From Actinomycetota bacterium (GTDB lineage: Bacteria > Actinomycetota > Humimicrobiia > Humimicrobiales > Humimicrobiaceae): a DNA stretch of 59,029 nt. The stretch covers positions 1 through 59,029 of the forward strand of contig JBNJCV010000001.1 of assembly GCA_051744245.1 (NCBI GenBank), read 5' to 3'. Positions 1 through 59,029 of this stretch are shown one piece after another; positions within the stretch are counted from its first letter, which is position 1, and each line of letters starts with the position of its first letter. The translations under genes were made by a program, and so were the position numbers. The notes under the pieces are model-generated. The model saw only the letters and a program-made list of their open reading frames with translations, had not been told where the DNA came from and ran no database searches.

Positions 1-68
1 TAGCAGATTGAGTTAGTAATTGGCTGTATCATTTAATATAATAATAGCCCAAATATGAAGGTGATGGC

Positions 69-1358
69 ATGTTCTTAGACGAGGCAAAAATTAATATAAA
101 AGCAGGTGATGGAGGAGACGGCCTGGTCAGCTTCCATAACCTTAAAAATAAACGGAAAAAAATTGCCAGTGGTGGCAATGGAGGGAAAGGCGGGGATGTA
201 ATAATAAAAGCAACCAACCGTTTGAGCACCCTCTTCCATTTCCAGAAAAAGATTCATTTTAAAGCCGAAAGCGGCAGGAATGGAGAACCCAATAATAGAA
301 CTGGCAGTAATGGCAAAGACCTGGTAATAGATGTGCCGGTAGGGACCATAATAAGGGATTTAAAGGGTACAGTAATTGCAGATCTGGATAAGGAAGGAAG
401 CCAGATACTGCTGGCAAAAGGCGGCAGGGGAGGAAGGGGAAATGCGGCTTTTACTTCCCAGGCCAGGAGGTTTCCCTCATTTGCCGAAAAAGGGGAAAGG
501 GTAGATGAACGGTGGATTAAGCTGGAGCTGAGGCTGCTGGCAGATATAGGTCTGGTTGGATTTCCTAATGCCGGAAAATCCACCCTTATAAGTAAAATAA
601 CTGCTGCCAGGCCAAAAATAGCAGAATACCCTTTTACCACCCTGGTTCCCAACCTGGGAGTGGTAGCTTTAGATGGACAGAGCTTTACTATTGCAGACAT
701 ACCCGGTCTGATAGAAGGTGCCCATAAGGGTACGGGGCTAGGGGATAAGTTCTTAAGGCATGTAATGAGGACAGCATTGCTGATATTCATGCTGGATTGC
801 CAAAAAATATTATATGGTACAGACTTGGCTGACAATTTCGATGTATTAAAAAAAGAGCTTAAAAATTATAACCGCAGGTTGGCCCAAAAGGATTATGTGG
901 TTGCTGTAAACAAGGTTGACTTAATAAGTGATGAGGATGTATTAAATAATTTAGAAAAAGAATTAGAAAAAAGGACAGATAAAAAAATATTCTTTATCTC
1001 TTGTGTTACTGGGTATGGAATAAGCAATTTGGTGGATTACATGGGTAAAAAAGTATTAAAGGCCAAAGAAAAGGCGGAAAGCAAGGCTGCTCCCGGCAAG
1101 AAGGTTGTATATGATGTGAAGACCACGGGAGCCGCAGATGACAGGATAATTATACAAAAGAGAGGGCAGGACTATATTGTCAAAAACAAAAAACTGGAGA
1201 AAATGGTACAGATGACAGACCTTGAAAATGAGGAGGCCTTAAATTATTTGATGCACAGGTTCAGGAAAATGCATGTCGGTGATAGAATAAAGAAATTAGG
1301 AGTAAAAGAAGGCTCCAATGTCATAATAGGAAACCTTGTTTTTGAGCTTAAGGAATGA
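69..1358 (+). CDS. obg: GTPase Obg/CgtA
   Basis: 429-aa ORF. It has the Gly-rich Obg N-domain (KAGDGGDG..GGNGGKGGDV), G1 GFPNAGKST, G3 DIPG, G4 NKVD and a C-terminal extension domain. Confidence 0.95.
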   Translation: MFLDEAKINIKAGDGGDGLVSFHNLKNKRKKIASGGNGGKGGDVIIKATNRLSTLFHFQKKIHFKAESGRNGEPNNRTGSNGKDLVIDVPVGTIIRDLKGTVIADLDKEGSQILLAKGGRGGRGNAAFTSQARRFPSFAEKGERVDERWIKLELRLLADIGLVGFPNAGKSTLISKITAARPKIAEYPFTTLVPNLGVVALDGQSFTIADIPGLIEGAHKGTGLGDKFLRHVMRTALLIFMLDCQKILYGTDLADNFDVLKKELKNYNRRLAQKDYVVAVNKVDLISDEDVLNNLEKELEKRTDKKIFFISCVTGYGISNLVDYMGKKVLKAKEKAESKAAPGKKVVYDVKTTGAADDRIIIQKRGQDYIVKNKKLEKMVQMTDLENEEALNYLMHRFRKMHVGDRIKKLGVKEGSNVIIGNLVFELKE

Positions 1359-1359
1359 T

Positions 1360-2493
1360 ATGGAAGACAGGAAGAAATATTTAAATAATATAACAAGCAT
1401 GGTAATAAAAATTGGATCAAGCAGCCTGGCATCTGAAAGTGGGGGCATAGATATTGGTAATCTGGAAAAATTTACCGATGAGGTCAGCGAAGCTGTAAGC
1501 AGGGGCATAAAAATTATTATTGTCACCAGTGGTGCTATTGCTGCTGGATTGCAGCACTTAGACATTAAAGGAAAACCCAGGGAGATAAGCGTGCTGCAGG
1601 CTGCAGCCTCTGTAGGCCAGGTGGAGCTTATGAGCATCTACGGCAATTTATTGACCAGGCACGGCATAAAAATAGGCCAGATACTGGTAACCCAGGAAGA
1701 CACCACCAGGAGGGAGCAATACCTAAATATAAAAAACACCATTTCAAACCTTATGGAACTGGGGATAGTACCGGTTATTAATGAAAATGACAGTGTTGCA
1801 GTGGATGAAATAAAGTTTGGGGACAATGACGTATTGGCTGCTCTGGTAGCCAGCCTGATAGAGTCAGATCTTCTGGTGATACTATCAGATGTAGATGGGT
1901 TGTATGACAGGAGTCCCAGCCAGGACGGTGCAAAGGTGGTTCCCATGGTGAAAAAGGTTACAGGGGAAATTGAACAGGTAGCCGGGGGCATAGGTTCAAT
2001 ATATGGCTCGGGGGGTATGGCTTCAAAGATAAAAGCAGCAAAAATTTGTTCTTATTCCGGCATTGGCATGGTTATAGCCAATAGCAGGGAAAAGGTAGTA
2101 ATAGGAAAAATACTGGATGGCATGGATATAGGAACTTTCTTTGTGCCTGAAAAAGAAAAGAAGGTAAAGAGTGTAAAAAGATGGATTGCTTTTGGAATGA
2201 GGGCCAAAGGCTCGGTGGTAATAGATAAAGGGGCAGAAAAAGCAATCGTAAAAAATGGCAAAAGCCTGCTCCCGGTAGGAGTGGTAAAGGCCAGCGGCAA
2301 TTTTAACCGGGGTGATACCCTGAAGGTATACTCAATGGACAACCAGCTGATAGCCAAGGGAATCAGTAATTTTTCTAAAAAAGAGCTGGCCAGGGTTAAG
2401 GGCAAAAAAGAGAACCAGGTAATTGCGGAATTAGGAGAATCTACTTCTTGCGAAGTAATCCACAGGGATTGTATGGCGGTTTTTAAAAGTTGA
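1360..2493 (+). CDS. proB: Glutamate 5-kinase with C-terminal PUA domain
   Basis: The ATG at 1360 lies 1 nt after the obg stop; the ORF track starts at 1336 inside obg. Amino-acid-kinase fold (VIKIGSSSL, NENDSV, GDNDVLAA) plus a PUA-like C-terminus. proA follows. Confidence 0.92.
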   Translation: MEDRKKYLNNITSMVIKIGSSSLASESGGIDIGNLEKFTDEVSEAVSRGIKIIIVTSGAIAAGLQHLDIKGKPREISVLQAAASVGQVELMSIYGNLLTRHGIKIGQILVTQEDTTRREQYLNIKNTISNLMELGIVPVINENDSVAVDEIKFGDNDVLAALVASLIESDLLVILSDVDGLYDRSPSQDGAKVVPMVKKVTGEIEQVAGGIGSIYGSGGMASKIKAAKICSYSGIGMVIANSREKVVIGKILDGMDIGTFFVPEKEKKVKSVKRWIAFGMRAKGSVVIDKGAEKAIVKNGKSLLPVGVVKASGNFNRGDTLKVYSMDNQLIAKGISNFSKKELARVKGKKENQVIAELGESTSCEVIHRDCMAVFKS

Positions 2494-2545
2494 TAGTTTA
2501 ATTCCTTTATATTATATTATTTAGAAAGTTAGAGGAGATTTTAAT

Positions 2546-3805
2546 ATGGGTGACATAGTATTAGAAATAGCCAAAAAAGCAAAGGAGTGTACCTCTTTTA
2601 TAGCTACTGCAAACACATCAGAGAAAAACAGGGTATTAGAGGGTATAGCCAAGAATTTAGTTAAGAATGCAGATGAAATAATTAAGGAGAATAAAAAGGA
2701 TATCTCCAGGTCTAAAAAAGAAGGGATATCAGAAAGCCTGCTTGACAGGCTCACTTTGGACAGGAAAAGGATAGAAAAAATTGCTGGCAGCATTAGCCAG
2801 GTTATAGAATTTACTGATCCGGTGGGGGAGGTAATATTTGGTTATAACCTCCCTAATGGGATTAGATTAAAAAATATAAGGGTTCCCCTGGGGGTGATTG
2901 GCATTATATATGAAGCCAGGCCCAATGTTACCATTGATGCAGCGGTTTTATGCCTGAAGGCTGGAAATTGTGTGATACTCAGGGGTAGCTCATCTGCACT
3001 TTCCACTAATATTAAATTAGCCGGGATAATGAGAGACACACTGAGAGAAAATGGCTTTCCCCAGGACATAATTCAGATAATTCCCCAGGCAGAAAGGGAG
3101 CATGCGGTAAGGCTTATGCAGCTGAGGGAATATGTGGACGTGCTGGTTCCCAGAGGGGGAAAGGAATTAATAGGCAGCGTGGTTGACAATTCAAAGGTCC
3201 CGGTTATAGAGACAGGCATAGGAAACTGTCACTTATATGTAGATGATAAACTGGAGGGAATAAATTACGGGGTTATCGAGGACATAGTGGTAAACTCAAA
3301 GACCCAGAGGCCCAGCGTTTGCAATGCGGCCGAAAAATTGCTTGTGCACAGCAAGGTAGCAGCAGAACTGCTCCCAAAGGTAGCAAATAAATTGAAAGGG
3401 CTGGGGGTCAAGCTTTTGGGAGGCAGCAAGGCCGGAAAAATACTTAAAGGAATTAGCCAAATGGAGGAAGATGACTGGTATGAAGAATTCCTGGATTTAA
3501 AAATAGGCATTAAGGTAGTGGACAGCCTGGAAGATGCAGTAACCCATATTAACAGGTATGGTTCCCACCACACTGATGCGATAATTACTTCAAGTTACAG
3601 GAATGCTAATTATTTTACTTCCCTGGTTGACTCGTCCACTGTTAATGTAAATGCTTCCACCCGGTTTACCGACGGGGGAGAATTTGGAATGGGGGCAGAA
3701 ATAGGCATAAGCACCCAAAAACTTCACTGGCGTGGTCCCATGGGTTTGAGGGAAATTACTACTAACAAATTTTTAGTTTATGGAAATGGACAGATACGAA
3801 AATAG
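2546..3805 (+). CDS. proA: Glutamate-5-semialdehyde dehydrogenase (gamma-glutamyl phosphate reductase)
   Basis: 419 aa with an AGAGGAG RBS upstream. ALDH-like fold with the catalytic Cys context RPSVCNAAEKLLVH. Paired with proB. Confidence 0.95.
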   Translation: MGDIVLEIAKKAKECTSFIATANTSEKNRVLEGIAKNLVKNADEIIKENKKDISRSKKEGISESLLDRLTLDRKRIEKIAGSISQVIEFTDPVGEVIFGYNLPNGIRLKNIRVPLGVIGIIYEARPNVTIDAAVLCLKAGNCVILRGSSSALSTNIKLAGIMRDTLRENGFPQDIIQIIPQAEREHAVRLMQLREYVDVLVPRGGKELIGSVVDNSKVPVIETGIGNCHLYVDDKLEGINYGVIEDIVVNSKTQRPSVCNAAEKLLVHSKVAAELLPKVANKLKGLGVKLLGGSKAGKILKGISQMEEDDWYEEFLDLKIGIKVVDSLEDAVTHINRYGSHHTDAIITSSYRNANYFTSLVDSSTVNVNASTRFTDGGEFGMGAEIGISTQKLHWRGPMGLREITTNKFLVYGNGQIRK

Positions 3806-4442
3806 CATATATAAAGCCAAGGGCAAGTGCAGCAAGGTAGGAATAATGGGAGGAACTTTTAACCCCATACATCATGGCCACCTGGTTACTGCCCAGGAAG
3901 CATTAAGCCAGTTCAACCTGGACCTGGTAATTTTTATTCCTGCTTCTAACCCGCCTCATAAAACCAGTGGACCTATTGCCAGTACAGAGGACAGGTATTT
4001 AATGACAGTTATTGCCACAGCTTCCAATAATGATTTTTTTGTTTCCAGGATAGAGATAGACAGGGAGGGAAAGTCATATACCATTGACACAGTCAGGGAG
4101 CTTAGGAAGATTTATGGAAAAGAAGTGTCCCTCTATTTTATAACCGGGGCTGATGCCATACTGGAAATACTTACCTGGAAGGATACTGAAGAAATAATAT
4201 CTTTGACTAAATTCATTGCAGCCACCAGACCTGGTTACAATTTAGCAAAAATTGAAGACTTAAAGGCAAAGCTGTTTAATAGCAGGAGGGAAGGAGATGA
4301 TAAAATCTTTATAATGGAGATTCCCGCCTTGGCCATATCCTCAACTGATATAAGGAACAGGGTGAAACAGAAAAGGCCCATTGATTATTTGGTTCCCGAA
4401 GAGATTAGCCATTATATAATAAAGCATGGATTATATAAATAA
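3780..4442 (+). CDS. nadD: Nicotinate-nucleotide adenylyltransferase
   Basis: GGTFNPIHHGHL (HxGH nucleotidyltransferase motif) and ISSTDIR. The start (3780 or 3786) overlaps the proA 3' end and is uncertain. Confidence 0.9.
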   Translation: MEMDRYENSIYKAKGKCSKVGIMGGTFNPIHHGHLVTAQEALSQFNLDLVIFIPASNPPHKTSGPIASTEDRYLMTVIATASNNDFFVSRIEIDREGKSYTIDTVRELRKIYGKEVSLYFITGADAILEILTWKDTEEIISLTKFIAATRPGYNLAKIEDLKAKLFNSRREGDDKIFIMEIPALAISSTDIRNRVKQKRPIDYLVPEEISHYIIKHGLYK

Positions 4443-5061
4443 CAGGTATTTAGAAAAAAGCCAGGAAAGTTACCTGGAAAGCTTGCTTTCCAGCATGAGG
4501 AAGTTAATGTCCAGGGATTTATATCTTCATACAACCGGCACCCTTAAATTTTCTGCAAAATTGTCAGATAAATATATTTTTGGCAAAGAAATCAACAAAT
4601 CAAATATTGATACTTTTTTAAAACTTTGTATTTCCAGTATACTGCATGATTATGGTAAAATATTTAAATATGAGGAACTTAAAAATATTGCAGTTAAGAA
4701 TAACCTTGGTTTAAGTGAATTTGAGATTGGGTGTAGGCCAATATTGCATAGCTTTGTTGGTGATTATTTAGTAGCAAGGGATTATAATATAAGGGATACA
4801 GAAATTTTAAAAATTATAAAATATCATACTATAGGTTATTGTGATATGAGCCTCTGGCACAAAATTTTATTTATTTCTGATAAAATAGAGGAAACAAGGA
4901 ATTACGGGAGTGTTGATGATTTGAGAAAATTATCCTTCAAGAGCTTAGATCTATGCTTACTTGAAGTTTATAAAAATAATATAATATATAATGTTAACAA
5001 AAACAATTTATTGCATCCTAAAACAAGTGTAATTTGGAATAATATCTGTGGAGGTAAGTAA
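4426..5061 (+). CDS. yqeK: HD-domain phosphohydrolase, YqeK family
   Basis: HD motif LHDYGK, about 210 aa. It overlaps the nadD end and follows nadD as in Bacillota synteny. Confidence 0.8.
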   Translation: MDYINNRYLEKSQESYLESLLSSMRKLMSRDLYLHTTGTLKFSAKLSDKYIFGKEINKSNIDTFLKLCISSILHDYGKIFKYEELKNIAVKNNLGLSEFEIGCRPILHSFVGDYLVARDYNIRDTEILKIIKYHTIGYCDMSLWHKILFISDKIEETRNYGSVDDLRKLSFKSLDLCLLEVYKNNIIYNVNKNNLLHPKTSVIWNNICGGK

Positions 5062-5062
5062 A

Positions 5063-6820
5063 ATGTCTTCAGATGAAAATAATAATGAACATGGCAAAAA
5101 AAATAGCAAAGACCGTGACCTTGATGATTTTTTCAGCGATGATGACTTTGAATTTGAGGGGCAGGAAGAAAATGAGGAAATGGATGAATCCGGCTACAGG
5201 AGCAGGAGGTCCAGGGACAGGAGAAGAAAGAAGAGGCTTATCGTATCCGCCTTATCGATTTTTTTAATCCTTGCAGTTATAGCAGTAGGGATTGTTTTTG
5301 GCTACCGGTTTATAAAAAACAGGTTCTTTAGCGGGGAAGAGGTAGTCGAAGAGGAAGGTATTACTATCCCTGAAAACCTGGTGCTTGACCAGGACATAAA
5401 CCTCATTTTAGCAGGGGCCAGGGATAATTTACTGGAGCCTGAAATGAATTCAATAATATTGTCCAGCTTTAACAGTACTGAAACCACGCTTACTTCGCTT
5501 TGCTTGCCAGTCAAGACACTGATGGAAATTCCAGGCTTTGGTCTGGAGAGCATTGACAAGTCTGTAGAGTACGGGGGGATGGATTTGCTTAGCCTGACCC
5601 TAGAGAAAGGGCTGGGAGTAGAGGCTAGCCATTATCTTTTAATGGACATAGGAAGTGTAGTAGATACATTAGGGGGAGTGGAGGTTTCTCTTGATGATGC
5701 TGTTACCATAACCCTTGATGACGGAAGTGAGCAGACCCTTGATGCGGGCCTGAACAATATAGATGGATTAACTGCCATAAATTACCTGGAGAAATTCAGT
5801 GGTTCTGAAGGGGCAGTAACTACTGAGGACGTCAAAAAGCAGAAGGCTGTATATAATGCAATAATAGATAAAATAAATGCTGAAACTGGAGAGGAACTAG
5901 CCCAAAATATAAACAATATAAGCGGGTATATAGATACCGACATGAATTTAGAAGATCTGTCCAAGGCTGTTGCTACCTTTTCAAAAATTGAAGCTGCAAA
6001 TGACCAGGTTTACGGCCTGGACATATCATCTGTTGAGCTTGAAGGCCAGACTTTCTACGTTCCGGACATATCCAGGATTGCAGATATATTTTCCACCGAA
6101 CAAGTGGCTGAAGAAGAAATAGCGGAAGCAAACAAGACGGTGAGCATAGTTGTATTTAATGGCGAAGGTACCCCGGGTCTTGCAGGAAAGGCCGGCGATT
6201 TAATTGCAGGAATGGCTTATGGGGACGGAAAAAGCAAGTTTAATGTACTGGAAGTAGGAAATGCGGATAGCTTTGATTATGAGACTACCGAAATAATTAT
6301 ATCTGCCAATGAGCCCCATATTATGGCAGCTGCCGAAGATTTGATGGGCTATTTAGGGGCAGGTAACATAATTACAGAAGAAGGGGCGAGCCAGGCTGAA
6401 GTAACACTGATACTGGGAGAAGACTTTAATATAAATGCCGTAGGAGATGCCGGGTTGCCGGAAGAAGAAACAACAGAAGAAGAAGCAGCAGAGGGAGAAG
6501 CAGAGGATACAGAAGAATTAATTAAGGTGAACATATTAAATGGAGAAGGAACGGCTGGGCTTGCGGCCACTGTTGAAGACATACTGGAGGAAGAATTTAA
6601 TAGTGAAACTAAAGTACTTGAAATTGTGGAAACCAAGAATGCTGACAACTGGGATTATACCCAGAGCACCATTACAGTTTTTACCAATAAGGAAGGGGTA
6701 ACTGAATTGGCCCAGGATATACAGGAACAACTGGGCGTAGGGGTTATTGAGAGTTCAGATAATAATGTAGATAATGTTGACATTAGCATATTACTGGGGA
6801 GTGATTACACAAATCAATAA
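5063..6820 (+). CDS. LytR-CpsA-Psr (LCP) family membrane protein with two C-terminal LytR_C-like domains
   Basis: ATG at 5063 preceded by GGAGG (5050-5054). Highly charged cytoplasmic tail, one TM (LIVSALSIFLILAVIAVGIVFGY) and an LCP-like core (..VEYGG..VVDTLGGVEV). Two repeats follow of the type VFNGEGTPGLAG.. and ILNGEGTAGLAA.. . Confidence 0.78.
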   Translation: MSSDENNNEHGKKNSKDRDLDDFFSDDDFEFEGQEENEEMDESGYRSRRSRDRRRKKRLIVSALSIFLILAVIAVGIVFGYRFIKNRFFSGEEVVEEEGITIPENLVLDQDINLILAGARDNLLEPEMNSIILSSFNSTETTLTSLCLPVKTLMEIPGFGLESIDKSVEYGGMDLLSLTLEKGLGVEASHYLLMDIGSVVDTLGGVEVSLDDAVTITLDDGSEQTLDAGLNNIDGLTAINYLEKFSGSEGAVTTEDVKKQKAVYNAIIDKINAETGEELAQNINNISGYIDTDMNLEDLSKAVATFSKIEAANDQVYGLDISSVELEGQTFYVPDISRIADIFSTEQVAEEEIAEANKTVSIVVFNGEGTPGLAGKAGDLIAGMAYGDGKSKFNVLEVGNADSFDYETTEIIISANEPHIMAAAEDLMGYLGAGNIITEEGASQAEVTLILGEDFNINAVGDAGLPEEETTEEEAAEGEAEDTEELIKVNILNGEGTAGLAATVEDILEEEFNSETKVLEIVETKNADNWDYTQSTITVFTNKEGVTELAQDIQEQLGVGVIESSDNNVDNVDISILLGSDYTNQ

Positions 6821-7181
6821 TAAAAAATTAAAGCAAAACGATATTCTTAGGTCAGTAAAACTGGCGGCAAAGGTAGCTGATGAGAAGAAGGCGGGATACA
6901 TAAAGGTTTTAGACATGAGGGCAAGGCTGGTTATTACTGATTATTTTTTAATTATAAGCGCTAACAACCCTAGGCTTACCAAAAGGATTTATGAAGACAT
7001 CGAAAAAGAGCTGAAAAGCAAAGATCTGTATCCAATTAATGTTACCGGAGCAGGTGAAGGGAATTGGATACTGGTTGATTATGATGATTTTGTGATCCAT
7101 ATTCTTACTAATGATTTCAAGGATTATTATGACCTTGAACGGCTGTGGAGGGATTCAGAAACTATTGAATGGAAAGAATAG
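6801..7181 (+). CDS. rsfS: Ribosomal silencing factor RsfS
   Basis: RsfS-like sequence (AADEKKAGYIKVLDMR..ITDYFLIISANNPRLTKRI..GEGNWILVDYDDFVIHIL). The start is uncertain: GVG at 6801 is chosen here and the open frame begins at 6774; both overlap the LCP gene end. Confidence 0.8.
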   Translation: MITQINNKKLKQNDILRSVKLAAKVADEKKAGYIKVLDMRARLVITDYFLIISANNPRLTKRIYEDIEKELKSKDLYPINVTGAGEGNWILVDYDDFVIHILTNDFKDYYDLERLWRDSETIEWKE

Positions 7182-7192
7182 AAGGAGTAGAG

Positions 7193-9691
7193 TTGGAAAA
7201 AGTAAAAGAAGAAGAAATTTATGATTCACAAAAGATTGAAAAGAGATGGACAAATAAGTGGAATAAGGAAGGAATTTTTTCTTTAAAATCTTCCAAGAGT
7301 AAGCCTAAATATTATGTGCTGGAAATGTTTCCTTATCCTTCCGGGGAACCCCACATGGGACATGCCCGTAATTATACCATTGGAGATGTATTAGCCAGGG
7401 TCTTTGCACGGAAAGGTTACAATGTCCTTCATCCCATAGGATTTGACGCTTTTGGGCTGCCTGCAGAAAATGCAGCCATTAAGAGCGCGATACATCCGAG
7501 GGAAAGTACTATGGCAAATATTGAGAAGATGCGGGTAGCCTTAAAAAGAATGGGCATGAGCTATGACTTCGAAGATGAAATTATTACTTCAAATCCTGAT
7601 TATTATAAGTGGACTCAGTGGCTATTTTTACTCCTATTTGAGATGGGGCTTGCAGAAAAGAAAGAAGCTCCTGTTAATTGGTGTAATTCCTGCCAGACTG
7701 TTTTGGCAAATGAGCAGGTGATAGGAGGTAAATGTGAAAGGTGCGATAGCCCGGTGGAAACCAGGGTACTGTCGCAGTGGTTTTTTAAGATAACCAAATA
7801 TGCCCAGAGACTTTTAGATGACATGGGCATGATAGAGGAAGGATGGCCTGAACGAGCTCTAACCATTCAAAAGAATTGGATTGGAAGAAGTGAAGGGGCA
7901 AGGGTTAACTTCAAGCTTGATGGCAGTGACATAGAAATACCTGTTTTTACTACCAGGCCTGATACTCTTTACGGAGTTACCTTTTTCATATTAGCCCCTG
8001 AACATGAGCTTGTAGACAGTATTGTAGATGAGCAGCATAAAGAAGAAGTAGGCAGGATAAAGGAAATCATAGCAAAGCAAAGCGATATAGACAGGGGTGC
8101 TGAGGATACCGAAAAGATAGGCTGCTTTACGGGAAGATATGTCGTAAATCCCCTGAATGGTGAGAAAGTGCCGGTATGGATTGCAAATTATGTTTTAACT
8201 GGTTATGGTACTGGCGCCATAATGGCAGTACCTGCCCACGACAGCAGGGATTTTGAATTTGCTAAAAAATACGGCATTCCGGTAAGAGAGGTGATTTCAC
8301 CTGACGGCAAGGAGCATAAGGAACTTAAGGAAGCTTATACCGGAGAAGGGGTAATGGTAAATTCAGGGCCATTTAGCGGGAAAGATTCCAGGAAAGGGAA
8401 AAAAGAAATTACCAGCCACCTTGGCCAGAAAGGCTGGGGTAAGTTTGAGGTAAATTACAGGATAAAGGATTGGCTGATATCAAGGCAGAGGTATTGGGGT
8501 GCCCCTATACCTATCGTGTATTGTACTAAATGCGGCACGGTTCCGGTGCCTGAAGAACAGCTTCCAGTAAGGCTCCCTTATAATGTGGACTTTAAGCCCA
8601 CAGGTCTTTCGCCTTTGTCTTATTCAGAAGAATTTGTAAATACCGTTTGCCCTGTTTGCGGAAGTAAGGCTAAAAGGGAAACAGATACCATGGATACTTT
8701 TGTGTGCTCTTCCTGGTATTTTTTGCGGTACTGCAGCCCTCATAACAGTAAGGTGGCTTTTGATAAAAAGGAGGCTGGTTATTGGATGCCAGTAGACCAG
8801 TATATTGGGGGTATTGAACATGCAACCATGCATCTTATATATTCCAGGTTTTTTACCAAGGTCCTATATGATGCTAATTTAATAGATTTTAAAGAACCTT
8901 TTACAAGATATTTTCCCCATGGTGTAGTCAACCTGGGGGGAAAGAGGATGTCTAAATCCAGGGGTAATTTAGTCAGCCCCTCAGAAATCTATAATACTTA
9001 TGGCTCAGATACGCTTAGGTTATATATACTTTTTATGGGTCCTGCTGATTCTGCAGTAGATTGGAGCGATGAAGGAGTAGAAGGAGCAAACAGGTTTTTA
9101 GGCAGGGTATGGAGGCTTGTCCAGGGCAATATAGAGTTAATGGATTCAAGCAGCGGTATAAAGTCGGAGGAAGAATTAAAAAACCAACAGCTTAAAGGGG
9201 CGGAGAAAGAGGCTTTTAGGAAACTCCACCAGACCATAGAAAAGGTTACAGAAGATATACTGGAAAGGTTTAATTTTAATACGGCAATAAGCTCAATCAT
9301 GGAGCTTGTAAACCTCATGTATAAACATGAAGGAAAGATAAAAAACAGTTTATTGGTAAACGAGCTTACCGAAAAGCTTTTAATACTGCTTTCCCCCATT
9401 GTTCCCTTTATAACGGAGGAACTTTGGTCTAAGATGGGGAAAAGAGGGAGTATTCACAAAACTCCATGGCCTGAATTTGATCCAGAGGTAGCCAAGGAAG
9501 AAACAGTAACTATTGTATTCCAGGTAAATGGAAAGCTAAGGGATAAGAAAGATCTGCCCGTTGGATTGGCTGATGAAGAAGTAAAACAGCATGCCCTTTC
9601 TTCTGAAAGGATACAAAAATTCACCGAAGGAAAGGAAATTGTAAAAAGTATAGTGGTGCCCAATAAATTAATTAATTTTGTGGTCAAGTAA
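7193..9691 (+). CDS. leuS: Leucine--tRNA ligase
   Basis: HIGH-type motif PHMGHARNY and KMSKS motif KRMSKSRGN. TTG at 7193 has RBS GAAGGAG 5 nt upstream; the alternative ATG at 7169 has no RBS. Confidence 0.96.
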   Translation: MEKVKEEEIYDSQKIEKRWTNKWNKEGIFSLKSSKSKPKYYVLEMFPYPSGEPHMGHARNYTIGDVLARVFARKGYNVLHPIGFDAFGLPAENAAIKSAIHPRESTMANIEKMRVALKRMGMSYDFEDEIITSNPDYYKWTQWLFLLLFEMGLAEKKEAPVNWCNSCQTVLANEQVIGGKCERCDSPVETRVLSQWFFKITKYAQRLLDDMGMIEEGWPERALTIQKNWIGRSEGARVNFKLDGSDIEIPVFTTRPDTLYGVTFFILAPEHELVDSIVDEQHKEEVGRIKEIIAKQSDIDRGAEDTEKIGCFTGRYVVNPLNGEKVPVWIANYVLTGYGTGAIMAVPAHDSRDFEFAKKYGIPVREVISPDGKEHKELKEAYTGEGVMVNSGPFSGKDSRKGKKEITSHLGQKGWGKFEVNYRIKDWLISRQRYWGAPIPIVYCTKCGTVPVPEEQLPVRLPYNVDFKPTGLSPLSYSEEFVNTVCPVCGSKAKRETDTMDTFVCSSWYFLRYCSPHNSKVAFDKKEAGYWMPVDQYIGGIEHATMHLIYSRFFTKVLYDANLIDFKEPFTRYFPHGVVNLGGKRMSKSRGNLVSPSEIYNTYGSDTLRLYILFMGPADSAVDWSDEGVEGANRFLGRVWRLVQGNIELMDSSSGIKSEEELKNQQLKGAEKEAFRKLHQTIEKVTEDILERFNFNTAISSIMELVNLMYKHEGKIKNSLLVNELTEKLLILLSPIVPFITEELWSKMGKRGSIHKTPWPEFDPEVAKEETVTIVFQVNGKLRDKKDLPVGLADEEVKQHALSSERIQKFTEGKEIVKSIVVPNKLINFVVK

Positions 9692-9879
9692 GCCGGATAT
9701 TGTATTTAAAACCACATACTCTTCGCCAGTTTGCACCCTAATTATTTTAGCCTTTGAATCATTAGCAGAAATCAGGTTTTGGTTAGAATTGTTTTTGTCC
9801 TGGTCAATCAAGATATTGAAATAATCAAAATATTTTGATATTTTCTGCCTTAGCATGGGTGAGTTTTCCCCAATATCTC

Positions 9880-10567
9880 CTGAAAAAGCAATACATTTCT
9901 TCTAATATACTTACCTCATGTTTTGGTTGCTCGGGGCAAAGGTGCATAGCTGCCTCAGTAATCGCTTGTGTGGGAAAAGATACTTACAAAAGGGCCAGGG
10001 AAGCCTTTGTTGAAGCTGCAGATAAATTAATTGTTGTCGACCCCCTTGACTCTAGATACAAGGATGAAGGAGTGCTTGTGGGCCCTGTTATATCAAGCCA
10101 GGCAAAGCAAAGGATACTAAAAGCAATAAAGGATGCCAAAAAAGAAGGTTGTAGCATACTTTTGGATAAATCTGGTGTAAAAATTAAGGGAAGGCAGCTT
10201 CTTTTTAGGTCCTGTAGTCCTGGGAAATGTAAAGGCAGGTTCAAAAACAGAAAGGACAGAAATCTTTGGCCCGGTAGTATCCATGATGGAAGTAGGGTCA
10301 TTGGATGAAGTATTAGGTTACCTTGAGGATAACCCTTACGGCAATGGCGCTTCGATCTATACCCAGAATGGAAACTGGGCAAGGGAATTTGAATTAAGGG
10401 CCCAGTGTGGAATGATTGGAATCAACCTGGGTGTGCCTGCACCGGTGGCTTATTTTCCTTTTGGGGGAATGAAGGAATCCCAGCTTTCAGACATTAAAGC
10501 GCAAGCGGGAGGGGTAGTTGGTTTCTTTACTGAAGAGAAAATGGTGGCCAGAAGATTCTTTGATTAA
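9880..10567 (+). pseudogene. Remnant of a methylmalonate-semialdehyde/malonate-semialdehyde dehydrogenase (MmsA/IolA-type ALDH), 5'-truncated and frameshifted
   Basis: Two adjacent frames encode only the C-terminal half of an MmsA/IolA-like ALDH: ..FGCSGQRCIAASV..VLVGPVIS.., then ..GSFFLGPVVLGNV..EIFGPVVSMMEV..GINLGVPAPVAYFPFGGMK.. . The frame switch is near 10185-10200. The first roughly 255 residues have no coding space, because leuS ends at 9691. Confidence 0.8.
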
Positions 10568-11325
10568 GTTTCAAAAACAAATTTGCTTTTTGAGCTATTA
10601 AAATATTCTTCAAAATAAATATAGCGTTCAGCAGAATTATGGATAAACTTCCAGAAGGTTTGAAGGTAATGGATTATTTTTTTATCATTTTTCCCTATTT
10701 GTAGAAGTTCAATTATTTCTTTGTCTGGGATATCTGGTTCAAGTATCCTTTTTTTGCTGATTATATTTATTTTAAAAATGTCCTCTACTAGTTTAGTAAA
10801 AGATACATTAACAAGTTTCATGCCATTTATTTCTTTAAATATATCATTTGGAAGATAGGCTTCGGTTAAATATAGGGGCTCGCTATAAGCAAATATGAGC
10901 CTCTTTATATACATGACTTTTATATCTCTGGCAATATTTAAATTTCCCCGGATCCTACTGGAGGGAGTAATTATTTTTTTCTCCAGTATTTTGGTTTTAG
11001 TATCAACCCCTTTTTCTTTTAGCTCATCTACAATGGAGGAAACTTTCTGTAAGGCTTTTGATTCGGCAATGTTTTTATTGGTTATAAAGGTTCCTTGCCC
11101 CCTTCCCCTGGATATGAATCCGCTTAATTTCAGTTCCCTTAAAGCTTCCCTGATCGTTGTTCTGCTTACAGTAAACTTTTCGCATAGTTCCAGCTCATTA
11201 GGTATCTGCTCTCCCTCTTTTAGCTTGTTTCTCTTTATCTTGTCCAGGAGGTAAGTATAAACCTGATGATAATAGGGAACTTTACTACTTTTGTCTAAGA
11301 TGAAGTCATTGAATATGTTTTTCAT
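10564..11325 (-). CDS. GntR-family transcriptional regulator (HutC-like, UTRA effector domain)
   Basis: N-terminal wHTH (LPNELELCEKFTVSRTTIREALRELKLSGFISRGRGQGTFI) plus a C-terminal domain of about 150 aa. Confidence 0.85.
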   Translation of the reverse strand: MKNIFNDFILDKSSKVPYYHQVYTYLLDKIKRNKLKEGEQIPNELELCEKFTVSRTTIREALRELKLSGFISRGRGQGTFITNKNIAESKALQKVSSIVDELKEKGVDTKTKILEKKIITPSSRIRGNLNIARDIKVMYIKRLIFAYSEPLYLTEAYLPNDIFKEINGMKLVNVSFTKLVEDIFKINIISKKRILEPDIPDKEIIELLQIGKNDKKIIHYLQTFWKFIHNSAERYIYFEEYFNSSKSKFVFET

Positions 11326-11333
11326 TTAATCTT

Positions 11334-11349
11334 ACAATAATAATATTGT
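11334..11349 (-). promoter_or_regulatory. Imperfect 16-bp palindrome upstream of the GntR gene (candidate operator)
   Basis: ACAATAATAATATTGT, with 7 of 8 pairs complementary, lies 9 nt upstream of the GntR start codon. The context is AT-rich, so chance is possible. Confidence 0.25.
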
Positions 11350-11404
11350 TATAATTAATACTAGCATTATATATTCTTTATACTTTTTTTCAAAGGGATA
11401 TCAG

Positions 11405-11926
11405 TTATTTGTTATAAGCTTTCAGCAATTCTATGGTAGCCCTGCAAAATGCTGGCAGGTCTGCAGGCTTTCTAGAAGTAACTATATTGCCGTCAGCCAC
11501 AACTTCCTTATCAATATATTTGCCTCCAGCATTTGAAAGGTCTGTAGCTATTGCAATATAACCTGTTACCTGTTTATCCTTTATTATATCTGCTTCTGCC
11601 AGCATCCAGCCGCCATGACATATTGCAGATATAACTTTGCAGTCTTCTGATGCCTTTTTTACTATTTCTACCATGTCCTTGTCTACCCTCATCTTATCCG
11701 GAGCATAACCGCCGGGTATAATTATCCCCAAGACTTCATCCATATTGACTTCCTTCGGGGAAACATCTGCTTTTATCGGAAGCCCGAATTTACCTTTATA
11801 CTCCCTGCCTTTATCCGGGCCAACTGTAATTACCTCATAGCCTTCTTCAGCGAGCCTGTAATAAGGGTAAATTACTTCCTCATCCCTGAACTGCTCTTCC
11901 AGCAGCAGTAAAATTTTACCTTTCAT
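11405..11926 (-). CDS. DJ-1/PfpI family protein (intracellular protease/glyoxalase-like)
   Basis: Nucleophile-elbow motif AICHGGW. ATG at 11926 with AAAGGAGAC RBS upstream on the reverse strand; the ORF track extends to 11956. Confidence 0.88.
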   Translation of the reverse strand: MKGKILLLLEEQFRDEEVIYPYYRLAEEGYEVITVGPDKGREYKGKFGLPIKADVSPKEVNMDEVLGIIIPGGYAPDKMRVDKDMVEIVKKASEDCKVISAICHGGWMLAEADIIKDKQVTGYIAIATDLSNAGGKYIDKEVVADGNIVTSRKPADLPAFCRATIELLKAYNK

Positions 11927-12117
11927 ATTTTGTCTCCTTTTTAATCCATTATTCATAATTTTTAAATGTTAATCAAGTAAGAGTTAATTAAGCCTGCCTG
12001 TAATAAGTGGTATGTAGAGAAGGTAGTGTATTTGCATGAGGATTTGAAGGAAGTCTAGAAAATAAATAGAAGTGGGGTTAAATGTTTATTTTAAAAAAGT
12101 TAGGGAATTACTATGGA

Positions 12118-13302
12118 TTACAATAACTTGAAAGCAACCGAGAAATAGGATCCCTTATCCAGATCGCTTTCTAAATTTATGCTTGCATTATGAATATTAA
12201 CAATTTCCCTTGCTATGGAAAGCCCTAGCCCGGTGCCATTCTTATGGAATTCAGCTGCATTGTTGGACCGGAAAAATTCATTGAAAATATTATTCACATT
12301 TTTTTCAGGTATTCCAATTCCCTGATCCTTTATACCTATATAAAGCCTTGGGCCTTCAATTTTTTTAGTTATTATCTTCACTATACTGTTGGGAGGAGAG
12401 TAATTGATAGCATTTTCAATCAATATGGAAAAAAGGACTTCTATCTGTTTTTCATTTCCTTTAATGTAAAAATCTTTTTTAGGGGAATTAAAATCAATTT
12501 GGATTTTTTTAACTCTGGCTGGTATTTCAAACCTTTGGACTATTCTGGACAGAATAGGGGTTAAATTTATCCTTTTAAGGTCTAAACTCATATCATCGCG
12601 GGATTTAAGTTTTTCTAATTCAAGCATTTCGCCAATAACCTTTGATAGCAATCCGCACCGCTTCTTTATCTTTTTAACAATATCTACAGTTGCCTGAGGA
12701 ATCTTACCTGAATAGCCTTCGAGGATAATCTCAGCATAACTCTGAATGGCTGCAAAAGGGGCTTTTAATTGATGGGTAGCATATAGGAGGTATTTGCTTT
12801 TTTCTTTGTTAATATCATGTAATTTCTGGCTTATCTTTTCATATTCTACCTTTTCTTTTTCCAGTTTCATGTTGACCTTTTCTATTTCTTCGGTCCTCTC
12901 AATTATTTTTTTCTCAAGATTTATCTTGTACTCGTTAAGGTCCCTATTGATCTCATTGTAGGAATCCAGCAGATGGTAGATTATCTTTGAACCGTTAGCA
13001 CCAATTAGGCTTGTTTTGGAGAATTTCTTATTACTTAAGTCATTAAAAACCCTCGAATCGCCAGTAGCTTCAAATATAAGGCCTATTTGGCGGTCATTAA
13101 TAATTTGTTCATAGTCGGCTATATATTCAATATCATGGTGCCGGGCAAAGAAAACCCCAACTGCATGAGGGTTGATGTCACATACATATTTTATTTTTAT
13201 ATCCGGGATATTAAGTAAGACTTTTAATAACGCTAATCCACCCTTGCCTGCTCCTATTATGGCTATTACTGCTTCGCTATTATTTTTATCTTTATTATTC
13301 AT
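12118..13302 (-). CDS. Soluble sensor histidine kinase with N-terminal Rossmann-like (GxGxxG) domain
   Basis: No TM segment. N-terminus is IAIIGAGKGGLALLKVL..DINP. A coiled coil follows, then H-box THQLKAPFAAIQSY and HATPase_c motifs (ENAINYS, DQGIGI, GTGLGLSI). Confidence 0.85.
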   Translation of the reverse strand: MNNKDKNNSEAVIAIIGAGKGGLALLKVLLNIPDIKIKYVCDINPHAVGVFFARHHDIEYIADYEQIINDRQIGLIFEATGDSRVFNDLSNKKFSKTSLIGANGSKIIYHLLDSYNEINRDLNEYKINLEKKIIERTEEIEKVNMKLEKEKVEYEKISQKLHDINKEKSKYLLYATHQLKAPFAAIQSYAEIILEGYSGKIPQATVDIVKKIKKRCGLLSKVIGEMLELEKLKSRDDMSLDLKRINLTPILSRIVQRFEIPARVKKIQIDFNSPKKDFYIKGNEKQIEVLFSILIENAINYSPPNSIVKIITKKIEGPRLYIGIKDQGIGIPEKNVNNIFNEFFRSNNAAEFHKNGTGLGLSIAREIVNIHNASINLESDLDKGSYFSVAFKLL

Positions 13303-13547
13303 TTAATAAGTTTGGTGGATAGAATTTAATATTTTCTCGCTCTATAACTTTAAAAATCTGGTAAAAGTCATATTTATTTGATTTATTATATTATTTTGTG
13401 ATAAACTTGATTAATATTATTAAATCAATAGTTTTAGTAATGTATATAAATTATAAAGTATTTTTAGGGTGAAGTAAACCATAAAAGGAGCCATATAAAA
13501 ATGAACCTTTGAAAGTCTTCATTAGCAACCAAAATAGGGAGGGGCAT

Positions 13548-13973
13548 ATGAAAAAAATATATATAATTGATGATGACCAGGATATTGTAGAATCTATTTC
13601 AATGGTTTTAAAAGCAAATGGTTATGATGTTGCCGGCCAGTATAATGATGAGGATGTAATTGAAAATACTACTGAATACAATCCTGACCTTATCATCCTT
13701 GATGTTATCTTTCCAGAAGACCACTCTGCAGGTTTTAAAATTGCAAGGGAATTAAAAAGAAATGAAGAATTAGCAGAAATTCCAATAATTATGCTCTCAG
13801 TTGTAAATGAAAAGGGAATTTATATGGGCAAGTTTTCCAATGATGATATTGACCATACATGGTTGCCGGTAAATAAATTCCTGGACAAGCCTGTTCAACC
13901 CAAGCAACTTCTGAAAATGGTAGGGTCTATTTTAAAAGACAAAGAAATACAAAAAACTGGTCCAAAAAAATAA
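13548..13973 (+). CDS. Stand-alone response-regulator receiver protein
   Basis: ATG at 13548 after RBS GGGAGGGG. Receiver motifs are IIDDDQD, LIILDV and FLDKP. No output domain is present. Divergent from the kinase gene. Confidence 0.85.
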   Translation: MKKIYIIDDDQDIVESISMVLKANGYDVAGQYNDEDVIENTTEYNPDLIILDVIFPEDHSAGFKIARELKRNEELAEIPIIMLSVVNEKGIYMGKFSNDDIDHTWLPVNKFLDKPVQPKQLLKMVGSILKDKEIQKTGPKK

Positions 13974-14268
13974 GGTTATAAAAACCTCGCTCAGTCCATA
14001 GTACTGACTAAAATATTTTACATGTTTTACTGGAGATAAAAAACTTAGCTTTCTGGTGCTTAAATTTTCAATACTTTTTATCTAACCGCTAGTAAATACC
14101 ATAGAGTCATGCAATATATTATTACAATAAATAACGCCCTGCATTAAGCAAAAGATATGAGGAAATCAAGAATCCTCTGTTCTGCCACAGCTTTAATTAT
14201 TGCTGGAAAGAAAATTGTGATTCATTATTATATAAAATTTTATTTTATGTTAATATCTATATACACAA

Positions 14269-14868
14269 ATGCATAAAATTTCAAAGCTATTGTGCTTTAT
14301 AGATAGAATTAAATATGAAAGGGGCAAACACCTAACTCTGGCTGTGGTTGTATTTACCATAGCTATATTGGTGGTTCTTGTAGTTTTGTTCTTTAAAGCG
14401 AAATCAGAAGTAAAGATAAAAGAGAATATACTGGAAAGTTATGCGAAAAATTCTGGCGAAAGCAGCCCAAATAATATCAAGGTCTATATTTGTGGTTATG
14501 TAAAAAAGCCGGGAGTGTACGAGGTTAAGGAAGGTTCCAGGATAGACGAAGTACTGGAAGCTGCTGGCGGCCCTACAGAGGAGGCTTGCCTTCAGCTGGT
14601 AAATCTTGCCAAAATGGTAAGTGATGAACAAAAAATATATATCCCTTCCCAGGACGAAGCCCCCAGAAATGAGGATAGCAGTATGGTAAATATAAATTAT
14701 GCATCCAGAGCCGAGCTTGAAAAGCTGCCGGGAATCGGCCCGGTTACGGCCCAAAAGATTATAAACTACAGGGAAAATCAGCTATTTGAAAAAAAAGAAG
14801 ACTTAAAAAAGGTGGACGGGATTGGTGATAAAAAATACCAGAGCATAAAAGATTTAATAAGCATATAG
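14269..14868 (+). CDS. comEA: Competence protein ComEA (SLBB plus helix-hairpin-helix DNA-binding)
   Basis: N-terminal TM, SLBB-like VYICGYVKKPGVYEV and a C-terminal tandem HhH (LEKLPGIGPVTAQKII..LKKVDGIGDKKY). Confidence 0.88.
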   Translation: MHKISKLLCFIDRIKYERGKHLTLAVVVFTIAILVVLVVLFFKAKSEVKIKENILESYAKNSGESSPNNIKVYICGYVKKPGVYEVKEGSRIDEVLEAAGGPTEEACLQLVNLAKMVSDEQKIYIPSQDEAPRNEDSSMVNINYASRAELEKLPGIGPVTAQKIINYRENQLFEKKEDLKKVDGIGDKKYQSIKDLISI

Positions 14869-14966
14869 GAAACTATTTTATATCATGGCCAGCAGGTGTC
14901 CTGGCCGGTACCTGGATTGGACATACTTATATAGTAAATAACTATATCCTTGGGCTGTCGGCTTTT

Positions 14967-16283
14967 TTGCTGCTAGTCACAGGAGTGCTGGTTATAAGGA
15001 GAAGGGAGCAAGGCTTTTTATTTTTACTGTTCAATTTTTTTGTTTTCCTGGTTGCAGGAATTATGTCAGCCAATATATATGCAGTGCACAGCAGACCAAT
15101 TCCGGCAGCCAATATAGATAAAAACGTAATCTTTGAGGGAAGGGTTTGCAGCCATCCCTCATGTCAGGGGGAGCAATATTTATGCAATATTGGGGTAAAC
15201 AAAATATATCTGGGCCAAAAAGAAGTAAAAATTAAAAAAGAGATAGTGCTAAAAACAAGCAAAGCCTTAAAAAGGGACGACTGGGTCAGATTTTCTATCA
15301 GCAGGGAAGGAGAATATTATATACCTATTGGGTTGCATAAAATCTATCCGGGCAATTTAGTGGCAAAGCTTTTTAACTTTAGAGCTAGAATATATAATAC
15401 CCTGAGGAAGGCCTACTATAATTATCTGAATTACAATTCTGCTAGCCTGTCAGAGGCATTGGTGCTGGGAAACAGGTTAAATGTTCCTCATTATATTATG
15501 GATAATTTTAAGAAAGCAGGGATATTTCACCTTCTGGCCATCTCGGGTTTGCACCTTTCTGTATTTATATTTCTAGTTCTAAGGCTTTTTAGGGAAAAGA
15601 GAAATATTTTGCCTCCCTTATTTTTCTTCCTGGCCGCCTTTAATTTTATTGTGGGGGTAAAAGCAAGCCTCCTGCGGGCATCGGCCATGATAATAATGGT
15701 CCTGGTGGCCAGAAGAAGGGGAAGAGAATACCGGGCAGAAAATATATTCTTTATAACTTTTTGTTTTTTGCTCCTGGTCCGGCCCGGCTTTTTTTATGAC
15801 TTAGGCTTCTGGCTGTCTTTTACTTCCATGGGAGCTATTTTCTTTATTTACCCATTAGCTGGCAGGTTGCTGCATAAAAAGCTGCAAAAAAATTATGTCA
15901 TTAGAATTTTTCTCATATCTTTTTCCATAATAGCAGCCACTCTGCCTGTAAATGCGTACTTTTTTGGCTTGGTGCCTTTTACGGGCATTTTTTCAAACAT
16001 CCTGGTACTGCCTGCATTTTATGCCCTTATCCTCATTTTGATATTTTCTTCCGCCACTATTATTATCTGGCCGCCTGCTGGGGGAATGATTTTAAAGCTT
16101 TCATCGCCTTTTTTTTCTTATATTCTAAAAGTTGGTTCAACTATGGGCAGCCTGGATTTTTTAAACCTGTATTTTGAAAATATTTCTGTTAAATTCATGG
16201 CAATATATTATATTCTTTTACTTTTATTGTTATTATTATACAAATACAAATTTAAAGGTAATGGCTATGGCAAAGCAAAATAA
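14967..16283 (+). CDS. comEC: ComEC/Rec2-family DNA internalisation channel, short form without the metallo-beta-lactamase domain
   Basis: Polytopic membrane protein with the competence-domain motif GIFHLLAISGLHLS. The TTG start at 14967 is doubtful, because the frame is open and TM-like from 14832. The ORF ends after the competence domain. Confidence 0.78.
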   Translation: MLLVTGVLVIRRREQGFLFLLFNFFVFLVAGIMSANIYAVHSRPIPAANIDKNVIFEGRVCSHPSCQGEQYLCNIGVNKIYLGQKEVKIKKEIVLKTSKALKRDDWVRFSISREGEYYIPIGLHKIYPGNLVAKLFNFRARIYNTLRKAYYNYLNYNSASLSEALVLGNRLNVPHYIMDNFKKAGIFHLLAISGLHLSVFIFLVLRLFREKRNILPPLFFFLAAFNFIVGVKASLLRASAMIIMVLVARRRGREYRAENIFFITFCFLLLVRPGFFYDLGFWLSFTSMGAIFFIYPLAGRLLHKKLQKNYVIRIFLISFSIIAATLPVNAYFFGLVPFTGIFSNILVLPAFYALILILIFSSATIIIWPPAGGMILKLSSPFFSYILKVGSTMGSLDFLNLYFENISVKFMAIYYILLLLLLLLYKYKFKGNGYGKAK

Positions 16284-17253
16284 AAAATTATGCCAGCTGT
16301 TTATAAGCAGGAGCAGCGCAATTCTGGACGAAAAAGTAGATGCAGCTAAAAAAAAGCTCAAGGGCAAGATAAACATGGATACGGATTTTAAGGTTTTTGA
16401 CAATCCTGAGGACCTAGACGAGACAGAGCTTGTAAATTACCTGGCTATACCGCCGTTTTTTTCTGAAAAAAAAGTAGCAGTAATGAAAAATATAGAAAAT
16501 TTTCCGGCAGGAATTGTAAACATACTGGCTGATAGAATAGATGGACTGGATAACAGCAGCTTCGTATTTTACCTGTTCACAGCCAATAAGAAGAGACTCA
16601 ATAAGAAATTTTTGGATGCAGTTAAGGCCAGGGGTATAGTTAGGGAGTTAAGGGAACCCAAGACTGGAAGTTTAAGAAAGTGGCTGAAGGAAAGGCAACA
16701 GCTGGATGGCATACACATTACAGAAAAAGCTGGAGAGCTTTTGTTAGAGAACATCAATTATGATCTTTCCTGCTTAAAAAATGAATATGAGAAGCTTTTT
16801 CTATACGCCCAGAGCCAGAAGGATAAAAAAGTAACCGTGGAAGCAGTAAGTCATCTGGTTAGCAGAGTTTATAATTTAAGGATATTTGATCTAGTGGATT
16901 GTATAGGAGAAAAAGACAAAGATGGAGCGCTAAAGGCACTTAAGTCTATGCTGGTAGAGGGCCAGAATTTAATGGGGATGATAACCCTGGCCTACCGCAT
17001 GTTTAAGGCAATCCTTTATATAAATTATGGGGAGAATAGGAAAGCCTATGACTATATTAGCTCTAATATAAGGGCGCCTGATTATTTTATAAAGAAAATT
17101 TTGGATAAATACAAGAGGTACAGCGCAAATTATACTGAAGCAGAAATTAGCAGGGCTTTTGGCCTGTTAAATGAAACTGATATTAGCCTACGCGAAAGCC
17201 TGGTAAGCGAAAAAAATATAATCAGCAAGCTAATATCGGAAATTTGCAGCTAA
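16267..17253 (+). CDS. holA: DNA polymerase III delta subunit
   Basis: About 330 aa, positioned after comEC and before rpsT as in Bacillota. ATG at 16267 lies 8 nt after AAAGG. The sequence call is weaker than the synteny call. Confidence 0.75.
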   Translation: MAKQNKKLCQLFISRSSAILDEKVDAAKKKLKGKINMDTDFKVFDNPEDLDETELVNYLAIPPFFSEKKVAVMKNIENFPAGIVNILADRIDGLDNSSFVFYLFTANKKRLNKKFLDAVKARGIVRELREPKTGSLRKWLKERQQLDGIHITEKAGELLLENINYDLSCLKNEYEKLFLYAQSQKDKKVTVEAVSHLVSRVYNLRIFDLVDCIGEKDKDGALKALKSMLVEGQNLMGMITLAYRMFKAILYINYGENRKAYDYISSNIRAPDYFIKKILDKYKRYSANYTEAEISRAFGLLNETDISLRESLVSEKNIISKLISEICS

Positions 17254-17254
17254 A

Positions 17255-17521
17255 TTAAGATTTTATTGTACCGAGTTTCTTATGTGCTTTAGACTTTTTG
17301 TTGGCTACAAAGTTTTTATGCACCACATTATTCTTTGCAGCTTTGTCCAGAGCTTTAAAAAGCAGGTTTAAATTTTTTTCTGCAGCTTCGGTGTCCTTTT
17401 GTTCAACTGACTGCAAAAATCTCTTATTTATACTTTTTATCCTGGTTTTTAAAGTCTTATTGGCAGTAAACCTTTTTTTATTCTGCCTGTCTCTTTTTAT
17501 TTGTGACTGTATGTTTGGCAT
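17255..17521 (-). CDS. rpsT: 30S ribosomal protein S20
   Basis: 88 aa, very basic (MPNIQSQIKRDRQNKKR..), with AAGGAGGAAAA RBS upstream on the reverse strand. Confidence 0.95.
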   Translation of the reverse strand: MPNIQSQIKRDRQNKKRFTANKTLKTRIKSINKRFLQSVEQKDTEAAEKNLNLLFKALDKAAKNNVVHKNFVANKKSKAHKKLGTIKS

Positions 17522-17649
17522 TTAACTATTTTCCTCCTTAAATTTTTAACGAAGACCTATTTTAGCACTTTTTGGTAAAAAATTGAAAATATTTTATAAT
17601 TTAAGAAATTTAAATGATATAATTTCTTTTTCAACACTTAAGTGAAATT

Positions 17650-19236
17650 ATGGCAGAAGACAGTTTTTTTTCAAGGAAGAAAATTTTTAATGCCACGGTT
17701 GTAGTAATTATAGCAATCCTGCTTTCCAAGGTGTCAGGCCTGGTCAGGGACCAGGTAATGGCTGGCTATTTTGGCATAAGCTATGATACTGACGCCTTTA
17801 CCTGGGCTTACTTTATACCCAATTTGTTTAAGGTGCTTTTTGCAGAGTCCCTTATAATAGCGGCTTTTATCCCCATATATTCCTCTTACCTTAAAAAAAG
17901 GGAAAAGGGACAGCTGAAAAGTTTTGTTAACTCAGTTGCCAATATAATGCTGGCGGCTTTTTTTTTAATCTCTGTGCTTATCTTTATATTCTCTCCCCAG
18001 ATAGGTCAGCTACTGTCCATGGTTGCCAATAACCAGTTGGATGTAGCCAAGTTTGTGGTAATGAACAGGATAATGATATTTTCCCTGGTTAGCCTCAGCC
18101 TTTCAGGGCTTGCCACCGGCATACTTAATTCCCATAATTTGTTTGCTCTTCCATCCCTTGCGCCCTTCGTGCTGAATGTAGTTACAGTAATTGCAGTGAT
18201 AATACTGGCCCCCAGATTTGGGATTATAAGTATGGCAATAGGGGTAATCATAGGGTCGGTTTTCCATTTTTTAATTCAGGTTCCCCAGCTAAAGGTGGCC
18301 GGGATAAAATATGGCTTCCAGGTAGATTTCAAAAATAAGGCAGTAAGAGAAATTTTTTCACTGATGCTTCCCATATTGCTGAGCCTGGGGGCGGTTCAGC
18401 TGAATAACAGCGTGGACAATTTCTTTGCCTTAAACCTGGGGGCAGGAAATACTACTGCCCTGACCATTTCCTGGAGGGTGGCAAACTTACCCCTGGGAGT
18501 ATTCAGCGTGGCAGTAATTACAGTACTTTATCCCCTGATTTCCAGGCAAGCGGCAGCAGATAACACCAAGGGACTGAAAGAAAGCTTTTCGTTAGGAGTG
18601 AGGGAAATTGGCTATATAATGATTCCAGCCACTGTGGGCCTGGTTATATTAAGTTATCCCATTATAAAGGTTTTGTTTGAACATTATAATTTCTCTGCCC
18701 AGGATACCTCCAAAGTTTCGTTCATCCTTATCTTTCACAGCCTCGGCCTGGTATTTTTCGGATTGCTGATGATATTGAACCGTACATTCTATGCTTTTAA
18801 AAATGTAAAGACTCCCTTAAAGGTAGCTGCTGCATCCATTGGAGTTAACTTGCTTCTTGACTGGATACTGGTTAGGTTTATGGATGTGGGAGGGCTTGCA
18901 TTTTCAACCTCGCTTGTTGCATTATGTAATACAGTAATACTTTTAATTATATTAAGAAAGAAGATAGGCAATTTAGGAGGAAAAAGAATAGCCAGGTCCT
19001 ATTTAAAGATATTGCTTGCTTCTGCTATAATGGGTGTTTCCGTCTACTTTACATGGCATTGGCTGCAACCCTTTGCAGAAAGGGGATTGGTATTTTTAAT
19101 AATTGCGCTGGCAGCAGCCATTATAGGCGGGAGTGTTATTTACATATTATTTACTTATGTGCTGAAGATGGATGAAATAAAATATGTGGTAAGTATTTTC
19201 AGGGATTTTAAAAAAAGGGGATTTAGAAAAAAATAA
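17650..19236 (+). CDS. murJ: Lipid II flippase MurJ/MviN
   Basis: 528-aa polytopic membrane protein with an MviN-like N-terminus (LLSKVSGLVRDQVMAGYFG). Confidence 0.9.
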   Translation: MAEDSFFSRKKIFNATVVVIIAILLSKVSGLVRDQVMAGYFGISYDTDAFTWAYFIPNLFKVLFAESLIIAAFIPIYSSYLKKREKGQLKSFVNSVANIMLAAFFLISVLIFIFSPQIGQLLSMVANNQLDVAKFVVMNRIMIFSLVSLSLSGLATGILNSHNLFALPSLAPFVLNVVTVIAVIILAPRFGIISMAIGVIIGSVFHFLIQVPQLKVAGIKYGFQVDFKNKAVREIFSLMLPILLSLGAVQLNNSVDNFFALNLGAGNTTALTISWRVANLPLGVFSVAVITVLYPLISRQAAADNTKGLKESFSLGVREIGYIMIPATVGLVILSYPIIKVLFEHYNFSAQDTSKVSFILIFHSLGLVFFGLLMILNRTFYAFKNVKTPLKVAAASIGVNLLLDWILVRFMDVGGLAFSTSLVALCNTVILLIILRKKIGNLGGKRIARSYLKILLASAIMGVSVYFTWHWLQPFAERGLVFLIIALAAAIIGGSVIYILFTYVLKMDEIKYVVSIFRDFKKRGFRKK

Positions 19237-21047
19237 TGGATAACAGCAGGTTTATAAGGAATTTTTCAATAATTGCACATATTGACCATGGCAAATCTAC
19301 CCTGGCTGACAGGATATTGGAAGTTACAGAAACAGTAAGCCCCCGGGACATGTTAGACCAGTACCTTGATGACATGGACCTGGAGAGGGAAAGAGGCATA
19401 ACCATAAAGTCTCATGCAGTAAGGGTAAGATATAAAAGCAGTATTGACGGAAACCGCTATGTCTTAAATCTCATTGACACACCGGGTCATGTTGATTTTA
19501 GTTATGAAGTATCAAGGAGCCTTGCTGCCTGCGAGGGTGCGGTGCTGGTGGTTGACGCCTCGCAGGGAATACAGGCCCAGACCCTGGCAAATGTTTACCT
19601 GGCCATGGAAAATAACCTTGAGATTATACCGGTAATAAACAAGATTGACTTAAAGAGTGCAAGAATTGAAGATGTCCAGATGGAGCTGTCTAAGATACTG
19701 GGGGTAGAAGAAAAAGACATTTTAAAAGTTAGCGCAAAAACCGGTGAAGGAGTAAGCGAAATTCTGGAAAGGATTGTTGTGGATGTACCCTACCCTAAAG
19801 AACTAGAAGAAGATCCGCTGCAAGCCCTGATATTTGATTCCCAATACAATACCTACAGGGGAGTGGTAGCTTTAATCAGGGTAGTATCAGGATATATCCA
19901 GAAGGGAATGAAGATTAAGTTTATGGGAGAGAAAATTAGCTCAGAAGTTGAGGAAGTGGGAATACTGGGTCCAAAAATGATTGAAAAAAAGAGGCTTGCT
20001 CCGGGAGAGGTTGGCTATATAATTACTGGCATAAAGGAAGTTGAACATATAACTGTGGGAGATACCATTACTTCTCACCAGAACCCGGCTCCTAAAAGCC
20101 TGCCGGGCTATAAAAAGCCTAAACCCATGGTGTATTGCGGGCTTTTTCCCACCGAAGGGGGAGACTACGAAGACTTAAGAGAGGCCTTAAACAAGCTTTC
20201 CCTAAATGATGCTTCCCTGGATTACGGGCCGGAATCTTCACAGGCACTGGGATTTGGGTTCAGGTGTGGTTTTTTAGGCCTACTTCATATGGAGATAATA
20301 AGGGAGAGGCTGGAAAGGGAATACGACCTTAGGCTAATTGCCACTTCACCCAATGTGGCTTACCAGATCTTATTAGAAGAGGATGAACAAATTGAGGTAA
20401 CAAAGCCAGCAGATTTCCCACCCCAGGAGAAAATAATGGCTATCAAAGAACCTTTTGTGAGCGCAACCGTTATTACCCCCAAAGATTATATCGGAGAGGT
20501 GATGAAGCTCTGTAACAGCAAAAGGGGCAAGTTTATTGATATGCACTATATATCAATGGAAAGGGTGGAGATTAAATATAATTTACCCTTATCTGAAATA
20601 ATTGTTGATTTCTTTAATCTGCTTAAATCTATTACCAGTGGCTTTGCATCACTGGACTACGAGTTCTTGGAATATAAGGAATCTGACCTGGTAAAACTGG
20701 ATATGCTGGTGGCAGGAGATAAGATTGACGAGCTTTCTACTATAATACACAGGGACCAAGCTTATTATACGGGAAGGAAGATTGCTACAAAACTTAGGAA
20801 AATAATACCCAGGCAGAATTTTGAAGTAGCCATACAGGCCGCCATTGGCAAGAGGATAATAGCCAAGGAAAGGATTGCCCCCTACAGAAAAGATGTAACC
20901 TCGGGACTGTACGGGGGAGATATAACCAGGAAGAAAAAAGTACTTGAGAAACAAAAGGAAGGCAAAAAAAGGTTGAAAAAAATAGGGCGCGTGGACATAC
21001 CCGATGATGCCTTTATGAGTTTCTACAAGATTGGTGAAGATAATTAA
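19236..21047 (+). CDS. lepA: Elongation factor 4 (LepA)
   Basis: IRNFSIIAHIDHGKSTLADR, DTPGHVDF and NKIDL, plus the conserved LepA C-terminal domain. TAATG overlap with the murJ stop. Confidence 0.97.
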   Translation: MDNSRFIRNFSIIAHIDHGKSTLADRILEVTETVSPRDMLDQYLDDMDLERERGITIKSHAVRVRYKSSIDGNRYVLNLIDTPGHVDFSYEVSRSLAACEGAVLVVDASQGIQAQTLANVYLAMENNLEIIPVINKIDLKSARIEDVQMELSKILGVEEKDILKVSAKTGEGVSEILERIVVDVPYPKELEEDPLQALIFDSQYNTYRGVVALIRVVSGYIQKGMKIKFMGEKISSEVEEVGILGPKMIEKKRLAPGEVGYIITGIKEVEHITVGDTITSHQNPAPKSLPGYKKPKPMVYCGLFPTEGGDYEDLREALNKLSLNDASLDYGPESSQALGFGFRCGFLGLLHMEIIRERLEREYDLRLIATSPNVAYQILLEEDEQIEVTKPADFPPQEKIMAIKEPFVSATVITPKDYIGEVMKLCNSKRGKFIDMHYISMERVEIKYNLPLSEIIVDFFNLLKSITSGFASLDYEFLEYKESDLVKLDMLVAGDKIDELSTIIHRDQAYYTGRKIATKLRKIIPRQNFEVAIQAAIGKRIIAKERIAPYRKDVTSGLYGGDITRKKKVLEKQKEGKKRLKKIGRVDIPDDAFMSFYKIGEDN

Positions 21048-21058
21048 TAGGGGCTGTG

Positions 21059-21721
21059 ATGGAGAATTTAGCATTAGCTGATTTTCTGAGAGCTTTAGCA
21101 AGTATTGAGAATTCCATACAACAAAACAAGGACTATCTTTGCAAGCTTGATTCCTTTATAGGTGATGGCGACCACGGGACCACCATTGCCCGCGGCTTTA
21201 GCAGGGCCTTAAAAAAAGTAAGAGAAGAAGGGCCAGAGAGCATATCCGGTCTCCTAAAGAGTATAGGCTTTACTCTGGTATCCTCCATGGGAGGAGCAGC
21301 AGGCCCTCTGTTTGGGTCTGTATTTATGGGGTTGGCTGATGCTGCAGCCGGAAAGGATAGTATTGACCTGGAAAGCCTGCATGCCATGTTTTCTGCCTCA
21401 CTGGAGAAGGTATTAAAGATAGGGGGAGCAAAGGCGGGGGATAAAACCATGATAGATGCCCTGAGCCCTGCAGTTGACAGCCTGAAGAATTCCCTGGAAA
21501 AAGGACTGGGGATAGAAGAGGCCATGGCCAATATGAGCAAAGCTGCAAAACAAGGAGCTGCCTCCACCAAGGATATGGTAGCCAGGAAGGGAAGGTCCCG
21601 CTACCACGGGGAGCGCTCCATTGGATACCAGGATGCGGGAGCTACAACCATGTATCTAATTATAGAGGCAATGCATAAATCAATAAACAAGGGGGAAGGT
21701 AATGAGGAAGCTAATAAATGA
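21059..21721 (+). CDS. dhaL: Dihydroxyacetone kinase, ADP-binding subunit DhaL
   Basis: DhaL motif GDGDHGTT and an all-helical protein of about 220 aa. Precedes and overlaps dhaK. Confidence 0.9.
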   Translation: MENLALADFLRALASIENSIQQNKDYLCKLDSFIGDGDHGTTIARGFSRALKKVREEGPESISGLLKSIGFTLVSSMGGAAGPLFGSVFMGLADAAAGKDSIDLESLHAMFSASLEKVLKIGGAKAGDKTMIDALSPAVDSLKNSLEKGLGIEEAMANMSKAAKQGAASTKDMVARKGRSRYHGERSIGYQDAGATTMYLIIEAMHKSINKGEGNEEANK

Positions 21722-22703
21722 TGCCGATAATATAGTAGATGAACTTATTGAAGGGTTCATCCTTTCCAATAAGGGCAAGGTAAAAAGGATAGGCACTCTT
21801 AATGTGGTAGCAAGGGCAGATGCCCCCATAAAAGGCAAGGTGGGCATAGTAATTGGAGGAGGGGCAGGCCATGAGCCCCTGTTCTTAGAGTACGTAGGGA
21901 AAGGCATGGCCGATGTGGAGGTGCACGGACAGATATTTGCAGCTCCTACCCCTAACCAGATAACCGCAGCCATAAAGGCTGCTGATGGAGGAGAAGGAGT
22001 GATGCTTTTATATAATAATTATTCCGGTGATGTAATGAATTTTAACCTGGCCCAGGAGATGGCAAGGGAAGAAGGTATAAAGGTAGACACAGTCCTAATA
22101 AATGATGAGATCTCGTCTGCCCCTAAAGAGAGAGCAGAAGATAGGAGGGGCACCACTGCAGACCATATAATAATAAAGATGGCAGGCGCTGCCTCAGAAG
22201 CAGGGATGGGTTTTGATGATATGATAGAGCTTAGCAGAAAAGCTGTATACAATTCAAGGTCGCTGGGAGTATCCCTATCAGCCTGCACCCTGCCTGAGAC
22301 TGGCCAGGCTACTTTTGAGCTTGAAGAGGGCAAAATGGAATTTGGCATGGGCCTACACGGGGAGGCTGGAATAAAAAGGGTGGATCTTATGGACGCAGAC
22401 AAAACTGCTGAAACCATACTGGACTTATTAATAGAAGACCTGCCTTATAGAAGCGGAGATGAAGTTATAGCGGTAGTCAACGGATATGGATCCACCACCA
22501 GAATGGAAATGTTTATAGTAGCAAGAAAGATCCATTCATATCTAACGGATAGAAACATCTCTATTTATTCAACTGAGGTAGGGGAGTTCTGCACCTCGCA
22601 GGAAATGGCAGGGATATCCATAACCCTGATTAAGCTGGATGCAGAGCTAAAGAAGTATTATGATTGGGTAGCTGACAGTCCGGGCTATAAGAAAATGGGG
22701 TAA
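21702..22703 (+). CDS. dhaK: Dihydroxyacetone kinase, dihydroxyacetone-binding subunit DhaK
   Basis: MRKLINDADNIVDE.. N-terminus and GGGAGHEP motif, 333 aa. Confidence 0.92.
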   Translation: MRKLINDADNIVDELIEGFILSNKGKVKRIGTLNVVARADAPIKGKVGIVIGGGAGHEPLFLEYVGKGMADVEVHGQIFAAPTPNQITAAIKAADGGEGVMLLYNNYSGDVMNFNLAQEMAREEGIKVDTVLINDEISSAPKERAEDRRGTTADHIIIKMAGAASEAGMGFDDMIELSRKAVYNSRSLGVSLSACTLPETGQATFELEEGKMEFGMGLHGEAGIKRVDLMDADKTAETILDLLIEDLPYRSGDEVIAVVNGYGSTTRMEMFIVARKIHSYLTDRNISIYSTEVGEFCTSQEMAGISITLIKLDAELKKYYDWVADSPGYKKMG

Positions 22704-22769
22704 GTCCGGGTATAGGCAGGCCGCTGTTTACAATCCAAAAAGAAATATTTAAAAATATTCAAAAAGGTA

Positions 22770-22818
22770 TTGACTTAGGAAGCTTTAGCTGTATAATTAT
22801 GATGATAATCATTATCAT
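22770..22818 (+). promoter_or_regulatory. Sigma-70-like promoter with an overlapping perfect Fur-type box
   Basis: TTGACT (22770-22775), 16 nt, TATAAT (22792-22797). ATGATAATCATTATCAT (22802-22818) follows as a perfect 8-1-8 palindrome containing TGATAATcATTATCA, which matches the 7-1-7 Fur consensus. It lies 16 nt upstream of the ATG at 22834. Confidence 0.6.
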
Positions 22819-22833
22819 TATCATTTTAACTAT

Positions 22834-23736
22834 ATGGAAAGTAAAAAAGAAATACTGTCTTTTCTGGTTTCAAGCCTTAAAAGCAATCAGGTTAAACTTA
22901 CCTCCACAAGAAAAGCCATCCTTGAGGTACTGGCAGAAAAAAATGAAGAAATGAATGTTGACCAGATTCATCTCTTATCCCACAAAAAGAATTCAAATAT
23001 TGGAATAGCAACTATCTACAGGAATATAAATATGTTAAATGAAATGGGTCTGGTTTCAAAACGGTTTGAGGAAGGCTCTGACAAGGCAGTATTTAGCTTG
23101 ACCGGTAAACTAAAAAAAAGTTTTTCCAGTGAAAAGAAAGGAATCAAAAATAAGGTTTCACCATCCAGTCACCGTAAAACTGCAGATGGTGAAATTTTGA
23201 GAATACAGGGGCAATTAAATGAAGCCTTGAATGATTTAAATAAAATAAAAATGGAAAAGGAGCTAGCATTGGAAAATGTAATAAATGATTTCACGAAATT
23301 GGACAAAATACTCGAAGAACACAATTTTGAAAAAAACAATTTAATCCAGATACTTTTAGATGTGCAGGACCAGTATAACTGGCTGCCCAAGCATACCTTG
23401 CTTTATATAGGAAATAAAATGGAGGTTCCGCTGACCAATATTTACAGCATAGCTTCATTTTATAAGTTCTTTAATCTGGAACCCCGGGGCAGACACTCAA
23501 TTCTGGTATGTACCGGAACTGCTTGCCATGTAAGGGGGTCAATGAGTTTGCTTCAGAGGATTGTAAACGTGCTAGGGGTAAATCCAGGGGATACCACTAA
23601 AGACTTAAGGTTTACCTTGGATACAGTTAATTGTCTGGGCTGTTGTGCCCTTGGGCCGGTTATGATGGTAGATGAAAAGTATTACAGCAATCCTTCAGCC
23701 AAACAGCTTAGAAAAATATTAAAAAATTATAATTAA
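22834..23736 (+). CDS. Fusion protein: Fur-type winged-helix DNA-binding domain, linker, and NuoE/HndA-type thioredoxin-like [2Fe-2S] subunit
   Basis: The N-terminus (TSTRKAILEVL..NIGIATIYRNINMLNEMGLV) resembles the DNA-binding domain of the Fur ORF at 27329. The C-terminus (LIQILLDVQDQYNWLP..VCTGTACHVRG..CLGCCALGPVMMV) is NuoE-like. Single uninterrupted 300-aa frame. Confidence 0.8.
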   Translation: MESKKEILSFLVSSLKSNQVKLTSTRKAILEVLAEKNEEMNVDQIHLLSHKKNSNIGIATIYRNINMLNEMGLVSKRFEEGSDKAVFSLTGKLKKSFSSEKKGIKNKVSPSSHRKTADGEILRIQGQLNEALNDLNKIKMEKELALENVINDFTKLDKILEEHNFEKNNLIQILLDVQDQYNWLPKHTLLYIGNKMEVPLTNIYSIASFYKFFNLEPRGRHSILVCTGTACHVRGSMSLLQRIVNVLGVNPGDTTKDLRFTLDTVNCLGCCALGPVMMVDEKYYSNPSAKQLRKILKNYN

Positions 23737-23747
23737 GGGGACTGGCA

Positions 23748-25652
23748 ATGGATACTAAAGTAAAAACTTTAAAAGACTTAGAAAAAATAAAATCGGATCA
23801 TATTAAGGATAGCGGATTAGACGGCAAGGACAAAAAGTACAAGGTAACTGTTCATATGGGGACCTGTGGCATTGCTTCAGGAGCTGATAAGATAAAGGAG
23901 CAGGCAGAAGAAAATATAAAGAAAAGCAATTTAAAAAACATTATTTTTACCACTTCGGGCTGCATAGGGTTTTGCTCTGGCGAGCCCATGCTAACAGTGG
24001 AAGAAGCAGGCGGAGAGGCTTATACCTACTGTAATCTTGACAAGGAGAAGGTGGACTTAATTTTTGAAGAGCACCTTGTTGGAGGAGAAGTAGCAGATAG
24101 CCTTGAACCTATTAACGAGAATTCCAACCTACCGGATTTTTACAAGTATCAGAAAAGGATAATTTTAGGCAATAATTCAAAAATTGACCCTAAGAGTATT
24201 GGCGACTATATAAAAATAGGCGGCTATGGAGCACTTGCTAGCGTATTGAAGGACAAGAGCCCTGATGAAGTTATCGGGGAAGTCAAAAAATCCGGCCTCA
24301 GGGGAAGAGGTGGAGGCGGTTTCCCTACTGGCTTGAAATGGGAATTTACCAGGAAAGCAAAGGGTCAGCCAAAATATGTAATAGTTAATGCTGATGAAGG
24401 TGATCCAGGCGCTTATATGGATAGGGGAATACTGGAAGGAAATCCCCACAGTGTGCTGGAAGGCCTTATAATAGGGGCTTATGCCATTGGGGCAAGCCAG
24501 GGCTATATATATGTAAGGCAGGAATATCCCCTGGCAGTTGAACATATAAAAGAAGCCATAAGGCAGGCCAGGGAATATGGTTTTTTAGGTGAAGACATAC
24601 TAGGTTCCGGATTCAGTTTTGATGTAAAGGTACATAGGGGAGCAGGAGCTTTTGTTTCCGGGGAGTCCAGTGCTCTCATATCTGCTATAGAGGGAAAGGT
24701 AGGAGAGCCAAAGCTTAAATATATCCATACTTCCGAAAGCGGGCTTTGGGGCAAGCCTACCAATTTGAATAATGTTGAAACCTGGGCCAATATCCCCTTA
24801 ATAATGGGAAAAGGATGGGAATGGTTTAAAAACATTGGGACTGCTGGCAGCAGCGGAACAAAAATATTTTCCCTAGTGGGAAAAGTTAAAAATACCGGCC
24901 TTGTAGAAGTCCCCATGGGCACCACCTTGAAGGATATTATATTTAAAATAGGTGGAGGAATGCAGGACGATAGAAGATTCAAGGGTGTACAGACCGGAGG
25001 GCCTTCGGGAGGAGTTATTCCTGAAGAGCTTATTGGCCTACCTGTAGATTTTGACGAGTTAGATAAAGCTGGGTCCATGATGGGAAGTGGAGGAATGATA
25101 GTAATGGATGAGAGTTCCTGCATGGTAAATGTTGCCCATTATTTTATAAAATTCTTAACTGATGAATCATGCGGAAAGTGCGTTCCCTGCCGTGAAGGAT
25201 TGAGGCAGGCTCTGAATATTTATGAAAGGATCATTAGTGGAGAAGGAAAAGAAGAGGACCTAAAGCTGCTTTCAGATCTAGCGGTACTGCTCCGGGAAGG
25301 GGCAATGTGTGCACTGGGAAGCACGGCACCTAACATAATTCTTACCACCTTAAAATACTTTAGGGAAGAATATGAATCACACATATATTACAATATGTGT
25401 CCAGCATTGGTATGCAAACCGCTTATAAGATATGAAATAGATGAGCGTAGGTGCAGCGGTTGTGGGATTTGCGCTGAATCCTGTCCTGCTGATGCCATAG
25501 TAGGGGAGACTAAAAAACCTCACCGTATAGACCAGGATTTATGCACAACCTGCGGCACCTGTATAGAAGTATGCCCTGAGAAGTTTTCTGCTATAAGCAA
25601 AAAAACGGGGGCTAAACAGGAAGCAGCAAAAAAAGAAAAAGTAAATAAATAG
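23748..25652 (+). CDS. NuoF/HydB/HndC-like NAD(P)H-binding flavo-FeS subunit
   Basis: N-terminal thioredoxin-like 2Fe-2S domain (GTCGIASG..GCIGFCSGEP). NuoF core (GLRGRGGGGFPTGLKW, ESCGKCVPCREG). C-terminal 2x[4Fe-4S] (CSGCGICAESCP, CTTCGTCIEVCP). Confidence 0.9.
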   Translation: MDTKVKTLKDLEKIKSDHIKDSGLDGKDKKYKVTVHMGTCGIASGADKIKEQAEENIKKSNLKNIIFTTSGCIGFCSGEPMLTVEEAGGEAYTYCNLDKEKVDLIFEEHLVGGEVADSLEPINENSNLPDFYKYQKRIILGNNSKIDPKSIGDYIKIGGYGALASVLKDKSPDEVIGEVKKSGLRGRGGGGFPTGLKWEFTRKAKGQPKYVIVNADEGDPGAYMDRGILEGNPHSVLEGLIIGAYAIGASQGYIYVRQEYPLAVEHIKEAIRQAREYGFLGEDILGSGFSFDVKVHRGAGAFVSGESSALISAIEGKVGEPKLKYIHTSESGLWGKPTNLNNVETWANIPLIMGKGWEWFKNIGTAGSSGTKIFSLVGKVKNTGLVEVPMGTTLKDIIFKIGGGMQDDRRFKGVQTGGPSGGVIPEELIGLPVDFDELDKAGSMMGSGGMIVMDESSCMVNVAHYFIKFLTDESCGKCVPCREGLRQALNIYERIISGEGKEEDLKLLSDLAVLLREGAMCALGSTAPNIILTTLKYFREEYESHIYYNMCPALVCKPLIRYEIDERRCSGCGICAESCPADAIVGETKKPHRIDQDLCTTCGTCIEVCPEKFSAISKKTGAKQEAAKKEKVNK

Positions 25653-25661
25653 GGGTGAAAA

Positions 25662-26264
25662 ATGGAAGATAATAATAAAATTAATATGGTTATAAATGAC
25701 GAGCCGGTTACAGTAGAAAAAGGAAATACCATCCTGGAGGCAGCACGGAACCTGGGAATAGACATACCTACAATTTGCCACCATGAGGCCCTCAAAGAAC
25801 ACGGGTCCTGCAGGTTGTGTATGGTTGAGATTAAGAGGAAGGGTAAATCAAAAATAGTAGCATCATGCGCTTATCCTGCAGAAGAAGGATTGGCAGTTTA
25901 TACTGACAGCTCAAAAGTGGAAAGTATAAGGAAAAAACTGGTAGAGCTTTATCTTGCTCTTTTCCCTTTTATTCCAGAGGTTAAGGAACTTGCAAAGAAA
26001 TATAATTTAACTGGCACAAGGTATACAAAACAAAATAACTATTGTATTTTATGCGGCCTATGTGTCAGGTATTGCAGTGAAGTGAAGAAAAATAATGCTA
26101 TTGGCTTTGTGGGAAGGGGAATTGATAAAATGGTAACATTTGTGCCTGATTCCTCTTATTTTAAACATTGTGAAAATTGCATGGAATGTGTTGATATCTG
26201 TCCTACCGGTGTATTTCCTTCAAATTATGGGCTAGAGCGTATACCGCAGCTTAGCGAAGATTAA
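25662..26264 (+). CDS. NuoG/HydA N-terminal-like FeS protein (2Fe-2S plus 4Fe-4S clusters), no catalytic domain
   Basis: 2Fe-2S (CHHEALKEHGSCRLCMVE..ASC), CILCGLCVRYC and CENCMECVDICP. The ORF ends at 200 aa and hairpins follow. Confidence 0.8.
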   Translation: MEDNNKINMVINDEPVTVEKGNTILEAARNLGIDIPTICHHEALKEHGSCRLCMVEIKRKGKSKIVASCAYPAEEGLAVYTDSSKVESIRKKLVELYLALFPFIPEVKELAKKYNLTGTRYTKQNNYCILCGLCVRYCSEVKKNNAIGFVGRGIDKMVTFVPDSSYFKHCENCMECVDICPTGVFPSNYGLERIPQLSED

Positions 26265-26330
26265 TTTGACGGAACTTAAATATTTGGTGTGGGCTGGATT
26301 CAAACAGCCCTTGAAGTAATCTTTGGGGGA

Positions 26331-26352
26331 GGCATAGGGCCCTATGCCTTTT
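26331..26352 (+). terminator. Candidate intrinsic terminator after the NuoEFG-like genes
   Basis: Perfect 18-nt palindrome GGCATAGGGCCCTATGCC followed by TTTT. A second hairpin, GGGCTGgattcaaaCAGCCC, sits at 26291-26310. The T-run is short. Confidence 0.5.
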
Positions 26353-26460
26353 CCACTCACATACTTTACATAAACAAAGGCTTCAATAAAAAAAGCTCTT
26401 AGATTATAATGTCTTTCTAAAATGCTTGGATAGTTTGCCATGAACAAATTAGGAACATAA

Positions 26461-27198
26461 ATGAAAGATATAGCTATAGTATGTGATGTAATGAAAAATG
26501 AATTCCGGGATAGGGATAAGAACTTGCCATCAGATAATATGGATTTCATATTTTTAGAGCAGCACCTGCATGATGCTCCGGATAAAATGAGAGTTAGGCT
26601 GCAGGAAGAAATAGATAAAATAGATGATAGTTATGGGAGAATAATACTGGGCTATGGTTTGTGCAGCAATGGAGTTGTAGGCCTAAAGTCAGACCAGCAT
26701 GAAATAGTAATTCCAAAGGTTGATGACTGTATAAGCCTTTTTCTAGGCTCTAAAGAAAAGTATATAGAAGAATTTAAAAAAGATCCTGCTACATACTACC
26801 TGTGCAGGGGATGGATAGAATATGGAAGTGACCCTTATAGGGGGTACCTGGTCAATACTGGGCAGGAAGATAAGATTCCGGAAGGGTGGATAAGGAATAA
26901 GGAAAGGTATGGGAGAAAAATAAAGGATGAAGAAACTTCCAAATTCCTTATATCCCAAATGATGAGAAACTACAACCGGATTGTGCTGATAGATAACGGA
27001 GACCTGGAAGAAGTCCACGAGAAATATGCTAAAGATATGGTTAATTTTTTAAAGGAAATCCTGGGAAAGGAAATTAGCTTTGTAAAGATTAAGGGTTCCT
27101 CTGTATTGTTAAAAAAACTGTCCAATAAGGCTTGGGAAGACAGCAACTTTATTGTAATCAGTAAAGGCAAAAAGGTATCCAGGGAGGATTTTACCTAA
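26461..27198 (+). CDS. DUF1638-like protein
   Basis: 245 aa. The pattern (IVCDVM..FLEQHLHDAPDKMR..ILGYGLCSNG..DDCISLFLGS) matches my recollection of DUF1638, a family often found near corrinoid/methyltransferase genes. Confidence 0.65.
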   Translation: MKDIAIVCDVMKNEFRDRDKNLPSDNMDFIFLEQHLHDAPDKMRVRLQEEIDKIDDSYGRIILGYGLCSNGVVGLKSDQHEIVIPKVDDCISLFLGSKEKYIEEFKKDPATYYLCRGWIEYGSDPYRGYLVNTGQEDKIPEGWIRNKERYGRKIKDEETSKFLISQMMRNYNRIVLIDNGDLEEVHEKYAKDMVNFLKEILGKEISFVKIKGSSVLLKKLSNKAWEDSNFIVISKGKKVSREDFT

Positions 27199-27257
27199 TA
27201 ATTGAAAGGTAAAACCATAAGTACATTAGACTAGCTCAGTCAAATTAAAACTATCAC

Positions 27258-27307
27258 TTGACTAACGGAAAAATACAATATATTATAATAGTAACAATTA
27301 TTACTAT
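27258..27307 (+). promoter_or_regulatory. Promoter-like hexamers plus a 20-bp near-perfect palindrome upstream of the Fur-family gene
   Basis: TTGACT (27258-27263), 17 nt, TATTAT (27281-27286). ATAGTAACAATTATTACTAT (27288-27307) follows with 9 of 10 pairs complementary. It lies 21 nt upstream of the ATG at 27329. Confidence 0.45.
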
Positions 27308-27328
27308 CATTTAGAAGGATTGTTACAA

Positions 27329-27787
27329 ATGGCAAGGGAAATAAAATATTGGGAAACTAAATTAAAAGAGCAGGGCTATAAATTCAGTACTCCCAGGAAG
27401 TTTATACTTAAGCTGTTGAGCGAAGAGAATAGGCTCCTTAGCGCCGATGACATTTACATGAAATTAAAAGAGATGGACTCTAGCATAGGCATTGCCACTG
27501 TATACAGAACACTAGATCTTCTTCACAGACTATCGCTTATATGCAAAATTAATGTGGGAACTGATAAGTCTTTATATATGTTATCCAAGAAATGCAAAGA
27601 GGAAGTATCTAATTATCTTATCTGTGAAAATTGCGGGAAAATTGTATTGAACAATAAATGTCTAAAAAGTGCTATAAAGATACGGCTTAAGGATGATGCA
27701 GAAAAAAATATCTATGATAACTGCAAGCTGAAGATAAATAATTTCCAGGTATTTTTTTCTGGCCTCTGTGACAAATGTTCTGAATAA
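27329..27787 (+). CDS. Fur-family transcriptional regulator, atypical (lacks the His-rich regulatory metal site)
   Basis: DNA-binding domain FSTPRKFILKLL..SIGIATVYRTLDLL and two CxxC pairs (CENCG, CDKCS). VSNYLIC occupies the position where Fur/Zur/PerR normally have HHDHLIC-type histidines. Confidence 0.8.
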   Translation: MAREIKYWETKLKEQGYKFSTPRKFILKLLSEENRLLSADDIYMKLKEMDSSIGIATVYRTLDLLHRLSLICKINVGTDKSLYMLSKKCKEEVSNYLICENCGKIVLNNKCLKSAIKIRLKDDAEKNIYDNCKLKINNFQVFFSGLCDKCSE

Positions 27788-27857
27788 TTCTTGCATTTTA
27801 GCTCCAGACCTCTTATATTATATCTGTTACTTCAAGTCACATATTAAAGGAGCTTAT

Positions 27858-28436
27858 ATGAAGAAAGTGTTAACAATTATTTTGCTGTTTTCCATGGTAA
27901 TTTTTATTTTTACAGGATGCAGGTGTGCGGCTGAGAAAATAACTGAAAAGGCTATAGAAAGGGCAGCTGCGGCAGAAGGCCAGGACGTGGATATTGATAC
28001 AGATGAAGACAAGGTCAGCATAACCGGGGAAGATGGTGAGACAGTTGAGATAGATTCGGATTCAGGAGAAACCACTATTAAAACTGAAGAAGGAGAGGTT
28101 ACTTATAGCGAAGGCGGTAATGAACTGCCAGAAGGTTTCCCGAACGTGGTGCCTGTATATCCGGATTTAAATATTGTCTCTTCGTCCAGTTTCAAAGAAG
28201 AGGGCAGCCAGGCCTATACGGTTATGGGATCTTATACAGGAAACGGTGAAGATGTTTTTAATTGGTACAAAGACCAGCTAGCGAGCTGGGATATTGAAAG
28301 TGAACAGTCAACTGATTTGGGCGAAGAAGGCTTATTTTATACTATTAATGCTAGTAGCGGAAATTATACCTTAAATGTGACTGTTACTGAATCAGAAGGT
28401 GAAAATGCGGTGCTTCTTAATGTAGAGCAAAAATAG
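27858..28436 (+). CDS. Acidic lipoprotein of unknown function
   Basis: ATG at 27858 after AAAGGAG. Signal peptide with lipobox (LLFSMVIFIFTGC). The mature part is rich in D, E and T. Confidence 0.75.
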   Translation: MKKVLTIILLFSMVIFIFTGCRCAAEKITEKAIERAAAAEGQDVDIDTDEDKVSITGEDGETVEIDSDSGETTIKTEEGEVTYSEGGNELPEGFPNVVPVYPDLNIVSSSSFKEEGSQAYTVMGSYTGNGEDVFNWYKDQLASWDIESEQSTDLGEEGLFYTINASSGNYTLNVTVTESEGENAVLLNVEQK

Positions 28437-28454
28437 CCCCAAAAATTATTAAGC

Positions 28455-28488
28455 AAAAGGCAGCTTCAATGCTGCCTTTTTCTTTTTT
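28455..28488 (+). terminator. Intrinsic terminator
   Basis: AAAAGGCAGC-ttcaat-GCTGCCTTTT followed by a T-rich run (TTTTTCTTTTTT). Confidence 0.8.
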
Positions 28489-28570
28489 GCTTTTTGGATT
28501 TCCTTATAATATAATCTTTACAAATTGCAACGATGCACTTTATTGTGGAGCTTAACTTTTATTAGTAATA

Positions 28571-30523
28571 ATGGAAAACCAGAAAAAATATCAAGTCAAA
28601 TTTCTTCCAACCAATAAAACAGCCACTTTTAAATACGGGTATAATTTAAGGCAAGCAATTCTTGATTCAGGCATAGAGATAGAATCTTCGTGTGGGGGCG
28701 TTGGCACTTGTGGCAAGTGCAGGGTCCAGATAAAGGAAGGAAAGCCAGAAACAAAAAAAAGCAAATTTATTTCGGAAACAGAAGAAAAAGAAGGCTTTGT
28801 TCTATCCTGCCTTACTAAAATTACGGATGACCTGGTGGTATTTATACCTGAACAGAAAAAGGCCAGGGCAATAATAGATAAGGGCAAACTAGCTGAATCT
28901 TCAGGAGTCTATGCAGCGGTAAGCAAGGATGAGTTTGAGGAAGCTGAAATTGATCCCTGGATTAAGAAGGCAGAACTTGAAGTGGAAGAGCCATCCCTAA
29001 GCTATGGGACTAGCGACCTTTACAGGTTTAAAAAAGCGGTAAAAGAAAAATTTGAAATAAAGGACTGCATTATCCCTATTGACGTTATAAGGGAGCTGCC
29101 AGACAAACTGAGAAAAGAAAATTGGAAAGTTACAGTTACCATAGACCTTAACCGGAAACTGGTTATGAACGTGGAGGCGGGCAAAAGCAGCGAAGAATTG
29201 TATGGGGTGGCATTAGACATTGGAACTACAACCATTGTGATGTATCTGGTTGACTTAGAGGATGGAAAAATTGTTGGAAGCAACTCTGAATACAATCCCC
29301 AGATCAGGTTCGGTGAGGACATTATAAATAGGATTGTATATGCCAACAAGGAGGACGGGCTAAAGAAGCTAAATGAAGTGGTAGTCGACTCTATAAATAA
29401 CCTTGTGTGGAGGCTTTTGCTTAACACCCATGTTGAGCCTGATAATATAGTTTCTATTGTGGTTTCTGGAAATTCTACCATGATGCACCTGTTTTACCGG
29501 GTGCCTCCTAAATATATAAGGGAAGAGCCTTATGTGACAGTGGCTAATAGGTTTTCTGACTGCCGGGCCAGGGAACTGGGGATAAAGCATGTCGGAAATG
29601 CTTTTGTGTTTGCCGTACAGGGGGTAGCAAGCTACCTTGGCGGGGATATCACTTCAGGAGTTCTTGCTACGGGAATGGGCAAAAAAAAGGACCTAGCCCT
29701 TTTTATAGATTTAGGCACAAATGGCGAGCTGGTAGTGGGAAACTCAGAGTGGATGATGGGTTGTTCATGCTCTGCTGGCCCTGCATTTGAAGGCGGGGGA
29801 GTAAAATGCGGAACCCGGGCAGTCGAAGGGGCTATCCAGAAAGTATGGATAGACCAGGAAACCTACAAAGCAGAGGTAGGGGTGATTGGCGGAGGAAAGC
29901 CCAGGGGAATATGCGGTTCCGGCCTTATCGATGTTATAGGGGAGATGTACCTGAAAGGGGTTATAGACAGAAAAGGGAAATTTAATAAAAATATCGGTAA
30001 CGAGTATCTAAAATGTGTTGAAAAGGATTGCCTGTATATCCTGGTTGACAGCAAGGACAGTGCAGACGGGAAAGAAATATATATAAGTGAAGTTGATATA
30101 GATAATTTGATGAGGGCTAAAGCGGCGGTTTATGCAGGGATAAAGACATTGCTGGAGGAAGTGGACTTAAGCGTTTATGACCTGGACAAAGTTTATTTAG
30201 CCGGGGGCTTGGGCAAGAAATTAAATATAGGGAATGCAGTGGTTATAGGAATGCTACCGGATATAAATGTAAATAAATATTACTTTTTGGGAAATACTTC
30301 TATTACTGGGGCATATCTGGGCTTGCTGTCATCTAAAAAATATACCGAAACTATTGAAATTGCTGATGCCCTTACCTATGTGGAATTAAGCGTTAACATG
30401 AAATTCATGGACAGGTATGTGGCAGGGCTTTTCTTCCCTTATACTGACCTTACAGATTTTCCAACGGTTGAAGAACTTATTTTTTCATTAGATAATAAAA
30501 ACAGGAGTAGAAAAGAAAAATAA
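28571..30523 (+). CDS. acsV: Corrinoid activation/regeneration protein (RACo/AcsV-type: 2Fe-2S ferredoxin plus ASKHA ATPase)
   Basis: N-terminal plant-type ferredoxin motif CGGVGTCGKCRV. ASKHA motifs are LDIGTTT and IDLGTNGE. 650 aa. Heads the acs cluster. Confidence 0.85.
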   Translation: MENQKKYQVKFLPTNKTATFKYGYNLRQAILDSGIEIESSCGGVGTCGKCRVQIKEGKPETKKSKFISETEEKEGFVLSCLTKITDDLVVFIPEQKKARAIIDKGKLAESSGVYAAVSKDEFEEAEIDPWIKKAELEVEEPSLSYGTSDLYRFKKAVKEKFEIKDCIIPIDVIRELPDKLRKENWKVTVTIDLNRKLVMNVEAGKSSEELYGVALDIGTTTIVMYLVDLEDGKIVGSNSEYNPQIRFGEDIINRIVYANKEDGLKKLNEVVVDSINNLVWRLLLNTHVEPDNIVSIVVSGNSTMMHLFYRVPPKYIREEPYVTVANRFSDCRARELGIKHVGNAFVFAVQGVASYLGGDITSGVLATGMGKKKDLALFIDLGTNGELVVGNSEWMMGCSCSAGPAFEGGGVKCGTRAVEGAIQKVWIDQETYKAEVGVIGGGKPRGICGSGLIDVIGEMYLKGVIDRKGKFNKNIGNEYLKCVEKDCLYILVDSKDSADGKEIYISEVDIDNLMRAKAAVYAGIKTLLEEVDLSVYDLDKVYLAGGLGKKLNIGNAVVIGMLPDINVNKYYFLGNTSITGAYLGLLSSKKYTETIEIADALTYVELSVNMKFMDRYVAGLFFPYTDLTDFPTVEELIFSLDNKNRSRKEK

Positions 30524-30525
30524 TT

Positions 30526-31284
30526 ATGGGTAAAAGCATAGCAGTAGCCGGAAAAGGCGGCACAGGAAAAACTACTATAAGCGGACTTCTTATAAGGAAT
30601 TTGGCTGATAATAATAAAGTTCCCATACTTGCCTTAGATGCAGATCCCAATTCAAATCTCAATGAGGTACTGGGGGTAGAGGTTAAGTCTACTGTAGGGA
30701 TGCTGCGGGAAGAGTTTAAAAAAAATGCCCCTAGGATGGCAAAGGGAATTTACAAAGATCAGCTGGTGGAGATGAACATACAGGAAGCTTTAGTGGAGAA
30801 TAAGAAATATGACCTTCTGGTAATGGGCAGGGGTGAAGGCCCGGGATGCTATTGTTATGCGAATTCACTGTTTAGGAAATATATAGAGATGCTGCAGGAT
30901 AATTATAATTTCATTGTTATGGATAATGAAGCGGGAATGGAGCATTTAAGCAGGAGAACTACCCAGGATATTGATTACCTGTTGATTGTTTCTGATCCTT
31001 CCCCCAGGGGGATTATGACGGCAGCAAGAATAAGGGACCTGGCTATGGACCTGGAACTGAAGGTAAAAGATATTTTTTTAATAGTAAACAGGGTAAAAGA
31101 TAAGTTGGATAAGAGATTAGAGGGGCAAATTGAGGACAATAATCTTAAGTTGCTCTCAGTGCTAAACTATGATGATGATATTTTTGAAATGGACATATCC
31201 TCAGGCTCTGTTTTTAGCCTGCCTGCTTCAAGCAGTTCTTTAGGCAAGTCTGAAGATATTTTAAAACAGTTGGATATTATATAG
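30526..31284 (+). CDS. cooC: CODH/ACS nickel-insertion ATPase CooC/AcsF
   Basis: Deviant Walker A GKGGTGKTT and CxC metal motif GPGCYCYAN. Confidence 0.9.
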   Translation: MGKSIAVAGKGGTGKTTISGLLIRNLADNNKVPILALDADPNSNLNEVLGVEVKSTVGMLREEFKKNAPRMAKGIYKDQLVEMNIQEALVENKKYDLLVMGRGEGPGCYCYANSLFRKYIEMLQDNYNFIVMDNEAGMEHLSRRTTQDIDYLLIVSDPSPRGIMTAARIRDLAMDLELKVKDIFLIVNRVKDKLDKRLEGQIEDNNLKLLSVLNYDDDIFEMDISSGSVFSLPASSSSLGKSEDILKQLDII

Positions 31285-31408
31285 TTTAATTAATCAAAAT
31301 GACTGAACTTTTTTATAAAAGATGATAAAATGATTTAATTTGTAAGATAACTTACAACGCATTGTGTATTATGTAACTATTTAGTAACAATATAAAAGGG
31401 GGAGAAAA

Positions 31409-32344
31409 TTGAGTTTTAAATTCCCAAAAAATGAATATGCAGGCAAGATCGCATCTGTAAATTTAAAGTCCGGAACAGTGGTAGGTGGTGATGAAGCCTT
31501 ACCTTTTTACAGTTTTGAGGGTAATATTCCAAACAAGCCTATAATTGCGATGGAAGTTTATGACAGCAAACCGGAGGGCTGGCCTGAAAGCGTGGATAAG
31601 TATTTTAATGATGTTTACGATGATCCGGTAAAATGGGCAAAAAAATGTATAGATGAGTATGGGGCAGAGAGTATCTGCTTGCAGCTTAAAAGTGTTAATC
31701 CGGATTCTGGGGATATGAAACCCCAGGAAGCTGCTGAAATTGTAAAAAAGGTAAGTGATGCTATAGAAAAGCCCTTGATTGTATATGGGGATGGTCCCAT
31801 GGAAAAAATTGAAGATGTAATGAAAAAAGTATCAGAGGTAAACCAGGATTCCGATATCCTTATAGGATGGGTGGAAGAAGATTACTATAAGACAGTGGCA
31901 GCAGCTTGTATGGGCTATAATAATAATGTCATATCTGTAAATTCAATGGATGTAAACATTGCCAAGCAGCTTAATATCCTGTTAACCCAGCTGGGGCTTC
32001 CAGCAGAAAGAATTGTGATGGACCCATCAACTGCCAGCATAGGATATGGTATTGAATATTGTTATTCCAGCATGGAAAGGCTCAAAATTGCTGCATTGCT
32101 CCAGGACGATAAAATGACCCAAATGCCATTGATAGTTAATTTAGCCCCCCAGGTTTGGAAGGTAAAGGAAGTAAAAGAAAGTGAAGAGGATTATCCTGAG
32201 TGGGGTGATCTGGAACAAAGAGGCATAAACTGGGAATCTATTTCTGCAATGGCGACTCTTGTATCGGGTGCAAATATTGTGGTTATGAGGCACCCTAAGG
32301 CTGTGAGCATGGTAAAAGAAGTTATAAATAATTTAATACAATAA
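31409..32344 (+). CDS. acsD: Corrinoid iron-sulfur protein small subunit (delta)
   Basis: 311 aa, TTG start with AAAGGGGGAG RBS. AcsD-like TIM-barrel sequence, positioned directly upstream of acsA/acsB. Confidence 0.85.
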   Translation: MSFKFPKNEYAGKIASVNLKSGTVVGGDEALPFYSFEGNIPNKPIIAMEVYDSKPEGWPESVDKYFNDVYDDPVKWAKKCIDEYGAESICLQLKSVNPDSGDMKPQEAAEIVKKVSDAIEKPLIVYGDGPMEKIEDVMKKVSEVNQDSDILIGWVEEDYYKTVAAACMGYNNNVISVNSMDVNIAKQLNILLTQLGLPAERIVMDPSTASIGYGIEYCYSSMERLKIAALLQDDKMTQMPLIVNLAPQVWKVKEVKESEEDYPEWGDLEQRGINWESISAMATLVSGANIVVMRHPKAVSMVKEVINNLIQ

Positions 32345-32360
32345 TTTTAAGTATAGAAGG

Positions 32361-34319
32361 ATGGTGCAAGGCACGATGAAATCCAAAGATAAAGATAAAA
32401 AACAAAGAAGTGAAGATAAGGCGGTAAATGAGATTCTGGAAAACTTGGAAGAAGGAGTGGAAACTGTTTTTGACCGCTCTGATTCCATGAAATGCTGCCC
32501 TATTGGTTCGGGCGTTTCCGGAATTTGCTGCAAGAATTGCTCAATGGGACCTTGCAGGGTCAGGGAAGGAAAAACTGGCTTATGCGGGGCGACCATGGGA
32601 ACAATAGCAGCCAGGAATCTGGCAAGGCATATTGCGGCAGGAGCAGCTGCCCACTCTGACCATGGTAGAGACCTCGCTGTGCTGTTAAAAGATGTGGCTG
32701 AAGGTAATGCAGAGGGGCTTAGGATAAAAGATGAGATGAAGCTTTTAAGGTTTGCTAAAAACCTTGGAATAGAAACAAAGGACAAAGAAGTAAACGAAAT
32801 AGCCATAGAGGCTGCCGAAAAGTCACTTTCGCTATTTGGCCAGCAGGAAGGCGAGATAGACTTAATAAAGATTGCTCCCAAGAAAAGGCAGGAGAAGTGG
32901 AAAAAATATAATATTGTTCCCAGGGGTGTGGACAGGGAGGTTGTTGAAACCCTCCACCGTACTCACATGGGTGTGGATCAGGATGCAGAACATATTTTAG
33001 ACCATGCTCTGCGCAATGCATTATCTGATGGCTGGGGCGGTTCAATGATTGCCACGGAGATAACAGATATACTTTTTACTACACCAAAAGCATTACCGGC
33101 AAAAACTAATTTAGGCATGCTGTCTGAAGATGAAGTAAATATAGTTGTGCATGGCCATGAACCCACCTTGTCTGAAGTTATTGCAGAGATGGCCAATAAT
33201 GAAGAGATGGTTAAATATGCAAAAGAAAAAGGGGCTAAAGGAATTAATGTTGTGGGTATATGCTGTACAGCCAATGAAGTGCTCATGAGGCAGGGCATTG
33301 CCCCTATCGGAAATTTCTTGTCACAGGAGCTGGCCATCATGACTTCGGCAGTAGAGGCTATGGTGGTTGACATACAATGCATAATGCAGTCTATAAGCAA
33401 GGTGGCAGAGAAATACCACACAAAATTAATTACCTCATCTGCAAAGTGCAAGATACCCGGGGCAACCCATATGGAATTTGATGAAAAGAAAGCCCCGACT
33501 ATTGCCAAGGAAATCATAAAGAATGCAATCGATAACTTTAAAAATAGAAAAGAACCAAAAATTCCCCAGGTTACATCAGACCTTGTTGCAGGGTTTTCCC
33601 ATGAGTATATTAGATATATGCTGGGAGGCAGGTTTAGGGAATCATTCAGGCCTTTAAATGATGGAATAATAGATGGAAGGATACAGGGCGTGGTAGCTGT
33701 TGTGGGCTGCAATAATGCAAGGCATCCCCAGGATAAGTACCATAACTTTTTGACCAGGGAACTTATAAAGCGGGATTATTTGGTAGTTCAGACAGGCTGC
33801 GGCGCATTGGCTTCTGCAAAGTGTGGCCTGATGATGCCTGAAGCAATGGAAGAAGTTGGTGACGGCTTGAGGTCAATTTGTGAAGCAGTAGGTATACCTC
33901 CGGTACTGCATCTCGGCTCTTGTGTGGATAATTCAAGAATACTTACTATAGTTTCTGAAGTGGTAGAAGAAGGGGGACTGGGCGAAGACATAAGCGACTT
34001 GCCGGTGGCAGGAATTGCCCCTGAATGGATGAGCGAGAAAGCATTATCCATTGGCTCCTATTTTGCAGCCAGCGGAGTTTATGTGGCTTTTAGCGGAGAG
34101 CCCATACCTGTTACTTCCAGCCAGGAAGTGGTTGATATAATGACCAAGGGCTGGGACCAGAAATTCGGAGGAATGCTGGAGTACGTGCCTGATATTGAAG
34201 AGTTATTAAATAAAGTAATAAATCATATCCAAGCTAAAAGAAAAGCGCTAAAAATTGATGTTAAGAAAGAAAGAGTGCTTTTCGACATGGAAGCAAGGAG
34301 GGAATTAGGAAATGTCTAA
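32361..34319 (+). CDS. acsA: Carbon monoxide dehydrogenase catalytic subunit
   Basis: N-terminal Cys motifs (MKCCPIGSGVSGICCKNCSMGPCR, GLCGA). C-cluster region motifs are HGHEP, GICCTANE, VGCNN and GSCVDN. An alternative start exists at 32376. Confidence 0.93.
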   Translation: MVQGTMKSKDKDKKQRSEDKAVNEILENLEEGVETVFDRSDSMKCCPIGSGVSGICCKNCSMGPCRVREGKTGLCGATMGTIAARNLARHIAAGAAAHSDHGRDLAVLLKDVAEGNAEGLRIKDEMKLLRFAKNLGIETKDKEVNEIAIEAAEKSLSLFGQQEGEIDLIKIAPKKRQEKWKKYNIVPRGVDREVVETLHRTHMGVDQDAEHILDHALRNALSDGWGGSMIATEITDILFTTPKALPAKTNLGMLSEDEVNIVVHGHEPTLSEVIAEMANNEEMVKYAKEKGAKGINVVGICCTANEVLMRQGIAPIGNFLSQELAIMTSAVEAMVVDIQCIMQSISKVAEKYHTKLITSSAKCKIPGATHMEFDEKKAPTIAKEIIKNAIDNFKNRKEPKIPQVTSDLVAGFSHEYIRYMLGGRFRESFRPLNDGIIDGRIQGVVAVVGCNNARHPQDKYHNFLTRELIKRDYLVVQTGCGALASAKCGLMMPEAMEEVGDGLRSICEAVGIPPVLHLGSCVDNSRILTIVSEVVEEGGLGEDISDLPVAGIAPEWMSEKALSIGSYFAASGVYVAFSGEPIPVTSSQEVVDIMTKGWDQKFGGMLEYVPDIEELLNKVINHIQAKRKALKIDVKKERVLFDMEARRELGNV

Positions 34320-36492
34320 AGTTATAGCAACCAGTGCCATTAAAGGCGCGCATAAAATTGTCAACAAGGCAGAAGAAAGGTTAAAGGAGGTTATAGAGGA
34401 AAAAGGTGAAGACCAGAAATTGGAATTCCCCGATACTGGCTATTTTTTACCAATAATTTACAGCATGGCTGGAATTAAAGTAGAAAAACTTGGCGATTGC
34501 CATGAAGTAATTACAGAAGCAAAAAATTTGCTTCCCCAGGTTCCAGGCGACAGGATCTGGATTCCTTATCTGGGGGGCACCCTGGATGCAGGGATTGCCA
34601 CACTGTGGGCTGAAGAAATTATTGAGGCTATAAAATATTTAGATGACCCTCCTCCTGAGGAAGGTATCTGGCTAGGAGCGGCTGAAGATAAAATAATAAG
34701 GGAACGTGGTATTGAATTTGTAGATGGAACCGCCCCTGGTTTTGCGGCTTGTGTTGGCGCTGCCTCTAGCAATGAGATGGCAGTCCAGATAGCAAGAGAG
34801 CTCCAGGAGAAAAATATTTATGTTTTTATAAGCGGGTCAACTAATGGCGTATCCATGGCAGAACAGCTAGCAGAAGAGGGAGTGGACCTTGGATGGGAAA
34901 CCAGGTTGGTGCCTTTTGGAAAAGATATAACTGCAACCATTTATTCCCTTGGTTTTGCAGCCAGGGCGGCGATGAGCTTTGGAGGCGTGCAGCCAGGCGA
35001 TTACAGGAGGATGCTGCTTTACAATAAGACCAGGGTATTTGCTTTTGTACTGGCATTGGGTGAAGTTGATGATGAAAAATATGCAAATGCGGCTGGCGCT
35101 ATAAATTTTGGCTTCCCCACAATTGCTAATACCTCCATACCGGAAATACTGCCCAGGGGAGTTTGTACTTATGAACATGTAGTCTCAAATATAGATGAAG
35201 AGGAAATGGTAACCAAGGCAATTGAAGTCAGAGGGCTTAAGGTTACTGTTGAAAAGGTTGATGTCCCTGTTCCATTTGGTCCTGCATTTGAAGGTGAGAG
35301 GGTAAGAAAAGAAAATACATATGTGGAATTTGGTGGAAATAAAAGTGATGCTGTTGAATTGCTGGTTATGGCAGATTCATCCAAAGTGGAAGATGGAAAA
35401 ATCGAAGTCATAGGGCCTGAAGTAGATGATGCAAAAGAAGGAGAAGCCCTTCCACTTGGTATACTGGTAGAAGTATCCGGAAGGAAGATGCAGGAAGATT
35501 TTGAGCCGGTTATGGAAAGGCAGATCCATTACTTTCTAAATTACCCCTCAGGGGTATTCCATATGGGCCAGAGGGATATATCCTGGGTCAGGTTCTCAAA
35601 AGATGCAGTAAATAACGGTTTTAAAATAAGGCATATCGGAACAGTGGTCCATGCTAAAATGCATTCAGATTTTGGAAAGATATTGGATAAGGTACAGGTA
35701 AAAATTTATACCAATCCTGAAGATGTTTTAGCCTTACAGAAAAAAGCAAGAAAGATATTTAAGACTAGGGATGAGCGTATGGGAGCCCTAACCGATGAGG
35801 CTGTAGATACTTTTTACTCATGCACCTTATGCCAGTCATTTGCTCCCAATCACGTGTGTGTTGTGTCTCCTGAAAGGCCAGGGCTTTGCGGCGCTTATAA
35901 CTGGCTTGATTGCAGGGCTGCCTATGAAATTAATCCTGCAGGCCCCAATCAGCCGGTTAAAAAAGGCGAGACTATTGAAGAAGAACTTGGTATATGGAAA
36001 GGGGTAAATGAGTTTGTATACAAGGCTTCAAACCAGAGTCTGGAATCATTTTCTGCATATTCTATGATGAAGGACCCAATGACTTCATGCGGGTGCTTTG
36101 AAGTTATAGCTACCATCCTTCCTTCAACTAATGGAATTATGGCCGTAAACAGGGAACACGGGGGAATGACCCCTTGTGGAATGAAGTTTTCAACGATAGC
36201 CGGAATGGTTGGTGGCGGAATACAGACCCCGGGCTTTATAGGTATTAGCAAGTTCTTTATAGGGTCAAAGAAATTCATAAGGGCTGATGGAGGATTAAAA
36301 AGGCTGGTATGGATGCCCAAGGAATTAAAAGAAGAGATAAGGGATTTACTTGAAGAGAGGGCCAAAGAAATAGGCATGGAAGATTTAGTAGATAAAATTG
36401 CTACAGAAGAGGAAGCCCAGAGTGAGGAAGAAGTGCTGGAGTGGGCCCAGAAAGTAAACCACCCTGCTTTGGAAATGGAACCAATGATGTAA
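34312..36492 (+). CDS. acsB: CO-methylating acetyl-CoA synthase (A-cluster subunit)
   Basis: 726 aa. A-cluster ligands occur in CTLCQSFAPNHVCVVSPERPGLCGA and the Cys-Gly-Cys motif MTSCGCFE. Overlaps the acsA stop by 8 nt. Confidence 0.95.
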   Translation: MSKVIATSAIKGAHKIVNKAEERLKEVIEEKGEDQKLEFPDTGYFLPIIYSMAGIKVEKLGDCHEVITEAKNLLPQVPGDRIWIPYLGGTLDAGIATLWAEEIIEAIKYLDDPPPEEGIWLGAAEDKIIRERGIEFVDGTAPGFAACVGAASSNEMAVQIARELQEKNIYVFISGSTNGVSMAEQLAEEGVDLGWETRLVPFGKDITATIYSLGFAARAAMSFGGVQPGDYRRMLLYNKTRVFAFVLALGEVDDEKYANAAGAINFGFPTIANTSIPEILPRGVCTYEHVVSNIDEEEMVTKAIEVRGLKVTVEKVDVPVPFGPAFEGERVRKENTYVEFGGNKSDAVELLVMADSSKVEDGKIEVIGPEVDDAKEGEALPLGILVEVSGRKMQEDFEPVMERQIHYFLNYPSGVFHMGQRDISWVRFSKDAVNNGFKIRHIGTVVHAKMHSDFGKILDKVQVKIYTNPEDVLALQKKARKIFKTRDERMGALTDEAVDTFYSCTLCQSFAPNHVCVVSPERPGLCGAYNWLDCRAAYEINPAGPNQPVKKGETIEEELGIWKGVNEFVYKASNQSLESFSAYSMMKDPMTSCGCFEVIATILPSTNGIMAVNREHGGMTPCGMKFSTIAGMVGGGIQTPGFIGISKFFIGSKKFIRADGGLKRLVWMPKELKEEIRDLLEERAKEIGMEDLVDKIATEEEAQSEEEVLEWAQKVNHPALEMEPMM

Positions 36493-36525
36493 TAAAATTT
36501 GCAAATACGAAATAAGGAGTGAGCA

Positions 36526-37875
36526 ATGGCTTTAAGCGGTTTAGAAATATTTAAAAAACTTCCTAAAACTAATTGTAAGGATTGTGGTTTTCCTACCTGC
36601 TTGGCTTTTGCAATGCAGCTTGCTGCAGGCAAAGTTGAGCTGGAAAAATGTCCCCATGTTTCAGAAGAGGCAAAGGAAGAATTAGAAGAAGCATCGCAGC
36701 CTCCCATACTTAAGGTTGAGGTTGGCAGCGGCGATGATGCATTTGTGGTGGGTGAAGAGAATGTACTTTTCAGGCATGATAGAACTTTTGTGAACCAGAA
36801 TGCATTTGCCCTAAATATTGATGATGATCTCCCGGAAGACGAGATAGAAAAACTGGTAAAAAAAGTAAATGAAACAGAATATGAGAGAGTTGGGCAGATA
36901 TTAAAAATTGACTCTATCTGTATAAGGAACAATTCAAAAGACAGTGGAAAATTTAAGGAAGTAGTTAAAAAAATAAATTCTATTACTTCAAAACCTTTAA
37001 TTCTCATATCTGAGGATGCAGCTGTTTTGGGAGATCTTGCAGAAGAGCTTAAAGAAAAGAAGCCATTACTACATGCAGCTACCAAAGATACGGCAGATGA
37101 TTTTATAAAGATTGCCAATGATACTGGATGCCCCATTGTAGCCAGGGGGGAAACTTTTGAAGATATAATGGCTATAACTGAGAAGATGAGAGAAGCAGGT
37201 GTAAAGAATTTAGTTATAGATATAGGCAAAAGGGACCTAAAAGATGACTTTTTCAACCAGATTGGGCTAAGGACTGCGGCTATAAAGAAAAAGAACAGGT
37301 TGTTTGGGTATCCCACAATTGTATTTCCCAATGAAATGGCGGAAGATCCTTTGATGGAAACCCTGACTGCTTCTATTTTTGTAGCAAAATATGGCTCTAT
37401 TATAGTTATATCCAGTGCTGAGCCGCACAATATTTATCCGTTGCTGGTATACAGGCAAAACATTTACACAGATCCAAGGCAGCCAATGCAGGTTGAGCAG
37501 AAGATTTATGAAATTGGAAGCCCGGATGAAAATTCTCCTGTGCTTATAACCACGAATTTCTCCCTCACCTATTTTATAATCTCGGGGGAAATTGAAAACA
37601 GTAAAGTGCCCAGCTGGCTCCTGGTAATGGATGTGGAAGGACAGTCAGTGCTGACTGCCTGGGCAGCAGGCAAATTTATACCGGAGCTAATTGCCCAGTT
37701 TATAAAGAAGAGCGGCATAGAAGATAAAGTAAAAACCAGGGAGTTAATTATCCCGGGATATGTGGCACAGCTTCAAGGAGAGCTGGAAGATGAGCTGGAA
37801 GGAGAATGGAAAGTTATTGTAGGCCCCAGGGAAGCAGGGGAAGTTCCCAAATACCTGAAAGAATATGCTTCCTGA
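36526..37875 (+). CDS. acsC: Corrinoid iron-sulfur protein large subunit (gamma)
   Basis: N-terminal 4Fe-4S motif CKDCGFPTCLAFAMQLA..CP, 449 aa, with the corrinoid-binding C-terminal half. Confidence 0.92.
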   Translation: MALSGLEIFKKLPKTNCKDCGFPTCLAFAMQLAAGKVELEKCPHVSEEAKEELEEASQPPILKVEVGSGDDAFVVGEENVLFRHDRTFVNQNAFALNIDDDLPEDEIEKLVKKVNETEYERVGQILKIDSICIRNNSKDSGKFKEVVKKINSITSKPLILISEDAAVLGDLAEELKEKKPLLHAATKDTADDFIKIANDTGCPIVARGETFEDIMAITEKMREAGVKNLVIDIGKRDLKDDFFNQIGLRTAAIKKKNRLFGYPTIVFPNEMAEDPLMETLTASIFVAKYGSIIVISSAEPHNIYPLLVYRQNIYTDPRQPMQVEQKIYEIGSPDENSPVLITTNFSLTYFIISGEIENSKVPSWLLVMDVEGQSVLTAWAAGKFIPELIAQFIKKSGIEDKVKTRELIIPGYVAQLQGELEDELEGEWKVIVGPREAGEVPKYLKEYAS

Positions 37876-37952
37876 CTTCCATATATGATTGTAACAAGTT
37901 AGTAATTATCATATAATTTATTTTATTAATATTGTTAAGGAAAGGAGCAAAT

Positions 37953-39650
37953 TTGAAAAGCGACATTGAAATAGCACAAGCGGCAGAGATGAGGAATATA
38001 GGAGAAATTGCTGAATTGGTAGACCTGGATGAAAAATATCTGGAGCTATACGGGGATTATAAGGCGAAGGTTGACTTGTCAGTGTTAGATGCCTTAAAGG
38101 ATAGGCCAAATGGCAAGTATATCGATGTTACGGCAATAACCCCTACCCCCCTGGGGGAAGGGAAGACCGTAACCACCATAGGCCTTAGCATGGCATTGAA
38201 TAAGATTGGCAAGAAAACAGTAACCTGTATAAGGCAGCCATCGTTGGGGCCTGTCTTTGGTATTAAAGGCGGTGCAGCTGGAGGAGGAAATTCACAGGTG
38301 CTTCCCATGGAGGACTTTAACCTGCACCTTACCGGGGATATCCATGCAGTTGGGGTAGCTCATAATCTGCTGGCAGCATTCCTTGATACACACATTATGA
38401 AAGGGAATGAACTGGACATTGACCCCTTTAGCATTTCTCTTAACAGGGTAGTTGATGTTAGTGATAGGGCCCTGAGAAATATAATTGTAGGGCTGGGGGG
38501 AGAGCTTAATGGGATTCCCAGGGAAACAGGTTATGATATTACTGTGGCTTCTGAGGTTATGGCCATACTAGCCTTGACCACAGGGCTGAAAGATTTAAGG
38601 AAAAAGCTTTCCAGGATGACTATAGGTTCTACCAGTGACGGCAAGGCAGTTACAGCTGAAGATCTCAAATGTGCCGGTGCAATGACGGTGTTGCTTAAGG
38701 ATGCAATAAAGCCGACTTTGCTCCAAACAATTGAACATACTCCTTGTTTTGTTCATGCTGGACCGTTTGCAAATATTGCCCATGGCAATTCTTCAATATT
38801 GGCTGACCTTATCGCCACTAAACTCGGTGATTATGTGGTAACAGAGAGCGGCTTTGGGGCAGATATTGGTGCAGAGAAATTCTTTAACATTAAATGCAGA
38901 TATAGTGGCCTGAAGCCAGATGCTGTAGTTATAGTGGCAACAGTTAGAGCTCTAAAGATGCATGGAGGCGGATTTGAGTTTGTTCCTGGTCAAGGTGTTG
39001 ACGAGGAAAAGATGAATACCCCCAATGTAGAAGCAGTTCGGAAAGGCTGCGAAAATTTAGAGAAAATGATAGAAAATGTTAAGATGCATGGGATACAAGC
39101 AGTAGTGGCAATAAACCACTTTGCTGCTGATAGCCAGGAAGAAATAGATGCCATAAAAGAGAGGGCAATTGCAGCAGGTGCTGAGGATGCTGTTGTCAGC
39201 AAGGTATGGCTAAAAGGAGGAGAAGGCGGAAAAGAGCTGGCAGAGGCAGTTGCAAAAGCTGCTGAAAAACCAGGTGAATTTAAATTCCTTTATCCGCTTG
39301 ACTGGCCAATAAAGAAGAAAATTGAAACCATAGCAACAAAGATCTATGGCGCAGATGGGGTTAACTTTTTGCCCAAAGCTGAGAAAATGATTGATACATA
39401 TACAAGACAAGGATTTGATAAGCTCCCCATTTGCATGGCAAAAACCCACCTGTCACTTAGCCATGAACCAACATTAAAAGGAAGGCCAACTAATTTTACA
39501 GTTCCCATTAGGGATGTCAGGGCATCTGTAGGGGCTGGATTCTTATACCCATTATTGGGTGAGATGAGAACCATGCCTGGATTGCCAAAAGTTCCAGCCG
39601 GAACAAAAGTTGATATAGATGATGATGGGAACATAGTTGGATTGTTTTAA
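37953..39650 (+). CDS. fhs: Formate--tetrahydrofolate ligase
   Basis: LKSDIEIAQAA N-terminus and P-loop PTPLGEGKTVTTIGL. TTG at 37953 lies 5 nt after AAAGGAG; the ORF track starts at 37932. Confidence 0.95.
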   Translation: MKSDIEIAQAAEMRNIGEIAELVDLDEKYLELYGDYKAKVDLSVLDALKDRPNGKYIDVTAITPTPLGEGKTVTTIGLSMALNKIGKKTVTCIRQPSLGPVFGIKGGAAGGGNSQVLPMEDFNLHLTGDIHAVGVAHNLLAAFLDTHIMKGNELDIDPFSISLNRVVDVSDRALRNIIVGLGGELNGIPRETGYDITVASEVMAILALTTGLKDLRKKLSRMTIGSTSDGKAVTAEDLKCAGAMTVLLKDAIKPTLLQTIEHTPCFVHAGPFANIAHGNSSILADLIATKLGDYVVTESGFGADIGAEKFFNIKCRYSGLKPDAVVIVATVRALKMHGGGFEFVPGQGVDEEKMNTPNVEAVRKGCENLEKMIENVKMHGIQAVVAINHFAADSQEEIDAIKERAIAAGAEDAVVSKVWLKGGEGGKELAEAVAKAAEKPGEFKFLYPLDWPIKKKIETIATKIYGADGVNFLPKAEKMIDTYTRQGFDKLPICMAKTHLSLSHEPTLKGRPTNFTVPIRDVRASVGAGFLYPLLGEMRTMPGLPKVPAGTKVDIDDDGNIVGLF

Positions 39651-39679
39651 TATTTTTTTAATAACTTTTATTTTAAGAG

Positions 39680-40603
39680 GTGATTAAAATAGCACAGATA
39701 ATAAGCGGAAAAGAAATTTCTAAACAGATAAAAGATGAAGTTAAAGCGGAAATAAGTAAGATGGAAAAAGAAAAAGGAGCAAGGCCAGGGCTTGCAGTAA
39801 TTTTGGTTGGAGAAAACCCAGCATCGAAAGTATATGTGGCTAGTAAACAAAGAGGTTGTGAACAAGTAGGTATAAAATCAGAATCTATTAAAATGAATGA
39901 CACAGTCTCCACGGAAGATATACTTAAAGAAATTGATAAATTAAATTCAAGAAATGATATACATGGCATACTTGTGCAGCTTCCATTGCCTGAGCAGGTA
40001 GACAAAAATAGAGTGCTTGAAGCTGTTTCTCCCGAGAAAGATGTTGATGGATTCCATCCAATTAATATGGGAAGATTAGTAGCTCAGCAGGAATGCTTAA
40101 TTCCAGCCACTCCCTTAGGAGTTATTGAAATGTTGAAGAGATCCAATATCAGTTTAAAGGGTAAAAATGCAACCATGGTTGGCCATAGCGAAATAGTGGG
40201 AAAACCATGTAGCCTGCTTTTGTTAAATGAATGGGCTACTGTTACTATATGCCATATAGAAACTAAAGATCTAAAAATGCATACAGAAGACGCTGATATA
40301 CTAATAGTTGCAGCAGGAGTACCATACCTTATCAAGGAGGACATGGTAAAAGAAGGTGCCGTGGTTATTGATGTTGGTATTAATAGGATTACCAAGGACA
40401 AGGCTTCTAAAGAGCTTTTGGAATGGAGAAAAGATGATTTTGATAAAAAACAGGCAACCTTAATTGGTGATGTAGATTATCTCAGGGTTGAACCAAAGGT
40501 TAGCCATATTTCTCCTGTTCCGGGAGGCGTAGGCCCAATGACAATAGCTATGCTTCTTAAAAATACTTTAACAGCTGCTAAAAAAGCTGTTGGAATGAAA
40601 TAA
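39680..40603 (+). CDS. folD: Bifunctional methylene-THF dehydrogenase / methenyl-THF cyclohydrolase
   Basis: SKVYV..K, DVDGFHP and PVPGGVGPMT motifs, GTG start after AAGAGG. Carries an insertion of about 18-20 aa after GINR. Confidence 0.93.
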   Translation: MIKIAQIISGKEISKQIKDEVKAEISKMEKEKGARPGLAVILVGENPASKVYVASKQRGCEQVGIKSESIKMNDTVSTEDILKEIDKLNSRNDIHGILVQLPLPEQVDKNRVLEAVSPEKDVDGFHPINMGRLVAQQECLIPATPLGVIEMLKRSNISLKGKNATMVGHSEIVGKPCSLLLLNEWATVTICHIETKDLKMHTEDADILIVAAGVPYLIKEDMVKEGAVVIDVGINRITKDKASKELLEWRKDDFDKKQATLIGDVDYLRVEPKVSHISPVPGGVGPMTIAMLLKNTLTAAKKAVGMK

Positions 40604-40641
40604 GTTTATGCTAAAATTAATTCCTGGAGAGGTAGAATTTA

Positions 40642-40917
40642 ATGTATTATGCAAGGGTAATTGGAAAAATAGTTGCTACTGCAAAATATGAGGGGCTGGT
40701 AGGGAAAAAAATACAAGTCCTGCAGCCTGTAGATCTAGAAACCGGGAAAGATGAAGGAAGCTTTCTGGTAGCACTGGATTCTACTTCTTCAGGAATAGGG
40801 GATATCGTGGGTTATGAAGACGGTTCAGAAGCTACATGGGCATTTGAGGGGGAAAATATCCCCACGGATGCTACTATAGTAGCAATAATAGATAACGTAA
40901 ACATAGAAAAGGTCTGA
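40642..40917 (+). CDS. BMC vertex protein (BMC-P, EutN/CcmL family), divergent paralog 1
   Basis: 91 aa. MYYARVIGKIVATAKYEGLVGKKIQVLQPV matches the EutN/CcmL N-terminal pattern. Confidence 0.85.
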   Translation: MYYARVIGKIVATAKYEGLVGKKIQVLQPVDLETGKDEGSFLVALDSTSSGIGDIVGYEDGSEATWAFEGENIPTDATIVAIIDNVNIEKV

Positions 40918-40918
40918 A

Positions 40919-41191
40919 ATGGTTTTAAGTGAAGTTATTGGAAATGTTGTTTGCACCCAAAAAGACAAGAGCCTTAACGGTAAAAAGCTTTTAATTGTCA
41001 AAGCAATTGACCTGGATGGCAAAAGGCTTGACCCTTTTGTAGTTGCTGTTGATTTAGTTGGTGTAGGCATAGGAGAGAAAGTGTTAGTTGTAAATGGTAG
41101 TTCAGCCCGGCAGACTGACCTAACCAGGGAAAAGAGCATAGATTCTGTTATTGTAGCAAAAGTTGATAGCGTAAATTTAGGGAAAGAATAG
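40919..41191 (+). CDS. BMC vertex protein (BMC-P, EutN/CcmL family), paralog 2
   Basis: 90 aa: VIGNVVCTQKDKSLNGKKLLIV..VVAVDLVGVGIGEKVLVVNGSSAR. Confidence 0.9.
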   Translation: MVLSEVIGNVVCTQKDKSLNGKKLLIVKAIDLDGKRLDPFVVAVDLVGVGIGEKVLVVNGSSARQTDLTREKSIDSVIVAKVDSVNLGKE

Positions 41192-41192
41192 T

Positions 41193-41594
41193 TTACTTAT
41201 CTATTTCTTCAATTAGTTTTTTTACTTTTTTTTCTGTTTCTGTTCCCCCCAGTATTTTATCCGAGACCGATTTAATTATGCTTTTAGCCAGCTCTTTTTC
41301 TGATACTGCTGGGGAATATATATAAGTTTTAGAACTTTTGTCCTGGCTTAGCAGTCCCTTGTCAGCCAGGGTATTCATTGTTGACATTACTGTAGTATAT
41401 GGTATAAAGCCCTGTTTTTTTTCTGCTATTTCGCTTCTTAACATTAATTCGTGTACTTCTCTTACAGTAGTCTTTTTCTTTTCCCATACAACTTTCATAA
41501 TTGTTGCTTCCAGATTGCTTATACTGTTTAGCCCGTTTATTCCAATTTCTTCAGATTTCTTTTTTGGATTTTGCTTAGCCAATTTATCTACCAC
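41193..41594 (-). CDS. BlaI/MecI/CopY-family winged-helix repressor
   Basis: LEATIMKVVWEKKKTTVREVHELM..YTTVMSTMNTLADKGLL..YIYSPAVSEKE. No BlaR/MecR-type sensor gene is adjacent. Confidence 0.8.
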   Translation of the reverse strand: MVDKLAKQNPKKKSEEIGINGLNSISNLEATIMKVVWEKKKTTVREVHELMLRSEIAEKKQGFIPYTTVMSTMNTLADKGLLSQDKSSKTYIYSPAVSEKELAKSIIKSVSDKILGGTETEKKVKKLIEEIDK

Positions 41595-41907
41595 CTTATA
41601 TTTAAAATTTTTGAAAATACTATTACTTGATTAATTAAATGTATTTCTACCTTATACTATTTTTTTTTACAAAATAAATCAATAATAAAAAAATTATATC
41701 CTTGATATTAGCCGGAAATATTTTGCCTAACCTTAGCTGGATATTGCTAATAACAAGAGGGATAAAAAAGTTATTGGCAACCAGAGGTTTCTGAATTTTG
41801 TAAAGGCTGGCCAACCATTGCAGCCTCTTTTAAATTATTACCTTAAATTATGTCTAATTATAAATTATAATGTTGTAACAATCATTAAAGGATAAAGGTT
41901 GGCGAAA

Positions 41908-42978
41908 ATGGGAAGAATATTTGTGATAAACCCGGGATCTACCTCCACCAAGATAGGTATATTTGAAAACAGTAAAAAAATACTCAAACAGTCTGTAAGC
42001 CATGATAAGGACAGGATAGACAGCTGCAGAAAGATTATAGACCAGCTTGACTACAGGATGGGCTCCATTAACAGCTTTATTGGGGAAAATAGTATAGACA
42101 TGACCCAGATTGATTATTTTGTTGGCAGGGGAGGTTTTCTCAGGCCATTGCAGAGTGGATTGTATAGGATAAATGAAAAGATGGTTGAGGACCTGGCTGG
42201 GGAAAAGTACGGAAGGCATGCCTCAAACCTGGGGGCAGTAATAGCCTGCAACCTTGGCAAGAAGTACGGCAAGCCCTCCTTTATATTCGACCCCATATGT
42301 GTGGATGAGCTGGATCCGGTAGCCAGGATAAGCGGACACCCGCTTTTTGAGAGGAGAAGCATTTTCCATGCCTTAAACCAGAAAAAAGCTGCCAGGATAA
42401 TAGCGGAAAGGCTAAATTCAAGCTACCAGGATTTGACTCTGGTAGTAGCCCATCTGGGGGGCGGAATTACAGTGGGGCTCCACAAACATGGAAGGGTAGT
42501 AGATGTCAATAATGGTACAGAAGGGGAAGGCCCTTTCACCCCGGAAAGGTCTGGCGGAATGGAGCTGGGGAGTTTCCTAAAATATATATTTGATAATGAT
42601 CTGGACTTTGAACAAGCCTTCAGGATAGTAATGGGTGAAGGAGGCCTAGCTGCTTATTTTGGCACAGTTGACTTCAAAGAGCTGATGAAAAGGTATAAAG
42701 AAGGTGGAGATAAGAAGGTAAGAGTAGTTATAGAAGCTATGGCTTACCAGGTTAGCCAGGAAATAGCTGCCAGAAGCATTCTTGCCTGTGGAGACATTGA
42801 CGGGATAATATTTACCGGTGGCCTTTCCCATTCAGAGACTTTTGTTGATTTGATTAGGGAAAAAGTAAAACACCTGGCAAAAAACATATTTGTAATTCCA
42901 GGTGAAAATGAGCTAGAAGCGCTTGCTGAAGGGGTGGTTTTGCTTTTGGAAGGAAAAATTGAAGCCCTGGAATATTAG
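41908..42978 (+). CDS. buk: Butyrate-kinase-family acyl-phosphate kinase
   Basis: MGRIFVINPGSTSTKIGIFEN N-terminus and ASKHA fold, about 356 aa. ATG at 41908; the ORF track has TTG at 41899. Confidence 0.88.
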   Translation: MGRIFVINPGSTSTKIGIFENSKKILKQSVSHDKDRIDSCRKIIDQLDYRMGSINSFIGENSIDMTQIDYFVGRGGFLRPLQSGLYRINEKMVEDLAGEKYGRHASNLGAVIACNLGKKYGKPSFIFDPICVDELDPVARISGHPLFERRSIFHALNQKKAARIIAERLNSSYQDLTLVVAHLGGGITVGLHKHGRVVDVNNGTEGEGPFTPERSGGMELGSFLKYIFDNDLDFEQAFRIVMGEGGLAAYFGTVDFKELMKRYKEGGDKKVRVVIEAMAYQVSQEIAARSILACGDIDGIIFTGGLSHSETFVDLIREKVKHLAKNIFVIPGENELEALAEGVVLLLEGKIEALEY

Positions 42979-42979
42979 A

Positions 42980-43008
42980 TTGACAATAAACAAAATATCA
43001 CATAAACT
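42980..43008 (+). promoter_or_regulatory. Candidate sigma-70 promoter for the deoR-BMC transcription unit
   Basis: TTGACA (42980-42985), 17 nt, TAAACT (43003-43008), about 27 nt upstream of the deoR ATG. Confidence 0.4.
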
Positions 43009-43034
43009 AATAACAAATAACAATATTAAACATC

Positions 43035-43799
43035 ATGTTATCTGCAGAAAGAAAATTAGAGATAGCAAAAATTATAAATGAAAATGGAAAGATTAAGACC
43101 TCTGAGCTTTCCAAAAGGTTCAATGTTTCAGAAATGACTGTGCTAAGGGATCTTGCATCGCTCGAGGAAGAGGGCGTGCTTAAAAGGGTTTATGGAGGGG
43201 CGCTTGCTTTCAATGATTCTTCAAATGAAATTTCTTCGGTTTTCAGGGGGAAAATTAACCGTAAACAAAAGGATAGCATTGCCTCCAAAGCACTTTCCTT
43301 AATTACCGATGGTTCCAGCATTTATCTGGACAGTTCTACCACCTCTCTATCTTTGGCCAAATTAGCTGCGTCCAAAATAAACATTACCCTGGTTACAAAT
43401 GGCTTAGATATTATAAATGCGGCAAAAGGGAATGGGAAAATAAAGATAATATGTCCTGGCGGAGAACTTAATGATGTTAACATGAGTTTTTATGGCCCTT
43501 CTGCTGAGAAATTCATGGAAGATGTAAATGTAAATATTGCTTTTATTTCTGCAGCAGGGATATCATTGAAATCAGGAATAACAGAGCAGAATCCACAGAA
43601 CATTGCTATAAAAAAAATAATGGTTAAAAATTCTGATATTTCGGTGTTGCTGATTGATTCCAGCAAATTTGATAAAATTACTTTAAATAGGGTTTGCTTA
43701 TTGCAAGATATTGATACTATAATTACTGATAAGGAACCGGCCTCACAATATGTGGAGCTTTTTAGAAATAATGATATTAAATTACTTTACTGCTCATGA
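43035..43799 (+). CDS. DeoR-family transcriptional regulator (sugar-phosphate sensing type)
   Basis: N-terminal HTH (ELSKRFNVSEMTVLRDLASLEEEGVLKRVYGGA) plus a DeoR C-terminal sensor domain. Its stop overlaps the next BMC-P start (ATGA). Confidence 0.88.
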   Translation: MLSAERKLEIAKIINENGKIKTSELSKRFNVSEMTVLRDLASLEEEGVLKRVYGGALAFNDSSNEISSVFRGKINRKQKDSIASKALSLITDGSSIYLDSSTTSLSLAKLAASKINITLVTNGLDIINAAKGNGKIKIICPGGELNDVNMSFYGPSAEKFMEDVNVNIAFISAAGISLKSGITEQNPQNIAIKKIMVKNSDISVLLIDSSKFDKITLNRVCLLQDIDTIITDKEPASQYVELFRNNDIKLLYCS

Positions 43800-44089
43800 G
43801 ATTAGGAAAAGTTATCGGGAATGTAGTTTCAACTGTTAAACATGAAAAGCTAAAGGGGATAAAACTTTTAGCCATAAAACCGGTAGGCCCTGATGGCTAT
43901 ACCGGGGGCAGGAAAATAATAGTGGCAGACTATCTTAATTCTGCAGTGGGTAGCCTAGTTTACTGGATTGAAAATGGGACCACAATTTGTAAGGTTATGG
44001 GAAGGAAGAGCATTCCGCTGAGGGGCTCGGTTGTTGGGCTGGTTGACAAGGTTGATTTAGATTCAAGAAAAAAAGTAATAGACGGTTGA
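43796..44089 (+). CDS. BMC vertex protein (BMC-P, EutN/CcmL family), divergent paralog 3
   Basis: 97 aa: MRLGKVIGNVVSTVKHEKLKGIKLLAIKPV. Confidence 0.85.
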   Translation: MRLGKVIGNVVSTVKHEKLKGIKLLAIKPVGPDGYTGGRKIIVADYLNSAVGSLVYWIENGTTICKVMGRKSIPLRGSVVGLVDKVDLDSRKKVIDG

Positions 44090-44095
44090 TGGAAA

Positions 44096-44362
44096 ATGAA
44101 GCTGGTAAAAGTTATTGGAAGTGTGACTTCAACTATTAAGGATGAAAGCCTGAGGGGGTTTAAACTTCTTTTAGTGCAGAGGGTAGAAGTGGACCTTAAG
44201 GGCAAGCAGGATTATTATGTGGCAGTGGATACAGTTGGAATGGGTGAAGGTGAAGTTGGCCTTATAGTTACCGGCAGTACTGCAAAAAGAACTGAGCAAA
44301 CCAGAAAGAAAAATGTGGATGCGACTATAGTCGCAAAAGTTGATAGGATAGATTTGAGGTAA
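44096..44362 (+). CDS. BMC vertex protein (BMC-P, EutN/CcmL family), paralog 4
   Basis: 88 aa: MKLVKVIGSVTSTIKDESLRGFKLLLV..YVAVDTVGMGEGEVGLIVTGSTAKR. Confidence 0.9.
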   Translation: MKLVKVIGSVTSTIKDESLRGFKLLLVQRVEVDLKGKQDYYVAVDTVGMGEGEVGLIVTGSTAKRTEQTRKKNVDATIVAKVDRIDLR

Positions 44363-44363
44363 T

Positions 44364-45695
44364 ATGGCTAAAAAAGAAATTGATATAATAAGAGACGCAG
44401 GCATTGTGGGAGCTGGGGGAGCGGGATTTCCCACCCATGTCAAGCTGGATGCTCAGGTTGACAACTTAATTGTTAATGCGGCAGAGTGTGAGCCCTTGAT
44501 AAATGTGGACAAGCAGCTATTAGAAAGATATTTCAGTGATGTTTACCGGGGCTTAAAAGTAGCTGCTAGCTTGACTGGAGCTAAAAAGGTTACAATAGCA
44601 TTAAAGGGTAAATACAAAAAGGCGATACAGTCGGTTAAAGATTTAAAGAAAGAGGGTCTTGACTTTGAAATATTTGAACTGGACAATTTCTATCCGGCAG
44701 GAGACGAGCAAGTACTGGTAGATGAAATCGTGGGCAGGATAGTGCCCGAGGGTGGAATACCCTTGATGGTGGGATGTGTGGTAATAAATGTTGAAACCCT
44801 TCTAAATATAGCAAAGGCTATGGATGGTACAAGTGTTACCGGCAAATATTTAACTGTAGGTGGAGCGGTAGCAAAGCCTTCTACTTTTATGGTACCGGTG
44901 GGTACCCCGGTAAAGCAGCTTTTGGATTATGTTGGGGGGATTACCGAAAATGATTATGCTGTTTTTGACGGAGGGCCCATGATGGGCAAGCTAATTGATG
45001 AGGAAAGCTATGCAGTAAAGAAAGTAACCAAGTCAATACTTGTGCTTCCTGAAGGCAATATTGTTACTGTGCAGAGAAAGAGAGACAGCGGCGGGCAGAT
45101 AAAAAGGGCGCAGTCAATTTGCTTGAGCTGCAGGATGTGCACGGACCTCTGTCCCAGGTACTTGCTGGGACATGACCTTTTCCCTGATGAGATGATGAAA
45201 AAGCTGTATAAAGACAATATGGACGAAGAAGATATAAAAAATTTTGATTTTGCTTACCTGTGCTGTGATTGCGGTTTGTGCGAGCTTTACAGTTGTGTGG
45301 TTGACCTTTCACCAAGGGCATTGTTTAATTACCTTAAGGATGAATTAGCCAAGCGGGGTATAAAGAATCCACATAACAGAAAAGATGTGCAATCTAATGA
45401 ATTTAAGGAATTCAGGAAGGTGCCTGTGGACAGGTTGAAAAACAGACTGGAGATTGACAAATATGATGTGGAGACTCCTTTAACTGAGTTTGGGGAAGAA
45501 GTAAGCGAGGTTAAACTCTATCTCAGCCAGCATGTAGGAGCGCCTTCAAAACCAGTGGTAAATGCCGGGGATAAGCTAGAAGCTGGCAGTCTGGTGGCTG
45601 ACATACCGGAAGAAAGCTTGGGAGCAAAAATACATAGTTCTATTTCTGGAAAGGTTAAGGAAATAACTTCTGAATATATTTTGGTGGGTAAATGA
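44364..45695 (+). CDS. PduS/RnfC-like flavo-iron-sulfur oxidoreductase
   Basis: NuoF-like nucleotide/FMN loop GIVGAGGAGFPTHVKL. Two 4Fe-4S motifs (CLSCRMCTDLCP, CCDCGLCELYSC). A C-terminal barrel-sandwich segment resembles RnfC_N (LSQHVGAPSKPVVNAGDKL..IHSSISGKV). Confidence 0.85.
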   Translation: MAKKEIDIIRDAGIVGAGGAGFPTHVKLDAQVDNLIVNAAECEPLINVDKQLLERYFSDVYRGLKVAASLTGAKKVTIALKGKYKKAIQSVKDLKKEGLDFEIFELDNFYPAGDEQVLVDEIVGRIVPEGGIPLMVGCVVINVETLLNIAKAMDGTSVTGKYLTVGGAVAKPSTFMVPVGTPVKQLLDYVGGITENDYAVFDGGPMMGKLIDEESYAVKKVTKSILVLPEGNIVTVQRKRDSGGQIKRAQSICLSCRMCTDLCPRYLLGHDLFPDEMMKKLYKDNMDEEDIKNFDFAYLCCDCGLCELYSCVVDLSPRALFNYLKDELAKRGIKNPHNRKDVQSNEFKEFRKVPVDRLKNRLEIDKYDVETPLTEFGEEVSEVKLYLSQHVGAPSKPVVNAGDKLEAGSLVADIPEESLGAKIHSSISGKVKEITSEYILVGK

Positions 45696-46267
45696 TGGCA
45701 GATTATAGCAATATTTGCGTATTGGAATTTAAAAGCGTATCCAGGGGCATACAGGTGACAGATAGTGCGGTAAAGGCAGCAGAAGCCAACCTGGTAATTG
45801 CAACCTCCCTATGCCCGGGAAAATATTTAACAGTTTTGGAAGGAGAGATGGATGCACTGGAGACTGTAGCTCAGACGGCAAGAATTGAAGGAGGCATGCA
45901 TCTTTACAGTGAAATGGTTATAGGGGGAATAGATTTAAAAGTTATTGATGCCATTAGTGGGAAGGTAGCGGATTTGCCCCTGGGAGCAGTGGGGATAATT
46001 GAAAGCATGCAAATGGCACCCATTATAAATGCGGCTGATATTTGTGTAGATAGCGCTGATGTAGAGTTTTTGGATTTCAGGCTGGCCAGGGGATGTGGGG
46101 TCAATAGTTTCTTTTTAATTACCGGTACCCTGTCTGCGGTAAAGGAAGCAGCTGGCAAAGCTTCTAGTTTCTTAAGTGAGAGGGGCGCTTTAATTGGGGA
46201 GAGGATAATTGCAAATCCTGACAAGGAAGTTGCCAGGTGGCTTAAGTCTTCTTTATGCAGGTGTTAA
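45692..46267 (+). CDS. Tandem-domain BMC shell protein (BMC-T), PduT-like with pore Cys
   Basis: 191 aa with two BMC domains. The first has the PduT-type motif SLCPGKYL. ATGA overlap with the upstream PduS-like gene. Confidence 0.85.
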   Translation: MMADYSNICVLEFKSVSRGIQVTDSAVKAAEANLVIATSLCPGKYLTVLEGEMDALETVAQTARIEGGMHLYSEMVIGGIDLKVIDAISGKVADLPLGAVGIIESMQMAPIINAADICVDSADVEFLDFRLARGCGVNSFFLITGTLSAVKEAAGKASSFLSERGALIGERIIANPDKEVARWLKSSLCRC

Positions 46268-46286
46268 ATGAGGAAAGGGATAATTT

Positions 46287-47105
46287 ATGGCTAATAAAAG
46301 TGAGAGTGAATACAGAAAAGATATAATAGAAGTTTGCAAAAGGATTTACCAGAAAGGGTGGGTTGCCGCCAATGACGGAAATGTATCCGTAAAGCTGGGA
46401 GATAACCTTGTACTATGTACCCCTACAGGGATGAGCAAGGGTTACCTTACCACTGACCAGCTGGTAAAAGTGGATTTAAATGGGAACAAGATAGAAGGCG
46501 AGCTGGAGCCTTCTTCAGAGGTAAAGATGCATATAGATGTCTATAAAAACCGTAGTGACATAAATTCGGTAGTGCATGCTCATCCCCCTACGGCAACAGG
46601 GTTTGCGGTAGCCGGGGAGGCATTGGACCAATGTGTTATTCCTGAAGTAATAATTTCCCTTGGCTCAGTACCGCTGGCTAAATTCGGGACTCCTTCAACC
46701 CAGGAAATACCTGATAACATAAGGGGATATTTGCCAAAGCATAATGTGTTTTTACTGGAAAACCACGGTGCCCTGTCTATAGGCCCTGATGTTTATAAAG
46801 CTTATTACAGGATGGAAAGCCTGGAATTGTTTGCAAAGATATATCTTACCGCAAAGCAGATAGGCCAGGTAAATGTGTTAAGCGAGGAAAATGTTGAAAG
46901 AATGGTACAGCTAAGACAGGATTGGGGAATGGATGAGCATTATGCAGGATGCAGGATTAACGGAACGGTTGTAGATCAGGTAAATTATAATGACAAGGGT
47001 ACAGGTAGTGACAATGACGGTGATGAAATGATTACTATAAGTAAAAAGGAGCTTACTTCCCTTATTTCAAATATTGTTTCCAATATCGTAAATAAAGGTG
47101 GTTAA
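46287..47105 (+). CDS. Class II (Zn-dependent) aldolase/epimerase family protein, FucA-like, with C-terminal extension
   Basis: FucA-type residues: SSEVKMH (Glu), VVHAHPP (2 His) and LLENHGALSIG (His). A C-terminal tail of about 55 aa ends in the amphipathic helix KKELTSLISNIVSNIVNK. Confidence 0.85.
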   Translation: MANKSESEYRKDIIEVCKRIYQKGWVAANDGNVSVKLGDNLVLCTPTGMSKGYLTTDQLVKVDLNGNKIEGELEPSSEVKMHIDVYKNRSDINSVVHAHPPTATGFAVAGEALDQCVIPEVIISLGSVPLAKFGTPSTQEIPDNIRGYLPKHNVFLLENHGALSIGPDVYKAYYRMESLELFAKIYLTAKQIGQVNVLSEENVERMVQLRQDWGMDEHYAGCRINGTVVDQVNYNDKGTGSDNDGDEMITISKKELTSLISNIVSNIVNKGG

Positions 47106-47171
47106 CCCTATAAAAAAATAAAATTTCATTTATAATGATAAAATCGTAAACCAATAAAAAAGGAGAGAAAA

Positions 47172-47447
47172 ATGGCAGGAGAAGCAATCGGATTAATTGA
47201 AACAAGAGGACTTGTAGGATCAGTTGAAGCGGCAGACTCAATGGTAAAAGCTGCAAATGTTACCCTAATGGGGCAGGAAAGAATCGGCGGAGGTCTGGTA
47301 ACTGTGTTAGTTAAGGGCGATGTTGGCGCGGTTAAGGCAGCAGTTGATGCTGGCGCAGCCGCAGCTAAAAGAGTAGGGGAGCTGCTTTCAGTACATGTTA
47401 TCCCTAGGCCGCACCAGGATCTTGATTTGATTTTACCTAGTGAGTAA
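47172..47447 (+). CDS. BMC hexamer shell protein (BMC-H, PduA/EutM-like)
   Basis: 91 aa: [42 protein letters not shown]. Strong AAAGGAGAG RBS. Confidence 0.95.
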
Positions 47448-47480
47448 AAAAATTGTTAATTAAAAGAGAGGTATTTTAAA

Positions 47481-48467
47481 GTGGATACCGAAAAATTAAT
47501 CAGAGATGTAGTGGTTAGTGTAATGAAGCGGCTGGAAAATGAAGAAGTACCTCAAACCAGGGCTAAATCTAGCCAGATTTCAAATCAGGAAGACAAGGTG
47601 AAGGTTTCAGGCCGAAAGGTGGTTTGCGGAGTATCTGTAAGGCATGTCCACTTGTGCAGGGAGCATTTGGAGATACTTTTTGGCAAAGGCTATGAGCTGA
47701 GCGAGCTAAGGGAACTTTACAATCCCGGATTTGCAGCTAAAGAGACAGTAACGATAGTAGGTCCTAAATTAAATGCTATCCAGAATATCAGGGTATTGGG
47801 ACCCCTGAGAAGCAAATCACAGGTAGAATTGGCCAAAACTGATTGTGTTATCTTAGGAATTGATGCTCCAGTAAGGCCTTCCGGCAGTGTGGAAGGCAGT
47901 GCTTCGGCGGTAGTAGTTGGGCCTAAAGGTGTGGTTTACCTCAAAGAAGGAGTAATACGGGCAAACCGCCATATGCACATGTGTCCCGATGATGCGCAAT
48001 ATTTTGGCTTAAGCGATAATGATAAAGCGGATGTGAGGATCCCAGGCCCAAAGGGCCTTACCTTTAATAATGTCCAGGTTAGGGTATCAGCGGATTTTAA
48101 AACAGAGATGCATGTAGATACAGATGATGCCAATGCTGCAGATATTGTAAACGGCACCTTGGTGGACATAGTGGATGCCTCATGCATTGCACCGCTTGAA
48201 GCGCAGATGGCCGAGAAAAATGGTACCCCGCCAAGCATACCTGACGGAAGTTTTGCCGGGGAGATAACAGATACAAATGTTGCCCAAAGTATTAGAAGCA
48301 GCATGGCAGGAAAACAGGACGGCCAGCAGCCTTCCGCAAAAAAGATAGTTATTACAGTGGAAAATCTGGATGAATACAAGGATAGCGGGATAAAGCTATC
48401 GGATAATGTAATCCTTTCTCCGCTGGCTAGGGATGAAGCTAAGGAAAGAGGTATTAAGATTTATTGA
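47481..48467 (+). CDS. pduL: Phosphate acyltransferase PduL with N-terminal encapsulation-peptide-like helix and a C-terminal extension of about 110 aa
   Basis: Two PduL repeats with GVSVRHVHL and ANRHMHM. The N-terminus is EKLIRDVVVSVMKRL plus a linker. GTG start after AGAGAGG. Confidence 0.88.
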   Translation: MDTEKLIRDVVVSVMKRLENEEVPQTRAKSSQISNQEDKVKVSGRKVVCGVSVRHVHLCREHLEILFGKGYELSELRELYNPGFAAKETVTIVGPKLNAIQNIRVLGPLRSKSQVELAKTDCVILGIDAPVRPSGSVEGSASAVVVGPKGVVYLKEGVIRANRHMHMCPDDAQYFGLSDNDKADVRIPGPKGLTFNNVQVRVSADFKTEMHVDTDDANAADIVNGTLVDIVDASCIAPLEAQMAEKNGTPPSIPDGSFAGEITDTNVAQSIRSSMAGKQDGQQPSAKKIVITVENLDEYKDSGIKLSDNVILSPLARDEAKERGIKIY

Positions 48468-48497
48468 TAAAAAGTTTTAAAAAACAGGGGGTAAGAT

Positions 48498-49916
48498 GTG
48501 GCTATAGATGAAAAAACGGTTGAAAAAATAGTAAGGAGTGTAGTGGATAACCTGGCTGGCAGCCAAAATGCTAGCAGCTTAAAGGCTTCGTCTATTGCTA
48601 CTTCTAAAGATGGCTTATTTGACAATATAGAAGATGCAATTAAGGCAGCTAAAACAGCCCAGCAGAAGCTTTCTGCCATGGGAAAAGATATAAGGTATAA
48701 GATTGTTGACTCCATAAAGGAAGCCTGCAGGGAGCATGTTGAAAGGCTGGCCAGGATTACAGTAGATGAAACTGAGATGGGAAATTATGAAGACAAGGTT
48801 TTAAAGGTTCAAGTTTCCATTGACTATTCAGTGGGTCCTGAAGACCTGGAAATAGAAACATACAGCAGTGACAGCGGGACCCAGACTTTTGAAATGGCGC
48901 CCTGGGGGGTAATTGGGGCAATAACACCTATGACCAATCCGACGCCTATGATTATAAATAATTCAATAGTTATGATATCAGCAGGAAATTCTATTGTTTT
49001 TCTTCCCCATCCAAAGGCTAATAAGTGCACCCTGGAAGCCTTCAAGATTGTGCACCAGGCTATAGTGGATGCGGGAGGACCACCCAATCTTATAACCGCT
49101 ACCAGGGAAGCGAAAATAAAGAATGTTTCTAATATTTTTAAAAGCCCGGATGTGGACATGATATGCGCAACTGGGGGCCCTGCAATTGTGGAGCTTTCCA
49201 TGAAAAGCGGGAAAAAGGCGATTGGTGCAGGACCTGGCAATCCACCGGTGATCGTAGATGATACTGCTGATATTGCCAAAGCAGCAGAAGAGATAGCATT
49301 TGGAGCTGCATTTGACAATAATGTACTGTGCAATGATGAAAAAATAATAATCCTTATGCGCAGCATTGCCGATAAGTTTTTGTCTGAAATTGCCAGGCAC
49401 AATACAGTAGTCCTCAATGCTGACCAGGCTTCTAAGGTTACAGATTTAGTGGTAAAGGATAATGAGATAGTCAAAGAGCTGATGGGAAAAGACTGCACGG
49501 TTCTCCTTAAGAGGGCAGGAGCAGATGTTGGGGGGCAGCCTAAGCTGGCAGTGTTTGTGGCAGACTCTGAATCGCATCCGCTGGTTCAGCATGAACAGCT
49601 TCTGCCGGTGGTTCCTATACTGCTGGTGGACACTTTTGAGGAAGCAGTGGAAATTGCGGTAAGAGTTGAGCATGGCTTTAAGCATACTGCAATGATACAT
49701 TCAAACAACTTGGAGAGGATAACTAATTTCGGGCAGAGAATTGGTACCACGAATTATATAGTAAACGGCCATTCCCAGAGGAGTGCCGGTAAAGTTTCTG
49801 AAGGCGGAACAGCCTGGACTTTGGCTGGAGCTACAGGAGAAGGACATGCTTCACCAAGAACGTTTACCAGGCAGAGGAAGATCACTTTTTACGGTTCCAT
49901 GAATTTTGTGAAATAA
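48498..49916 (+). CDS. CoA-acylating aldehyde dehydrogenase (PduP/EutE family) with N-terminal encapsulation-peptide-like helix
   Basis: N-terminus EKTVEKIVRSVVDNL plus a Ser-rich linker. ALDH core with the catalytic Cys context AFDNNVLCNDEK. Confidence 0.9.
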   Translation: MAIDEKTVEKIVRSVVDNLAGSQNASSLKASSIATSKDGLFDNIEDAIKAAKTAQQKLSAMGKDIRYKIVDSIKEACREHVERLARITVDETEMGNYEDKVLKVQVSIDYSVGPEDLEIETYSSDSGTQTFEMAPWGVIGAITPMTNPTPMIINNSIVMISAGNSIVFLPHPKANKCTLEAFKIVHQAIVDAGGPPNLITATREAKIKNVSNIFKSPDVDMICATGGPAIVELSMKSGKKAIGAGPGNPPVIVDDTADIAKAAEEIAFGAAFDNNVLCNDEKIIILMRSIADKFLSEIARHNTVVLNADQASKVTDLVVKDNEIVKELMGKDCTVLLKRAGADVGGQPKLAVFVADSESHPLVQHEQLLPVVPILLVDTFEEAVEIAVRVEHGFKHTAMIHSNNLERITNFGQRIGTTNYIVNGHSQRSAGKVSEGGTAWTLAGATGEGHASPRTFTRQRKITFYGSMNFVK

Positions 49917-49945
49917 AAACCTGATTTCGAAAGGAGTTCTAACCG

Positions 49946-50329
49946 ATGAATGGCGACGCCATAGGATTAATAGAGACCAGAGGTTTGGTAGGCTCAACTG
50001 AGGCGGCAGACACCATGGTAAAGTCTGCCAATGTTAAGCTAATTGGCAAGGCTTATGTGGGCAGCGGATATGCAGCAGTTATGGTTTCCGGTGATGTTGG
50101 AGCTGTAAAAGCTGCAGTTGATTCAGGCTCTGCGGCAGCCAAGAGAGTAGGGGAAATTATAAGTGTGCATATAATACCCAGGCCTCATCCGGATATAGAA
50201 AAAATTATTAGCGGCAAGGCTGTAAGGTCAGGAAGGGGAACTTTCCCCAAGTCCAGAACCCCCAAGCATAGAGGTGGTTCTAAAGGCAGCAAGAAGGGCG
50301 GAGGCTCTAAGGGCAAAAAAAAGAAATAA
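49946..50329 (+). CDS. BMC-H shell protein with Lys/Gly-rich basic C-terminal tail
   Basis: The BMC domain ([27 protein letters not shown]..) is followed by [34 protein letters not shown]. Confidence 0.9.
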
Positions 50330-50343
50330 GGCGGAATTAGCTT

Positions 50344-50892
50344 ATGGAAAAATCTATAGGAATAGTAGAATTCCGTAGCATTGCAATCGGAATAAGCGCT
50401 ATAGACAAAATAGTTAAGGCATCAGATGTCAGGATAGTTGATGCCAAAACCATGTGCCCTGGAAAATACTATATTATTTTTTCGGGCAGCGTTAGTGCTG
50501 TTTCTAATTCCATGAATATTATTAGAGAAGAAGAAGAGACGTTTATCATAGATTCAGTTAATATATCCAATGTTTATCCTGAGATATATCCAGCTATGTT
50601 TCAGACAGCCAAGATAGGAGAATGGAAAGCAATAGGGGTAATAGAAACCATAACCTCGCCATCTATATTTGCAGCAGCAGATGCTGCAGTTAAGGCAACT
50701 TCTATAGATTTAGTGGAGATAAGGGTGGCCAGGGCCCTTGGCGGAAAAAACATGGTAATAATTAACGGGGATGTATCTTCTGTAAATGAAGCCATAAGGG
50801 CAGGTATAAGTTATCCGCAAAAAAAGGATTTTTTAGTAGACTACAGGGTAATAGCATCACCACATAAAGATTTATACAGGGCAATAATGTAG
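50344..50892 (+). CDS. Tandem-domain BMC shell protein (BMC-T), second PduT-like paralog
   Basis: 182 aa with two BMC domains. The first carries TMCPGKYY, the PduT-type pore Cys. Confidence 0.85.
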   Translation: MEKSIGIVEFRSIAIGISAIDKIVKASDVRIVDAKTMCPGKYYIIFSGSVSAVSNSMNIIREEEETFIIDSVNISNVYPEIYPAMFQTAKIGEWKAIGVIETITSPSIFAAADAAVKATSIDLVEIRVARALGGKNMVIINGDVSSVNEAIRAGISYPQKKDFLVDYRVIASPHKDLYRAIM

Positions 50893-50894
50893 TT

Positions 50895-52175
50895 ATGAAA
50901 GTTAATTTAGATTATGGAAGCAAAAAACTGGGAATTGATATTCCCGATAAAAATTTACTTTATATACTGGAAACTAAACCAGTAGAGCCTATTGCCAATC
51001 CCAAGCAAAAAATCATTGACTCCCTTTACCATCCAATAAATTCACCACCTTTAGGGGACCTGGTGGGAAACAGCCAGGATATCTGCATAGTTATTTCAGA
51101 TATAACCCGGGCAGCACCTACAAAACTTATTTTGCAGGCTTTGCTTTCTGAGCTGGCTACTTTTGGAATAGGCAGGGATAAGATTACCATACTTATAGCA
51201 ACCGGGCTGCACAGGCCTAATGTTGGAGAAGAGCTGGAGCAGCTGGTTGGAAAAGAAATCAAGGAAAATTACAGGATTGTCAACCATAATGCAAGGGATA
51301 GGAGTTCCTGCAAAAATATTGGTAAAACCAAGAGGGGCACTCCGGTAATTTTAGACAGAGTATACCTGGATGCAGATTTCAGGATACTTACCGGGCTGAT
51401 TGAGCCCCATTTTATGGCCGGATTTTCCGGCGGGAGAAAAGCCATATGCCCGGGCATAAGTTATATGGATATGTTCAAGCATTTCCATGGCCCGCCCATA
51501 CTGGAATCCCCTAATGCTACAACCGGGGTGCTGGAAGGAAATCCCTTCCATGAAGAAGCAACAGAGATTGCAAAGATGGCGGGTGTAGATTTTATAGTAA
51601 ATGCAACCATAAACAAGGAAAAACAAACTACTGGCATCTTTAGCGGGGACTTGGAAGAAGCTCACCGCAAGGGAGCAGAATTCTGCCTTAAATCAAGCCA
51701 GTGCAGCATAAGAGAAGAAGCAGACATAGTTATAACTACAGGCGGAGGGCTTCCCTTGGATGCTACCCTTTACCAGGCAGTTAAGGGCATGGTGGGCTGC
51801 TTGCCTGCAGTTAAAAAGGGCGGAATGATAGTAGTGGCCTCTGAATGCAAAGAAGAGATTGGAAGCAAGGAATTTACAGACCTTCTAACAGGGGAGGAAG
51901 ATTTAGATAAGTTCATGGATAGGATTTGCAATACAGATTATTTTGAGATTGACCAGTGGGAGCTTGAGGAGTTGGTTAAGGCAAGGAAAAAAGCTGACAT
52001 TTATTTTTACAGCGATTGTATCCTAAATTGTTCTTACAGCATTCCCCCCAATACATTAAAAACAATTAATTCCATTCAGGAAACAATTGGTGCAGGCTTA
52101 AAAAAATACGGTGAGAATGCTAAGATTACGGTGATTCCGGAAGGGCCTTATGTGATTCCTGTTTTGGAAGAATAA
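50895..52175 (+). CDS. larA: LarA-family nickel-pincer-dependent 2-hydroxyacid racemase/epimerase (lactate racemase-like)
   Basis: 426 aa. LarA landmarks are ATGLHRP (His), EPHFMAGFSGGRK (His plus the cofactor-tethering Lys) and an FKHFHG His. Confidence 0.85.
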   Translation: MKVNLDYGSKKLGIDIPDKNLLYILETKPVEPIANPKQKIIDSLYHPINSPPLGDLVGNSQDICIVISDITRAAPTKLILQALLSELATFGIGRDKITILIATGLHRPNVGEELEQLVGKEIKENYRIVNHNARDRSSCKNIGKTKRGTPVILDRVYLDADFRILTGLIEPHFMAGFSGGRKAICPGISYMDMFKHFHGPPILESPNATTGVLEGNPFHEEATEIAKMAGVDFIVNATINKEKQTTGIFSGDLEEAHRKGAEFCLKSSQCSIREEADIVITTGGGLPLDATLYQAVKGMVGCLPAVKKGGMIVVASECKEEIGSKEFTDLLTGEEDLDKFMDRICNTDYFEIDQWELEELVKARKKADIYFYSDCILNCSYSIPPNTLKTINSIQETIGAGLKKYGENAKITVIPEGPYVIPVLEE

Positions 52176-52225
52176 ATTATAACTTTTATAAATCAAAATT
52201 TAAGTTGGATACGGAGACTTTAAAC

Positions 52226-53602
52226 ATGGAAGAGAAACAAGTAAAAAAAATAGAAGAAATAGTAGGAAAAGATTCGGCAATAACTGAAGTAGAAGACCGT
52301 ATTGCCTATGGCTATGATTCAACCAGGCTTGAATATCTCCCTGACATAATTGTCAAGGTTAAAAACACAGAACAAGTAAGTAATATATTAAAATTTGCCA
52401 ATGAATACAGTATCCCGGTTACCCCCCGGGGAGCTGCTACCGGGCTTAGCGGCGGCTGCTTGCCGGTTAAAGGAGGGATACTTCTGGTAATGGTGGGCAT
52501 GAACAAAATCTATGATGTCAACCCCGTGGACTTGCTGGTAGATGTTGAGGCAGGGGTAATAACCGAGGCCGTGGACAAGAAGGTAGCGCCTTTTGGTTTG
52601 TTTTATCCACCTGATCCCGGAAGCTTGAGCAGTTCCACTATTGGCGGTAATATAGCTGAGAATGCGGGAGGCTTGAGGGGCTTAAAATATGGTGTTACCA
52701 AGGATTATGTAAATGGAATGGAAGTGGTGCTTCCCACGGGGGAAGTAACCCAGCTGGGCACCAGAACTGTCAAAGGAGTTACCGGATACAACCTTAAGGA
52801 TTTAATAGTGGGCTCTGAAGGAACATTGGGAGTAGTCACCAGGGCTACCCTTAACCTGCTGCCTATTCCCCCCGAAAGGGCAAGTTTGCTTGCATTGTTT
52901 TCAAAGCTTACAGATGCTGCCAAAGCAGTAAGGGGTATAGTCTCTGAAGGGGTAATTACTTCTACTCTTGAGATTATAGATAATGTTACCATTAATGCCA
53001 TTGAGGATTACCTGAAGGTAGGATTGGACAGAGATACAGGAGCAATGCTGCTAATTGAAGTAGATGGCCAGAAAGGGGCCGTGGAGATTGAAGCAGAAAT
53101 AGTTAAAAAAGTATGCAAAAAAAATAATGCTACTTCCTGTGAACTAGCTACTTCCGGCAGGCAGAGGGACTCTTTATGGGCTGCAAGGAGGGCTGCGCTA
53201 TCATCACTTGCCAGGGTTAAGCCTTCAACTATACTTGAGGATGCCACCATACCCAGAAGCAAGATAGTGGAGCTGGTAGAAGCGGTAAACAGGGTTGCTG
53301 AAAAATACGGGTTGAGGATTGGTACTTTTGGCCACGCGGGAGATGGAAATTTGCACCCCACCATACTTACTGATTTAAGGATAGAAAAGGAGGCTGAAAA
53401 GGTTGAAAAAGCAGTGGAGGAAATTTTTGAAGAGACAGTAAAGCTGGGAGGAACTTTATCCGGTGAGCATGGTATTGGGATAACCAAAGCAAAGTATTTA
53501 AAGATGGAAGTTCAGCCGGAGGCTTTTGAGCTTATGAAGAGGGTAAAAAAGGCTTTTGATCCTAATAATATACTTAATCCCGGTAAAATGAGTTTTGAAT
53601 AA
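52226..53602 (+). CDS. FAD-linked oxidase, GlcD / D-lactate dehydrogenase-like
   Basis: FAD-binding PCMH domain (PVTPRGAATGLSGG) and C-terminus GTLSGEHGIG..FDPNNILNPGK. ATG at 52226 lies 9 nt after GGAG; the ORF track has TTG at 52205. Confidence 0.88.
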   Translation: MEEKQVKKIEEIVGKDSAITEVEDRIAYGYDSTRLEYLPDIIVKVKNTEQVSNILKFANEYSIPVTPRGAATGLSGGCLPVKGGILLVMVGMNKIYDVNPVDLLVDVEAGVITEAVDKKVAPFGLFYPPDPGSLSSSTIGGNIAENAGGLRGLKYGVTKDYVNGMEVVLPTGEVTQLGTRTVKGVTGYNLKDLIVGSEGTLGVVTRATLNLLPIPPERASLLALFSKLTDAAKAVRGIVSEGVITSTLEIIDNVTINAIEDYLKVGLDRDTGAMLLIEVDGQKGAVEIEAEIVKKVCKKNNATSCELATSGRQRDSLWAARRAALSSLARVKPSTILEDATIPRSKIVELVEAVNRVAEKYGLRIGTFGHAGDGNLHPTILTDLRIEKEAEKVEKAVEEIFEETVKLGGTLSGEHGIGITKAKYLKMEVQPEAFELMKRVKKAFDPNNILNPGKMSFE

Positions 53603-53629
53603 AAATTATAATATAGTTAAGGCAGAGCA

Positions 53630-54814
53630 ATGGTTAAAACTAAAAAAACAAATATATCGGCAAAGGCAGATGAACTGTTTAACTGCAGCAGGTGCGGAAA
53701 TTGCCTGGCGGTTTGCCCGATTTATAAAAATACTTTAGATGAGAGTGCGTCTCCCAGGGGCAAGCTCAGCTTAATTGAGGCTTTAAATAATGGGGTAATT
53801 GGGGCTACAGGCAGGCTTTCTGAAAAATTATATACCTGTACCCTTTGCAATTATTGCACTAATGAGTGCCCCAGCGGGATAGCGGTAAAGGAACTGTTTG
53901 AGACAATAAGGCTGGACCTGGTTGACAGTCACAGGTATCCGGAAGTATTGGACATGTTAAAGCAGAGAATATCCAGCGGGAAAAATGTTACTTTTGATAC
54001 CAATGAGGGAAGGCTGGACTGGGTAAAGCAGCTTCCCGGCAAAAGTCCACAGGATTTTTTAAAAGAGAGGGCTGAAGTAATATATTTTGTGGGATGCGTT
54101 TCATCTTTTTCACCCAGGACTTTCTCCATACCCAGGGCTATAGTTAAGCTTTTAGAGCATGCGGATGTTAACTTTGGACTTTTAGGGGAAGATGAATGGT
54201 GCTGTGGTTTTCCCCTCCTTAGTTCAGGAATGAGGGATGAGGCCACAGAGCTTGCTAGCTATAATATCAAGAAAGTGGAAGAGGCGGGAGCAAAAACCCT
54301 TATAACTTCTTGCCCTACCTGTTTCCATACCTGGAAGGATGAATACCCGGAGATAGCGGACAGAAAGCAGCCTTTTAAGGTGATGCACATCTCAGAATAT
54401 TTACTGGATCTTGTAAAGAAAAATAAGTTAAAGCTAAATCCCCTGGATTTGTCTGTAACCTACCATGACCCTTGTGACTTGGGCAGAAATTCAGGAGTCT
54501 ATGAAGCCCCTAGAGAGTTAATAAAAAGCATTCCCGGCATCAAGTTTGTAGAGCTGGAATTAAACCGTGAAATGGCAAATTGCTGCGGGGGCGGGGGGAA
54601 TCTGGAATCAATAAATGCGCCCCTGGCAGCAAGCATAGCAAACAGCAAGGCAGAAGAAATTATCGGCACAGGAGTAGATGCGGTGATATCTGCCTGCCAG
54701 CAGTGCGAGCGTACCATTGCTACAGCACTGAAGAAGAAAAAAAAGGAATTAAAGAAGAAAATCAAAGTATGGGACGTGGCAGAACTTTTGTTAAAAAGTG
54801 TTGAATCTAAATAA
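53630..54814 (+). CDS. Fe-S oxidoreductase with two CCG domains (GlcF/HdrD/LutA-like)
   Basis: 2x[4Fe-4S] motifs CSRCGNCLAVCP and CTLCNYCTNECP. CCG-type motifs are FVGCVSSF..CCGFP and YHDPCDLGR..CCGGGG. Confidence 0.85.
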   Translation: MVKTKKTNISAKADELFNCSRCGNCLAVCPIYKNTLDESASPRGKLSLIEALNNGVIGATGRLSEKLYTCTLCNYCTNECPSGIAVKELFETIRLDLVDSHRYPEVLDMLKQRISSGKNVTFDTNEGRLDWVKQLPGKSPQDFLKERAEVIYFVGCVSSFSPRTFSIPRAIVKLLEHADVNFGLLGEDEWCCGFPLLSSGMRDEATELASYNIKKVEEAGAKTLITSCPTCFHTWKDEYPEIADRKQPFKVMHISEYLLDLVKKNKLKLNPLDLSVTYHDPCDLGRNSGVYEAPRELIKSIPGIKFVELELNREMANCCGGGGNLESINAPLAASIANSKAEEIIGTGVDAVISACQQCERTIATALKKKKKELKKKIKVWDVAELLLKSVESK

Positions 54815-54829
54815 ATGGAGGTAAAAAAA

Positions 54830-55258
54830 ATGGAAATAGAAGGCTATAATTTTTTAGAAGGCTTGTATTATGACAAAAACCATTTCTGGGCTAAAGAAGA
54901 AGGTGGAAATGTTGTGGTAGGGGCCACTGATTTTTTCCAGAAGCTGGCTGGCGACATTGTTTTTATTGAGCTGCCCATGGAAGGTACAAAGGTGGAGCAG
55001 GGTAAAAGCTTTTCTTCACTGGAATCAGGTAAGTGGGTAGGAAAAGTCTTTGCCCCGGTTTCAGGGGAAATAGTGGAGGTAAACGAAGATTTAGAAGATG
55101 AGCCAGAACTTATAAATGAGTCCTGCTATGATGAGGGCTGGATAGTAAAAATAAAGCCTTCAGACCTTGATTCCGAGCTGGGAAACCTCATGGAGACAGG
55201 GCCGGAGCTGGAGGAATTTATAAAGAAAGAAGAAGCAGAACATGGGCAAAAAGATTAA
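54830..55258 (+). CDS. gcvH: Glycine-cleavage H-type lipoyl carrier protein
   Basis: GcvH fold with the lipoyl-Lys context SLESGKWVGKVFAPVSGEIVEVN and DEGWIVKIK. ATG at 54830 lies 8 nt after GGAGG. An in-frame ATG at 54815 abuts the upstream stop. Confidence 0.88.
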   Translation: MEIEGYNFLEGLYYDKNHFWAKEEGGNVVVGATDFFQKLAGDIVFIELPMEGTKVEQGKSFSSLESGKWVGKVFAPVSGEIVEVNEDLEDEPELINESCYDEGWIVKIKPSDLDSELGNLMETGPELEEFIKKEEAEHGQKD

Positions 55259-57083
55259 GATAGAAGTAGAGCCCATTGGAAAAAGGATTTACCTAAGAGA
55301 GCCTGCTAATGGATTGGAGGCTTTAACTGACAATGGCATAGGCATAAAATCGGTTTGTGGAGGCAAAGGCACTTGCGGCAAGTGCAGGATAATAATACTG
55401 AACCAAAAAGACATACCCTTAAATGCCCAGGAGAAAAAGGTACTGACCGCAGATGAGATAAAGAAGGGGGTAAGGCTTGCCTGCCAGCAAACATTCAGTA
55501 GCGATTTAGATATTTATGTACCTTCCTCATCACTTACCCAAGAGCAGAAGCTGCAGGTCATGGGGCAGGAGGAAAAAATAGAAGTTGACCCCGTGCTGGA
55601 CAAATACCACCTGAAGCTGGAGCAAGCCACATTGGAGGACATGGCTCCTGATTTTGACAGGATGAAGGCAGCTTTAAAGAAAGATCATTCTGCCAGTGCT
55701 GAAAATATAGATTTCAGTGCTTTAAAAGAGATGCCCGGGGCAATAAGGCAAAACAGCTGGGAAATTACTGTAACCCTGAGGGAAAGGGAAATAATTGGTG
55801 TAGAAGGCGGAGATAAGGCTGGGAAAAAATACGGGTTGGCAATAGATTTAGGCACCACCAAGATTGCATTACTGCTGGTAGACCTTTCAAGCGGCAAGAC
55901 GGTTGCCAGCAAGGGCATAATGAATCCACAAATTTCTTATGGTGAAGATGTCATGAGCAGGCTTAACTTTGCCATATCAGAAAAAGGCAACACCAAAAAG
56001 ATCCAGAAGGCGGCTACCGATGATATAAACAGTGCCTTGGAAGAGTTGTGTAAAAAAGAAGGCATAAAGGCAAGGGAAATACTGGAGATGACCGTGGTTG
56101 GCAATACTGCTATGCACCACCTGTTTTTAGGATTGCCGGTAAGGCCCCTTAGCTTTTCTCCGTTTGTGGCTCTTAGCGGGCAGCCTTTGAATATAAAGGC
56201 AAGGGAGGTTGGGATTAACATATCCCCAGGAGCTTATATTTACCTGCTTCCCCCTATAGCAGGATATGTGGGGTCTGATCATCTTGCCATGCTTTTGGCC
56301 ACTGGCATCCAGGAGCAGAAAGGAAATGTAATCGGGATTGATATCGGAACTAATACAGAGATTTGCCTTAAAACGGCAAAAAGTTTAACCAGCGTATCTA
56401 CAGCTTCCGGACCAGCATTTGAGGGAGCTCATATAAAGCATGGGATGCGGGCAGCCCCCGGAGCCATTGAAAGGGTGGTAATAGAGCCGGAAAGCTATAA
56501 GCCGGTTATACAAACTATTGGAGATAGGAAACCGGTGGGTATTTGCGGTTCTGGAATACTTGACGCTGTGGCCGAGCTGAGGAAGGCAGAGCTTATAAAT
56601 ACCAGGGGCAAGTTTGACCAGGATTCTAAATTTCTCAGAAAGGACGGCAAGGGCAATTTAGAGTACTTGCTGAAAGACAAGGATGATGGCAGTGAAATTA
56701 TTTCCATAAATCAGAAGGATATATCAGAGATACAGCTGGCCAAGGGGGCAATGAGGGCAGGTATAGAAATACTGATGGCAAATGCAGGGATAACCTTTGA
56801 TAAGATAGATAAAATAATTATTGCTGGCGCTTTTGGCTCTTATATAGATCCTAAGAATGTTGTAAATATAGGGATGTTTCCCAATGTTGCAATTAAAAAA
56901 ATAGTTCAGGTTGGAAACGCAGCAGGGGTAGGAGCCAAGATGGTGCTAATTTCCAGGGAAAAACGGCTGGAGGCTGAAAGGCTAGCCAGAAAAGTAAATT
57001 ACCTGGAGCTTACCACCCATCCGCAATTTAATGACCATTTTGTAAAAAGCATGCAATTTCCTGAACCTGATAGTATAATTTGA
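55242..57083 (+). CDS. Second RACo-type corrinoid reductive activase (2Fe-2S ferredoxin plus ASKHA ATPase)
   Basis: CGGKGTCGKCRI ferredoxin motif with IDLGTTK and IDIGTNTE ASKHA motifs, 613 aa. Paralog of the ORF at 28571. Overlaps the gcvH end by 17 nt. Confidence 0.85.
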   Translation: MGKKIKIEVEPIGKRIYLREPANGLEALTDNGIGIKSVCGGKGTCGKCRIIILNQKDIPLNAQEKKVLTADEIKKGVRLACQQTFSSDLDIYVPSSSLTQEQKLQVMGQEEKIEVDPVLDKYHLKLEQATLEDMAPDFDRMKAALKKDHSASAENIDFSALKEMPGAIRQNSWEITVTLREREIIGVEGGDKAGKKYGLAIDLGTTKIALLLVDLSSGKTVASKGIMNPQISYGEDVMSRLNFAISEKGNTKKIQKAATDDINSALEELCKKEGIKAREILEMTVVGNTAMHHLFLGLPVRPLSFSPFVALSGQPLNIKAREVGINISPGAYIYLLPPIAGYVGSDHLAMLLATGIQEQKGNVIGIDIGTNTEICLKTAKSLTSVSTASGPAFEGAHIKHGMRAAPGAIERVVIEPESYKPVIQTIGDRKPVGICGSGILDAVAELRKAELINTRGKFDQDSKFLRKDGKGNLEYLLKDKDDGSEIISINQKDISEIQLAKGAMRAGIEILMANAGITFDKIDKIIIAGAFGSYIDPKNVVNIGMFPNVAIKKIVQVGNAAGVGAKMVLISREKRLEAERLARKVNYLELTTHPQFNDHFVKSMQFPEPDSII

Positions 57084-57088
57084 TCCTA

Positions 57089-57919
57089 ATGAATTTGAAT
57101 TTTTACAAGAAGAAAAAAAATATTTTTATATTAACCATGTCAATACTTTTAGCAGTGTTGATTTTGTTTATCATGTCGCCAGCTATAGGCTGCAGGGTTA
57201 TAGAAATGGGAAATAATTCAACCGGATCCCAACAGCAGGCCGGAGACCTTGCCGGTAAAGATAGTTGGACAGTGGGAACAGATGCTTCTTACCCGCCCTT
57301 TGAATTTTTAAACAAGGAAGGAAATATCGAAGGGTTTGATATTGATATTATAAACAAGATTGCCACAGATATGGAAAAGAAAGTAACTATTGAAAATATT
57401 GCCTACGATGCTCTATTTATCAACCTGCAGGAAGGGAAAATAGATTTAATAATTTCAGCCATTACCGCCACGGAGGATAAAAAAGACCAGGTTGATTACA
57501 GCCAGTCTTATTATGTGCTTGAGTATACCCTTTTGGTTTTAAGCGATACAGAAATAAAGCTAAAAGAAGAACTTGCCAATAAGGAAATAGGGATCCTGGA
57601 TATTGCCAGCGAGAGCCTGGGTGAGGATATACTTTCAAATTACAGGATACAGCCTTACAAGGATATAAAGGTAATGTCAGAGGATTTAAGGAATAGAAAA
57701 ATTGACGGGGCCATAGTTTCAATTCCCATAGCAGTAAACCTTTTGGGGGAAGTGGAGAAACCTTATAAAGTAATTGAGGTTTTTAAGTCAAGCAAGGAAT
57801 TTGTTATAGCGCTGAGGAAAAATTCAGGAGTGCTGGAAGAAATAAACGGGGCTATAGAAGATATGCATGAAAACAACACTTTTGTTGAGATCTATGATAA
57901 GTGGTTTTTTCTTGACTGA
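57089..57919 (+). CDS. Family-3 (amino-acid type) ABC substrate-binding lipoprotein, orphan
   Basis: Signal peptide with lipobox (LILFIMSPAIGC). SBP_bac_3-like motifs are GTDASYPPFEF and GFDIDI. No permease or ATPase gene is nearby. Confidence 0.8.
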   Translation: MNLNFYKKKKNIFILTMSILLAVLILFIMSPAIGCRVIEMGNNSTGSQQQAGDLAGKDSWTVGTDASYPPFEFLNKEGNIEGFDIDIINKIATDMEKKVTIENIAYDALFINLQEGKIDLIISAITATEDKKDQVDYSQSYYVLEYTLLVLSDTEIKLKEELANKEIGILDIASESLGEDILSNYRIQPYKDIKVMSEDLRNRKIDGAIVSIPIAVNLLGEVEKPYKVIEVFKSSKEFVIALRKNSGVLEEINGAIEDMHENNTFVEIYDKWFFLD

Positions 57920-57936
57920 TTTTTTGCTTAGTTTTT

Positions 57937-57996
57937 TGGTAAATTATTAACCAGTAATGTTATAATATTTACATATTATTATCACTATAGTTATTA
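57937..57996 (+). promoter_or_regulatory. Promoter-like hexamers plus an imperfect 18-bp palindrome upstream of acsE
   Basis: TTGGTA (57937-57942), 18 nt, TATAAT (57961-57966). TTATCACTATAGTTATTA (57979-57996) follows, with 7 of 9 pairs complementary and core ACTATAGT, abutting the RBS. Confidence 0.35.
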
Positions 57997-58006
57997 GGGG
58001 GAAAAC

Positions 58007-58804
58007 ATGCTAATAGTTGGCGAAAATATTAGCGTTGCTTCGCAAGCAGTGTCAGATGCTATTAAGAACAGGGATGCAGGTCCGATAGTGGATATGGCCA
58101 AAGAGCAAAAAGAAGCAGGAGCACATTATGTGGATGTAAACATAGGTCCTGCAACCAAAAAAGGCGATGAGCTCATGCAGTGGGTGGTAAAAACTATCCA
58201 GGCAGAAGTGGACGTCCCTTTAGCTTTGGACACCAAGAATGTTGAGGCTATTGAGGCTGGACTTGAGGTACACGAAGGCCAGGCAATGATTAATTCTGTT
58301 ACCGGGGATAAGGATAAGCTGGATGCTCTTATGCCTCTTGCTGCAAAATATAATAGCAAGATTGTAGGGATTGCCTTAACCAAGAAGGGTGTTCCCCCCG
58401 ATGTTGATAGCAGGGTAGAGATTATAATGGATATAGTAAATTCTGCCATGGAGCACGGGTTACCTTTTGAGAACCTGTATTTGGACCCGGTGGCATTGCC
58501 GGTAGCAGTATTGCAGGAACAGGTGCACAATTGTGTCGAGGCAGTAAAAGTTTTCAAGCAGTTAGAGGAGCTTATGGGATTACCTGAGTCTCCAAGGACT
58601 ATAGTGGGGCTTAGCAATGTTTCGCAGTCTTCACCGCCTGAGCTAAAAAGCCTGCTTAACCGGACTTATCTGGTAATACTTCTTAGCAATGGGCTGGATG
58701 CGGCAATAATTGATCCCCTGGATGAAGAGATGGTAAAAGCAATTAAAACTTTTGATATCCTTACTAACAGGATTTTATATGCTCATTCTTATCTGGATAG
58801 ATAA
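58007..58804 (+). CDS. acsE: Methyltetrahydrofolate:corrinoid iron-sulfur protein methyltransferase
   Basis: Pterin-binding TIM barrel. It is collinear with the Moorella MeTr sequence as I recall it (MLI.GE.I, D.N.GPA, AMINS, LY.DP, GLSNVSQ, GLDAAI.D). Confidence 0.9.
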   Translation: MLIVGENISVASQAVSDAIKNRDAGPIVDMAKEQKEAGAHYVDVNIGPATKKGDELMQWVVKTIQAEVDVPLALDTKNVEAIEAGLEVHEGQAMINSVTGDKDKLDALMPLAAKYNSKIVGIALTKKGVPPDVDSRVEIIMDIVNSAMEHGLPFENLYLDPVALPVAVLQEQVHNCVEAVKVFKQLEELMGLPESPRTIVGLSNVSQSSPPELKSLLNRTYLVILLSNGLDAAIIDPLDEEMVKAIKTFDILTNRILYAHSYLDR

Positions 58805-58853
58805 ATAAAAAATGTGATTGCAAAATATTATACTTCTATGATATATTGGATTT

Positions 58854-58914
58854 GGAGGAGAGTTTTTAAGAAGTGGCGTCCAGGCTTTTTAAAAGATACT
58901 CTCCTCCTTTTTTT
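58854..58914 (+). terminator. Strong intrinsic terminator after acsE
   Basis: GGAGGAGAGT (58854-58863) pairs perfectly with ACTCTCCTCC (58898-58907). The stem is extended by TTTTAA/TTAAAA and followed by TTTTTTT. Confidence 0.8.
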
Positions 58915-59029
58915 GTGCCTTGTTCTCGTATAATCCTTTATACTATTTAGTATAAAAGTATTAACAAAGATTATAATATATAGATTAATATAATTTGTCA
59001 ATTAATTTTAATTATTATTGTGATTATTA

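Follow-up and report, generated by a model that had tools for sequence, protein, structure and literature searches.

The stretch of DNA analysed here (the window, 59,029 nucleotides) carries at 22834..23736 of the forward strand a gene whose product joins the DNA-binding part of a Fur-type protein to a BfuC-type (HydC/NuoE-like) [2Fe-2S] subunit of a flavoenzyme, and a Fur box lies at the promoter of this gene in all 30 orthologous loci. On balance, we predict from these sequence data that the protein is an autoregulating 'trigger enzyme' subunit, which acts on its own operon through that box (box A). The term would apply because paired DNA-binding heads would repress the operon that encodes them, in functional analogy to PutA. 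As in a trigger enzyme, an enzyme subunit and a DNA-binding domain are present in one polypeptide, and a candidate operator is present at its own promoter.

Domain architecture of the fusion protein

An open reading frame check on the window returned the gene as a single uninterrupted frame of 300 amino acids. Its product consists of four parts, namely a Fur-type winged helix, a Lys/Ser-rich tether, a heptad helix of 46 residues and a [2Fe-2S] domain of HydC/BfuC type, which is complete. In the AF2 model a confident winged helix-turn-helix (wHTH) is accompanied by a long helix and by the fold of NuoE.

The winged-helix domain (residues 2-89; 22837..23100, + strand) is identified by Pfam, by sequence matches in the PDB, the best of which are Fur and PerR, and by an AF2 pLDDT of 85-90. 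The Pfam FUR profile (PF01475) matches residues 18-90 with E = 9.4e-13 and 48.8 bits (cut-off, 23.1 bits). Of its 121 positions only 2-74 are matched, which make up the DNA-binding half of Fur. Residues K15, T17, R20, T54, Y56 and R57 of MgFur contact DNA (PMC4506495). These correspond to K/R21, T23, R26, T60, Y62 and R63 of the fusion family, in which T23, R26, A59, Y62 and R63 never vary, at least 90% of the sequences have T60, and K or R occupies position 21 throughout the 23 sequences listed. The recognition helix reads A-T-(V/I)-Y-R and is thus Fur-like, PerR having A-T-V-Y-N instead, a difference that we take to be a rule of Fur versus PerR specificity. The C-terminal dimerisation and metal-site domain of Fur is absent from the fusion, since the Pfam match ends at position 74/121 and no His-rich motif occurs in residues 91-162. 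The structural Zn site is likewise absent, with no CxxC pairs outside the [2Fe-2S] domain.

Downstream of the winged helix lies a disordered Lys/Ser-rich tether of about 25 amino acids (residues ~90-116; 23101..23181, + strand), with pLDDT <50 for residues 94-116 and a length that differs greatly among homologues. It leads into a conserved long helix of 46 residues (117-162; 23182..23319, + strand), seen in the AF2 model and in the sequence periodicity, with a hydrophobic heptad a/d stripe at positions 121/124/128/131/135/138 and 146/149-150/153/156/160. The helix is shared with relatives that carry a ribbon-helix-helix-like (RHH-like) or a receiver (REC) domain as their head, and their tblastn alignments begin at query residues 119-135. 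It is probably a coiled-coil dimerisation or transducer element that replaces the dimerisation domain of Fur, the putative dimerisation being suggested by the periodicity.

The remainder of the protein is a thioredoxin-like [2Fe-2S] domain of HydC/BfuC type (residues 163-300; 23320..23733, + strand), identified by its Pfam and Foldseek matches and by invariant cysteines. The Pfam 2Fe-2S_thioredx profile (PF01257) matches residues 157-299 over positions 2-144 of 145 with E = 1.7e-48. Cys 226, 231, 267 and 271, the only invariant cysteines of the fusion, all fall within this match. Foldseek relates the domain to HydC, BfuC and NuoE with a probability of 1.0, and its top matches are TmHydC, BfuC of the tungsten (W)-aldehyde oxidoreductase, StnA and NfnABC-C, at 40-45% identity, whereas respiratory NuoE is more distant (~30% identity).

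Both profiles are present in all of the best 120 homologues, and at least 120 protein clusters show the combination. The fused frame was found at about 30 independent MAG loci of Humimicrobiia-like Actinomycetota, with identities of 43-97%. When residues 1-160 were searched against a library of representatives at 50% identity, the family collapsed to about one representative (P0075), the other matches being ordinary Fur proteins (E ~1e-8) or coiled-coil noise; this search speaks only for a tight fusion clade.

A preliminary description of this DNA had proposed most of this architecture. Its single 300-residue frame, its Fur-type winged helix at about residues 20-90 and the replacement of the Fur sensing and dimerisation half by an FeS domain all hold, and the profile searches for both domains and the hunt for orthologous fusions with their neighbourhoods that it had called for bear it out. 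Two of its points needed revision. The Lys/Ser-rich, coiled-coil-like linker of about 55 amino acids is present, although it is really two parts, the disordered tether and the conserved helix; and the domain described as a complete NuoE/HndA-like [2Fe-2S] domain is indeed complete, but its nearest relatives are HydC, BfuC and StnA rather than respiratory NuoE.

The flavoenzyme operon

The fusion gene heads an operon whose order, fusion BfuC, BfuB and small BfuA, is kept across loci, with BfuB directly 3' of the fusion in nearly every locus on a sufficiently long contig. In the window, the second gene (23748..25652, + strand) encodes a BfuB/HydB-type flavoprotein of 634 amino acids with an N-terminal thioredoxin-like [2Fe-2S] domain, an FMN/NADH core and two C-terminal [4Fe-4S] clusters, a Pfam domain order that fits the Bfu type. 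Its residues 32-616 align full-length to NfnABC-B, StnB and HydB in the PDB (E 1e-175 to 1e-210). The third gene (25662..26264, + strand) encodes a small BfuA/HoxU-like FeS subunit of 200 amino acids, which has [2Fe-2S] and 4Fe-4S domains without a catalytic module. Its best PDB match is 9mqx_A, the small subunit resembling NuoG in the bifurcating W-aldehyde oxidoreductase, and the gene takes third place in the trio at all loci. By operon context, the fusion is the sole E-type subunit on hand for its flavoprotein partner.

Judged by these affinities, the enzyme is a Bfu/HydBC-type NADH/ferredoxin module, for which electron bifurcation is predicted, and not a respiratory Nuo. In the window the BfuABC-type module lies directly upstream of genes of the Wood-Ljungdahl (acetyl-CoA) pathway, and Wood-Ljungdahl or FDH genes adjoin it in several loci. 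A DUF1638 gene (26461..27198, + strand) is found in the window and at locus L001 only, and is accessory, outside the conserved core.

Promoter and candidate operator

The operon is preceded by a sigma-70-type promoter, TTGACT-16-TATAAT (22770..22797, + strand; 11/12 matches), and orthologues carry a similar layout upstream (TTGACA-17-TATAAT). The candidate operator region follows at 22800..22825 (+ strand). It contains a perfect 7-1-7 Fur box, TGATAATCATTATCA (22803-22817), extended by tandem ATCATT hexamers at 22808-22825. Beginning 3-6 nt past the -10 element, this region would therefore span the expected transcription start. Both the promoter and the perfect 7-1-7 match had been recognised in the preliminary description, and both stand. 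The genome scan for the box that it had also proposed was run on the 59-kb window, where box A is the only Fur-box match with at most two mismatches if the overlapping hexamer shift of the box itself is set aside; this is not significant from the window alone, as two or more matches arose in 17 of 100 shuffles.

The significance of box A comes from its conservation across loci rather than from window statistics. In each of the 30 loci, the 250 nt preceding the fusion gene contain a Fur box with at most two mismatches (15 perfect, nine with one mismatch and six with two). In all 30 it sits just after the -10 element, the position of a repressor, and ATCATT hexamers are kept along with it. The enrichment is about 200-fold, with 65 matches in 7.5 kb of upstream sequence compared to 15 in 361 kb elsewhere, and at a tolerance of one mismatch the box is almost confined to the fusion promoter within the 369 kb around the fusions. 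No box A was seen in 600 kb of loci in which BfuC has no Fur head.

The extended 21-mer was also considered as an operon-specific site, and this was rejected. A metagenome-wide scan found the exact 21-mer in at least 120 unrelated contigs, several of them beside ordinary fur genes, and the fusion loci make up only about 5 of the 80 loci listed. The 21-mer is a generic bacterial Fur box, so that the scan cannot name the reader of box A. Covariation between operator variants and DNA-binding residues is equally powerless in this respect, both being nearly invariant.

Related subunits with other N-terminal domains

Across BfuC homologues, head type and operator type co-vary. Homologous subunits of Dehalococcoidia and Syntrophobacteria carry an RHH-like head, and in 16 loci a different palindrome, GTTAAACnGTTTAAC, takes the corresponding place at their genes; elsewhere in about 1 Mb this palindrome has two near-matches only, each with two mismatches. 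A candidate target for an RHH-like-headed homologue is GTTAAACAGTTTAAC. The RHH assignment itself is sub-threshold (Pfam RHH_3, TraY and NikA; best E = 0.0012); AF2 gives a coil-helix-helix pattern with modest pLDDT, and a profile search of this head against PDB sequences returned no matches. In some relatives from Myxococcales and Desulfobacterales, a receiver domain replaces the DNA-binding head. Neither box A nor GTTAAACnGTTTAAC occurs at the loci with headless or receiver-headed BfuC, including an AT-rich Actinomycetota locus (L031).

These patterns may reflect a common principle. We tentatively suggest that different lineages independently joined Fur-wHTH (in the Humimicrobiia-like group), RHH-like or REC heads to BfuC through the common coiled-coil helix, each DNA-binding head having its own operator, and that members of the BfuC/HydC clade would double as transcription factors or signalling targets, with the state of the enzyme gating its own transcription. 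An N-terminal extension in Dehalococcoidia (L062 type) was considered as a third type of DNA-binding domain and dropped, as it looks like an internal NuoE helix pair duplicated in part, and its wHTH match is weak.

Regulatory scenarios

The fusion, its operon and its operator present several potential scenarios. In the one that we favour, the N-terminus of a BfuC subunit has gained the DNA-binding part of a Fur-type protein, with the tether, heptad helix and FeS domain in place of the dimerisation and metal-sensing half. The helix would pair two copies, either directly or inside the oligomeric enzyme, and the paired winged helices would bind the Fur-box/hexamer operator over their own transcription start, causing repression. 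How much dimer is competent for DNA binding would depend on the FeS/flavoenzyme part, namely on whether its cluster is loaded, whether it is assembled or free and whether it is oxidised or reduced, and expression of this iron-sulfur-rich redox enzyme would thereby be coupled to its own status. This scenario is favoured by the conserved DNA-contact positions, by an operator kept in place at every orthologous locus, by the pairing of head and operator types among homologues and by the separate operator of the neighbouring Fur paralogue. We infer here that the operator is read by the fused domain and not by another Fur protein, that the helix dimerises and that binding represses, and the same holds for which signal is sensed.

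A second scenario, which we regard as less likely, is that a separate Fur-family protein reads box A. The operon would then simply belong to an iron or redox regulon, and the fused wHTH would either bind other DNA or compete with that protein. The preliminary description had already offered both autoregulation by the fusion and, as the alternative, a canonical Fur encoded elsewhere. Since the box is generic, and is common on unrelated metagenome contigs, some with a normal fur gene beside it, a conventional Fur encoded elsewhere in the genome could read it, and its canonical 7-1-7 geometry suits a canonical Fur dimer. A nearer candidate is Fur2, a full-length Fur-family paralogue (27329..27787, + strand) that combines the ATVYR recognition helix of the fusion with a normal Fur dimer architecture; at least 12 loci show its linkage to the operon. 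Fur2, however, has a promoter (TTGACT-17-TATTAT) with a distinct candidate operator of its own (27258..27306, + strand), namely box B, TAGTAACAATTATTACTA at 27289-27306, which is kept upstream of Fur2 in 13 loci; and it lacks all the His ligands of the iron-sensing regulatory metal sites, while retaining two CxxC pairs and four further conserved cysteines. The adjacency of the two genes in many loci and their shared ATVYR helix would also allow cross-regulation, with Fur2 acting on box A and the fusion on box B, and a fused wHTH directed to box B would give a two-regulator circuit.

Several observations argue against a separate reader. The near-confinement of box A to the fusion promoter is one, and its disappearance wherever BfuC is without the Fur head, including in the AT-rich Actinomycetota relative, is another. 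Likewise, the RHH-headed homologues follow a logic of 'own head, own operator' without a second regulator. Furthermore, the usual iron-sparing logic would be contradicted if holo-Fur repressed an FeS-rich enzyme in times of ample iron.

In a third and improbable scenario, the wHTH no longer binds DNA and instead mediates protein-protein contacts or assembly within the Bfu complex, perhaps by docking a partner enzyme, and the box is unrelated to it. Winged helices are frequently reused for protein contacts, and the receiver domain of some relatives, which is not a DNA-binding domain, occupies the same position, indicating that the N-terminus tolerates such modules. A docking role, however, would not be expected to keep the DNA-contact residues known from crystal structures of Fur-DNA complexes, which are the very ones that are invariant here, nor does it account for a matching operator at the fusion's own promoter in every locus. 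Finally, an artefact in which a sequencing error joined a fur fragment to nuoE is ruled out, as is the frameshift or missed stop that the preliminary description had wished to see excluded, because the same unbroken frame recurs in the independent assemblies and protein clusters given above, with tether and helix in frame and the helix conserved.

Comparison with known systems

The closest functional parallel to the autoregulating fusion is PutA, which belongs with BirA and NadR to the trigger enzymes; its operator lies in its own promoter, and the state of the enzyme can set expression. The fusion shares the candidate operator in its own promoter, and the RHH-like-headed relatives may share the fold of the PutA DNA-binding domain. 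In contrast to PutA, the DNA-binding domain of the fusion is of Fur type, has no sequence relationship to PutA and is carried by a small FeS subunit within a multi-subunit flavoenzyme of Bfu type instead of by the catalytic polypeptide.

With Fur, PerR and Zur the fusion has in common the N-terminal winged helix, the same DNA-contact residues and a 7-1-7/hexamer Fur box overlapping the promoter, but it lacks the entire C-terminal dimerisation domain, the regulatory metal sites and the structural Zn CxxC pairs. Its C-terminal 140 residues resemble HydC, BfuC, StnA and NuoE (of HydABC, NfnABC, StnABC, BfuABC-WOR and complex I) in fold and in the four Cys ligands, with the 40-45% identity noted above to HydC/BfuC, and its operon partners are of the BfuB and small-BfuA types found in HydABC, NfnABC, StnABC and BfuABC-WOR; the known structures of these subunits, however, have neither an N-terminal DNA-binding or receiver domain nor a long N-terminal helix. 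The concept of coupling cluster or redox state to DNA binding is shared with IscR, SoxR, RsrR, NsrR and Rex, the last of which governs hydrogenase and fermentation genes in anaerobes, but these are dedicated regulators of unrelated folds, unlike an enzyme-subunit fusion.

A full-text search of the literature found no description of Fur, RHH or other DNA-binding fusions to NuoE/HydC subunits, in agreement with the preliminary description, which knew of none. Should the fused domain bind the operator, the protein would be the first Fur-type regulator with an iron-sulfur enzyme domain as its input instead of a metal site, and its enzyme the first electron-bifurcating (Bfu/HydBC-type) one that reports its own state to transcription. 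Trigger enzymes would gain a new class and Fur-type regulators a new build, in which a [2Fe-2S] enzyme domain stands in place of the Fe2+-sensing domain. The reading is readily testable with three defined candidate operators (box A, the RHH box and box B) and small soluble domains, and would offer a handle on the regulation of low-potential electron flow in uncultured acetogenic/Wood-Ljungdahl Actinomycetota, Dehalococcoidia and Syntrophobacteria. There is also a gap in annotation, in that hundreds of these proteins are at present called merely 'NAD(P)H-dependent oxidoreductase subunit E'.

Architecture of the fusion protein

The fusion is encoded by an uninterrupted forward-strand ORF at 22834..23736 (300 aa). 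Residues 18-90 match the Pfam Ferric uptake regulator family (PF01475, E = 9.4e-13, above the gathering score), covering only positions 2-74 of the 121 in the profile, which represent the DNA-binding half, and residues 157-299 match the thioredoxin-like [2Fe-2S] family PF01257 (E = 1.7e-48). These matches confirm the N-terminal Fur-type winged helix and the complete C-terminal NuoE-like domain recognized in the preliminary description, and all of the elements it listed (ORF, domains, promoter and box) were found in their places. NCBIfam models for HoxE/NuoE fall on the C-terminus and those for Fur/PerR on the N-terminus, all below the equivalog cut-offs.

An AlphaFold2 model, with 69 homologues as input, consists of a winged helix (residues 2-89, pLDDT 85-90), a disordered stretch (94-116, pLDDT below 50), a single long helix (117-162) and a NuoE fold (167-297); a pTM of 0.44 leaves the relative placement of the domains undefined, as is expected where domains are tethered. 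The Lys/Ser-rich tether varies widely in length among homologues, and the hydrophobic residues of the helix (121, 124, 128, 131, 135 and 138, followed by 146, 149-150, 153, 156 and 160) form a regular a/d heptad stripe. What had been described as one Lys/Ser-rich, coiled-coil-like linker therefore contains both of these features but is really two elements, a disordered stretch and a conserved helix. The nearest structures to the C-terminal domain in a Foldseek search of the PDB are small subunits of bifurcating enzymes at 40-45% identity (Thermotoga maritima HydC, BfuC of tungsten aldehyde oxidoreductase, StnA and NfnABC-C), with respiratory NuoE and NDUFV2 ranking next at about 30%. The fusion thus has every sequence and structural feature of a BfuC/HydC subunit, and of those defining the Fur family it has the DNA-binding half and lacks the dimerisation/metal-site half.

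Distribution of the fusion

Of the 3397 relatives retrieved from 5.8 billion proteins, the top 120 all combine PF01475 with PF01257, at 43-97% identity. As the preliminary description had proposed, orthologous fusions were also sought in GTDB species genomes, where about 30 loci hold the full-length protein, the trio of fusion, BfuB and small BfuA genes lying in several of them beside acs or formate dehydrogenase genes. All are from Actinomycetota metagenome-assembled genomes (MAGs) except one titled only 'uncultured bacterium', and one MAG is named Candidatus Humimicrobiaceae, class Humimicrobiia. In a library of representatives at 50% identity the family shrinks to essentially one sequence, indicating a single tight clade. 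The source records annotate such proteins as 'NAD(P)H-dependent oxidoreductase subunit E' or 'hypothetical protein'. In the Ca. Humimicrobiaceae MAG SMAG_U7536 (L034, 8001-9145) the fusion ORF matches query residues 1-229 only and runs directly into a BfuA-like gene, with BfuB absent, which probably reflects a deletion or misassembly.

A conserved Fur box at the fusion promoter

The promoter-like TTGACT-16-TATAAT previously noted was confirmed at 22770-22797, as was the perfect 7-1-7 Fur box TGATAATCATTATCA (box A) at 22803-22817. Three tandem ATCATT hexamers lengthen the box to 22825, and the fusion ATG follows at 22834. By itself, a lone perfect box is unremarkable in 59 kb of AT-rich sequence. 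The orthologous loci share a uniform layout, in which TTGACA-17-TATAAT is followed by a few bases, TGATAATCATTATCA and two to five more hexamers, with the box usually 20-55 nt ahead of the start codon. Once start codons were corrected, box A with no more than two mismatches was present within 250 nt upstream in 30 of 30 loci (15 perfect, nine with one mismatch and six with two). At this stringency the 7.5 kb of upstream sequence yields 65 matches and the remaining 361 kb yields 15. When no more than one mismatch is allowed, box A is all but confined to this position within the 369 kb of fusion loci, and 600 kb from loci with a BfuC homologue without the Fur head contains none. Lying just past the -10 element, over the expected transcription start, the site occupies a repressor-type location.

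At 22826-22834 the fusion ATG (…CATTTTAACTATATG) has no recognisable Shine-Dalgarno sequence; AGGA or GGGA precedes the start codon in some orthologues. A transcription start about 7 nt past the -10 would give a 5' UTR of about 30 nt, almost all of it operator. One subclade carries extra two-mismatch Fur/PerR-like boxes (e.g., TGATAAATATTATAA and TAATAATCATTATAA) about 1 kb upstream of the fusion gene (L012, 6894 and 7005; L014, 6993; L016, 6944), which may mark further regulon members or be chance AT-rich matches. The L014 box precedes a YkuD L,D-transpeptidase gene, identified in that locus only.

Related BfuC proteins with other heads and a different putative operator

The nearest BfuC relatives outside the fusion clade are not plain subunits. 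Proteins of about 240 aa from Dehalococcoidia and Syntrophobacteria begin with a module of about 50 residues (K-x-x-(F/M)-V-G-V-R...Q...L...L-Q...S-K-(S/T)-(E/D)-x-L-L-x-G-L-E) that leads into the same long helix (L032, L033, L036-L040, L043, L045, L046, L048, L050-L052, L054, L056 and L074). Five of nine such heads matched Pfam RHH_3 and others TraY or NikA, all of them ribbon-helix-helix (RHH) families and all matches sub-threshold; AlphaFold2 predicts coil-helix-helix, as expected of an RHH monomer. The proteins are annotated as NuoE only, their N-terminal module being unannotated, and the family is large, with 7065 matches at E<=1e-10, ordinary NuoE/BfuC relatives included. The palindrome GTTAAACnGTTTAAC lies just past a TTGAC-type promoter, about 20-40 nt before the BfuC start (e.g., L037, 7795-7809), in 16 loci from two phyla, and elsewhere in about 1 Mb it has only two near-matches with two mismatches. 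Thus, where the head differs, so does the operator in this position, and this looks, from sequence, like a second, independent autoregulatory design joining a DNA-binding domain to BfuC.

In Myxococcales and Desulfobacterales, a receiver domain (PF00072) takes the head position in receiver::coiled coil::BfuC fusions of 383-394 aa (L035, 7401-8552; L053, 3558-4730; L060, 1816-3000). These three have no DNA-binding domain, and the arrangement would put a bifurcating-enzyme subunit under two-component control. Neither box A nor GTTAAACnGTTTAAC was found at BfuC genes of 150-165 aa without an N-terminal head, a set that includes L031, from an AT-rich Actinomycetota MAG, in which the trio lies within the acs cluster. 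Co-variation of head and operator over three head types would be surprising to specialists in Fur, FeS sensing and electron bifurcation. Full-text literature searches turned up no account of NuoE/HydC proteins headed by Fur, RHH or REC domains.

A linked Fur paralogue with its own operator

Fur2, a Fur-family paralogue, is encoded at 27329..27787, its translation probably beginning with the ATG at 27329 rather than with a TTG at 27320. It is linked to the fusion operon in at least 12 loci, in downstream, divergent upstream or convergent positions. Directly past its own -10 lies box B (TAGTAACAATTATTACTA, 27289-27306), an even-centred palindrome, unlike the 7-1-7 Fur boxes, that recurs upstream of Fur2 in 13 loci. 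At the Fur regulatory sites, Fur2 has lost every His ligand (HHH-L-I-C is replaced by S-N-Y-L-I-C, and other His are likewise swapped). Its two CxxC pairs remain, together with four further conserved Cys, a set of residues that might make up an FeS or redox site. A box-B-like site with two mismatches (TAGTAACAATTATTAAAA, L003, 15172-15189) between CooC and an AcsD-like gene is a hint that acs genes, too, may be under the box-B regulator there; the window has no equivalent with three or fewer mismatches.

Which protein reads box A

In crystal structures of Fur-operator complexes, MgFur Lys15 reads minor-groove shape, Thr17 and Arg20 contact the backbone, Thr54 also contacts the DNA, Tyr56 contacts thymines, and Arg57 makes a bidentate contact to a conserved G (PMC4506495). 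Aligned through E. coli Fur, the conserved head positions of the fusion correspond to these residues: T23, R26, A59, Y62 and R63 are invariant among 69 fusion sequences, T60 is kept in at least 90% of them, and, in the 23 sequences displayed, residue 21 is either K or R. The recognition helix, A-T-(V/I)-Y-R, is Fur-like, that of PerR being A-T-V-Y-N. The Arg/Asn position in this helix sets the preference for Fur or PerR boxes.

We lean slightly towards the fused domain reading box A and so autoregulating its own operon. This idea, raised in the preliminary description, is strengthened considerably by the comparative data and is plausible, but unproven. Given that Fur2 has its own operator and that heads and operators co-vary, the simplest assignment would have two Fur-type heads and two operators, with each protein on the site at its own promoter. 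Less probably, box A is read by a separate protein, either a canonical Fur encoded elsewhere in the genome or Fur2. Box A is the universal Fur box, so that a canonical Fur in these genomes could bind it; the exact 21-mer TGATAATCATTATCATTATCA occurs in at least 120 metagenome contigs, and among the 80 listed about five are fusion loci and several others adjoin ordinary fur genes. Because Fur2 shares the ATVYR helix with the fusion, the assignment could also be crossed, box A being read by Fur2 and box B by the fusion. Co-variation between the Fur head and box A gives no information here, as both are nearly invariant. A non-DNA role for a Fur head so conserved at its contact positions is very unlikely, and an artefact of assembly or frameshift is essentially excluded by recurrence of the fusion across the orthologous loci and proteins.

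If the fusion reads box A, two subunits could be joined by helix 117-162, or by the dimer-of-trimers organisation of HydABC-type Bfu enzymes, so that Fur heads on flexible tethers would meet the 7-1-7/hexamer array covering the transcription start and repress the BfuCBA operon. With the Fe2+ site of Fur swapped for a [2Fe-2S] enzyme domain, plausible inputs are cluster, assembly and redox state. A response to cluster occupancy would make control of this FeS-rich enzyme iron-sparing, a response to whether the subunit is free or assembled would provide stoichiometric feedback, and a third candidate is redox- or NADH-linked motion of the BfuC domain. To judge from the receiver-headed relatives, the same helix may also transmit in the opposite direction, from head to enzyme. 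In function the fusion comes closest to PutA and other trigger enzymes, without belonging to their family. PutA, a flavoenzyme, carries an RHH domain at its N-terminus, has an operator within its own regulon and binds DNA as its redox state dictates. The fusion can be viewed as a putative trigger protein of the enzyme-DBD type whose Fur-family architecture is unorthodox. The autoregulation hypothesis is directly testable, since the proteins are small and the operators defined.

Operon and metabolic setting

The fusion gene is followed by a BfuB/HydB-type flavoprotein (23748..25652), which aligns over its full length to NfnABC-B, StnB and HydB (E 1e-175 to 1e-210), and by a 200-aa FeS protein (25662..26264) whose best solved relative, 9mqx_A, is the small NuoG-like BfuA of a bifurcating aldehyde oxidoreductase. 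Immediately downstream, past the DUF1638 and Fur2 genes, is a complete block for the Wood-Ljungdahl carbonyl/methyl branch (28571-40603; RACo, CooC, AcsD-like, CODH, ACS, AcsC-like, Fhs and FolD). Elsewhere, the trio of other fusion loci adjoins either acs genes or a block of formate dehydrogenase, FdhD and MobA. These gene types and neighbours make the operon, by gene context, a candidate BfuABC-type module of C1 metabolism. In L014, genes for FdhD, a MobA-like protein and a formate dehydrogenase alpha subunit (912 aa) whose N-terminus has NuoG-like FeS domains lie on the minus strand (11632-16100), convergent to the fusion operon, and formate dehydrogenase is a candidate catalytic partner of the Bfu-type modules in the L012, L014, L016 and L021 genomes. 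The block is likewise convergent in L012, L016 and L021; NuoF-like matches lie beside it in L012 and L021, with a NuoE-like match too in L012.

A DUF1638 gene (26461-27198) separates the small BfuA-like gene from Fur2 in the window and its 97%-identical relative L001 only; L002 and L003 lack it, and there the BfuA-like gene directly precedes Fur2. Farther along the window, an RnfC-like flavoprotein (44364-45695; Complex1_51K + Fer4 + RnfC_N) might belong to an MTHFR or Rnf-type module.

Follow-up and report, generated by a model that had tools for sequence, protein, structure and literature searches.

A MIC4-type microcompartment locus joined to a putative lactate-oxidation module within the Wood-Ljungdahl gene cluster of Candidatus Humimicrobiaceae

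The reading that we favour, at a probability of roughly 0.55, is that the window analysed here (59,029 nucleotides from a MAG of Candidatus Humimicrobiaceae, uncultivated anaerobic Actinomycetota) carries, inside the Wood-Ljungdahl (WL) gene cluster, a metabolosome locus of type MIC4 to which a lactate-oxidation module is fused, operating by the mechanism proposed below, and that in Candidatus Humimicrobiales this bacterial microcompartment (BMC) locus has long been flanked by the folD end of the WL genes on one side and by their RACo2/acsE end on the other. Gene identities, encapsulation-peptide-like termini, pore cysteines, gene order, conserved promoter-like motifs and a single terminator are all observed in the window, and the same gene order is found again in 45 related loci, 34 of them from species-level genomes and 11 from further assemblies, which is more than chance would give. 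The conserved nesting is a hint, though no proof, that the BMC and lactate oxidation work together with WL, and it is plausible that WL would serve as the electron sink for oxidation of a deoxy-sugar via lactate to pyruvate.

Results

Pfam searches, recomputed junctions and a hairpin scan reproduced the gene calls, junctions and strong terminator after acsE given in a sequence-only reading of the same DNA (Table 1), and the gene identities agree with its view that the BMC genes lie within the WL cluster, with proximal WL genes on one side and distal ones on the other. On the distal side, RACo2 scores 396 bits against 3ZYY and shares 33% identity with RACo1, the solute-binding protein (SBP) gene has no adjoining ABC partner gene, and acsE is 75-99% identical among relatives.

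Table 1. Positions of features in the window
Feature	Position	Strand	Basis
Proximal WL block	28571..40603	+	Pfam; junctions recomputed
RACo1/acsV	28571-30523	+	Pfam; 541 bits vs C. hydrogenoformans RACo structure 3ZYY
cooC	30526-31284	+	Pfam
acsD	31409-32344	+	Pfam
acsA/CODH	32361-34319	+	Pfam
acsB/ACS	34312-36492	+	Pfam
acsC	36526-37875	+	Pfam
fhs	37932-39650	+	Pfam
folD	39680-40603	+	Pfam
Extended -10-like motif TGCTAAAAT	40609..40617	+	25 nt upstream of P1
BMC-P vertex P1	40642..40917	+	EutN_CcmL, E = 4e-23
BMC-P vertex P2	40919..41191	+	EutN_CcmL, E = 7e-25; 51% identity to P4
BlaI/MecI-family repressor	41193..41594	-	Penicillinase_R, E = 3e-20
AT-rich divergent intergenic region	41595..41907		313 nt; conserved motif CTTATACTATTT at 41651-41662
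Butyrate-kinase-family acyl kinase	41908..42978	+	NCBIfam butyrate kinase, 442 bits vs cut-off 222
Promoter-like TTGACA-17-TAAACT, upstream of deoR	42980..43008	+	Motif; kept in relatives
DeoR-family regulator	43035..43799	+	HTH_DeoR + DeoRC
BMC-P vertex P3	43796..44089	+	EutN_CcmL
BMC-P vertex P4	44096..44362	+	EutN_CcmL
PduS-like flavin/Fe-S oxidoreductase (RnfC family)	44364..45695	+	Complex1_51K, SLBB, Fer4_17, RnfC_N; TIGR01945 rnfC 250 bits
PduT-type tandem BMC-T T1, CPGK pore cysteine	45692..46267	+	Two BMC domains
Class II (FucA-like) aldolase, signature enzyme	46287..47105	+	Aldolase_II, E = 4e-47
BMC-H hexamer H1	47172..47447	+	BMC domain
PduL phosphotransacylase	47481..48467	+	PTAC, E = 2e-68
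Aldehyde dehydrogenase (AldDH)	48498..49916	+	Aldedh
BMC-H H2, Lys/Gly-rich C-terminal tail	49946..50329	+	Sequence
Second PduT-type BMC-T T2, with pore cysteine	50344..50892	+	Sequence
LarA-family nickel-pincer 2-hydroxyacid (lactate) racemase	50895..52175	+	Lar_N + LarA_C
FAD-dependent D-2-hydroxyacid (D-lactate) dehydrogenase, LctD/GlcD-like	52205..53602	+	FAD_binding_4 + FAD-oxidase_C
Fe-S/CCG-domain (HdrD/GlcF/TfrB-like) partner subunit	53630..54814	+	CCG x2 + Fer4
GcvH lipoyl carrier	54815..55258 (alternative start 54830)	+	GCV_H; over NCBIfam GcvH cut-off
RACo2, divergent paralogue of corrinoid reductive activase	55242..57083	+	Fer2 + RACo linker/middle/C-terminal domains
SBP_bac_3 solute-binding lipoprotein	57080..57919	+	Signal peptide, AIGC lipobox-like motif
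Extended -10 promoter-like TGTTATAAT, upstream of acsE	57958..57966	+	Motif
acsE, methyl-THF:CoFeSP methyltransferase	58007..58804	+	Pterin_bind; 237 bits vs C. hydrogenoformans MeTr 2YCI
Intrinsic terminator GGAGGAGAG...CTCTCCTCC + T7	58854..58914	+	Hairpin + T-run scan, dG -25.1

Among the shell genes, P1 shares 29-38% identity with the other three BMC-P genes, H1 is 83-98% identical among relatives, and T1 carries the motif SLCPGKY, which matches the ICPGKF motif of PduT. The best solved relatives of the aldolase are L-fuculose-phosphate aldolases, and its C-terminal extension of about 55 aa ends in an amphipathic helix that is encapsulation-peptide-like; PduL bears an encapsulation peptide at its N-terminus and is extended by about 100 aa at its C-terminus, and AldDH begins with MAIDEKTVEKIVRSVVDNL followed by a linker. 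The acyl kinase is predicted to convert acyl-phosphate into acid and ATP. Outside the window's own subclade (L002, L004, L012, L015) it does not occur at this place, and most relatives lack it in the locus, which counts against the proposed mechanism. The BMC locus contains no alcohol dehydrogenase, as the earlier reading had stated.

That reading named no BMC type defined by linkage to CODH/ACS. The enzyme and shell set, with its class II aldolase, aldehyde dehydrogenase, PduL, acyl kinase, PduS/PduT and several vertex proteins, is that of the type called MIC4 in the 2021 catalogue, where the function of MIC4 is listed as unknown and no WL link is given. ADurb.Bin346, an actinobacterial MIC4 genome of the catalogue, belongs to the same clade and has the gene order of the window, and the microcompartment is an already named type, not a new one. 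In the catalogue, the pfam00596 aldolases of PVM and GRM5 act on fuculose- and rhamnulose-phosphate.

Directly behind T2 lies larA, an adjacency kept in 24/24 informative loci of the species representatives and 11/11 of the further assemblies. LarA matches the broad-spectrum lactate racemase 9EID most closely (378 bits), the best solved relative of the GlcD-like protein is A. woodii LctD (7QH2_C, 345 bits), and the CCG partner hits the TfrB model at E = 1e-62 with HdrB-like matches in the PDB; LarA and the GlcD-like protein fall under the NCBIfam equivalog cut-offs, which leaves room for other substrates. The FAD lactate dehydrogenase of lct clusters is D-specific and requires a racemase for L-lactate use (PMC8914356). 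The larA gene and the glcD/glcF-like pair are the logical steps after the BMC, from lactate to pyruvate, and not miscellaneous passengers. The adjoining gcvH co-varies with glcD and glcF and not with WL: all three were lost jointly in three separate lineages (L004, L010/L011 and L022). The 59-kb window encodes no isomerase, kinase or transporter for fucose or rhamnose and lacks larBCE, needed for the LarA cofactor; both absences count against the proposed mechanism.

From deoR through SBP the locus looks like one transcription unit, as the anatomy of its junctions supports well: ATGA overlaps occur at 43796 and 45692, glcF and gcvH abut at 54814/54815 (with an alternative ATG at 54830), gcvH and RACo2 overlap by 17 nt (55242-55258), SBP starts either at TTG 57080 (4-nt overlap) or at ATG 57089 (5-nt gap), and the widest gap is 66 nt, between aldolase and BMC-H. 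The earlier proposal of a shared transcript with WL genes is weakened for acsE, which follows after 87 nt and has its own extended -10 motif, TGnTATAAT, kept in 6/6 relatives with acsE at this place although the spacers have otherwise diverged. A promoter-like site also precedes deoR, followed by AACA-type repeats that may form a DeoR operator; its -10 block (ACATAAAnT) and the repeats are recognisable in 13/15 compared relatives, most of them also with the TTGACA -35, even where the upstream flank is rearranged. Because both sites are conserved, a common transcript is best argued for gcvH-RACo2-SBP and would include acsE only by read-through, and expression of the distal WL genes does not have to rely on transcription of the BMC. 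The terminator folds at -26.3 kcal/mol (z = -2.9) and is the only strong plus-strand hairpin-plus-T-run site in 28571-59029; another scanner missed it because of its loop limit of 8 nt.

At the upstream end, P1 starts 38 nt behind folD. P1-P2 are cut off from the main locus by blaI, which runs convergently on the minus strand and ends 1 nt from the P2 stop; this gene and the 313-nt AT-rich gap mean that the first vertex pair is not colinear with the remaining locus. A TGnTAnAAT motif upstream of P1 recurs in L008, L018 and L023, which is weak evidence. The window's blaI has no BlaR1 partner beside it, while Peptidase_M56 neighbours occur in L006, L008, L010, L092 and L093, and TTTATACTATT is common to the window's intergenic region and the BMC-less loci L092 and L093.

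Comparison with relatives, which the earlier reading had called for, found the nesting conserved in the 34 species-level genomes and 11 assemblies and not lineage-specific noise. Counted over informative loci among the 34 species representatives, larA is followed by glcD in 20/21, glcF by gcvH in 17/17, gcvH by RACo2 in 16/16, RACo2 by SBP in 13/13 BMC-bearing loci (7/7 in the further assemblies) and SBP by acsE in 4/6; acsE is not beside SBP in L010, L031 and L040. Upstream, folD-P1-P2 is found in the window, L006, L007, L008, L018, L021, L023 and L032, and the WL junction is rearranged in L009, L022, L030, L034 and L055, with sugar-acid genes, thiolase-type genes or a transposase interrupting it in several lineages. 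BMC-less relatives have the order acsB-acsC-fhs-folD-(blaR1, blaI)-RACo2, keeping RACo2 beside folD-blaRI, and since their RACo2 comes directly behind the same blaI-divergent intergenic region, the BMC block lies between that region and RACo2. These relatives fall within BMC-bearing lineages in 92/100 bootstrap trees, and the nesting in the WL cluster is therefore probably ancestral. In a comparison the earlier reading had proposed, the BMC block matched its flanks in both GC content and codon usage, which gives no sign of recent transfer. The AldDH homologue set breaks between 57% and 45% identity.

Discussion

From these features we infer the substrate, the direction of electron flow, co-transcription and the coupling to WL as follows. 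A DeoR-controlled promoter at 42980-43008 would drive a unit of about 15 kb from deoR to SBP, free of internal terminators and continuing by read-through into acsE; the latter may also use its own conserved extended -10 promoter. In the shell, the FucA-like aldolase would cleave a ketose-1-phosphate, most likely L-fuculose-1-P or L-rhamnulose-1-P, to DHAP and L-lactaldehyde, the encapsulated aldehyde dehydrogenase would form lactyl-CoA and NADH, and encapsulated PduL would yield lactyl-phosphate and recycle CoA. With no alcohol dehydrogenase, PduS would re-oxidise NADH, its electrons leaving via the Fe-S pore of the PduT-type trimers. Outside the shell, L-lactate and ATP would be produced in the cytosol by the butyrate-kinase-family enzyme, LarA would convert L- to D-lactate, the LctD-like flavoenzyme with its CCG partner would oxidise D-lactate to pyruvate, and the flanking WL enzymes would take up reducing equivalents and CO2; by arithmetic, the overall balance would be fucose to 3 acetate + H2.

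The linkage might instead be a historical accident, a single MIC4 insertion beside folD in an ancestor that inertia kept in slowly rearranging genomes, leaving BMC and WL without a specific functional or regulatory tie and read-through into RACo2, SBP and acsE incidental. We consider this unlikely, although WL clusters without BMC in close relatives of the same radiation mean that the linkage is not obligatory, and although the broken upstream junctions, the sometimes displaced acsE, the separate conserved promoter-like sites at deoR and acsE and the aldolase loci of other phyla compared below all agree with it. An accident sits poorly with a distal order held in nearly all informative loci down to 57% AldDH identity, with minimal spacers and stop/start overlaps reaching as far as RACo2 and SBP, with two vertex genes 38 nt behind folD and no terminator before 58854, and with the in-frame GcvH-RACo2 fusion in one relative. 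Alternatively, the region might fall into several independent transcription units, P1-P2 belonging to the proximal WL operon, while buk, deoR-BMC, the lactate genes, gcvH-RACo2-SBP and acsE would each stand alone; the BMC would then share no regulation with the distal WL genes. Such units are favoured by the promoter-like motifs at 40609-40617, 42980-43008 and 57958-57966, of which the second and third are conserved, and by the 66-nt AT-rich gap with TTTATAAT ahead of H1, and more promoters could hide because consensus matches are no commoner than in shuffled sequence; nevertheless, this division is quite improbable, given that the scan gave no terminator-like structure from 43035 up to 58854, that T2/larA, glcF/gcvH, gcvH/RACo2 and RACo2/SBP overlap or are 0-2 nt apart, and that the larA-to-SBP stretch leaves no non-coding room for a promoter.

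A different chemistry can also be read from the enzymes: a pentulose- or 5-deoxy-pentulose-1-phosphate (e.g. ribulose-1-P or 5-deoxyribulose-1-P), cleaved by the aldolase, would yield glycolaldehyde or acetaldehyde, GlcD/GlcF would be a glycolate dehydrogenase, and glyoxylate would enter C1 metabolism via glycine and GcvH, so that the WL methyl branch would receive carbon in addition to electrons. The NCBIfam models for ribulose-1-P aldolase, 3-oxo-tetronate-4-P decarboxylase and FucA match with similar strength, all far under their cut-offs, and the top PDB matches of the aldolase include 6BTD, presumably a 5-deoxyribulose-1-P aldolase structure; the dehydrogenase scores 513 bits with the TIGR00387 glcD model and 320 bits with a glycolate oxidase structure, and the tight linkage of gcvH with glcD and glcF fits this chemistry as well. 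We find this chemistry decidedly improbable, as glycolate is achiral and the adjacent racemase in 35/35 informative loci would be left without a role, the dehydrogenase is closest among solved structures to a lactate dehydrogenase subunit, and gcvP, gcvT, lpd and aminotransferase genes are absent from the locus.

Three features of the clade appear to be undescribed, namely the BMC locus between folD and RACo2/acsE, the constant larA with its near-constant LctD-like/CCG pair, and a gcvH that travels with the dehydrogenase. MIC4, MUF3-like and other aldolase BMC loci of other phyla (L043-L091) have no WL genes, larA or gcvH within 10 kb.

Gene content of the window

Pfam scans of the window, which derives from a member of the Actinomycetota class Humimicrobiia, bore out all gene calls of the sequence-only reading. 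Membership of the Wood-Ljungdahl (WL) pathway was indicated by Pfam hits for AcsA and AcsB (CODH/ACS), AcsC and AcsD (CoFeSP), AcsE (MeTr), CooC and RACo, with the RACo and MeTr identities backed by PDB matches. The methyl branch is represented by fhs and folD, and metF, metV and fdh were not found within the 59-kb window. Upstream of 28.5 kb lie the housekeeping genes obg, proBA, nadD, rsfS, leuS, comEA/EC, holA, murJ and lepA, which places the WL/microcompartment cluster in the chromosomal core, together with dhaL/dhaK, a NuoE/NuoF-like module, a DUF1638 protein and two FUR-family genes. In this region, the gene for a FUR-domain/NuoE-like fusion precedes those for a NuoF-like and a 2Fe-2S/4Fe-4S protein; the DUF1638 protein and the second FUR-family gene come next, directly upstream of the acs genes, and the assemblage resembles an NADH/ferredoxin module, the regulator fusion being unusual. 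A 157-aa ORF adjoining divergent GntR and DJ-1/PfpI genes matches the middle of the AldDH family only (profile positions 255-339) and is probably a gene fragment. Searches with Rfam gathering thresholds and ARAGORN revealed no riboswitches, other structured RNAs or tRNAs as regulatory or integration landmarks.

Features of the window discussed in the text (BMC-P, vertex proteins; BMC-H and BMC-T, shell proteins; AldDH, aldehyde dehydrogenase; SBP, SBP_bac_3 gene)
Feature	Coordinates	Strand	Basis or remark
AldDH-family ORF	9835-10308		Partial family match
dhaL/dhaK	21056-22703		19 kb upstream of the microcompartment genes
FUR-domain/NuoE-like fusion, NuoF-like, 2Fe-2S/4Fe-4S protein	within 22834-26264 and 27320-27787		
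DUF1638 protein, second FUR-family gene	within 22834-26264 and 27320-27787		
RACo/acsV (RACo1), cooC, acsD, acsA, acsB, acsC, fhs, folD	to 40603	+	Pfam
Two BMC-P genes (P1, P2)	40642-41191	+	Pfam
BlaI-family repressor gene	41193-41594	-	1 nt between its end and the P2 stop
AT-rich spacer, 313 nt	41595-41907		Adjoins blaI
Kinase, deoR, two BMC-P, PduS-like, BMC-T (T1), class II aldolase, BMC-H, in this order after P1-P2		+	Pfam
PduL, AldDH, BMC-H (H2), BMC-T (T2), order continued		+	Pfam
PduL gene	47481-48467	+	
AldDH gene	48498-49916	+	Pfam Aldedh
BMC-H (H2) gene	49946-50329	+	
larA, GlcD-like flavoenzyme, GlcF/CCG, gcvH, second RACo (RACo2), SBP, acsE, distal order		+	Pfam
RACo2	55242-57083	+	
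SBP	57080-57919	+	Start at 57080 or 57089
Terminator	58854-58914	+	After acsE

Assignment of the microcompartment to MIC4

By catalogue description and by orthology to a catalogued actinobacterial locus, the bacterial microcompartment (BMC) of the window is a member of MIC4, a type with 15 loci, some of them actinobacterial, in the catalogue of Sutter et al. (2021) (PMC8217296, Supplementary Data 2). According to this catalogue, the enzymes of MIC4 are PTAC, an aldolase (pfam00596), a kinase (pfam00871) and an AldDh that bears an encapsulation peptide at its N-terminus, the shell has a BMC-P triplet and sometimes a fourth copy, and a PduS homologue lies beside a PduT-type trimer with a pore cysteine; the type is classed as an 'incomplete core' metabolosome, for which neither a function nor an NADH-recycling route is given (PMC8217296). 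All these features are present in the window. The AldDH combines an Aldedh domain with an N-terminal amphipathic segment, MAIDEKTVEKIVRSVVDNL, and a subsequent Ser-rich linker (judged by eye), PduL matches PTAC (pfam06130, E = 2e-68) and the aldolase matches Aldolase_II (pfam00596, E = 4e-47); amphipathic, encapsulation-peptide-like ends are found at the N-termini of AldDH and PduL and at the aldolase's C-terminus. The kinase yields an Acetate_kinase Pfam hit (pfam00871), is placed by NCBIfam in the butyrate-kinase subfamily, and is not part of the locus in the majority of relatives. A 4-nt overlap links the PduS-like gene with T1, and the CPGK motif with the pore cysteine occurs in both T1 and T2. 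The four BMC-P proteins are distinct EutN_CcmL paralogues, and a recent duplication of the two vertex-gene pairs is ruled out by their pairwise identities of only 29-51%. For MIC4 the catalogue draws the BMC-P copies from its green, grey and orange clades. PduL and H2 carry tails without a Pfam family match, namely a C-terminal extension of ~100 aa in PduL ending in ...LSPLARDEAKERGIKIY and a basic Lys/Gly-rich tail in H2.

The Actinobacteria bacterium ADurb.Bin346, which carries the MIC4 label in the catalogue tree file, falls in the same clade as the window, and its contig (L039) reads pduL-aldDH-BMC-H (H2)-BMC-T (T2)-larA, with an AldDH 58% identical to ours. This contig spans only 4.3 kb, which would hide the wider context of the catalogued actinobacterial MIC4. 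The catalogue text mentions neither the WL pathway nor lactate racemase (PMC8217296), and our literature search for MIC4 retrieved only the catalogue and one human-microbiome survey. The sequence-only reading knew of no BMC type defined by linkage to CODH/ACS and weighed whether this might be a common, already-named type of known function. A name does exist, although the type is rare, is assigned no function in the catalogue and has no WL link mentioned there.

Conservation of the nested arrangement

Related loci (L-numbers) were gathered from AldDH homologue look-ups and from an AldDH-alignment scan with one genome per species, and the window proteins were mapped onto all of them by tblastn. 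An AldDH at least 57% identical to that of the window occurs in 45 loci, every one from an Actinomycetota MAG and including Ca. Humimicrobium oleiphilum UBA1414 and Ca. Calidifonticultor, while the next-best AldDH reaches 45%. Counted over the informative loci among 34 species representatives, the adjacency of T2 to larA is kept in 24/24, that of larA to glcD in 20 of 21, glcF to gcvH in all 17, gcvH to RACo2 in 16/16, RACo2 to SBP in 13/13, and SBP to acsE in four of six. The upstream side is less uniform than the downstream side: folD-P1-P2 precedes the BMC in the window, L006, L007, L008, L018, L021, L023 and L032, in L004 and L010 the edge of the locus holds P1 and/or P2, and the flank is rearranged in L009, L022, L030, L034 and L055, where sugar-acid genes, thiolase/SDR/CoA-transferase genes or a transposase are found. 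Outgroup BMC loci, among them ones from Firmicutes, Bacteroidota and Sericytochromatia, lack larA, glcDF, gcvH and any RACo or acs gene over a distance of 10 kb. The nesting of the BMC inside the WL cluster described in the sequence-only reading is thus upheld by these counts, conserved across the relatives and not peculiar to the window. A DDE transposase-like ORF (Pfam) is located at the border of the BMC-WL block in L055 (1-1599), and in L031 SBP is followed by an unannotated minus-strand ORF (14765-15514), possibly a mobile-element gene too; such ORFs are consistent with the rearranged upstream flank of L055 and the missing acsE of L031.

Our literature search found no paper that treats Humimicrobiia and microcompartments together, and microcompartments are unmentioned in Merino et al. 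(2020) on WL Actinobacteria. In the papers covered by this search, a BMC physically nested inside a WL cluster was not found either, and pairing lactate racemase with microcompartments retrieved unrelated papers only.

A search with RACo2, a divergent paralogue of the proximal WL activase RACo1, led to two long BMC-less contigs of the same radiation (L092 and L093), which share 72-85% identity with the window in acsB, acsC, fhs and folD, as much as the BMC-bearing relatives do. Their order is acsB-acsC-fhs-folD, then radical SAM, blaR1 and blaI genes on the minus strand, then RACo2 and unrelated sugar-transport genes, and at that site neither contig has vertex genes, BMC, larA, glcDF, gcvH, SBP or acsE. 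In a neighbour-joining RACo2 tree rooted with RACo1, this pair nests among the BMC-bearing loci in 92 of 100 bootstraps, which makes a deletion more likely than an ancestral BMC-less condition, a moderate inference with a distant root. The blaI-divergent intergenic region on one side and RACo2 on the other exactly bound the BMC and lactate genes. RACo2 also stays with the BMC in L010, which is without acsE and gcvH, and could be taken for a BMC gene; this was ruled out, as the BMC-less relatives keep RACo2 beside folD-blaRI, which assigns it to the WL neighbourhood. A recent horizontal insertion is ruled out as well by the clade-wide shared order and by matching composition, since the GC and codon-usage comparison suggested earlier, here with GC3 as well, found the BMC block indistinguishable from the flanking WL genes and matching the housekeeping genes (RSCU correlation 0.93-0.97). 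In the SBP_bac_3 protein, a signal peptide is accompanied by a lipobox-like AIGC, with no adjoining permease or ATPase; its gene follows RACo2 in every informative BMC-bearing locus, likewise stays with the BMC in L010, and is absent from the BMC-less loci.

Transcriptional organization

Recomputation reproduced all junctions of the sequence-only reading: folD is separated from the first vertex gene by 38 nt, ATGA overlaps occur at 43796 and 45692, glcF and gcvH abut, gcvH and RACo2 overlap by 17 nt, and no gap from deoR to SBP exceeds 66 nt, with 87 nt before acsE. A hairpin-plus-T-run scan confirmed the terminator after acsE (dG of about -25 to -26 kcal/mol, seven T) and none within the BMC run; it is the sole strong + strand terminator from 28571 to the end and is missed by a standard terminator scan owing to the loop limit. 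The genes from deoR to acsE share one strand, with short or overlapping junctions and no internal intrinsic terminator, and outside coding sequence the stretch from deoR to SBP leaves no room for terminators and mostly none for promoters. The simplest reading is that deoR to SBP would constitute a single transcription unit of ~15 kb.

Immediately upstream of deoR, a promoter-like TTGACA-17-TAAACT with downstream AACA repeats was identified, which 13 of 15 compared relatives share in recognisable form, among them loci whose upstream flank is rearranged. A predicted extended -10 promoter, TGnTATAAT, is situated ~45 nt upstream of acsE and recurs in 6/6 relatives with acsE at this place; the surroundings of both elements have diverged among relatives. 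A weaker TGnTAnAAT precedes the first vertex gene. With the conserved element before acsE, the run from deoR to acsE is predicted not to be free of internal promoters. P1-P2 would be read together with the proximal WL operon or immediately behind it, and this transcript would meet the convergent blaI gene; a DeoR-controlled promoter would drive the BMC, the lactate genes, gcvH, RACo2 and SBP; and acsE would be reached by read-through and from its own promoter, everything stopping at one terminator. Hence, of the earlier interpretation that distal WL genes share transcripts with a metabolosome, the conserved nesting and one predicted deoR-SBP unit stand, whereas acsE has its own predicted promoter and blaI breaks the colinearity.

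The orphan blaI abuts the vertex-gene stop, whereas L006, L008, L010, L092 and L093 keep BlaR1 (Peptidase_M56) alongside, and even BMC-less genomes have the blaI(-R1) island at this position of their WL cluster. Near the blaI start a short motif, TTTATACTATT, is conserved, and alignment of the blaI-divergent intergenic regions gave a single short conserved motif and no clear shared + strand promoter. The distal genes may be under the control of the BlaR1/BlaI sensor/repressor pair.

The putative lactate module and gcvH

The LarA homologue comprises Lar_N and LarA_C, has a broad-spectrum lactate racemase as closest structure (378 bits), and scores 413 bits against the NCBIfam LarA equivalog, below the cut-off of 460. 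For the GlcD-like protein, the closest match is the Acetobacterium woodii lactate dehydrogenase subunit LctD (345 bits); this protein is also below its NCBIfam equivalog cut-off. Its partner is a CCG/HdrD-like Fe-S protein, which takes the place of the EtfAB partner of LctD, no ETF genes being found. In lct clusters, the D-specific FAD lactate dehydrogenase needs a racemase for L-lactate use (PMC8914356). With L-lactaldehyde as the product expected of a FucA-like aldolase, the BMC would deliver L-lactate in the end, and the racemase would have an obvious job, which is the main argument for the chemistry proposed below.

In L004, L010/L011 and L022, glcD, glcF and gcvH are jointly missing and larA leads straight to RACo2; these loci are spread over three separate clades in the RACo2 tree. 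The BMC-less WL clusters of this radiation are without gcvH too. Owing to these joint losses and this absence, gcvH behaves in this lineage as a gene of the dehydrogenase module and not as a WL accessory, and a long-unexplained passenger of WL clusters would be reassigned here to a partner of lactate dehydrogenase. In a single case (P0196, from a relative's 39-kb contig), GcvH and RACo2 form one in-frame protein of 776 aa, which could be a genuine fusion or an assembly frameshift or artefact; in the window, the two overlapping genes are in different frames. The dihydroxyacetone kinase genes dhaL/dhaK, distant from the BMC in the window, are found in L022 on the minus strand between larA and RACo2, exactly where glcD-glcF-gcvH are missing, and may be tied to the triose product of the aldolase. 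In L002 (580-3407) and L015, an extra CCG-domain protein, 45% identical to GlcF, and two further proteins without Pfam hits are encoded between blaI and the kinase.

We also considered that the GlcD-like, GlcF/CCG and GcvH proteins might form one enzyme system, in which the GcvH lipoyl group would act as thiol/disulfide electron carrier for the oxidation of BMC-derived D-lactate, and this carrier with RACo2 would feed reducing power directly into the activation or operation of the corrinoid/WL machinery. We consider this rather improbable. It is suggested by the three independent joint losses, by the abutting glcF and gcvH, by the overlap of gcvH with RACo2 and their fusion in one relative, and by BMC-less WL clusters being without gcvH. 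The lactate/pyruvate couple lies at ~ -190 mV and lipoamide at ~ -290 mV; the transfer from lactate to lipoamide is uphill, so that electron flow would have to be coupled or to proceed in reverse. If true, this would be the first microcompartment hard-wired genetically and electronically to CODH/ACS.

Proposed metabolism and alternative explanations

PduL recycles CoA, and PduS and PduT are proposed electron conduits. Encapsulation peptides on the aldolase, AldDH and PduL, as well as PduS beside a PduT-type trimer with a pore cysteine, can be read from the sequence, and class II (pfam00596) aldolase BMCs process fuculose- and rhamnulose-phosphate (PMC8217296). We surmise that NADH formed inside the shell would be re-oxidised by PduS and PduT, that lactate would be oxidised to pyruvate outside the shell, and that the WL enzymes would take up electrons and CO2; by stoichiometric arithmetic, a 6-deoxyhexose would yield three acetate and one H2. 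The locus thereby suggests both a function and an NADH sink for MIC4: lactaldehyde/lactate chemistry, because the racemase and D-lactate dehydrogenase are invariably attached, and CO2 reduction as sink for the electrons exported through PduS/PduT, because WL genes lie on both sides. As remarked earlier, the BMC is without its own alcohol dehydrogenase, none being present in the locus.

A neutral or merely historical adjacency is a serious rival to this coupling. It stays serious because the window contains no sugar isomerase, kinase or transporter genes, which is a weakness of the proposed chemistry, and no larBCE, because LarA and GlcD score below their cut-offs and the locus kinase is mostly absent, and because the BMC-WL linkage is dispensable in some lineages. 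Glycolaldehyde/glycolate chemistry in place of lactaldehyde/lactate is a minor, disfavoured alternative, as the always-present racemase would then have no substrate. If lactate chemistry coupled to CO2 reduction is true, the Humimicrobiales would be homoacetogenic deoxy-sugar fermenters using an organelle, the carbon-cycling place of widespread subsurface and hot-spring Actinomycetota would change, and BMC engineers would gain a natural shell wired to an external electron sink, not to an internal alcohol dehydrogenase.

Comparison with known systems

MUF3 and related Clostridia aldolase metabolosomes share AldDh, PTAC, an acetate-kinase family protein, a pfam00596 aldolase with C-terminal encapsulation peptide and PduS/PduT with the window. 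Such an order is seen in the MUF3-like outgroups L047, L057, L058, L060 and L062, whose aldolases reach 48-55% identity, but these have one BMC-P in contrast to four in the window, AldDH identities of at most 45%, and no larA, glcDF, gcvH or WL genes within 10 kb. The PVM type, for fucose and rhamnose catabolism in Planctomycetes/Verrucomicrobia, also has a DeoR-type regulator, yet differs in phyla, in aerobic hosts and in having no tie to WL or lactate racemase. The lct clusters of acetogens and gut Firmicutes (LctD D-iLDH, EtfAB, racemase LctF) resemble the window, where both enzymes are predicted, in pairing a FAD D-lactate dehydrogenase with a LarA-family racemase, whereas the window is devoid of EtfAB and permease and has GcvH and a CCG/HdrD-like Fe-S partner, as in GlcF and TfrB. 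Dld-II-type enzymes of Desulfovibrio have a CCG/HdrD-like Fe-S partner too.

Joint BMC and WL physiology has been shown for the diol/alcohol metabolism of A. woodii. For Atribacteria, a cooperation of BMC and WL was proposed, with BMC genes syntenic with rnf and not with acs (PMC7542362). Both share with the window the idea of an anaerobe whose metabolosome oxidises aldehydes while WL or Rnf rebalances redox, but their BMC genes lie outside the WL cluster and are of the SPU type with DERA aldolase and PDU-like types. In the sHdr-LbpA system of sulfur oxidisers, a GcvH-like lipoyl protein works with CCG-domain (Hdr-like) Fe-S proteins outside glycine cleavage (PMC6067878); its other enzymes and sulfur substrate differ and the window locus has no sulfur-transferase genes, so we treat the possible likeness to GcvH and CCG here as a lead only.

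Compared with catalogued MIC4, the window locus is extended by larA, the LctD-like/CCG pair and gcvH and sits inside an acs/fhs/folD cluster, two of its vertex genes are set apart by the blaI(-R1) island, and its kinase is of the butyrate-kinase subfamily. For MIC4, the conserved position within a WL cluster, the lactate genes joined to it and the tie to gcvH appear to be new.

Follow-up and report, generated by a model that had tools for sequence, protein, structure and literature searches.

The window, a stretch of 59,029 nucleotides (59 kb) from an uncultured Actinomycetota MAG, carries between positions 40642 and 50892, by Pfam and NCBIfam profiles, genes for four BMC-P, two BMC-H and two BMC-T shell proteins, a class II aldolase, PduL, a CoA-acylating aldehyde dehydrogenase (AldDH), a butyrate-kinase-type kinase and a DeoR-family regulator. 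A PduS-type gene (44364-45695) also lies within this interval. On the strength of the profile matches, the interval is a genuine bacterial microcompartment (BMC) locus, an aldolase-signature metabolosome. The earlier note on this DNA had described it in the same terms, and all the genes that it named have profile matches; it overlooked the PduS-type gene, a downstream lactate module and the surrounding Wood-Ljungdahl pathway (WLP) genes, the BMC block in fact lying within an acs-fhs-folD ... acsE cluster. Nor does the unit end at 50892 as had been proposed. The block runs on into LarA, 2 nt downstream of the last BMC-T gene, and the lactate module (LarA, an LctD/GlcD-like dehydrogenase, an HdrD-like Fe-S protein and GcvH) is translationally coupled to the BMC genes. 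A BlaI-type repressor on the minus strand divides the BMC unit. The features are as follows.

28571..40603, +, upstream Wood-Ljungdahl genes AcsV/RACo, CooC, AcsD, CODH (AcsA), ACS (AcsB), AcsC, Fhs and FolD (Pfam)
40642..40917, +, BMC-P paralogue 1, shell pentamer (PF03319, 82 bits)
40919..41191, +, BMC-P paralogue 2 (PF03319, 88 bits)
41193..41594, -, BlaI/Penicillinase_R-type repressor (PF03965, 73 bits)
41899..42978, +, butyrate-kinase-type acyl-phosphate kinase (TIGR02707, 424 bits, cut-off 289)
43035..43799, +, DeoR-family regulator (PF00455 and PF08220)
43796..44089, +, BMC-P paralogue 3 (PF03319, 73 bits)
44096..44362, +, BMC-P paralogue 4 (PF03319, 87.5 bits)
44364..45695, +, PduS-type flavoprotein/Fe-S protein (Pfam Complex1_51K, SLBB, Fer4_17, C-terminal RnfC_N)
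45692..46267, +, BMC-T of PduT type, pore cysteine LCPGK (C41) (two PF00936 domains)
46287..47105, +, signature enzyme, class II (FucA-lineage) aldolase (PF00596, 161 bits)
47172..47447, +, BMC-H, major hexamer (single PF00936, 103 bits)
47481..48467, +, PduL phosphotransacylase (PF06130, 230 bits, residues 49-221)
48498..49916, +, CoA-acylating AldDH, EutE/PduP type (NCBIfam PRK15398, 525 bits, cut-off 403)
49946..50329, +, BMC-H with a Lys/Gly-rich basic C-terminal tail (single PF00936, 88 bits; tail from sequence and clade alignment)
50344..50892, +, second PduT-type BMC-T, MCPGK (C38) (two PF00936 domains, 131 bits)
50895..52175, +, LarA-family 2-hydroxyacid (lactate) racemase (Lar_N and LarA_C)
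52205..53602, +, FAD-dependent LctD/GlcD-type 2-hydroxyacid dehydrogenase (FAD_binding_4 and FAD-oxidase_C)
53630..54814, +, HdrD/GlpC-like Fe-S protein (CCG, Fer4_8 and related matches)
54815..55258, +, GcvH-type lipoyl carrier, ESGK (K73) (PF01597, 144 bits)
55242..58804, +, downstream Wood-Ljungdahl genes: second RACo-type corrinoid activase, SBP_bac_3 protein and AcsE-like pterin-binding methyltransferase (Pfam/NCBIfam)

Shell proteins, core enzymes and regulators

All eight shell genes counted previously pass the BMC profiles (PF03319, PF00936), a check that the earlier note had itself named; the four BMC-P genes (40642, 40919, 43796 and 44096) score 73-88 bits against a PF03319 cut-off of 25. 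Paralogue 2 shares 31-50% identity with the other three BMC-P of the locus and 72% with its orthologue after folD in locus L095, and orthologues of paralogue 1 directly follow folD in L007 (77% identity) and L095 (60%). The BMC-H at 47172 is 85-92% identical in relatives, and the CPGK cysteine motif of both BMC-T proteins is conserved across the clade. The shell set, once judged unusually rich, is ordinary for catalogue type MIC4: for MIC4, SPU and other types, three BMC-P genes are described, in some cases joined by a further copy.

The canonical core as first proposed (AldDH at 48498, PduL at 47481 and a kinase at 41908) matches its profiles, and the kinase is butyrate-kinase-like as claimed, with an ORF running from 41899 (the ATG cited was 41908). 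Encapsulation peptides (EPs) lie at the N-termini of PduL, as an amphipathic segment with the top hydrophobic-moment window, and of AldDH, in which the hydrophobic moment of the whole protein peaks at residues 6-19; none was found on the kinase. PduL also has about 100 additional residues at its C-terminus, an extension specific to the clade and conserved in it, for which Pfam gives no match. Besides the window, only L002 and L003 have the butyrate-kinase type at this site; other related BMC loci encode AckA instead, and in several loci that are identical in other respects (L004-L007) the kinase is missing.

The PduS-type gene beside a BMC-T is kept in all related loci. By analogy with the electron-export role proposed for PduS, as cited in PMC11585597, its product presumably oxidizes NADH and passes the electrons out of the lumen. 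The stop of the DeoR gene overlaps the start of the next BMC-P (43796) by 4 nt. Its assignment to the family of FucR holds at the level of PF00455 and PF08220, but neither the FucR (113/259) nor any other NCBIfam equivalog cut-off is reached (AgaR, 174/260). As BlaI, together with BlaR, also occurs in BMC-less relatives (L091, L092 and L094), the BlaI-type repressor belongs to the WLP cluster and not to the BMC module.

The aldolase, the lactate module and the substrate

The aldolase was previously held to be FucA-like with all landmarks. The Zn ligands H97, H99 and H160 and residue E78 (E73 in E. coli FucA) are invariant, but FucA Tyr113 has no conserved counterpart, and C116, P119 and E120 are invariant in the clade instead. 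A linker of variable length leads to a C-terminal EP at about residues 247-270, a conserved terminal helix in the alignment, and the helix at 253-270 is the sole confident region of the structure model. No NCBIfam equivalog cut-off is reached (OtnC 129/250, FucA 126/264). In a neighbor-joining (NJ) tree, which carries no support values, the enzyme groups with the aldolases of clostridial fucI-fucK-fucU operons, to which it is 50-53% identical versus about 30% to E. coli FucA; its clade adjoins the BMC loci L013 and L060, far from E. coli FucA, YgbL/OtnC, RhaD and AraD. In this phylogenetic check, suggested with the original description, the window sequence does not group with the epimerase, decarboxylase or RhaD references.

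Of 86 related loci, 47 of which lack shell genes, 31 carry FucI, 28 an FGGY kinase and 17 FucU, and in the NJ tree these genes fall almost entirely on shell-less Clostridia loci. Two related BMC loci carry such genes: that of Moorella mulderi (L013) encodes FucI (67% identical to that of E. coli), an aldolase with an EP, AldDH, PduS, BMC-T, PduL, AckA and an FGGY kinase, and that of a Chitinispirillaceae MAG (L060) encodes DeoR, LarA, GlcD, the BMC core, FucI (63%) and FucK (47%). Consistent with the earlier remark on sugar isomerase and kinase genes, fucI, fucK, rhaA and rhaB are absent from the 59-kb window, nor does any of them occur closer than 10 kb to the Actinomycetota loci examined. 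With neither fucI nor fucK nearby, we infer the substrate from sequence relationships as a deoxy-sugar phosphate, most likely L-fuculose-1-P and possibly L-rhamnulose-1-P.

LarA has as its best solved relative 9EID, a 'broad-substrate spectrum lactate racemase A' (E 7e-112), and scores 413 bits against the NCBIfam LarA equivalog, below the cut-off of 460. Each of the Actinomycetota loci examined keeps this gene, always translationally coupled, and it is lost along with the BMC. Among solved structures the FAD-dependent dehydrogenase best matches Acetobacterium woodii LctD (7QH2_C, 345 bits), followed by glycolate oxidase (320 bits); its nearest NCBIfam model is TIGR00387 (glcD), with a score under cut-off. 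Presumably it converts D-lactate to pyruvate, with the HdrD/GlpC-like protein (two CxxCxxCxxxC motifs and two CCG domains) as its putative electron-transfer partner. GcvH follows the CCG gene with a zero-nt gap, overlaps the second RACo gene by 17 nt and travels with the BMC/lactate block, being missing from the WLP clusters of the same three BMC-less relatives. The aldehyde was originally given as lactaldehyde or glycolaldehyde. Because a racemase and an LctD-like dehydrogenase are coupled to the locus and gained or lost with it, lactaldehyde is preferred, as the FucI and FucK of related BMC loci also favor, and glycolaldehyde is less favored. Overall, the locus probably serves to convert a deoxy-sugar phosphate to lactate, and the lactate to pyruvate.

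It is unlikely that the same organelle instead cleaves a pentulose 1-phosphate to glycolate or acetate, with the GlcD/CCG proteins as a glycolate dehydrogenase. D-Ribulose-1-P or L-xylulose-1-P would yield glycolaldehyde, and 5-deoxyribulose-1-P or methylthioribulose-1-P would yield acetaldehyde or a derivative. A racemase would be pointless for achiral glycolate or acetate, yet LarA accompanies every Actinomycetota locus, and the nearest non-BMC aldolases stand in fucI-fucK-fucU operons. Such a substrate would nevertheless suit the closeness of the glycolate oxidase and LctD scores, the lack of fuc/rha genes near the Actinomycetota loci, and a PDB search in which, besides FucA structures, the top hits include 6BTD, which we take to be a 5-deoxyribulose-type aldolase. 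Class II aldolases are also promiscuous towards the aldehyde (Axen 2014).

Relation to known microcompartments and lactate genes

Compared item by item with the catalogue descriptions, the locus is closest to type MIC4 (Sutter et al. 2021), of the 'incomplete core' kind without an alcohol dehydrogenase; its type is thus already catalogued, but uncharacterised. MIC4 (Supplementary Data 2 of that work) comprises 15 loci without assigned function, with hosts that include Actinobacteria. Shared with the locus are an AldDh with N-terminal EP, a PTAC (PduL), a pfam00596 aldolase, a pfam00871 kinase, a BMC-P triplet with or without a fourth copy and PduS beside a PduT-type BMC-T that has a pore cysteine. 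The catalogue text does not include the butyrate-kinase subtype (absent in several sister loci), the second PduT-type BMC-T, the conserved PduL extension, the LarA/LctD-like/HdrD-like/GcvH module joined to the operon or the placement inside a Wood-Ljungdahl cluster.

The known types that the earlier note had cited, PVM and SPU, are more distant. The PVM microcompartment of Planctomycetes/Verrucomicrobia processes fucose and rhamnose (Erbilgin 2014) and shares a class II aldolase signature enzyme, a DeoR regulator, a kinase, several BMC-P paralogues and, as proposed here, the chemistry from lactaldehyde through lactyl-CoA and lactyl-P to lactate. It is aerobic and confined to two phyla, its shell has two BMC-H and three BMC-P, and its main locus lacks BMC-T and PduS. 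Half of its lactaldehyde goes to 1,2-propanediol by a lactate/malate-dehydrogenase-type enzyme, whereas the window locus lacks a reductive branch and has PduS/PduT and a lactate-oxidation module. SPU BMCs, including those of Atribacteria, share a sugar-phosphate substrate, BMC-P triplets, PduS, AldDh, PTAC and, in some, DeoR-type regulation, but are defined by DERA (pfam01791), usually with RpiB (pfam02502); Pfam detects neither in the window.

MUF3/PVM-like Clostridia loci such as L013 have the aldolase C-terminal EP, N-terminal EPs on AldDh and PTAC, a kinase and PduS/PduT in common with the window, and their aldolases (49-51% identical) form a sister clade. In contrast to the window locus, the MUF3 shell has one BMC-P and three BMC-H, and L013 includes FucI, FGGY kinases and a sugar ABC transporter, none of which the window has, and lacks LarA, GlcD and WLP context. 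The lactate genes resemble those of A. woodii, likewise a WLP organism, in the LctD-type dehydrogenase and the LarA-type racemase; in A. woodii, LctBCD pairs with the lactate racemase LctF. EtfAB (LctBC) genes are absent here, and the next genes instead encode the HdrD/GlpC-like CCG protein and GcvH; the electron acceptor of the lactate dehydrogenase therefore probably differs from that of A. woodii.

Proposed pathway and Wood-Ljungdahl context

The best explanation, to which we assign a probability of roughly 0.6, is a MIC4-kind metabolosome for fuculose-1-P (or rhamnulose-1-P). A 6-deoxy-ketohexose 1-phosphate would enter the shell and be cleaved by the aldolase to DHAP, which exits, and L-lactaldehyde, which is trapped. 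AldDH would convert the latter to lactyl-CoA and NADH, PduL would form lactyl-phosphate and recycle CoA, and the cytosolic butyrate-kinase-type enzyme would yield lactate and ATP from lactyl-phosphate and ADP. Since an alcohol dehydrogenase is absent, PduS would regenerate luminal NAD+, the electrons leaving via the Fe-S pore of the PduT-type trimer(s). L-Lactate would then be racemized by LarA, and D-lactate oxidized to pyruvate by the LctD-like/HdrD-like enzyme. The core of this route, from the aldolase to acid and ATP, was already proposed in the earlier note, and both the profiles and the aldolase tree fit it.

Operation in reverse, with AldDH reducing acyl-CoA to an aldehyde that the aldolase joins to DHAP to give a sugar phosphate, would make the organelle a redox or aldehyde sink, like the proposal for Atribacteria BMCs (Nobu 2016, as cited in PMC6281690). 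The neighboring acetyl-CoA synthase genes and the missing alcohol dehydrogenase would agree with this direction. It is nonetheless highly improbable: PduL, the kinase and the lactate racemase and dehydrogenase suit the oxidative, ATP-yielding direction, relatives hold catabolic FucI and FucK, and the Atribacteria organelle is of the DERA/RpiB SPU type, another system.

The notable feature of the oxidative metabolosome proposed here is its place as an optional insert within a Wood-Ljungdahl (CO2-fixing) cluster. The upstream WLP genes form one co-directional array with gaps of at most 124 nt that runs into the first two BMC-P genes, 38 nt separating FolD from the first. In L091, L092 and L094 the WLP cluster is orthologous to that of the window, with AcsB at about 80% identity, and DeoR, all BMC genes, LarA, GlcD, CCG and GcvH are jointly missing; orthologues of the downstream WLP genes there directly follow BlaI. 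The block is accessory, since these close relatives have the same cluster but neither the BMC nor the lactate genes. Gene position is what suggests a functional link between the block and the WLP.

This position may, with somewhat less than even probability, be inherited synteny without functional coupling, a self-contained catabolic island having landed beside BlaI/BlaR and been carried along; this would bear on the coupling only and is compatible with the proposed pathway. The presence or absence of the block at one site among close relatives fits such a history, as do the equivalent BMC loci of Moorella, Chitinispirillaceae and Latescibacterota outside WLP clusters, the unrelated genes that replace the upstream WLP genes in L008, and a promoter/terminator scan that found sites no more numerous than chance and did not fix the transcription units of the locus. 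Against it, the arrangement is maintained over deep divergence (to 57% aldolase identity), the gap and overlap at its borders are tiny, and in L095 the BMC-P pair is still attached to fhs-folD although the acs genes and main BMC locus lie elsewhere. In the favored pathway, the optional insertion of the block in a WLP cluster suggests, more speculatively, that CO2 reduction may serve as the electron sink, where other fucose fermenters reduce lactaldehyde to 1,2-propanediol.

Gene content, cargo and catalogue type of the locus

The interval 40642-50892 holds a genuine, well-conserved metabolosome locus of a known, catalogued kind. The genes that the earlier note named there are real, every one passing curated thresholds; the eight shell genes all score above the Pfam gathering scores and cluster with the PduL and aldehyde dehydrogenase genes. 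The gene list itself was incomplete, as a PduS-type flavoprotein and a BlaI-type repressor encoded inside the interval had been overlooked.

Genes of the BMC locus (start, or start and end).
40642, 40919, 43796 and 44096: four BMC-P shell proteins, PF03319, above the Pfam gathering score
41193-41594, minus strand: BlaI-type repressor
41899: butyrate kinase, TIGR02707 above cut-off
43035: DeoR regulator
44364-45695: PduS-type flavoprotein with Complex1_51K, SLBB, Fer4 and C-terminal RnfC_N domains
45692 and 50344: two BMC-T shell proteins, two PF00936 domains each, above the Pfam gathering score
46287: class II aldolase, pfam00596
47172 and 49946: two BMC-H shell proteins, single PF00936 domain, above the Pfam gathering score
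47481: PduL phosphotransacylase
48498: CoA-acylating aldehyde dehydrogenase (AldDH), EutE/PduP type

The BMC-P paralogues share 31-50% pairwise identity, versus 67-77% between each one and its orthologue in a related genome. This rules out recent duplication of BMC-P pairs, and on such divergence the four proteins can be regarded as old paralogues. The PduS gene overlaps the BMC-T gene at 45692, whose product carries a conserved LCPGK cysteine; the PduT-type CPGK pore cysteine is kept across the clade in both BMC-T proteins.

In an alignment of 25 sequences, members of the aldolase clade have a catalytic domain, a low-complexity linker whose length varies greatly and a conserved amphipathic C-terminal helix (consensus ITxSKxELxxLVxxIVxNILNK), an architecture characteristic of encapsulation peptides. 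In AldDH (MAIDEKTVEKIVRSVVDNL...) and PduL (MDTEKLIRDVVVSVMKRL...) an N-terminal amphipathic segment is followed by a linker, and in each case this segment is the strongest hydrophobic-moment window in the protein. [quoted passage not shown] The AlphaFold model of the aldolase, computed from the shallow 25-sequence alignment, is poor (mean pLDDT 40) and usable only for the predicted terminal helix.

Two further protein tails were observed. PduL residues about 225-328 (48150-48467) form a conserved C-terminal extension of ~100 aa in the Actinomycetota clade, ending in ...VITxxxLxxYxxSGIxLxxxxILSPLARDEAxxRGIKI, which has no Pfam match and is absent from the PduLs of Moorella, Chitinispirillaceae and the related locus L012. 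The second BMC-H (49946) ends in a strongly basic Lys/Gly-rich tail of ~35 aa (50220-50329) that is present but variable in relatives.

The MIC4 type of the Sutter 2021 catalogue comprises 15 loci, with Actinobacteria among the hosts; MROS_0101-0104 of Melioribacter roseus is one of its reference loci. Its enzymes are an AldDH with an N-terminal encapsulation peptide, a phosphotransacylase, a pfam00596 aldolase and a pfam00871 kinase, with no alcohol dehydrogenase; its shell has a BMC-P triplet (green, grey and orange clades) to which a fourth copy is sometimes added, and PduS is adjacent to a PduT-type BMC-T whose pore carries a cysteine (Sutter 2021). In the present locus the enzyme set is complete, with a kinase of the butyrate-kinase subtype, and there is no alcohol dehydrogenase. 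PduS adjoins a PduT-type BMC-T with the pore cysteine, and there are four divergent BMC-P paralogues, compared with the catalogue description rather than with colour-clade HMMs. The enzyme set and the PduS/PduT pair thus agree with MIC4, the match being to the catalogue text and not to the catalogue clustering or HMMs. Since MIC4 itself has a BMC-P triplet and sometimes a fourth copy, the shell complement that had been called unusually rich is ordinary for the type. In contrast, the butyrate-kinase-type kinase, the second PduT-type trimer, the PduL C-terminal extension, the fused lactate/GcvH module and the insertion in a Wood-Ljungdahl pathway (WLP) cluster are absent from the MIC4 catalogue text.

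The PVM type has 2 BMC-H and 3 BMC-P, an LDH/MDH-type dehydrogenase and hosts among Planctomycetes/Verrucomicrobia. Membership of the present locus is ruled out by its two BMC-T and PduS, its lack of a PF02866/PF00056-type dehydrogenase and its Actinomycetota host. The SPU type requires DERA (pfam01791), usually together with RpiB (pfam02502), and is ruled out as neither was found among the about 55 window ORFs scanned, a set that took in all substantial, non-overlapped ORFs of 110 aa or more. A literature search returned nothing linking Humimicrobiia, Aquicultoria or Geothermincolia with microcompartments. What is new is the variant particular to this lineage and where it sits in the genome; the organelle type is known.

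Aldolase lineage and substrate evidence from related loci

The aldolase Zn ligands H97, H99 and H160 and the catalytic E78 are invariant in 25/25 clade members and align with H92, H94, H155 and E73 of FucA. The earlier view that the enzyme has all Zn and catalytic landmarks holds for these four residues and fails for Tyr113 of E. coli FucA, the position of which is I118 here; the Tyr is not conserved, and the site reads C-V-I/L-P-E in BMC-associated members versus Y-x-M-I-E in clostridial fuc-operon members. The protein falls below the NCBIfam equivalog scores of PRK06833 (126/264), TIGR01086 (97/400) and OtnC (129/250).

In a neighbor-joining (NJ) tree the window clade stands beside the BMC aldolases of Moorella mulderi (locus L013) and Chitinispirillaceae (L060) and adjoins the fuc-operon clade, with E. 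coli FucA, YgbL/OtnC, RhaD and AraD far outside. The tree also bears on the possibility, raised in the earlier note, that the enzyme groups with non-aldolase members of its family: it lies outside the epimerase and decarboxylase branches, the non-aldolase branches represented among the references. Dehydratase (MtnB-type) structures are distant partial matches only. The window aldolase can be assigned, by its sequence, to the aldehyde-forming fuculose-phosphate aldolase lineage.

The gene neighborhoods of relatives point to the substrate. The best 80 of >551 aldolase relatives from a scan of species-representative genomes, together with six found earlier, gave 86 loci. Shell genes are missing from 47 of these, which come from Clostridia, Ruminococcus, Lachnospiraceae and Blautia and encode aldolases 50-53% identical to that of the window and devoid of an encapsulation peptide. 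Neighbors across the same 86 loci include FucI (31/86), an FGGY kinase (28/86) and FucU (17/86), as well as AraC regulators and FucO-like Fe-ADH; in the tree, FucI, FGGY kinase and FucU neighbors fall almost all on the shell-less Clostridia loci. Two BMC loci carry such genes as well. That of Moorella mulderi encodes a sugar ABC transporter, FucI (67% identity to E. coli FucI), an aldolase with encapsulation peptide, BMC-H, AldDH, PduS, BMC-T, PduL, AckA and two FGGY kinases, and that of Chitinispirillaceae encodes DeoR, LarA, GlcD, the BMC core, FucI (63%) and FucK (47%). As the earlier note had remarked of the sugar isomerase and kinase genes, no fucI, fucK, rhaA or rhaB occurs in the window, nor within 10 kb of any Actinomycetota locus, and this is the weak point of the fucose reading.

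Two URO-D-family (methyltransferase-like) genes (5370-6494 and 8771-9913) flank FucI in the Moorella locus, which hints that methylated deoxy-sugars are processed there.

Lactate module and Wood-Ljungdahl surroundings

The BMC genes lie within a WLP cluster. Upstream is an array of AcsV/RACo, CooC, AcsD, CODH, ACS, AcsC, Fhs and FolD, and downstream are a second RACo, an SBP protein and an AcsE-like methyltransferase. Between the second BMC-T gene and these downstream genes stand four genes encoding a LarA-family racemase, an FAD dehydrogenase, an HdrD/GlpC-like protein and GcvH. The best solved relative of the racemase is a broad-spectrum lactate racemase (E 7e-112). It scores 413 bits against the NCBIfam LarA model (cut-off 460) and has the motifs GLHR, EPH, GGRK and FHGP, which we take to correspond to H108, H174, K184 and H200 of LarA. 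Among solved relatives of the FAD dehydrogenase, Acetobacterium woodii LctD is best (345 bits), followed by glycolate oxidase (320 bits). The HdrD/GlpC-like (CCG) protein has two 4Fe-4S motifs and two CCG domains. Because the locus carries a predicted racemase of a chiral acid, lactate is favored over glycolate or acetate. No report of a lactate racemase as a member of a BMC locus emerged from a literature search, in which one unrelated paper mentioned both terms.

The genes are closely spaced, with gaps of 38 nt between FolD and the first BMC-P, 2 nt between the second BMC-T and LarA and 0 nt between the CCG gene and GcvH, and GcvH overlaps the second RACo by 17 nt. The sole large gap, of 707 nt, contains the opposite-strand BlaI gene. 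Consensus promoter and terminator scans gave chance-level counts (54 vs 46±7 and 19 vs 19±4) and Rfam has no match in the window; therefore the operon linkage and transcription units are derived from spacing only.

Loci with aldolases 57-80% identical to that of the window, found in MAGs of Actinomycetota and in unbinned contigs from metagenomes, share one gene order: AcsC-Fhs-FolD-[P,P]-(BlaI ± BlaR)-DeoR, followed by [P, P, PduS, T, aldolase, H, PduL, AldDH, H, T]-LarA-GlcD-CCG-GcvH-RACo, where P, H and T denote the shell classes. Butyrate kinase occurs among these only in the window and L002/L003 and is absent from the sister loci L004-L007; L008 has AckA, and unrelated genes replace its upstream WLP genes.

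Three close relatives without a BMC (L091, L092 and L094) carry an orthologous WLP cluster, with identities of 77-81% for FolD, ~80% for AcsB and ~79% for AcsE, in the order ...Fhs-FolD-(radical SAM)-(BlaR, BlaI)-RACo-SBP-AcsE. Shell genes, DeoR, LarA, GlcD, CCG and GcvH are all missing from these clusters. The block of BMC and lactate genes is therefore accessory, and the joint absence indicates that the lactate module and GcvH were inherited with the BMC rather than with the WLP core. That LarA-GlcD-CCG-GcvH was an ancestral part of the WLP cluster is ruled out by the same three clusters, which lack these genes and the BMC together.

Several observations concern the surroundings. In L095, orthologues of the first two BMC-P genes (60% and 72% identical; 10959-11530) also follow fhs-folD, with the acs genes and main BMC locus not within 10 kb; together with the pair after folD in the window (40642-41191), this suggests that the two pentamer genes are tied to C1-folate genes, not to the organelle locus. 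In every relative, a BlaI-type repressor is encoded midway through the WLP cluster, as a rule together with a BlaR1-like M56 peptidase (L005, 4605-6259; L091, 12585-14279); the window has BlaI without a BlaR1-like gene, and its BMC block is split around the BlaI/BlaR site. L002/L003 have three extra genes between BlaI and the kinase (L002, 2756-5583) that encode 204, 290 and 401 aa and are absent from the window. The 401-aa L002 protein has a Pfam CCG/Fer4 match and is a second HdrD-like CCG protein; the 204-aa and 290-aa proteins have no Pfam match or sub-threshold matches only.

The GcvH-type lipoyl carrier begins directly after the CCG gene (the pair spans 53630-55258) and has the lipoyl-lysine motif (ESGK, K73).

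Elsewhere in the window, the genes for DhaL and DhaK (dihydroxyacetone kinase subunits, 21056-22703) have lepA on one side and, on the other, the NuoE/NuoF-like genes located ahead of the acs cluster. An ORF at 22834-23736 joins an N-terminal FUR-family domain to a NuoE-type thioredoxin-like [2Fe-2S] domain and is followed by genes for a NuoF-like protein (23748) and a 2Fe-2S/4Fe-4S protein (25662); a separate FUR gene is at 27320. The 157-aa ORF 9835-10308 covers just the middle (positions 255-339) of the aldehyde dehydrogenase family profile; it probably represents a pseudogene or a fragment of a gene.

Proposed pathway and its meaning

The earlier functional idea, in which an aldolase yields an aldehyde that is converted to acyl-CoA, acyl-phosphate and finally acid plus ATP, has support, and the route can be specified more closely as one via lactaldehyde and lactate. 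The sequence shows the gene content, the targeting peptides, the PduS/PduT pairing, the operon linkage and the co-inheritance of the lactate module, and from these the following steps are inferred. Inside the shell, L-fuculose-1-phosphate (or L-rhamnulose-1-phosphate) would be cleaved to DHAP and L-lactaldehyde. AldDH would convert the latter to lactyl-CoA with formation of NADH, PduL would form lactyl-phosphate, and the kinase, outside the shell, would release lactate and ATP. PduS may regenerate NAD+, with electrons exiting via the PduT Fe-S pore; such regeneration and electron export by PduS homologues are proposed in literature that PMC11585597 cites. LarA would then convert L-lactate to D-lactate, which the LctD-like/HdrD-like enzyme would oxidize to pyruvate. 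GcvH, inherited with the BMC/lactate block and missing from the BMC-less WLP clusters, might, speculatively, offer its lipoyl disulfide as electron acceptor of that dehydrogenase. It is also speculative that the WLP serves as electron sink in place of the 1,2-propanediol branch of PVM-type organelles.

Taken further, the BMC/lactate block may be a plug-in module that wires the metabolosome to acetogenesis. In the absence of an alcohol dehydrogenase, the lactaldehyde electrons would exit the lumen via PduS and a pair of PduT-type trimers with Fe-S pores, and those of lactate would pass via the LctD-like/HdrD-like enzyme to the lipoyl disulfide of the co-inherited GcvH. The flanking WLP enzymes would consume both streams, and deep-branching Actinomycetota could ferment deoxy-sugars fully to acetate. 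Co-transcription of the BMC-P pair with fhs-folD would mean that organelle and pathway are regulated together. In this full form, with both electron streams entering the WLP, acetate as end product and co-regulation, the proposal is unlikely, at a probability of roughly one in five.

The general understanding of BMC principles is unchanged by these findings. If the pathway is correct, MIC4 and related aldolase types, catalogued without an assigned function, would gain a concrete route from fuculose-1-phosphate through lactaldehyde and lactate to pyruvate, based on FucI/FucK in sister loci and on the racemase/dehydrogenase module co-inherited with the shell genes. The 'incomplete core' organelle would dispense with alcohol dehydrogenase by PduS/PduT electron export to a cellular sink. 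If the placement within the WLP cluster is functional, it would connect the use of polysaccharide-derived deoxy-sugars with acetogenesis in a lineage about which little is known, the hosts of the block being uncultured, sediment- and subsurface-associated Actinomycetota.
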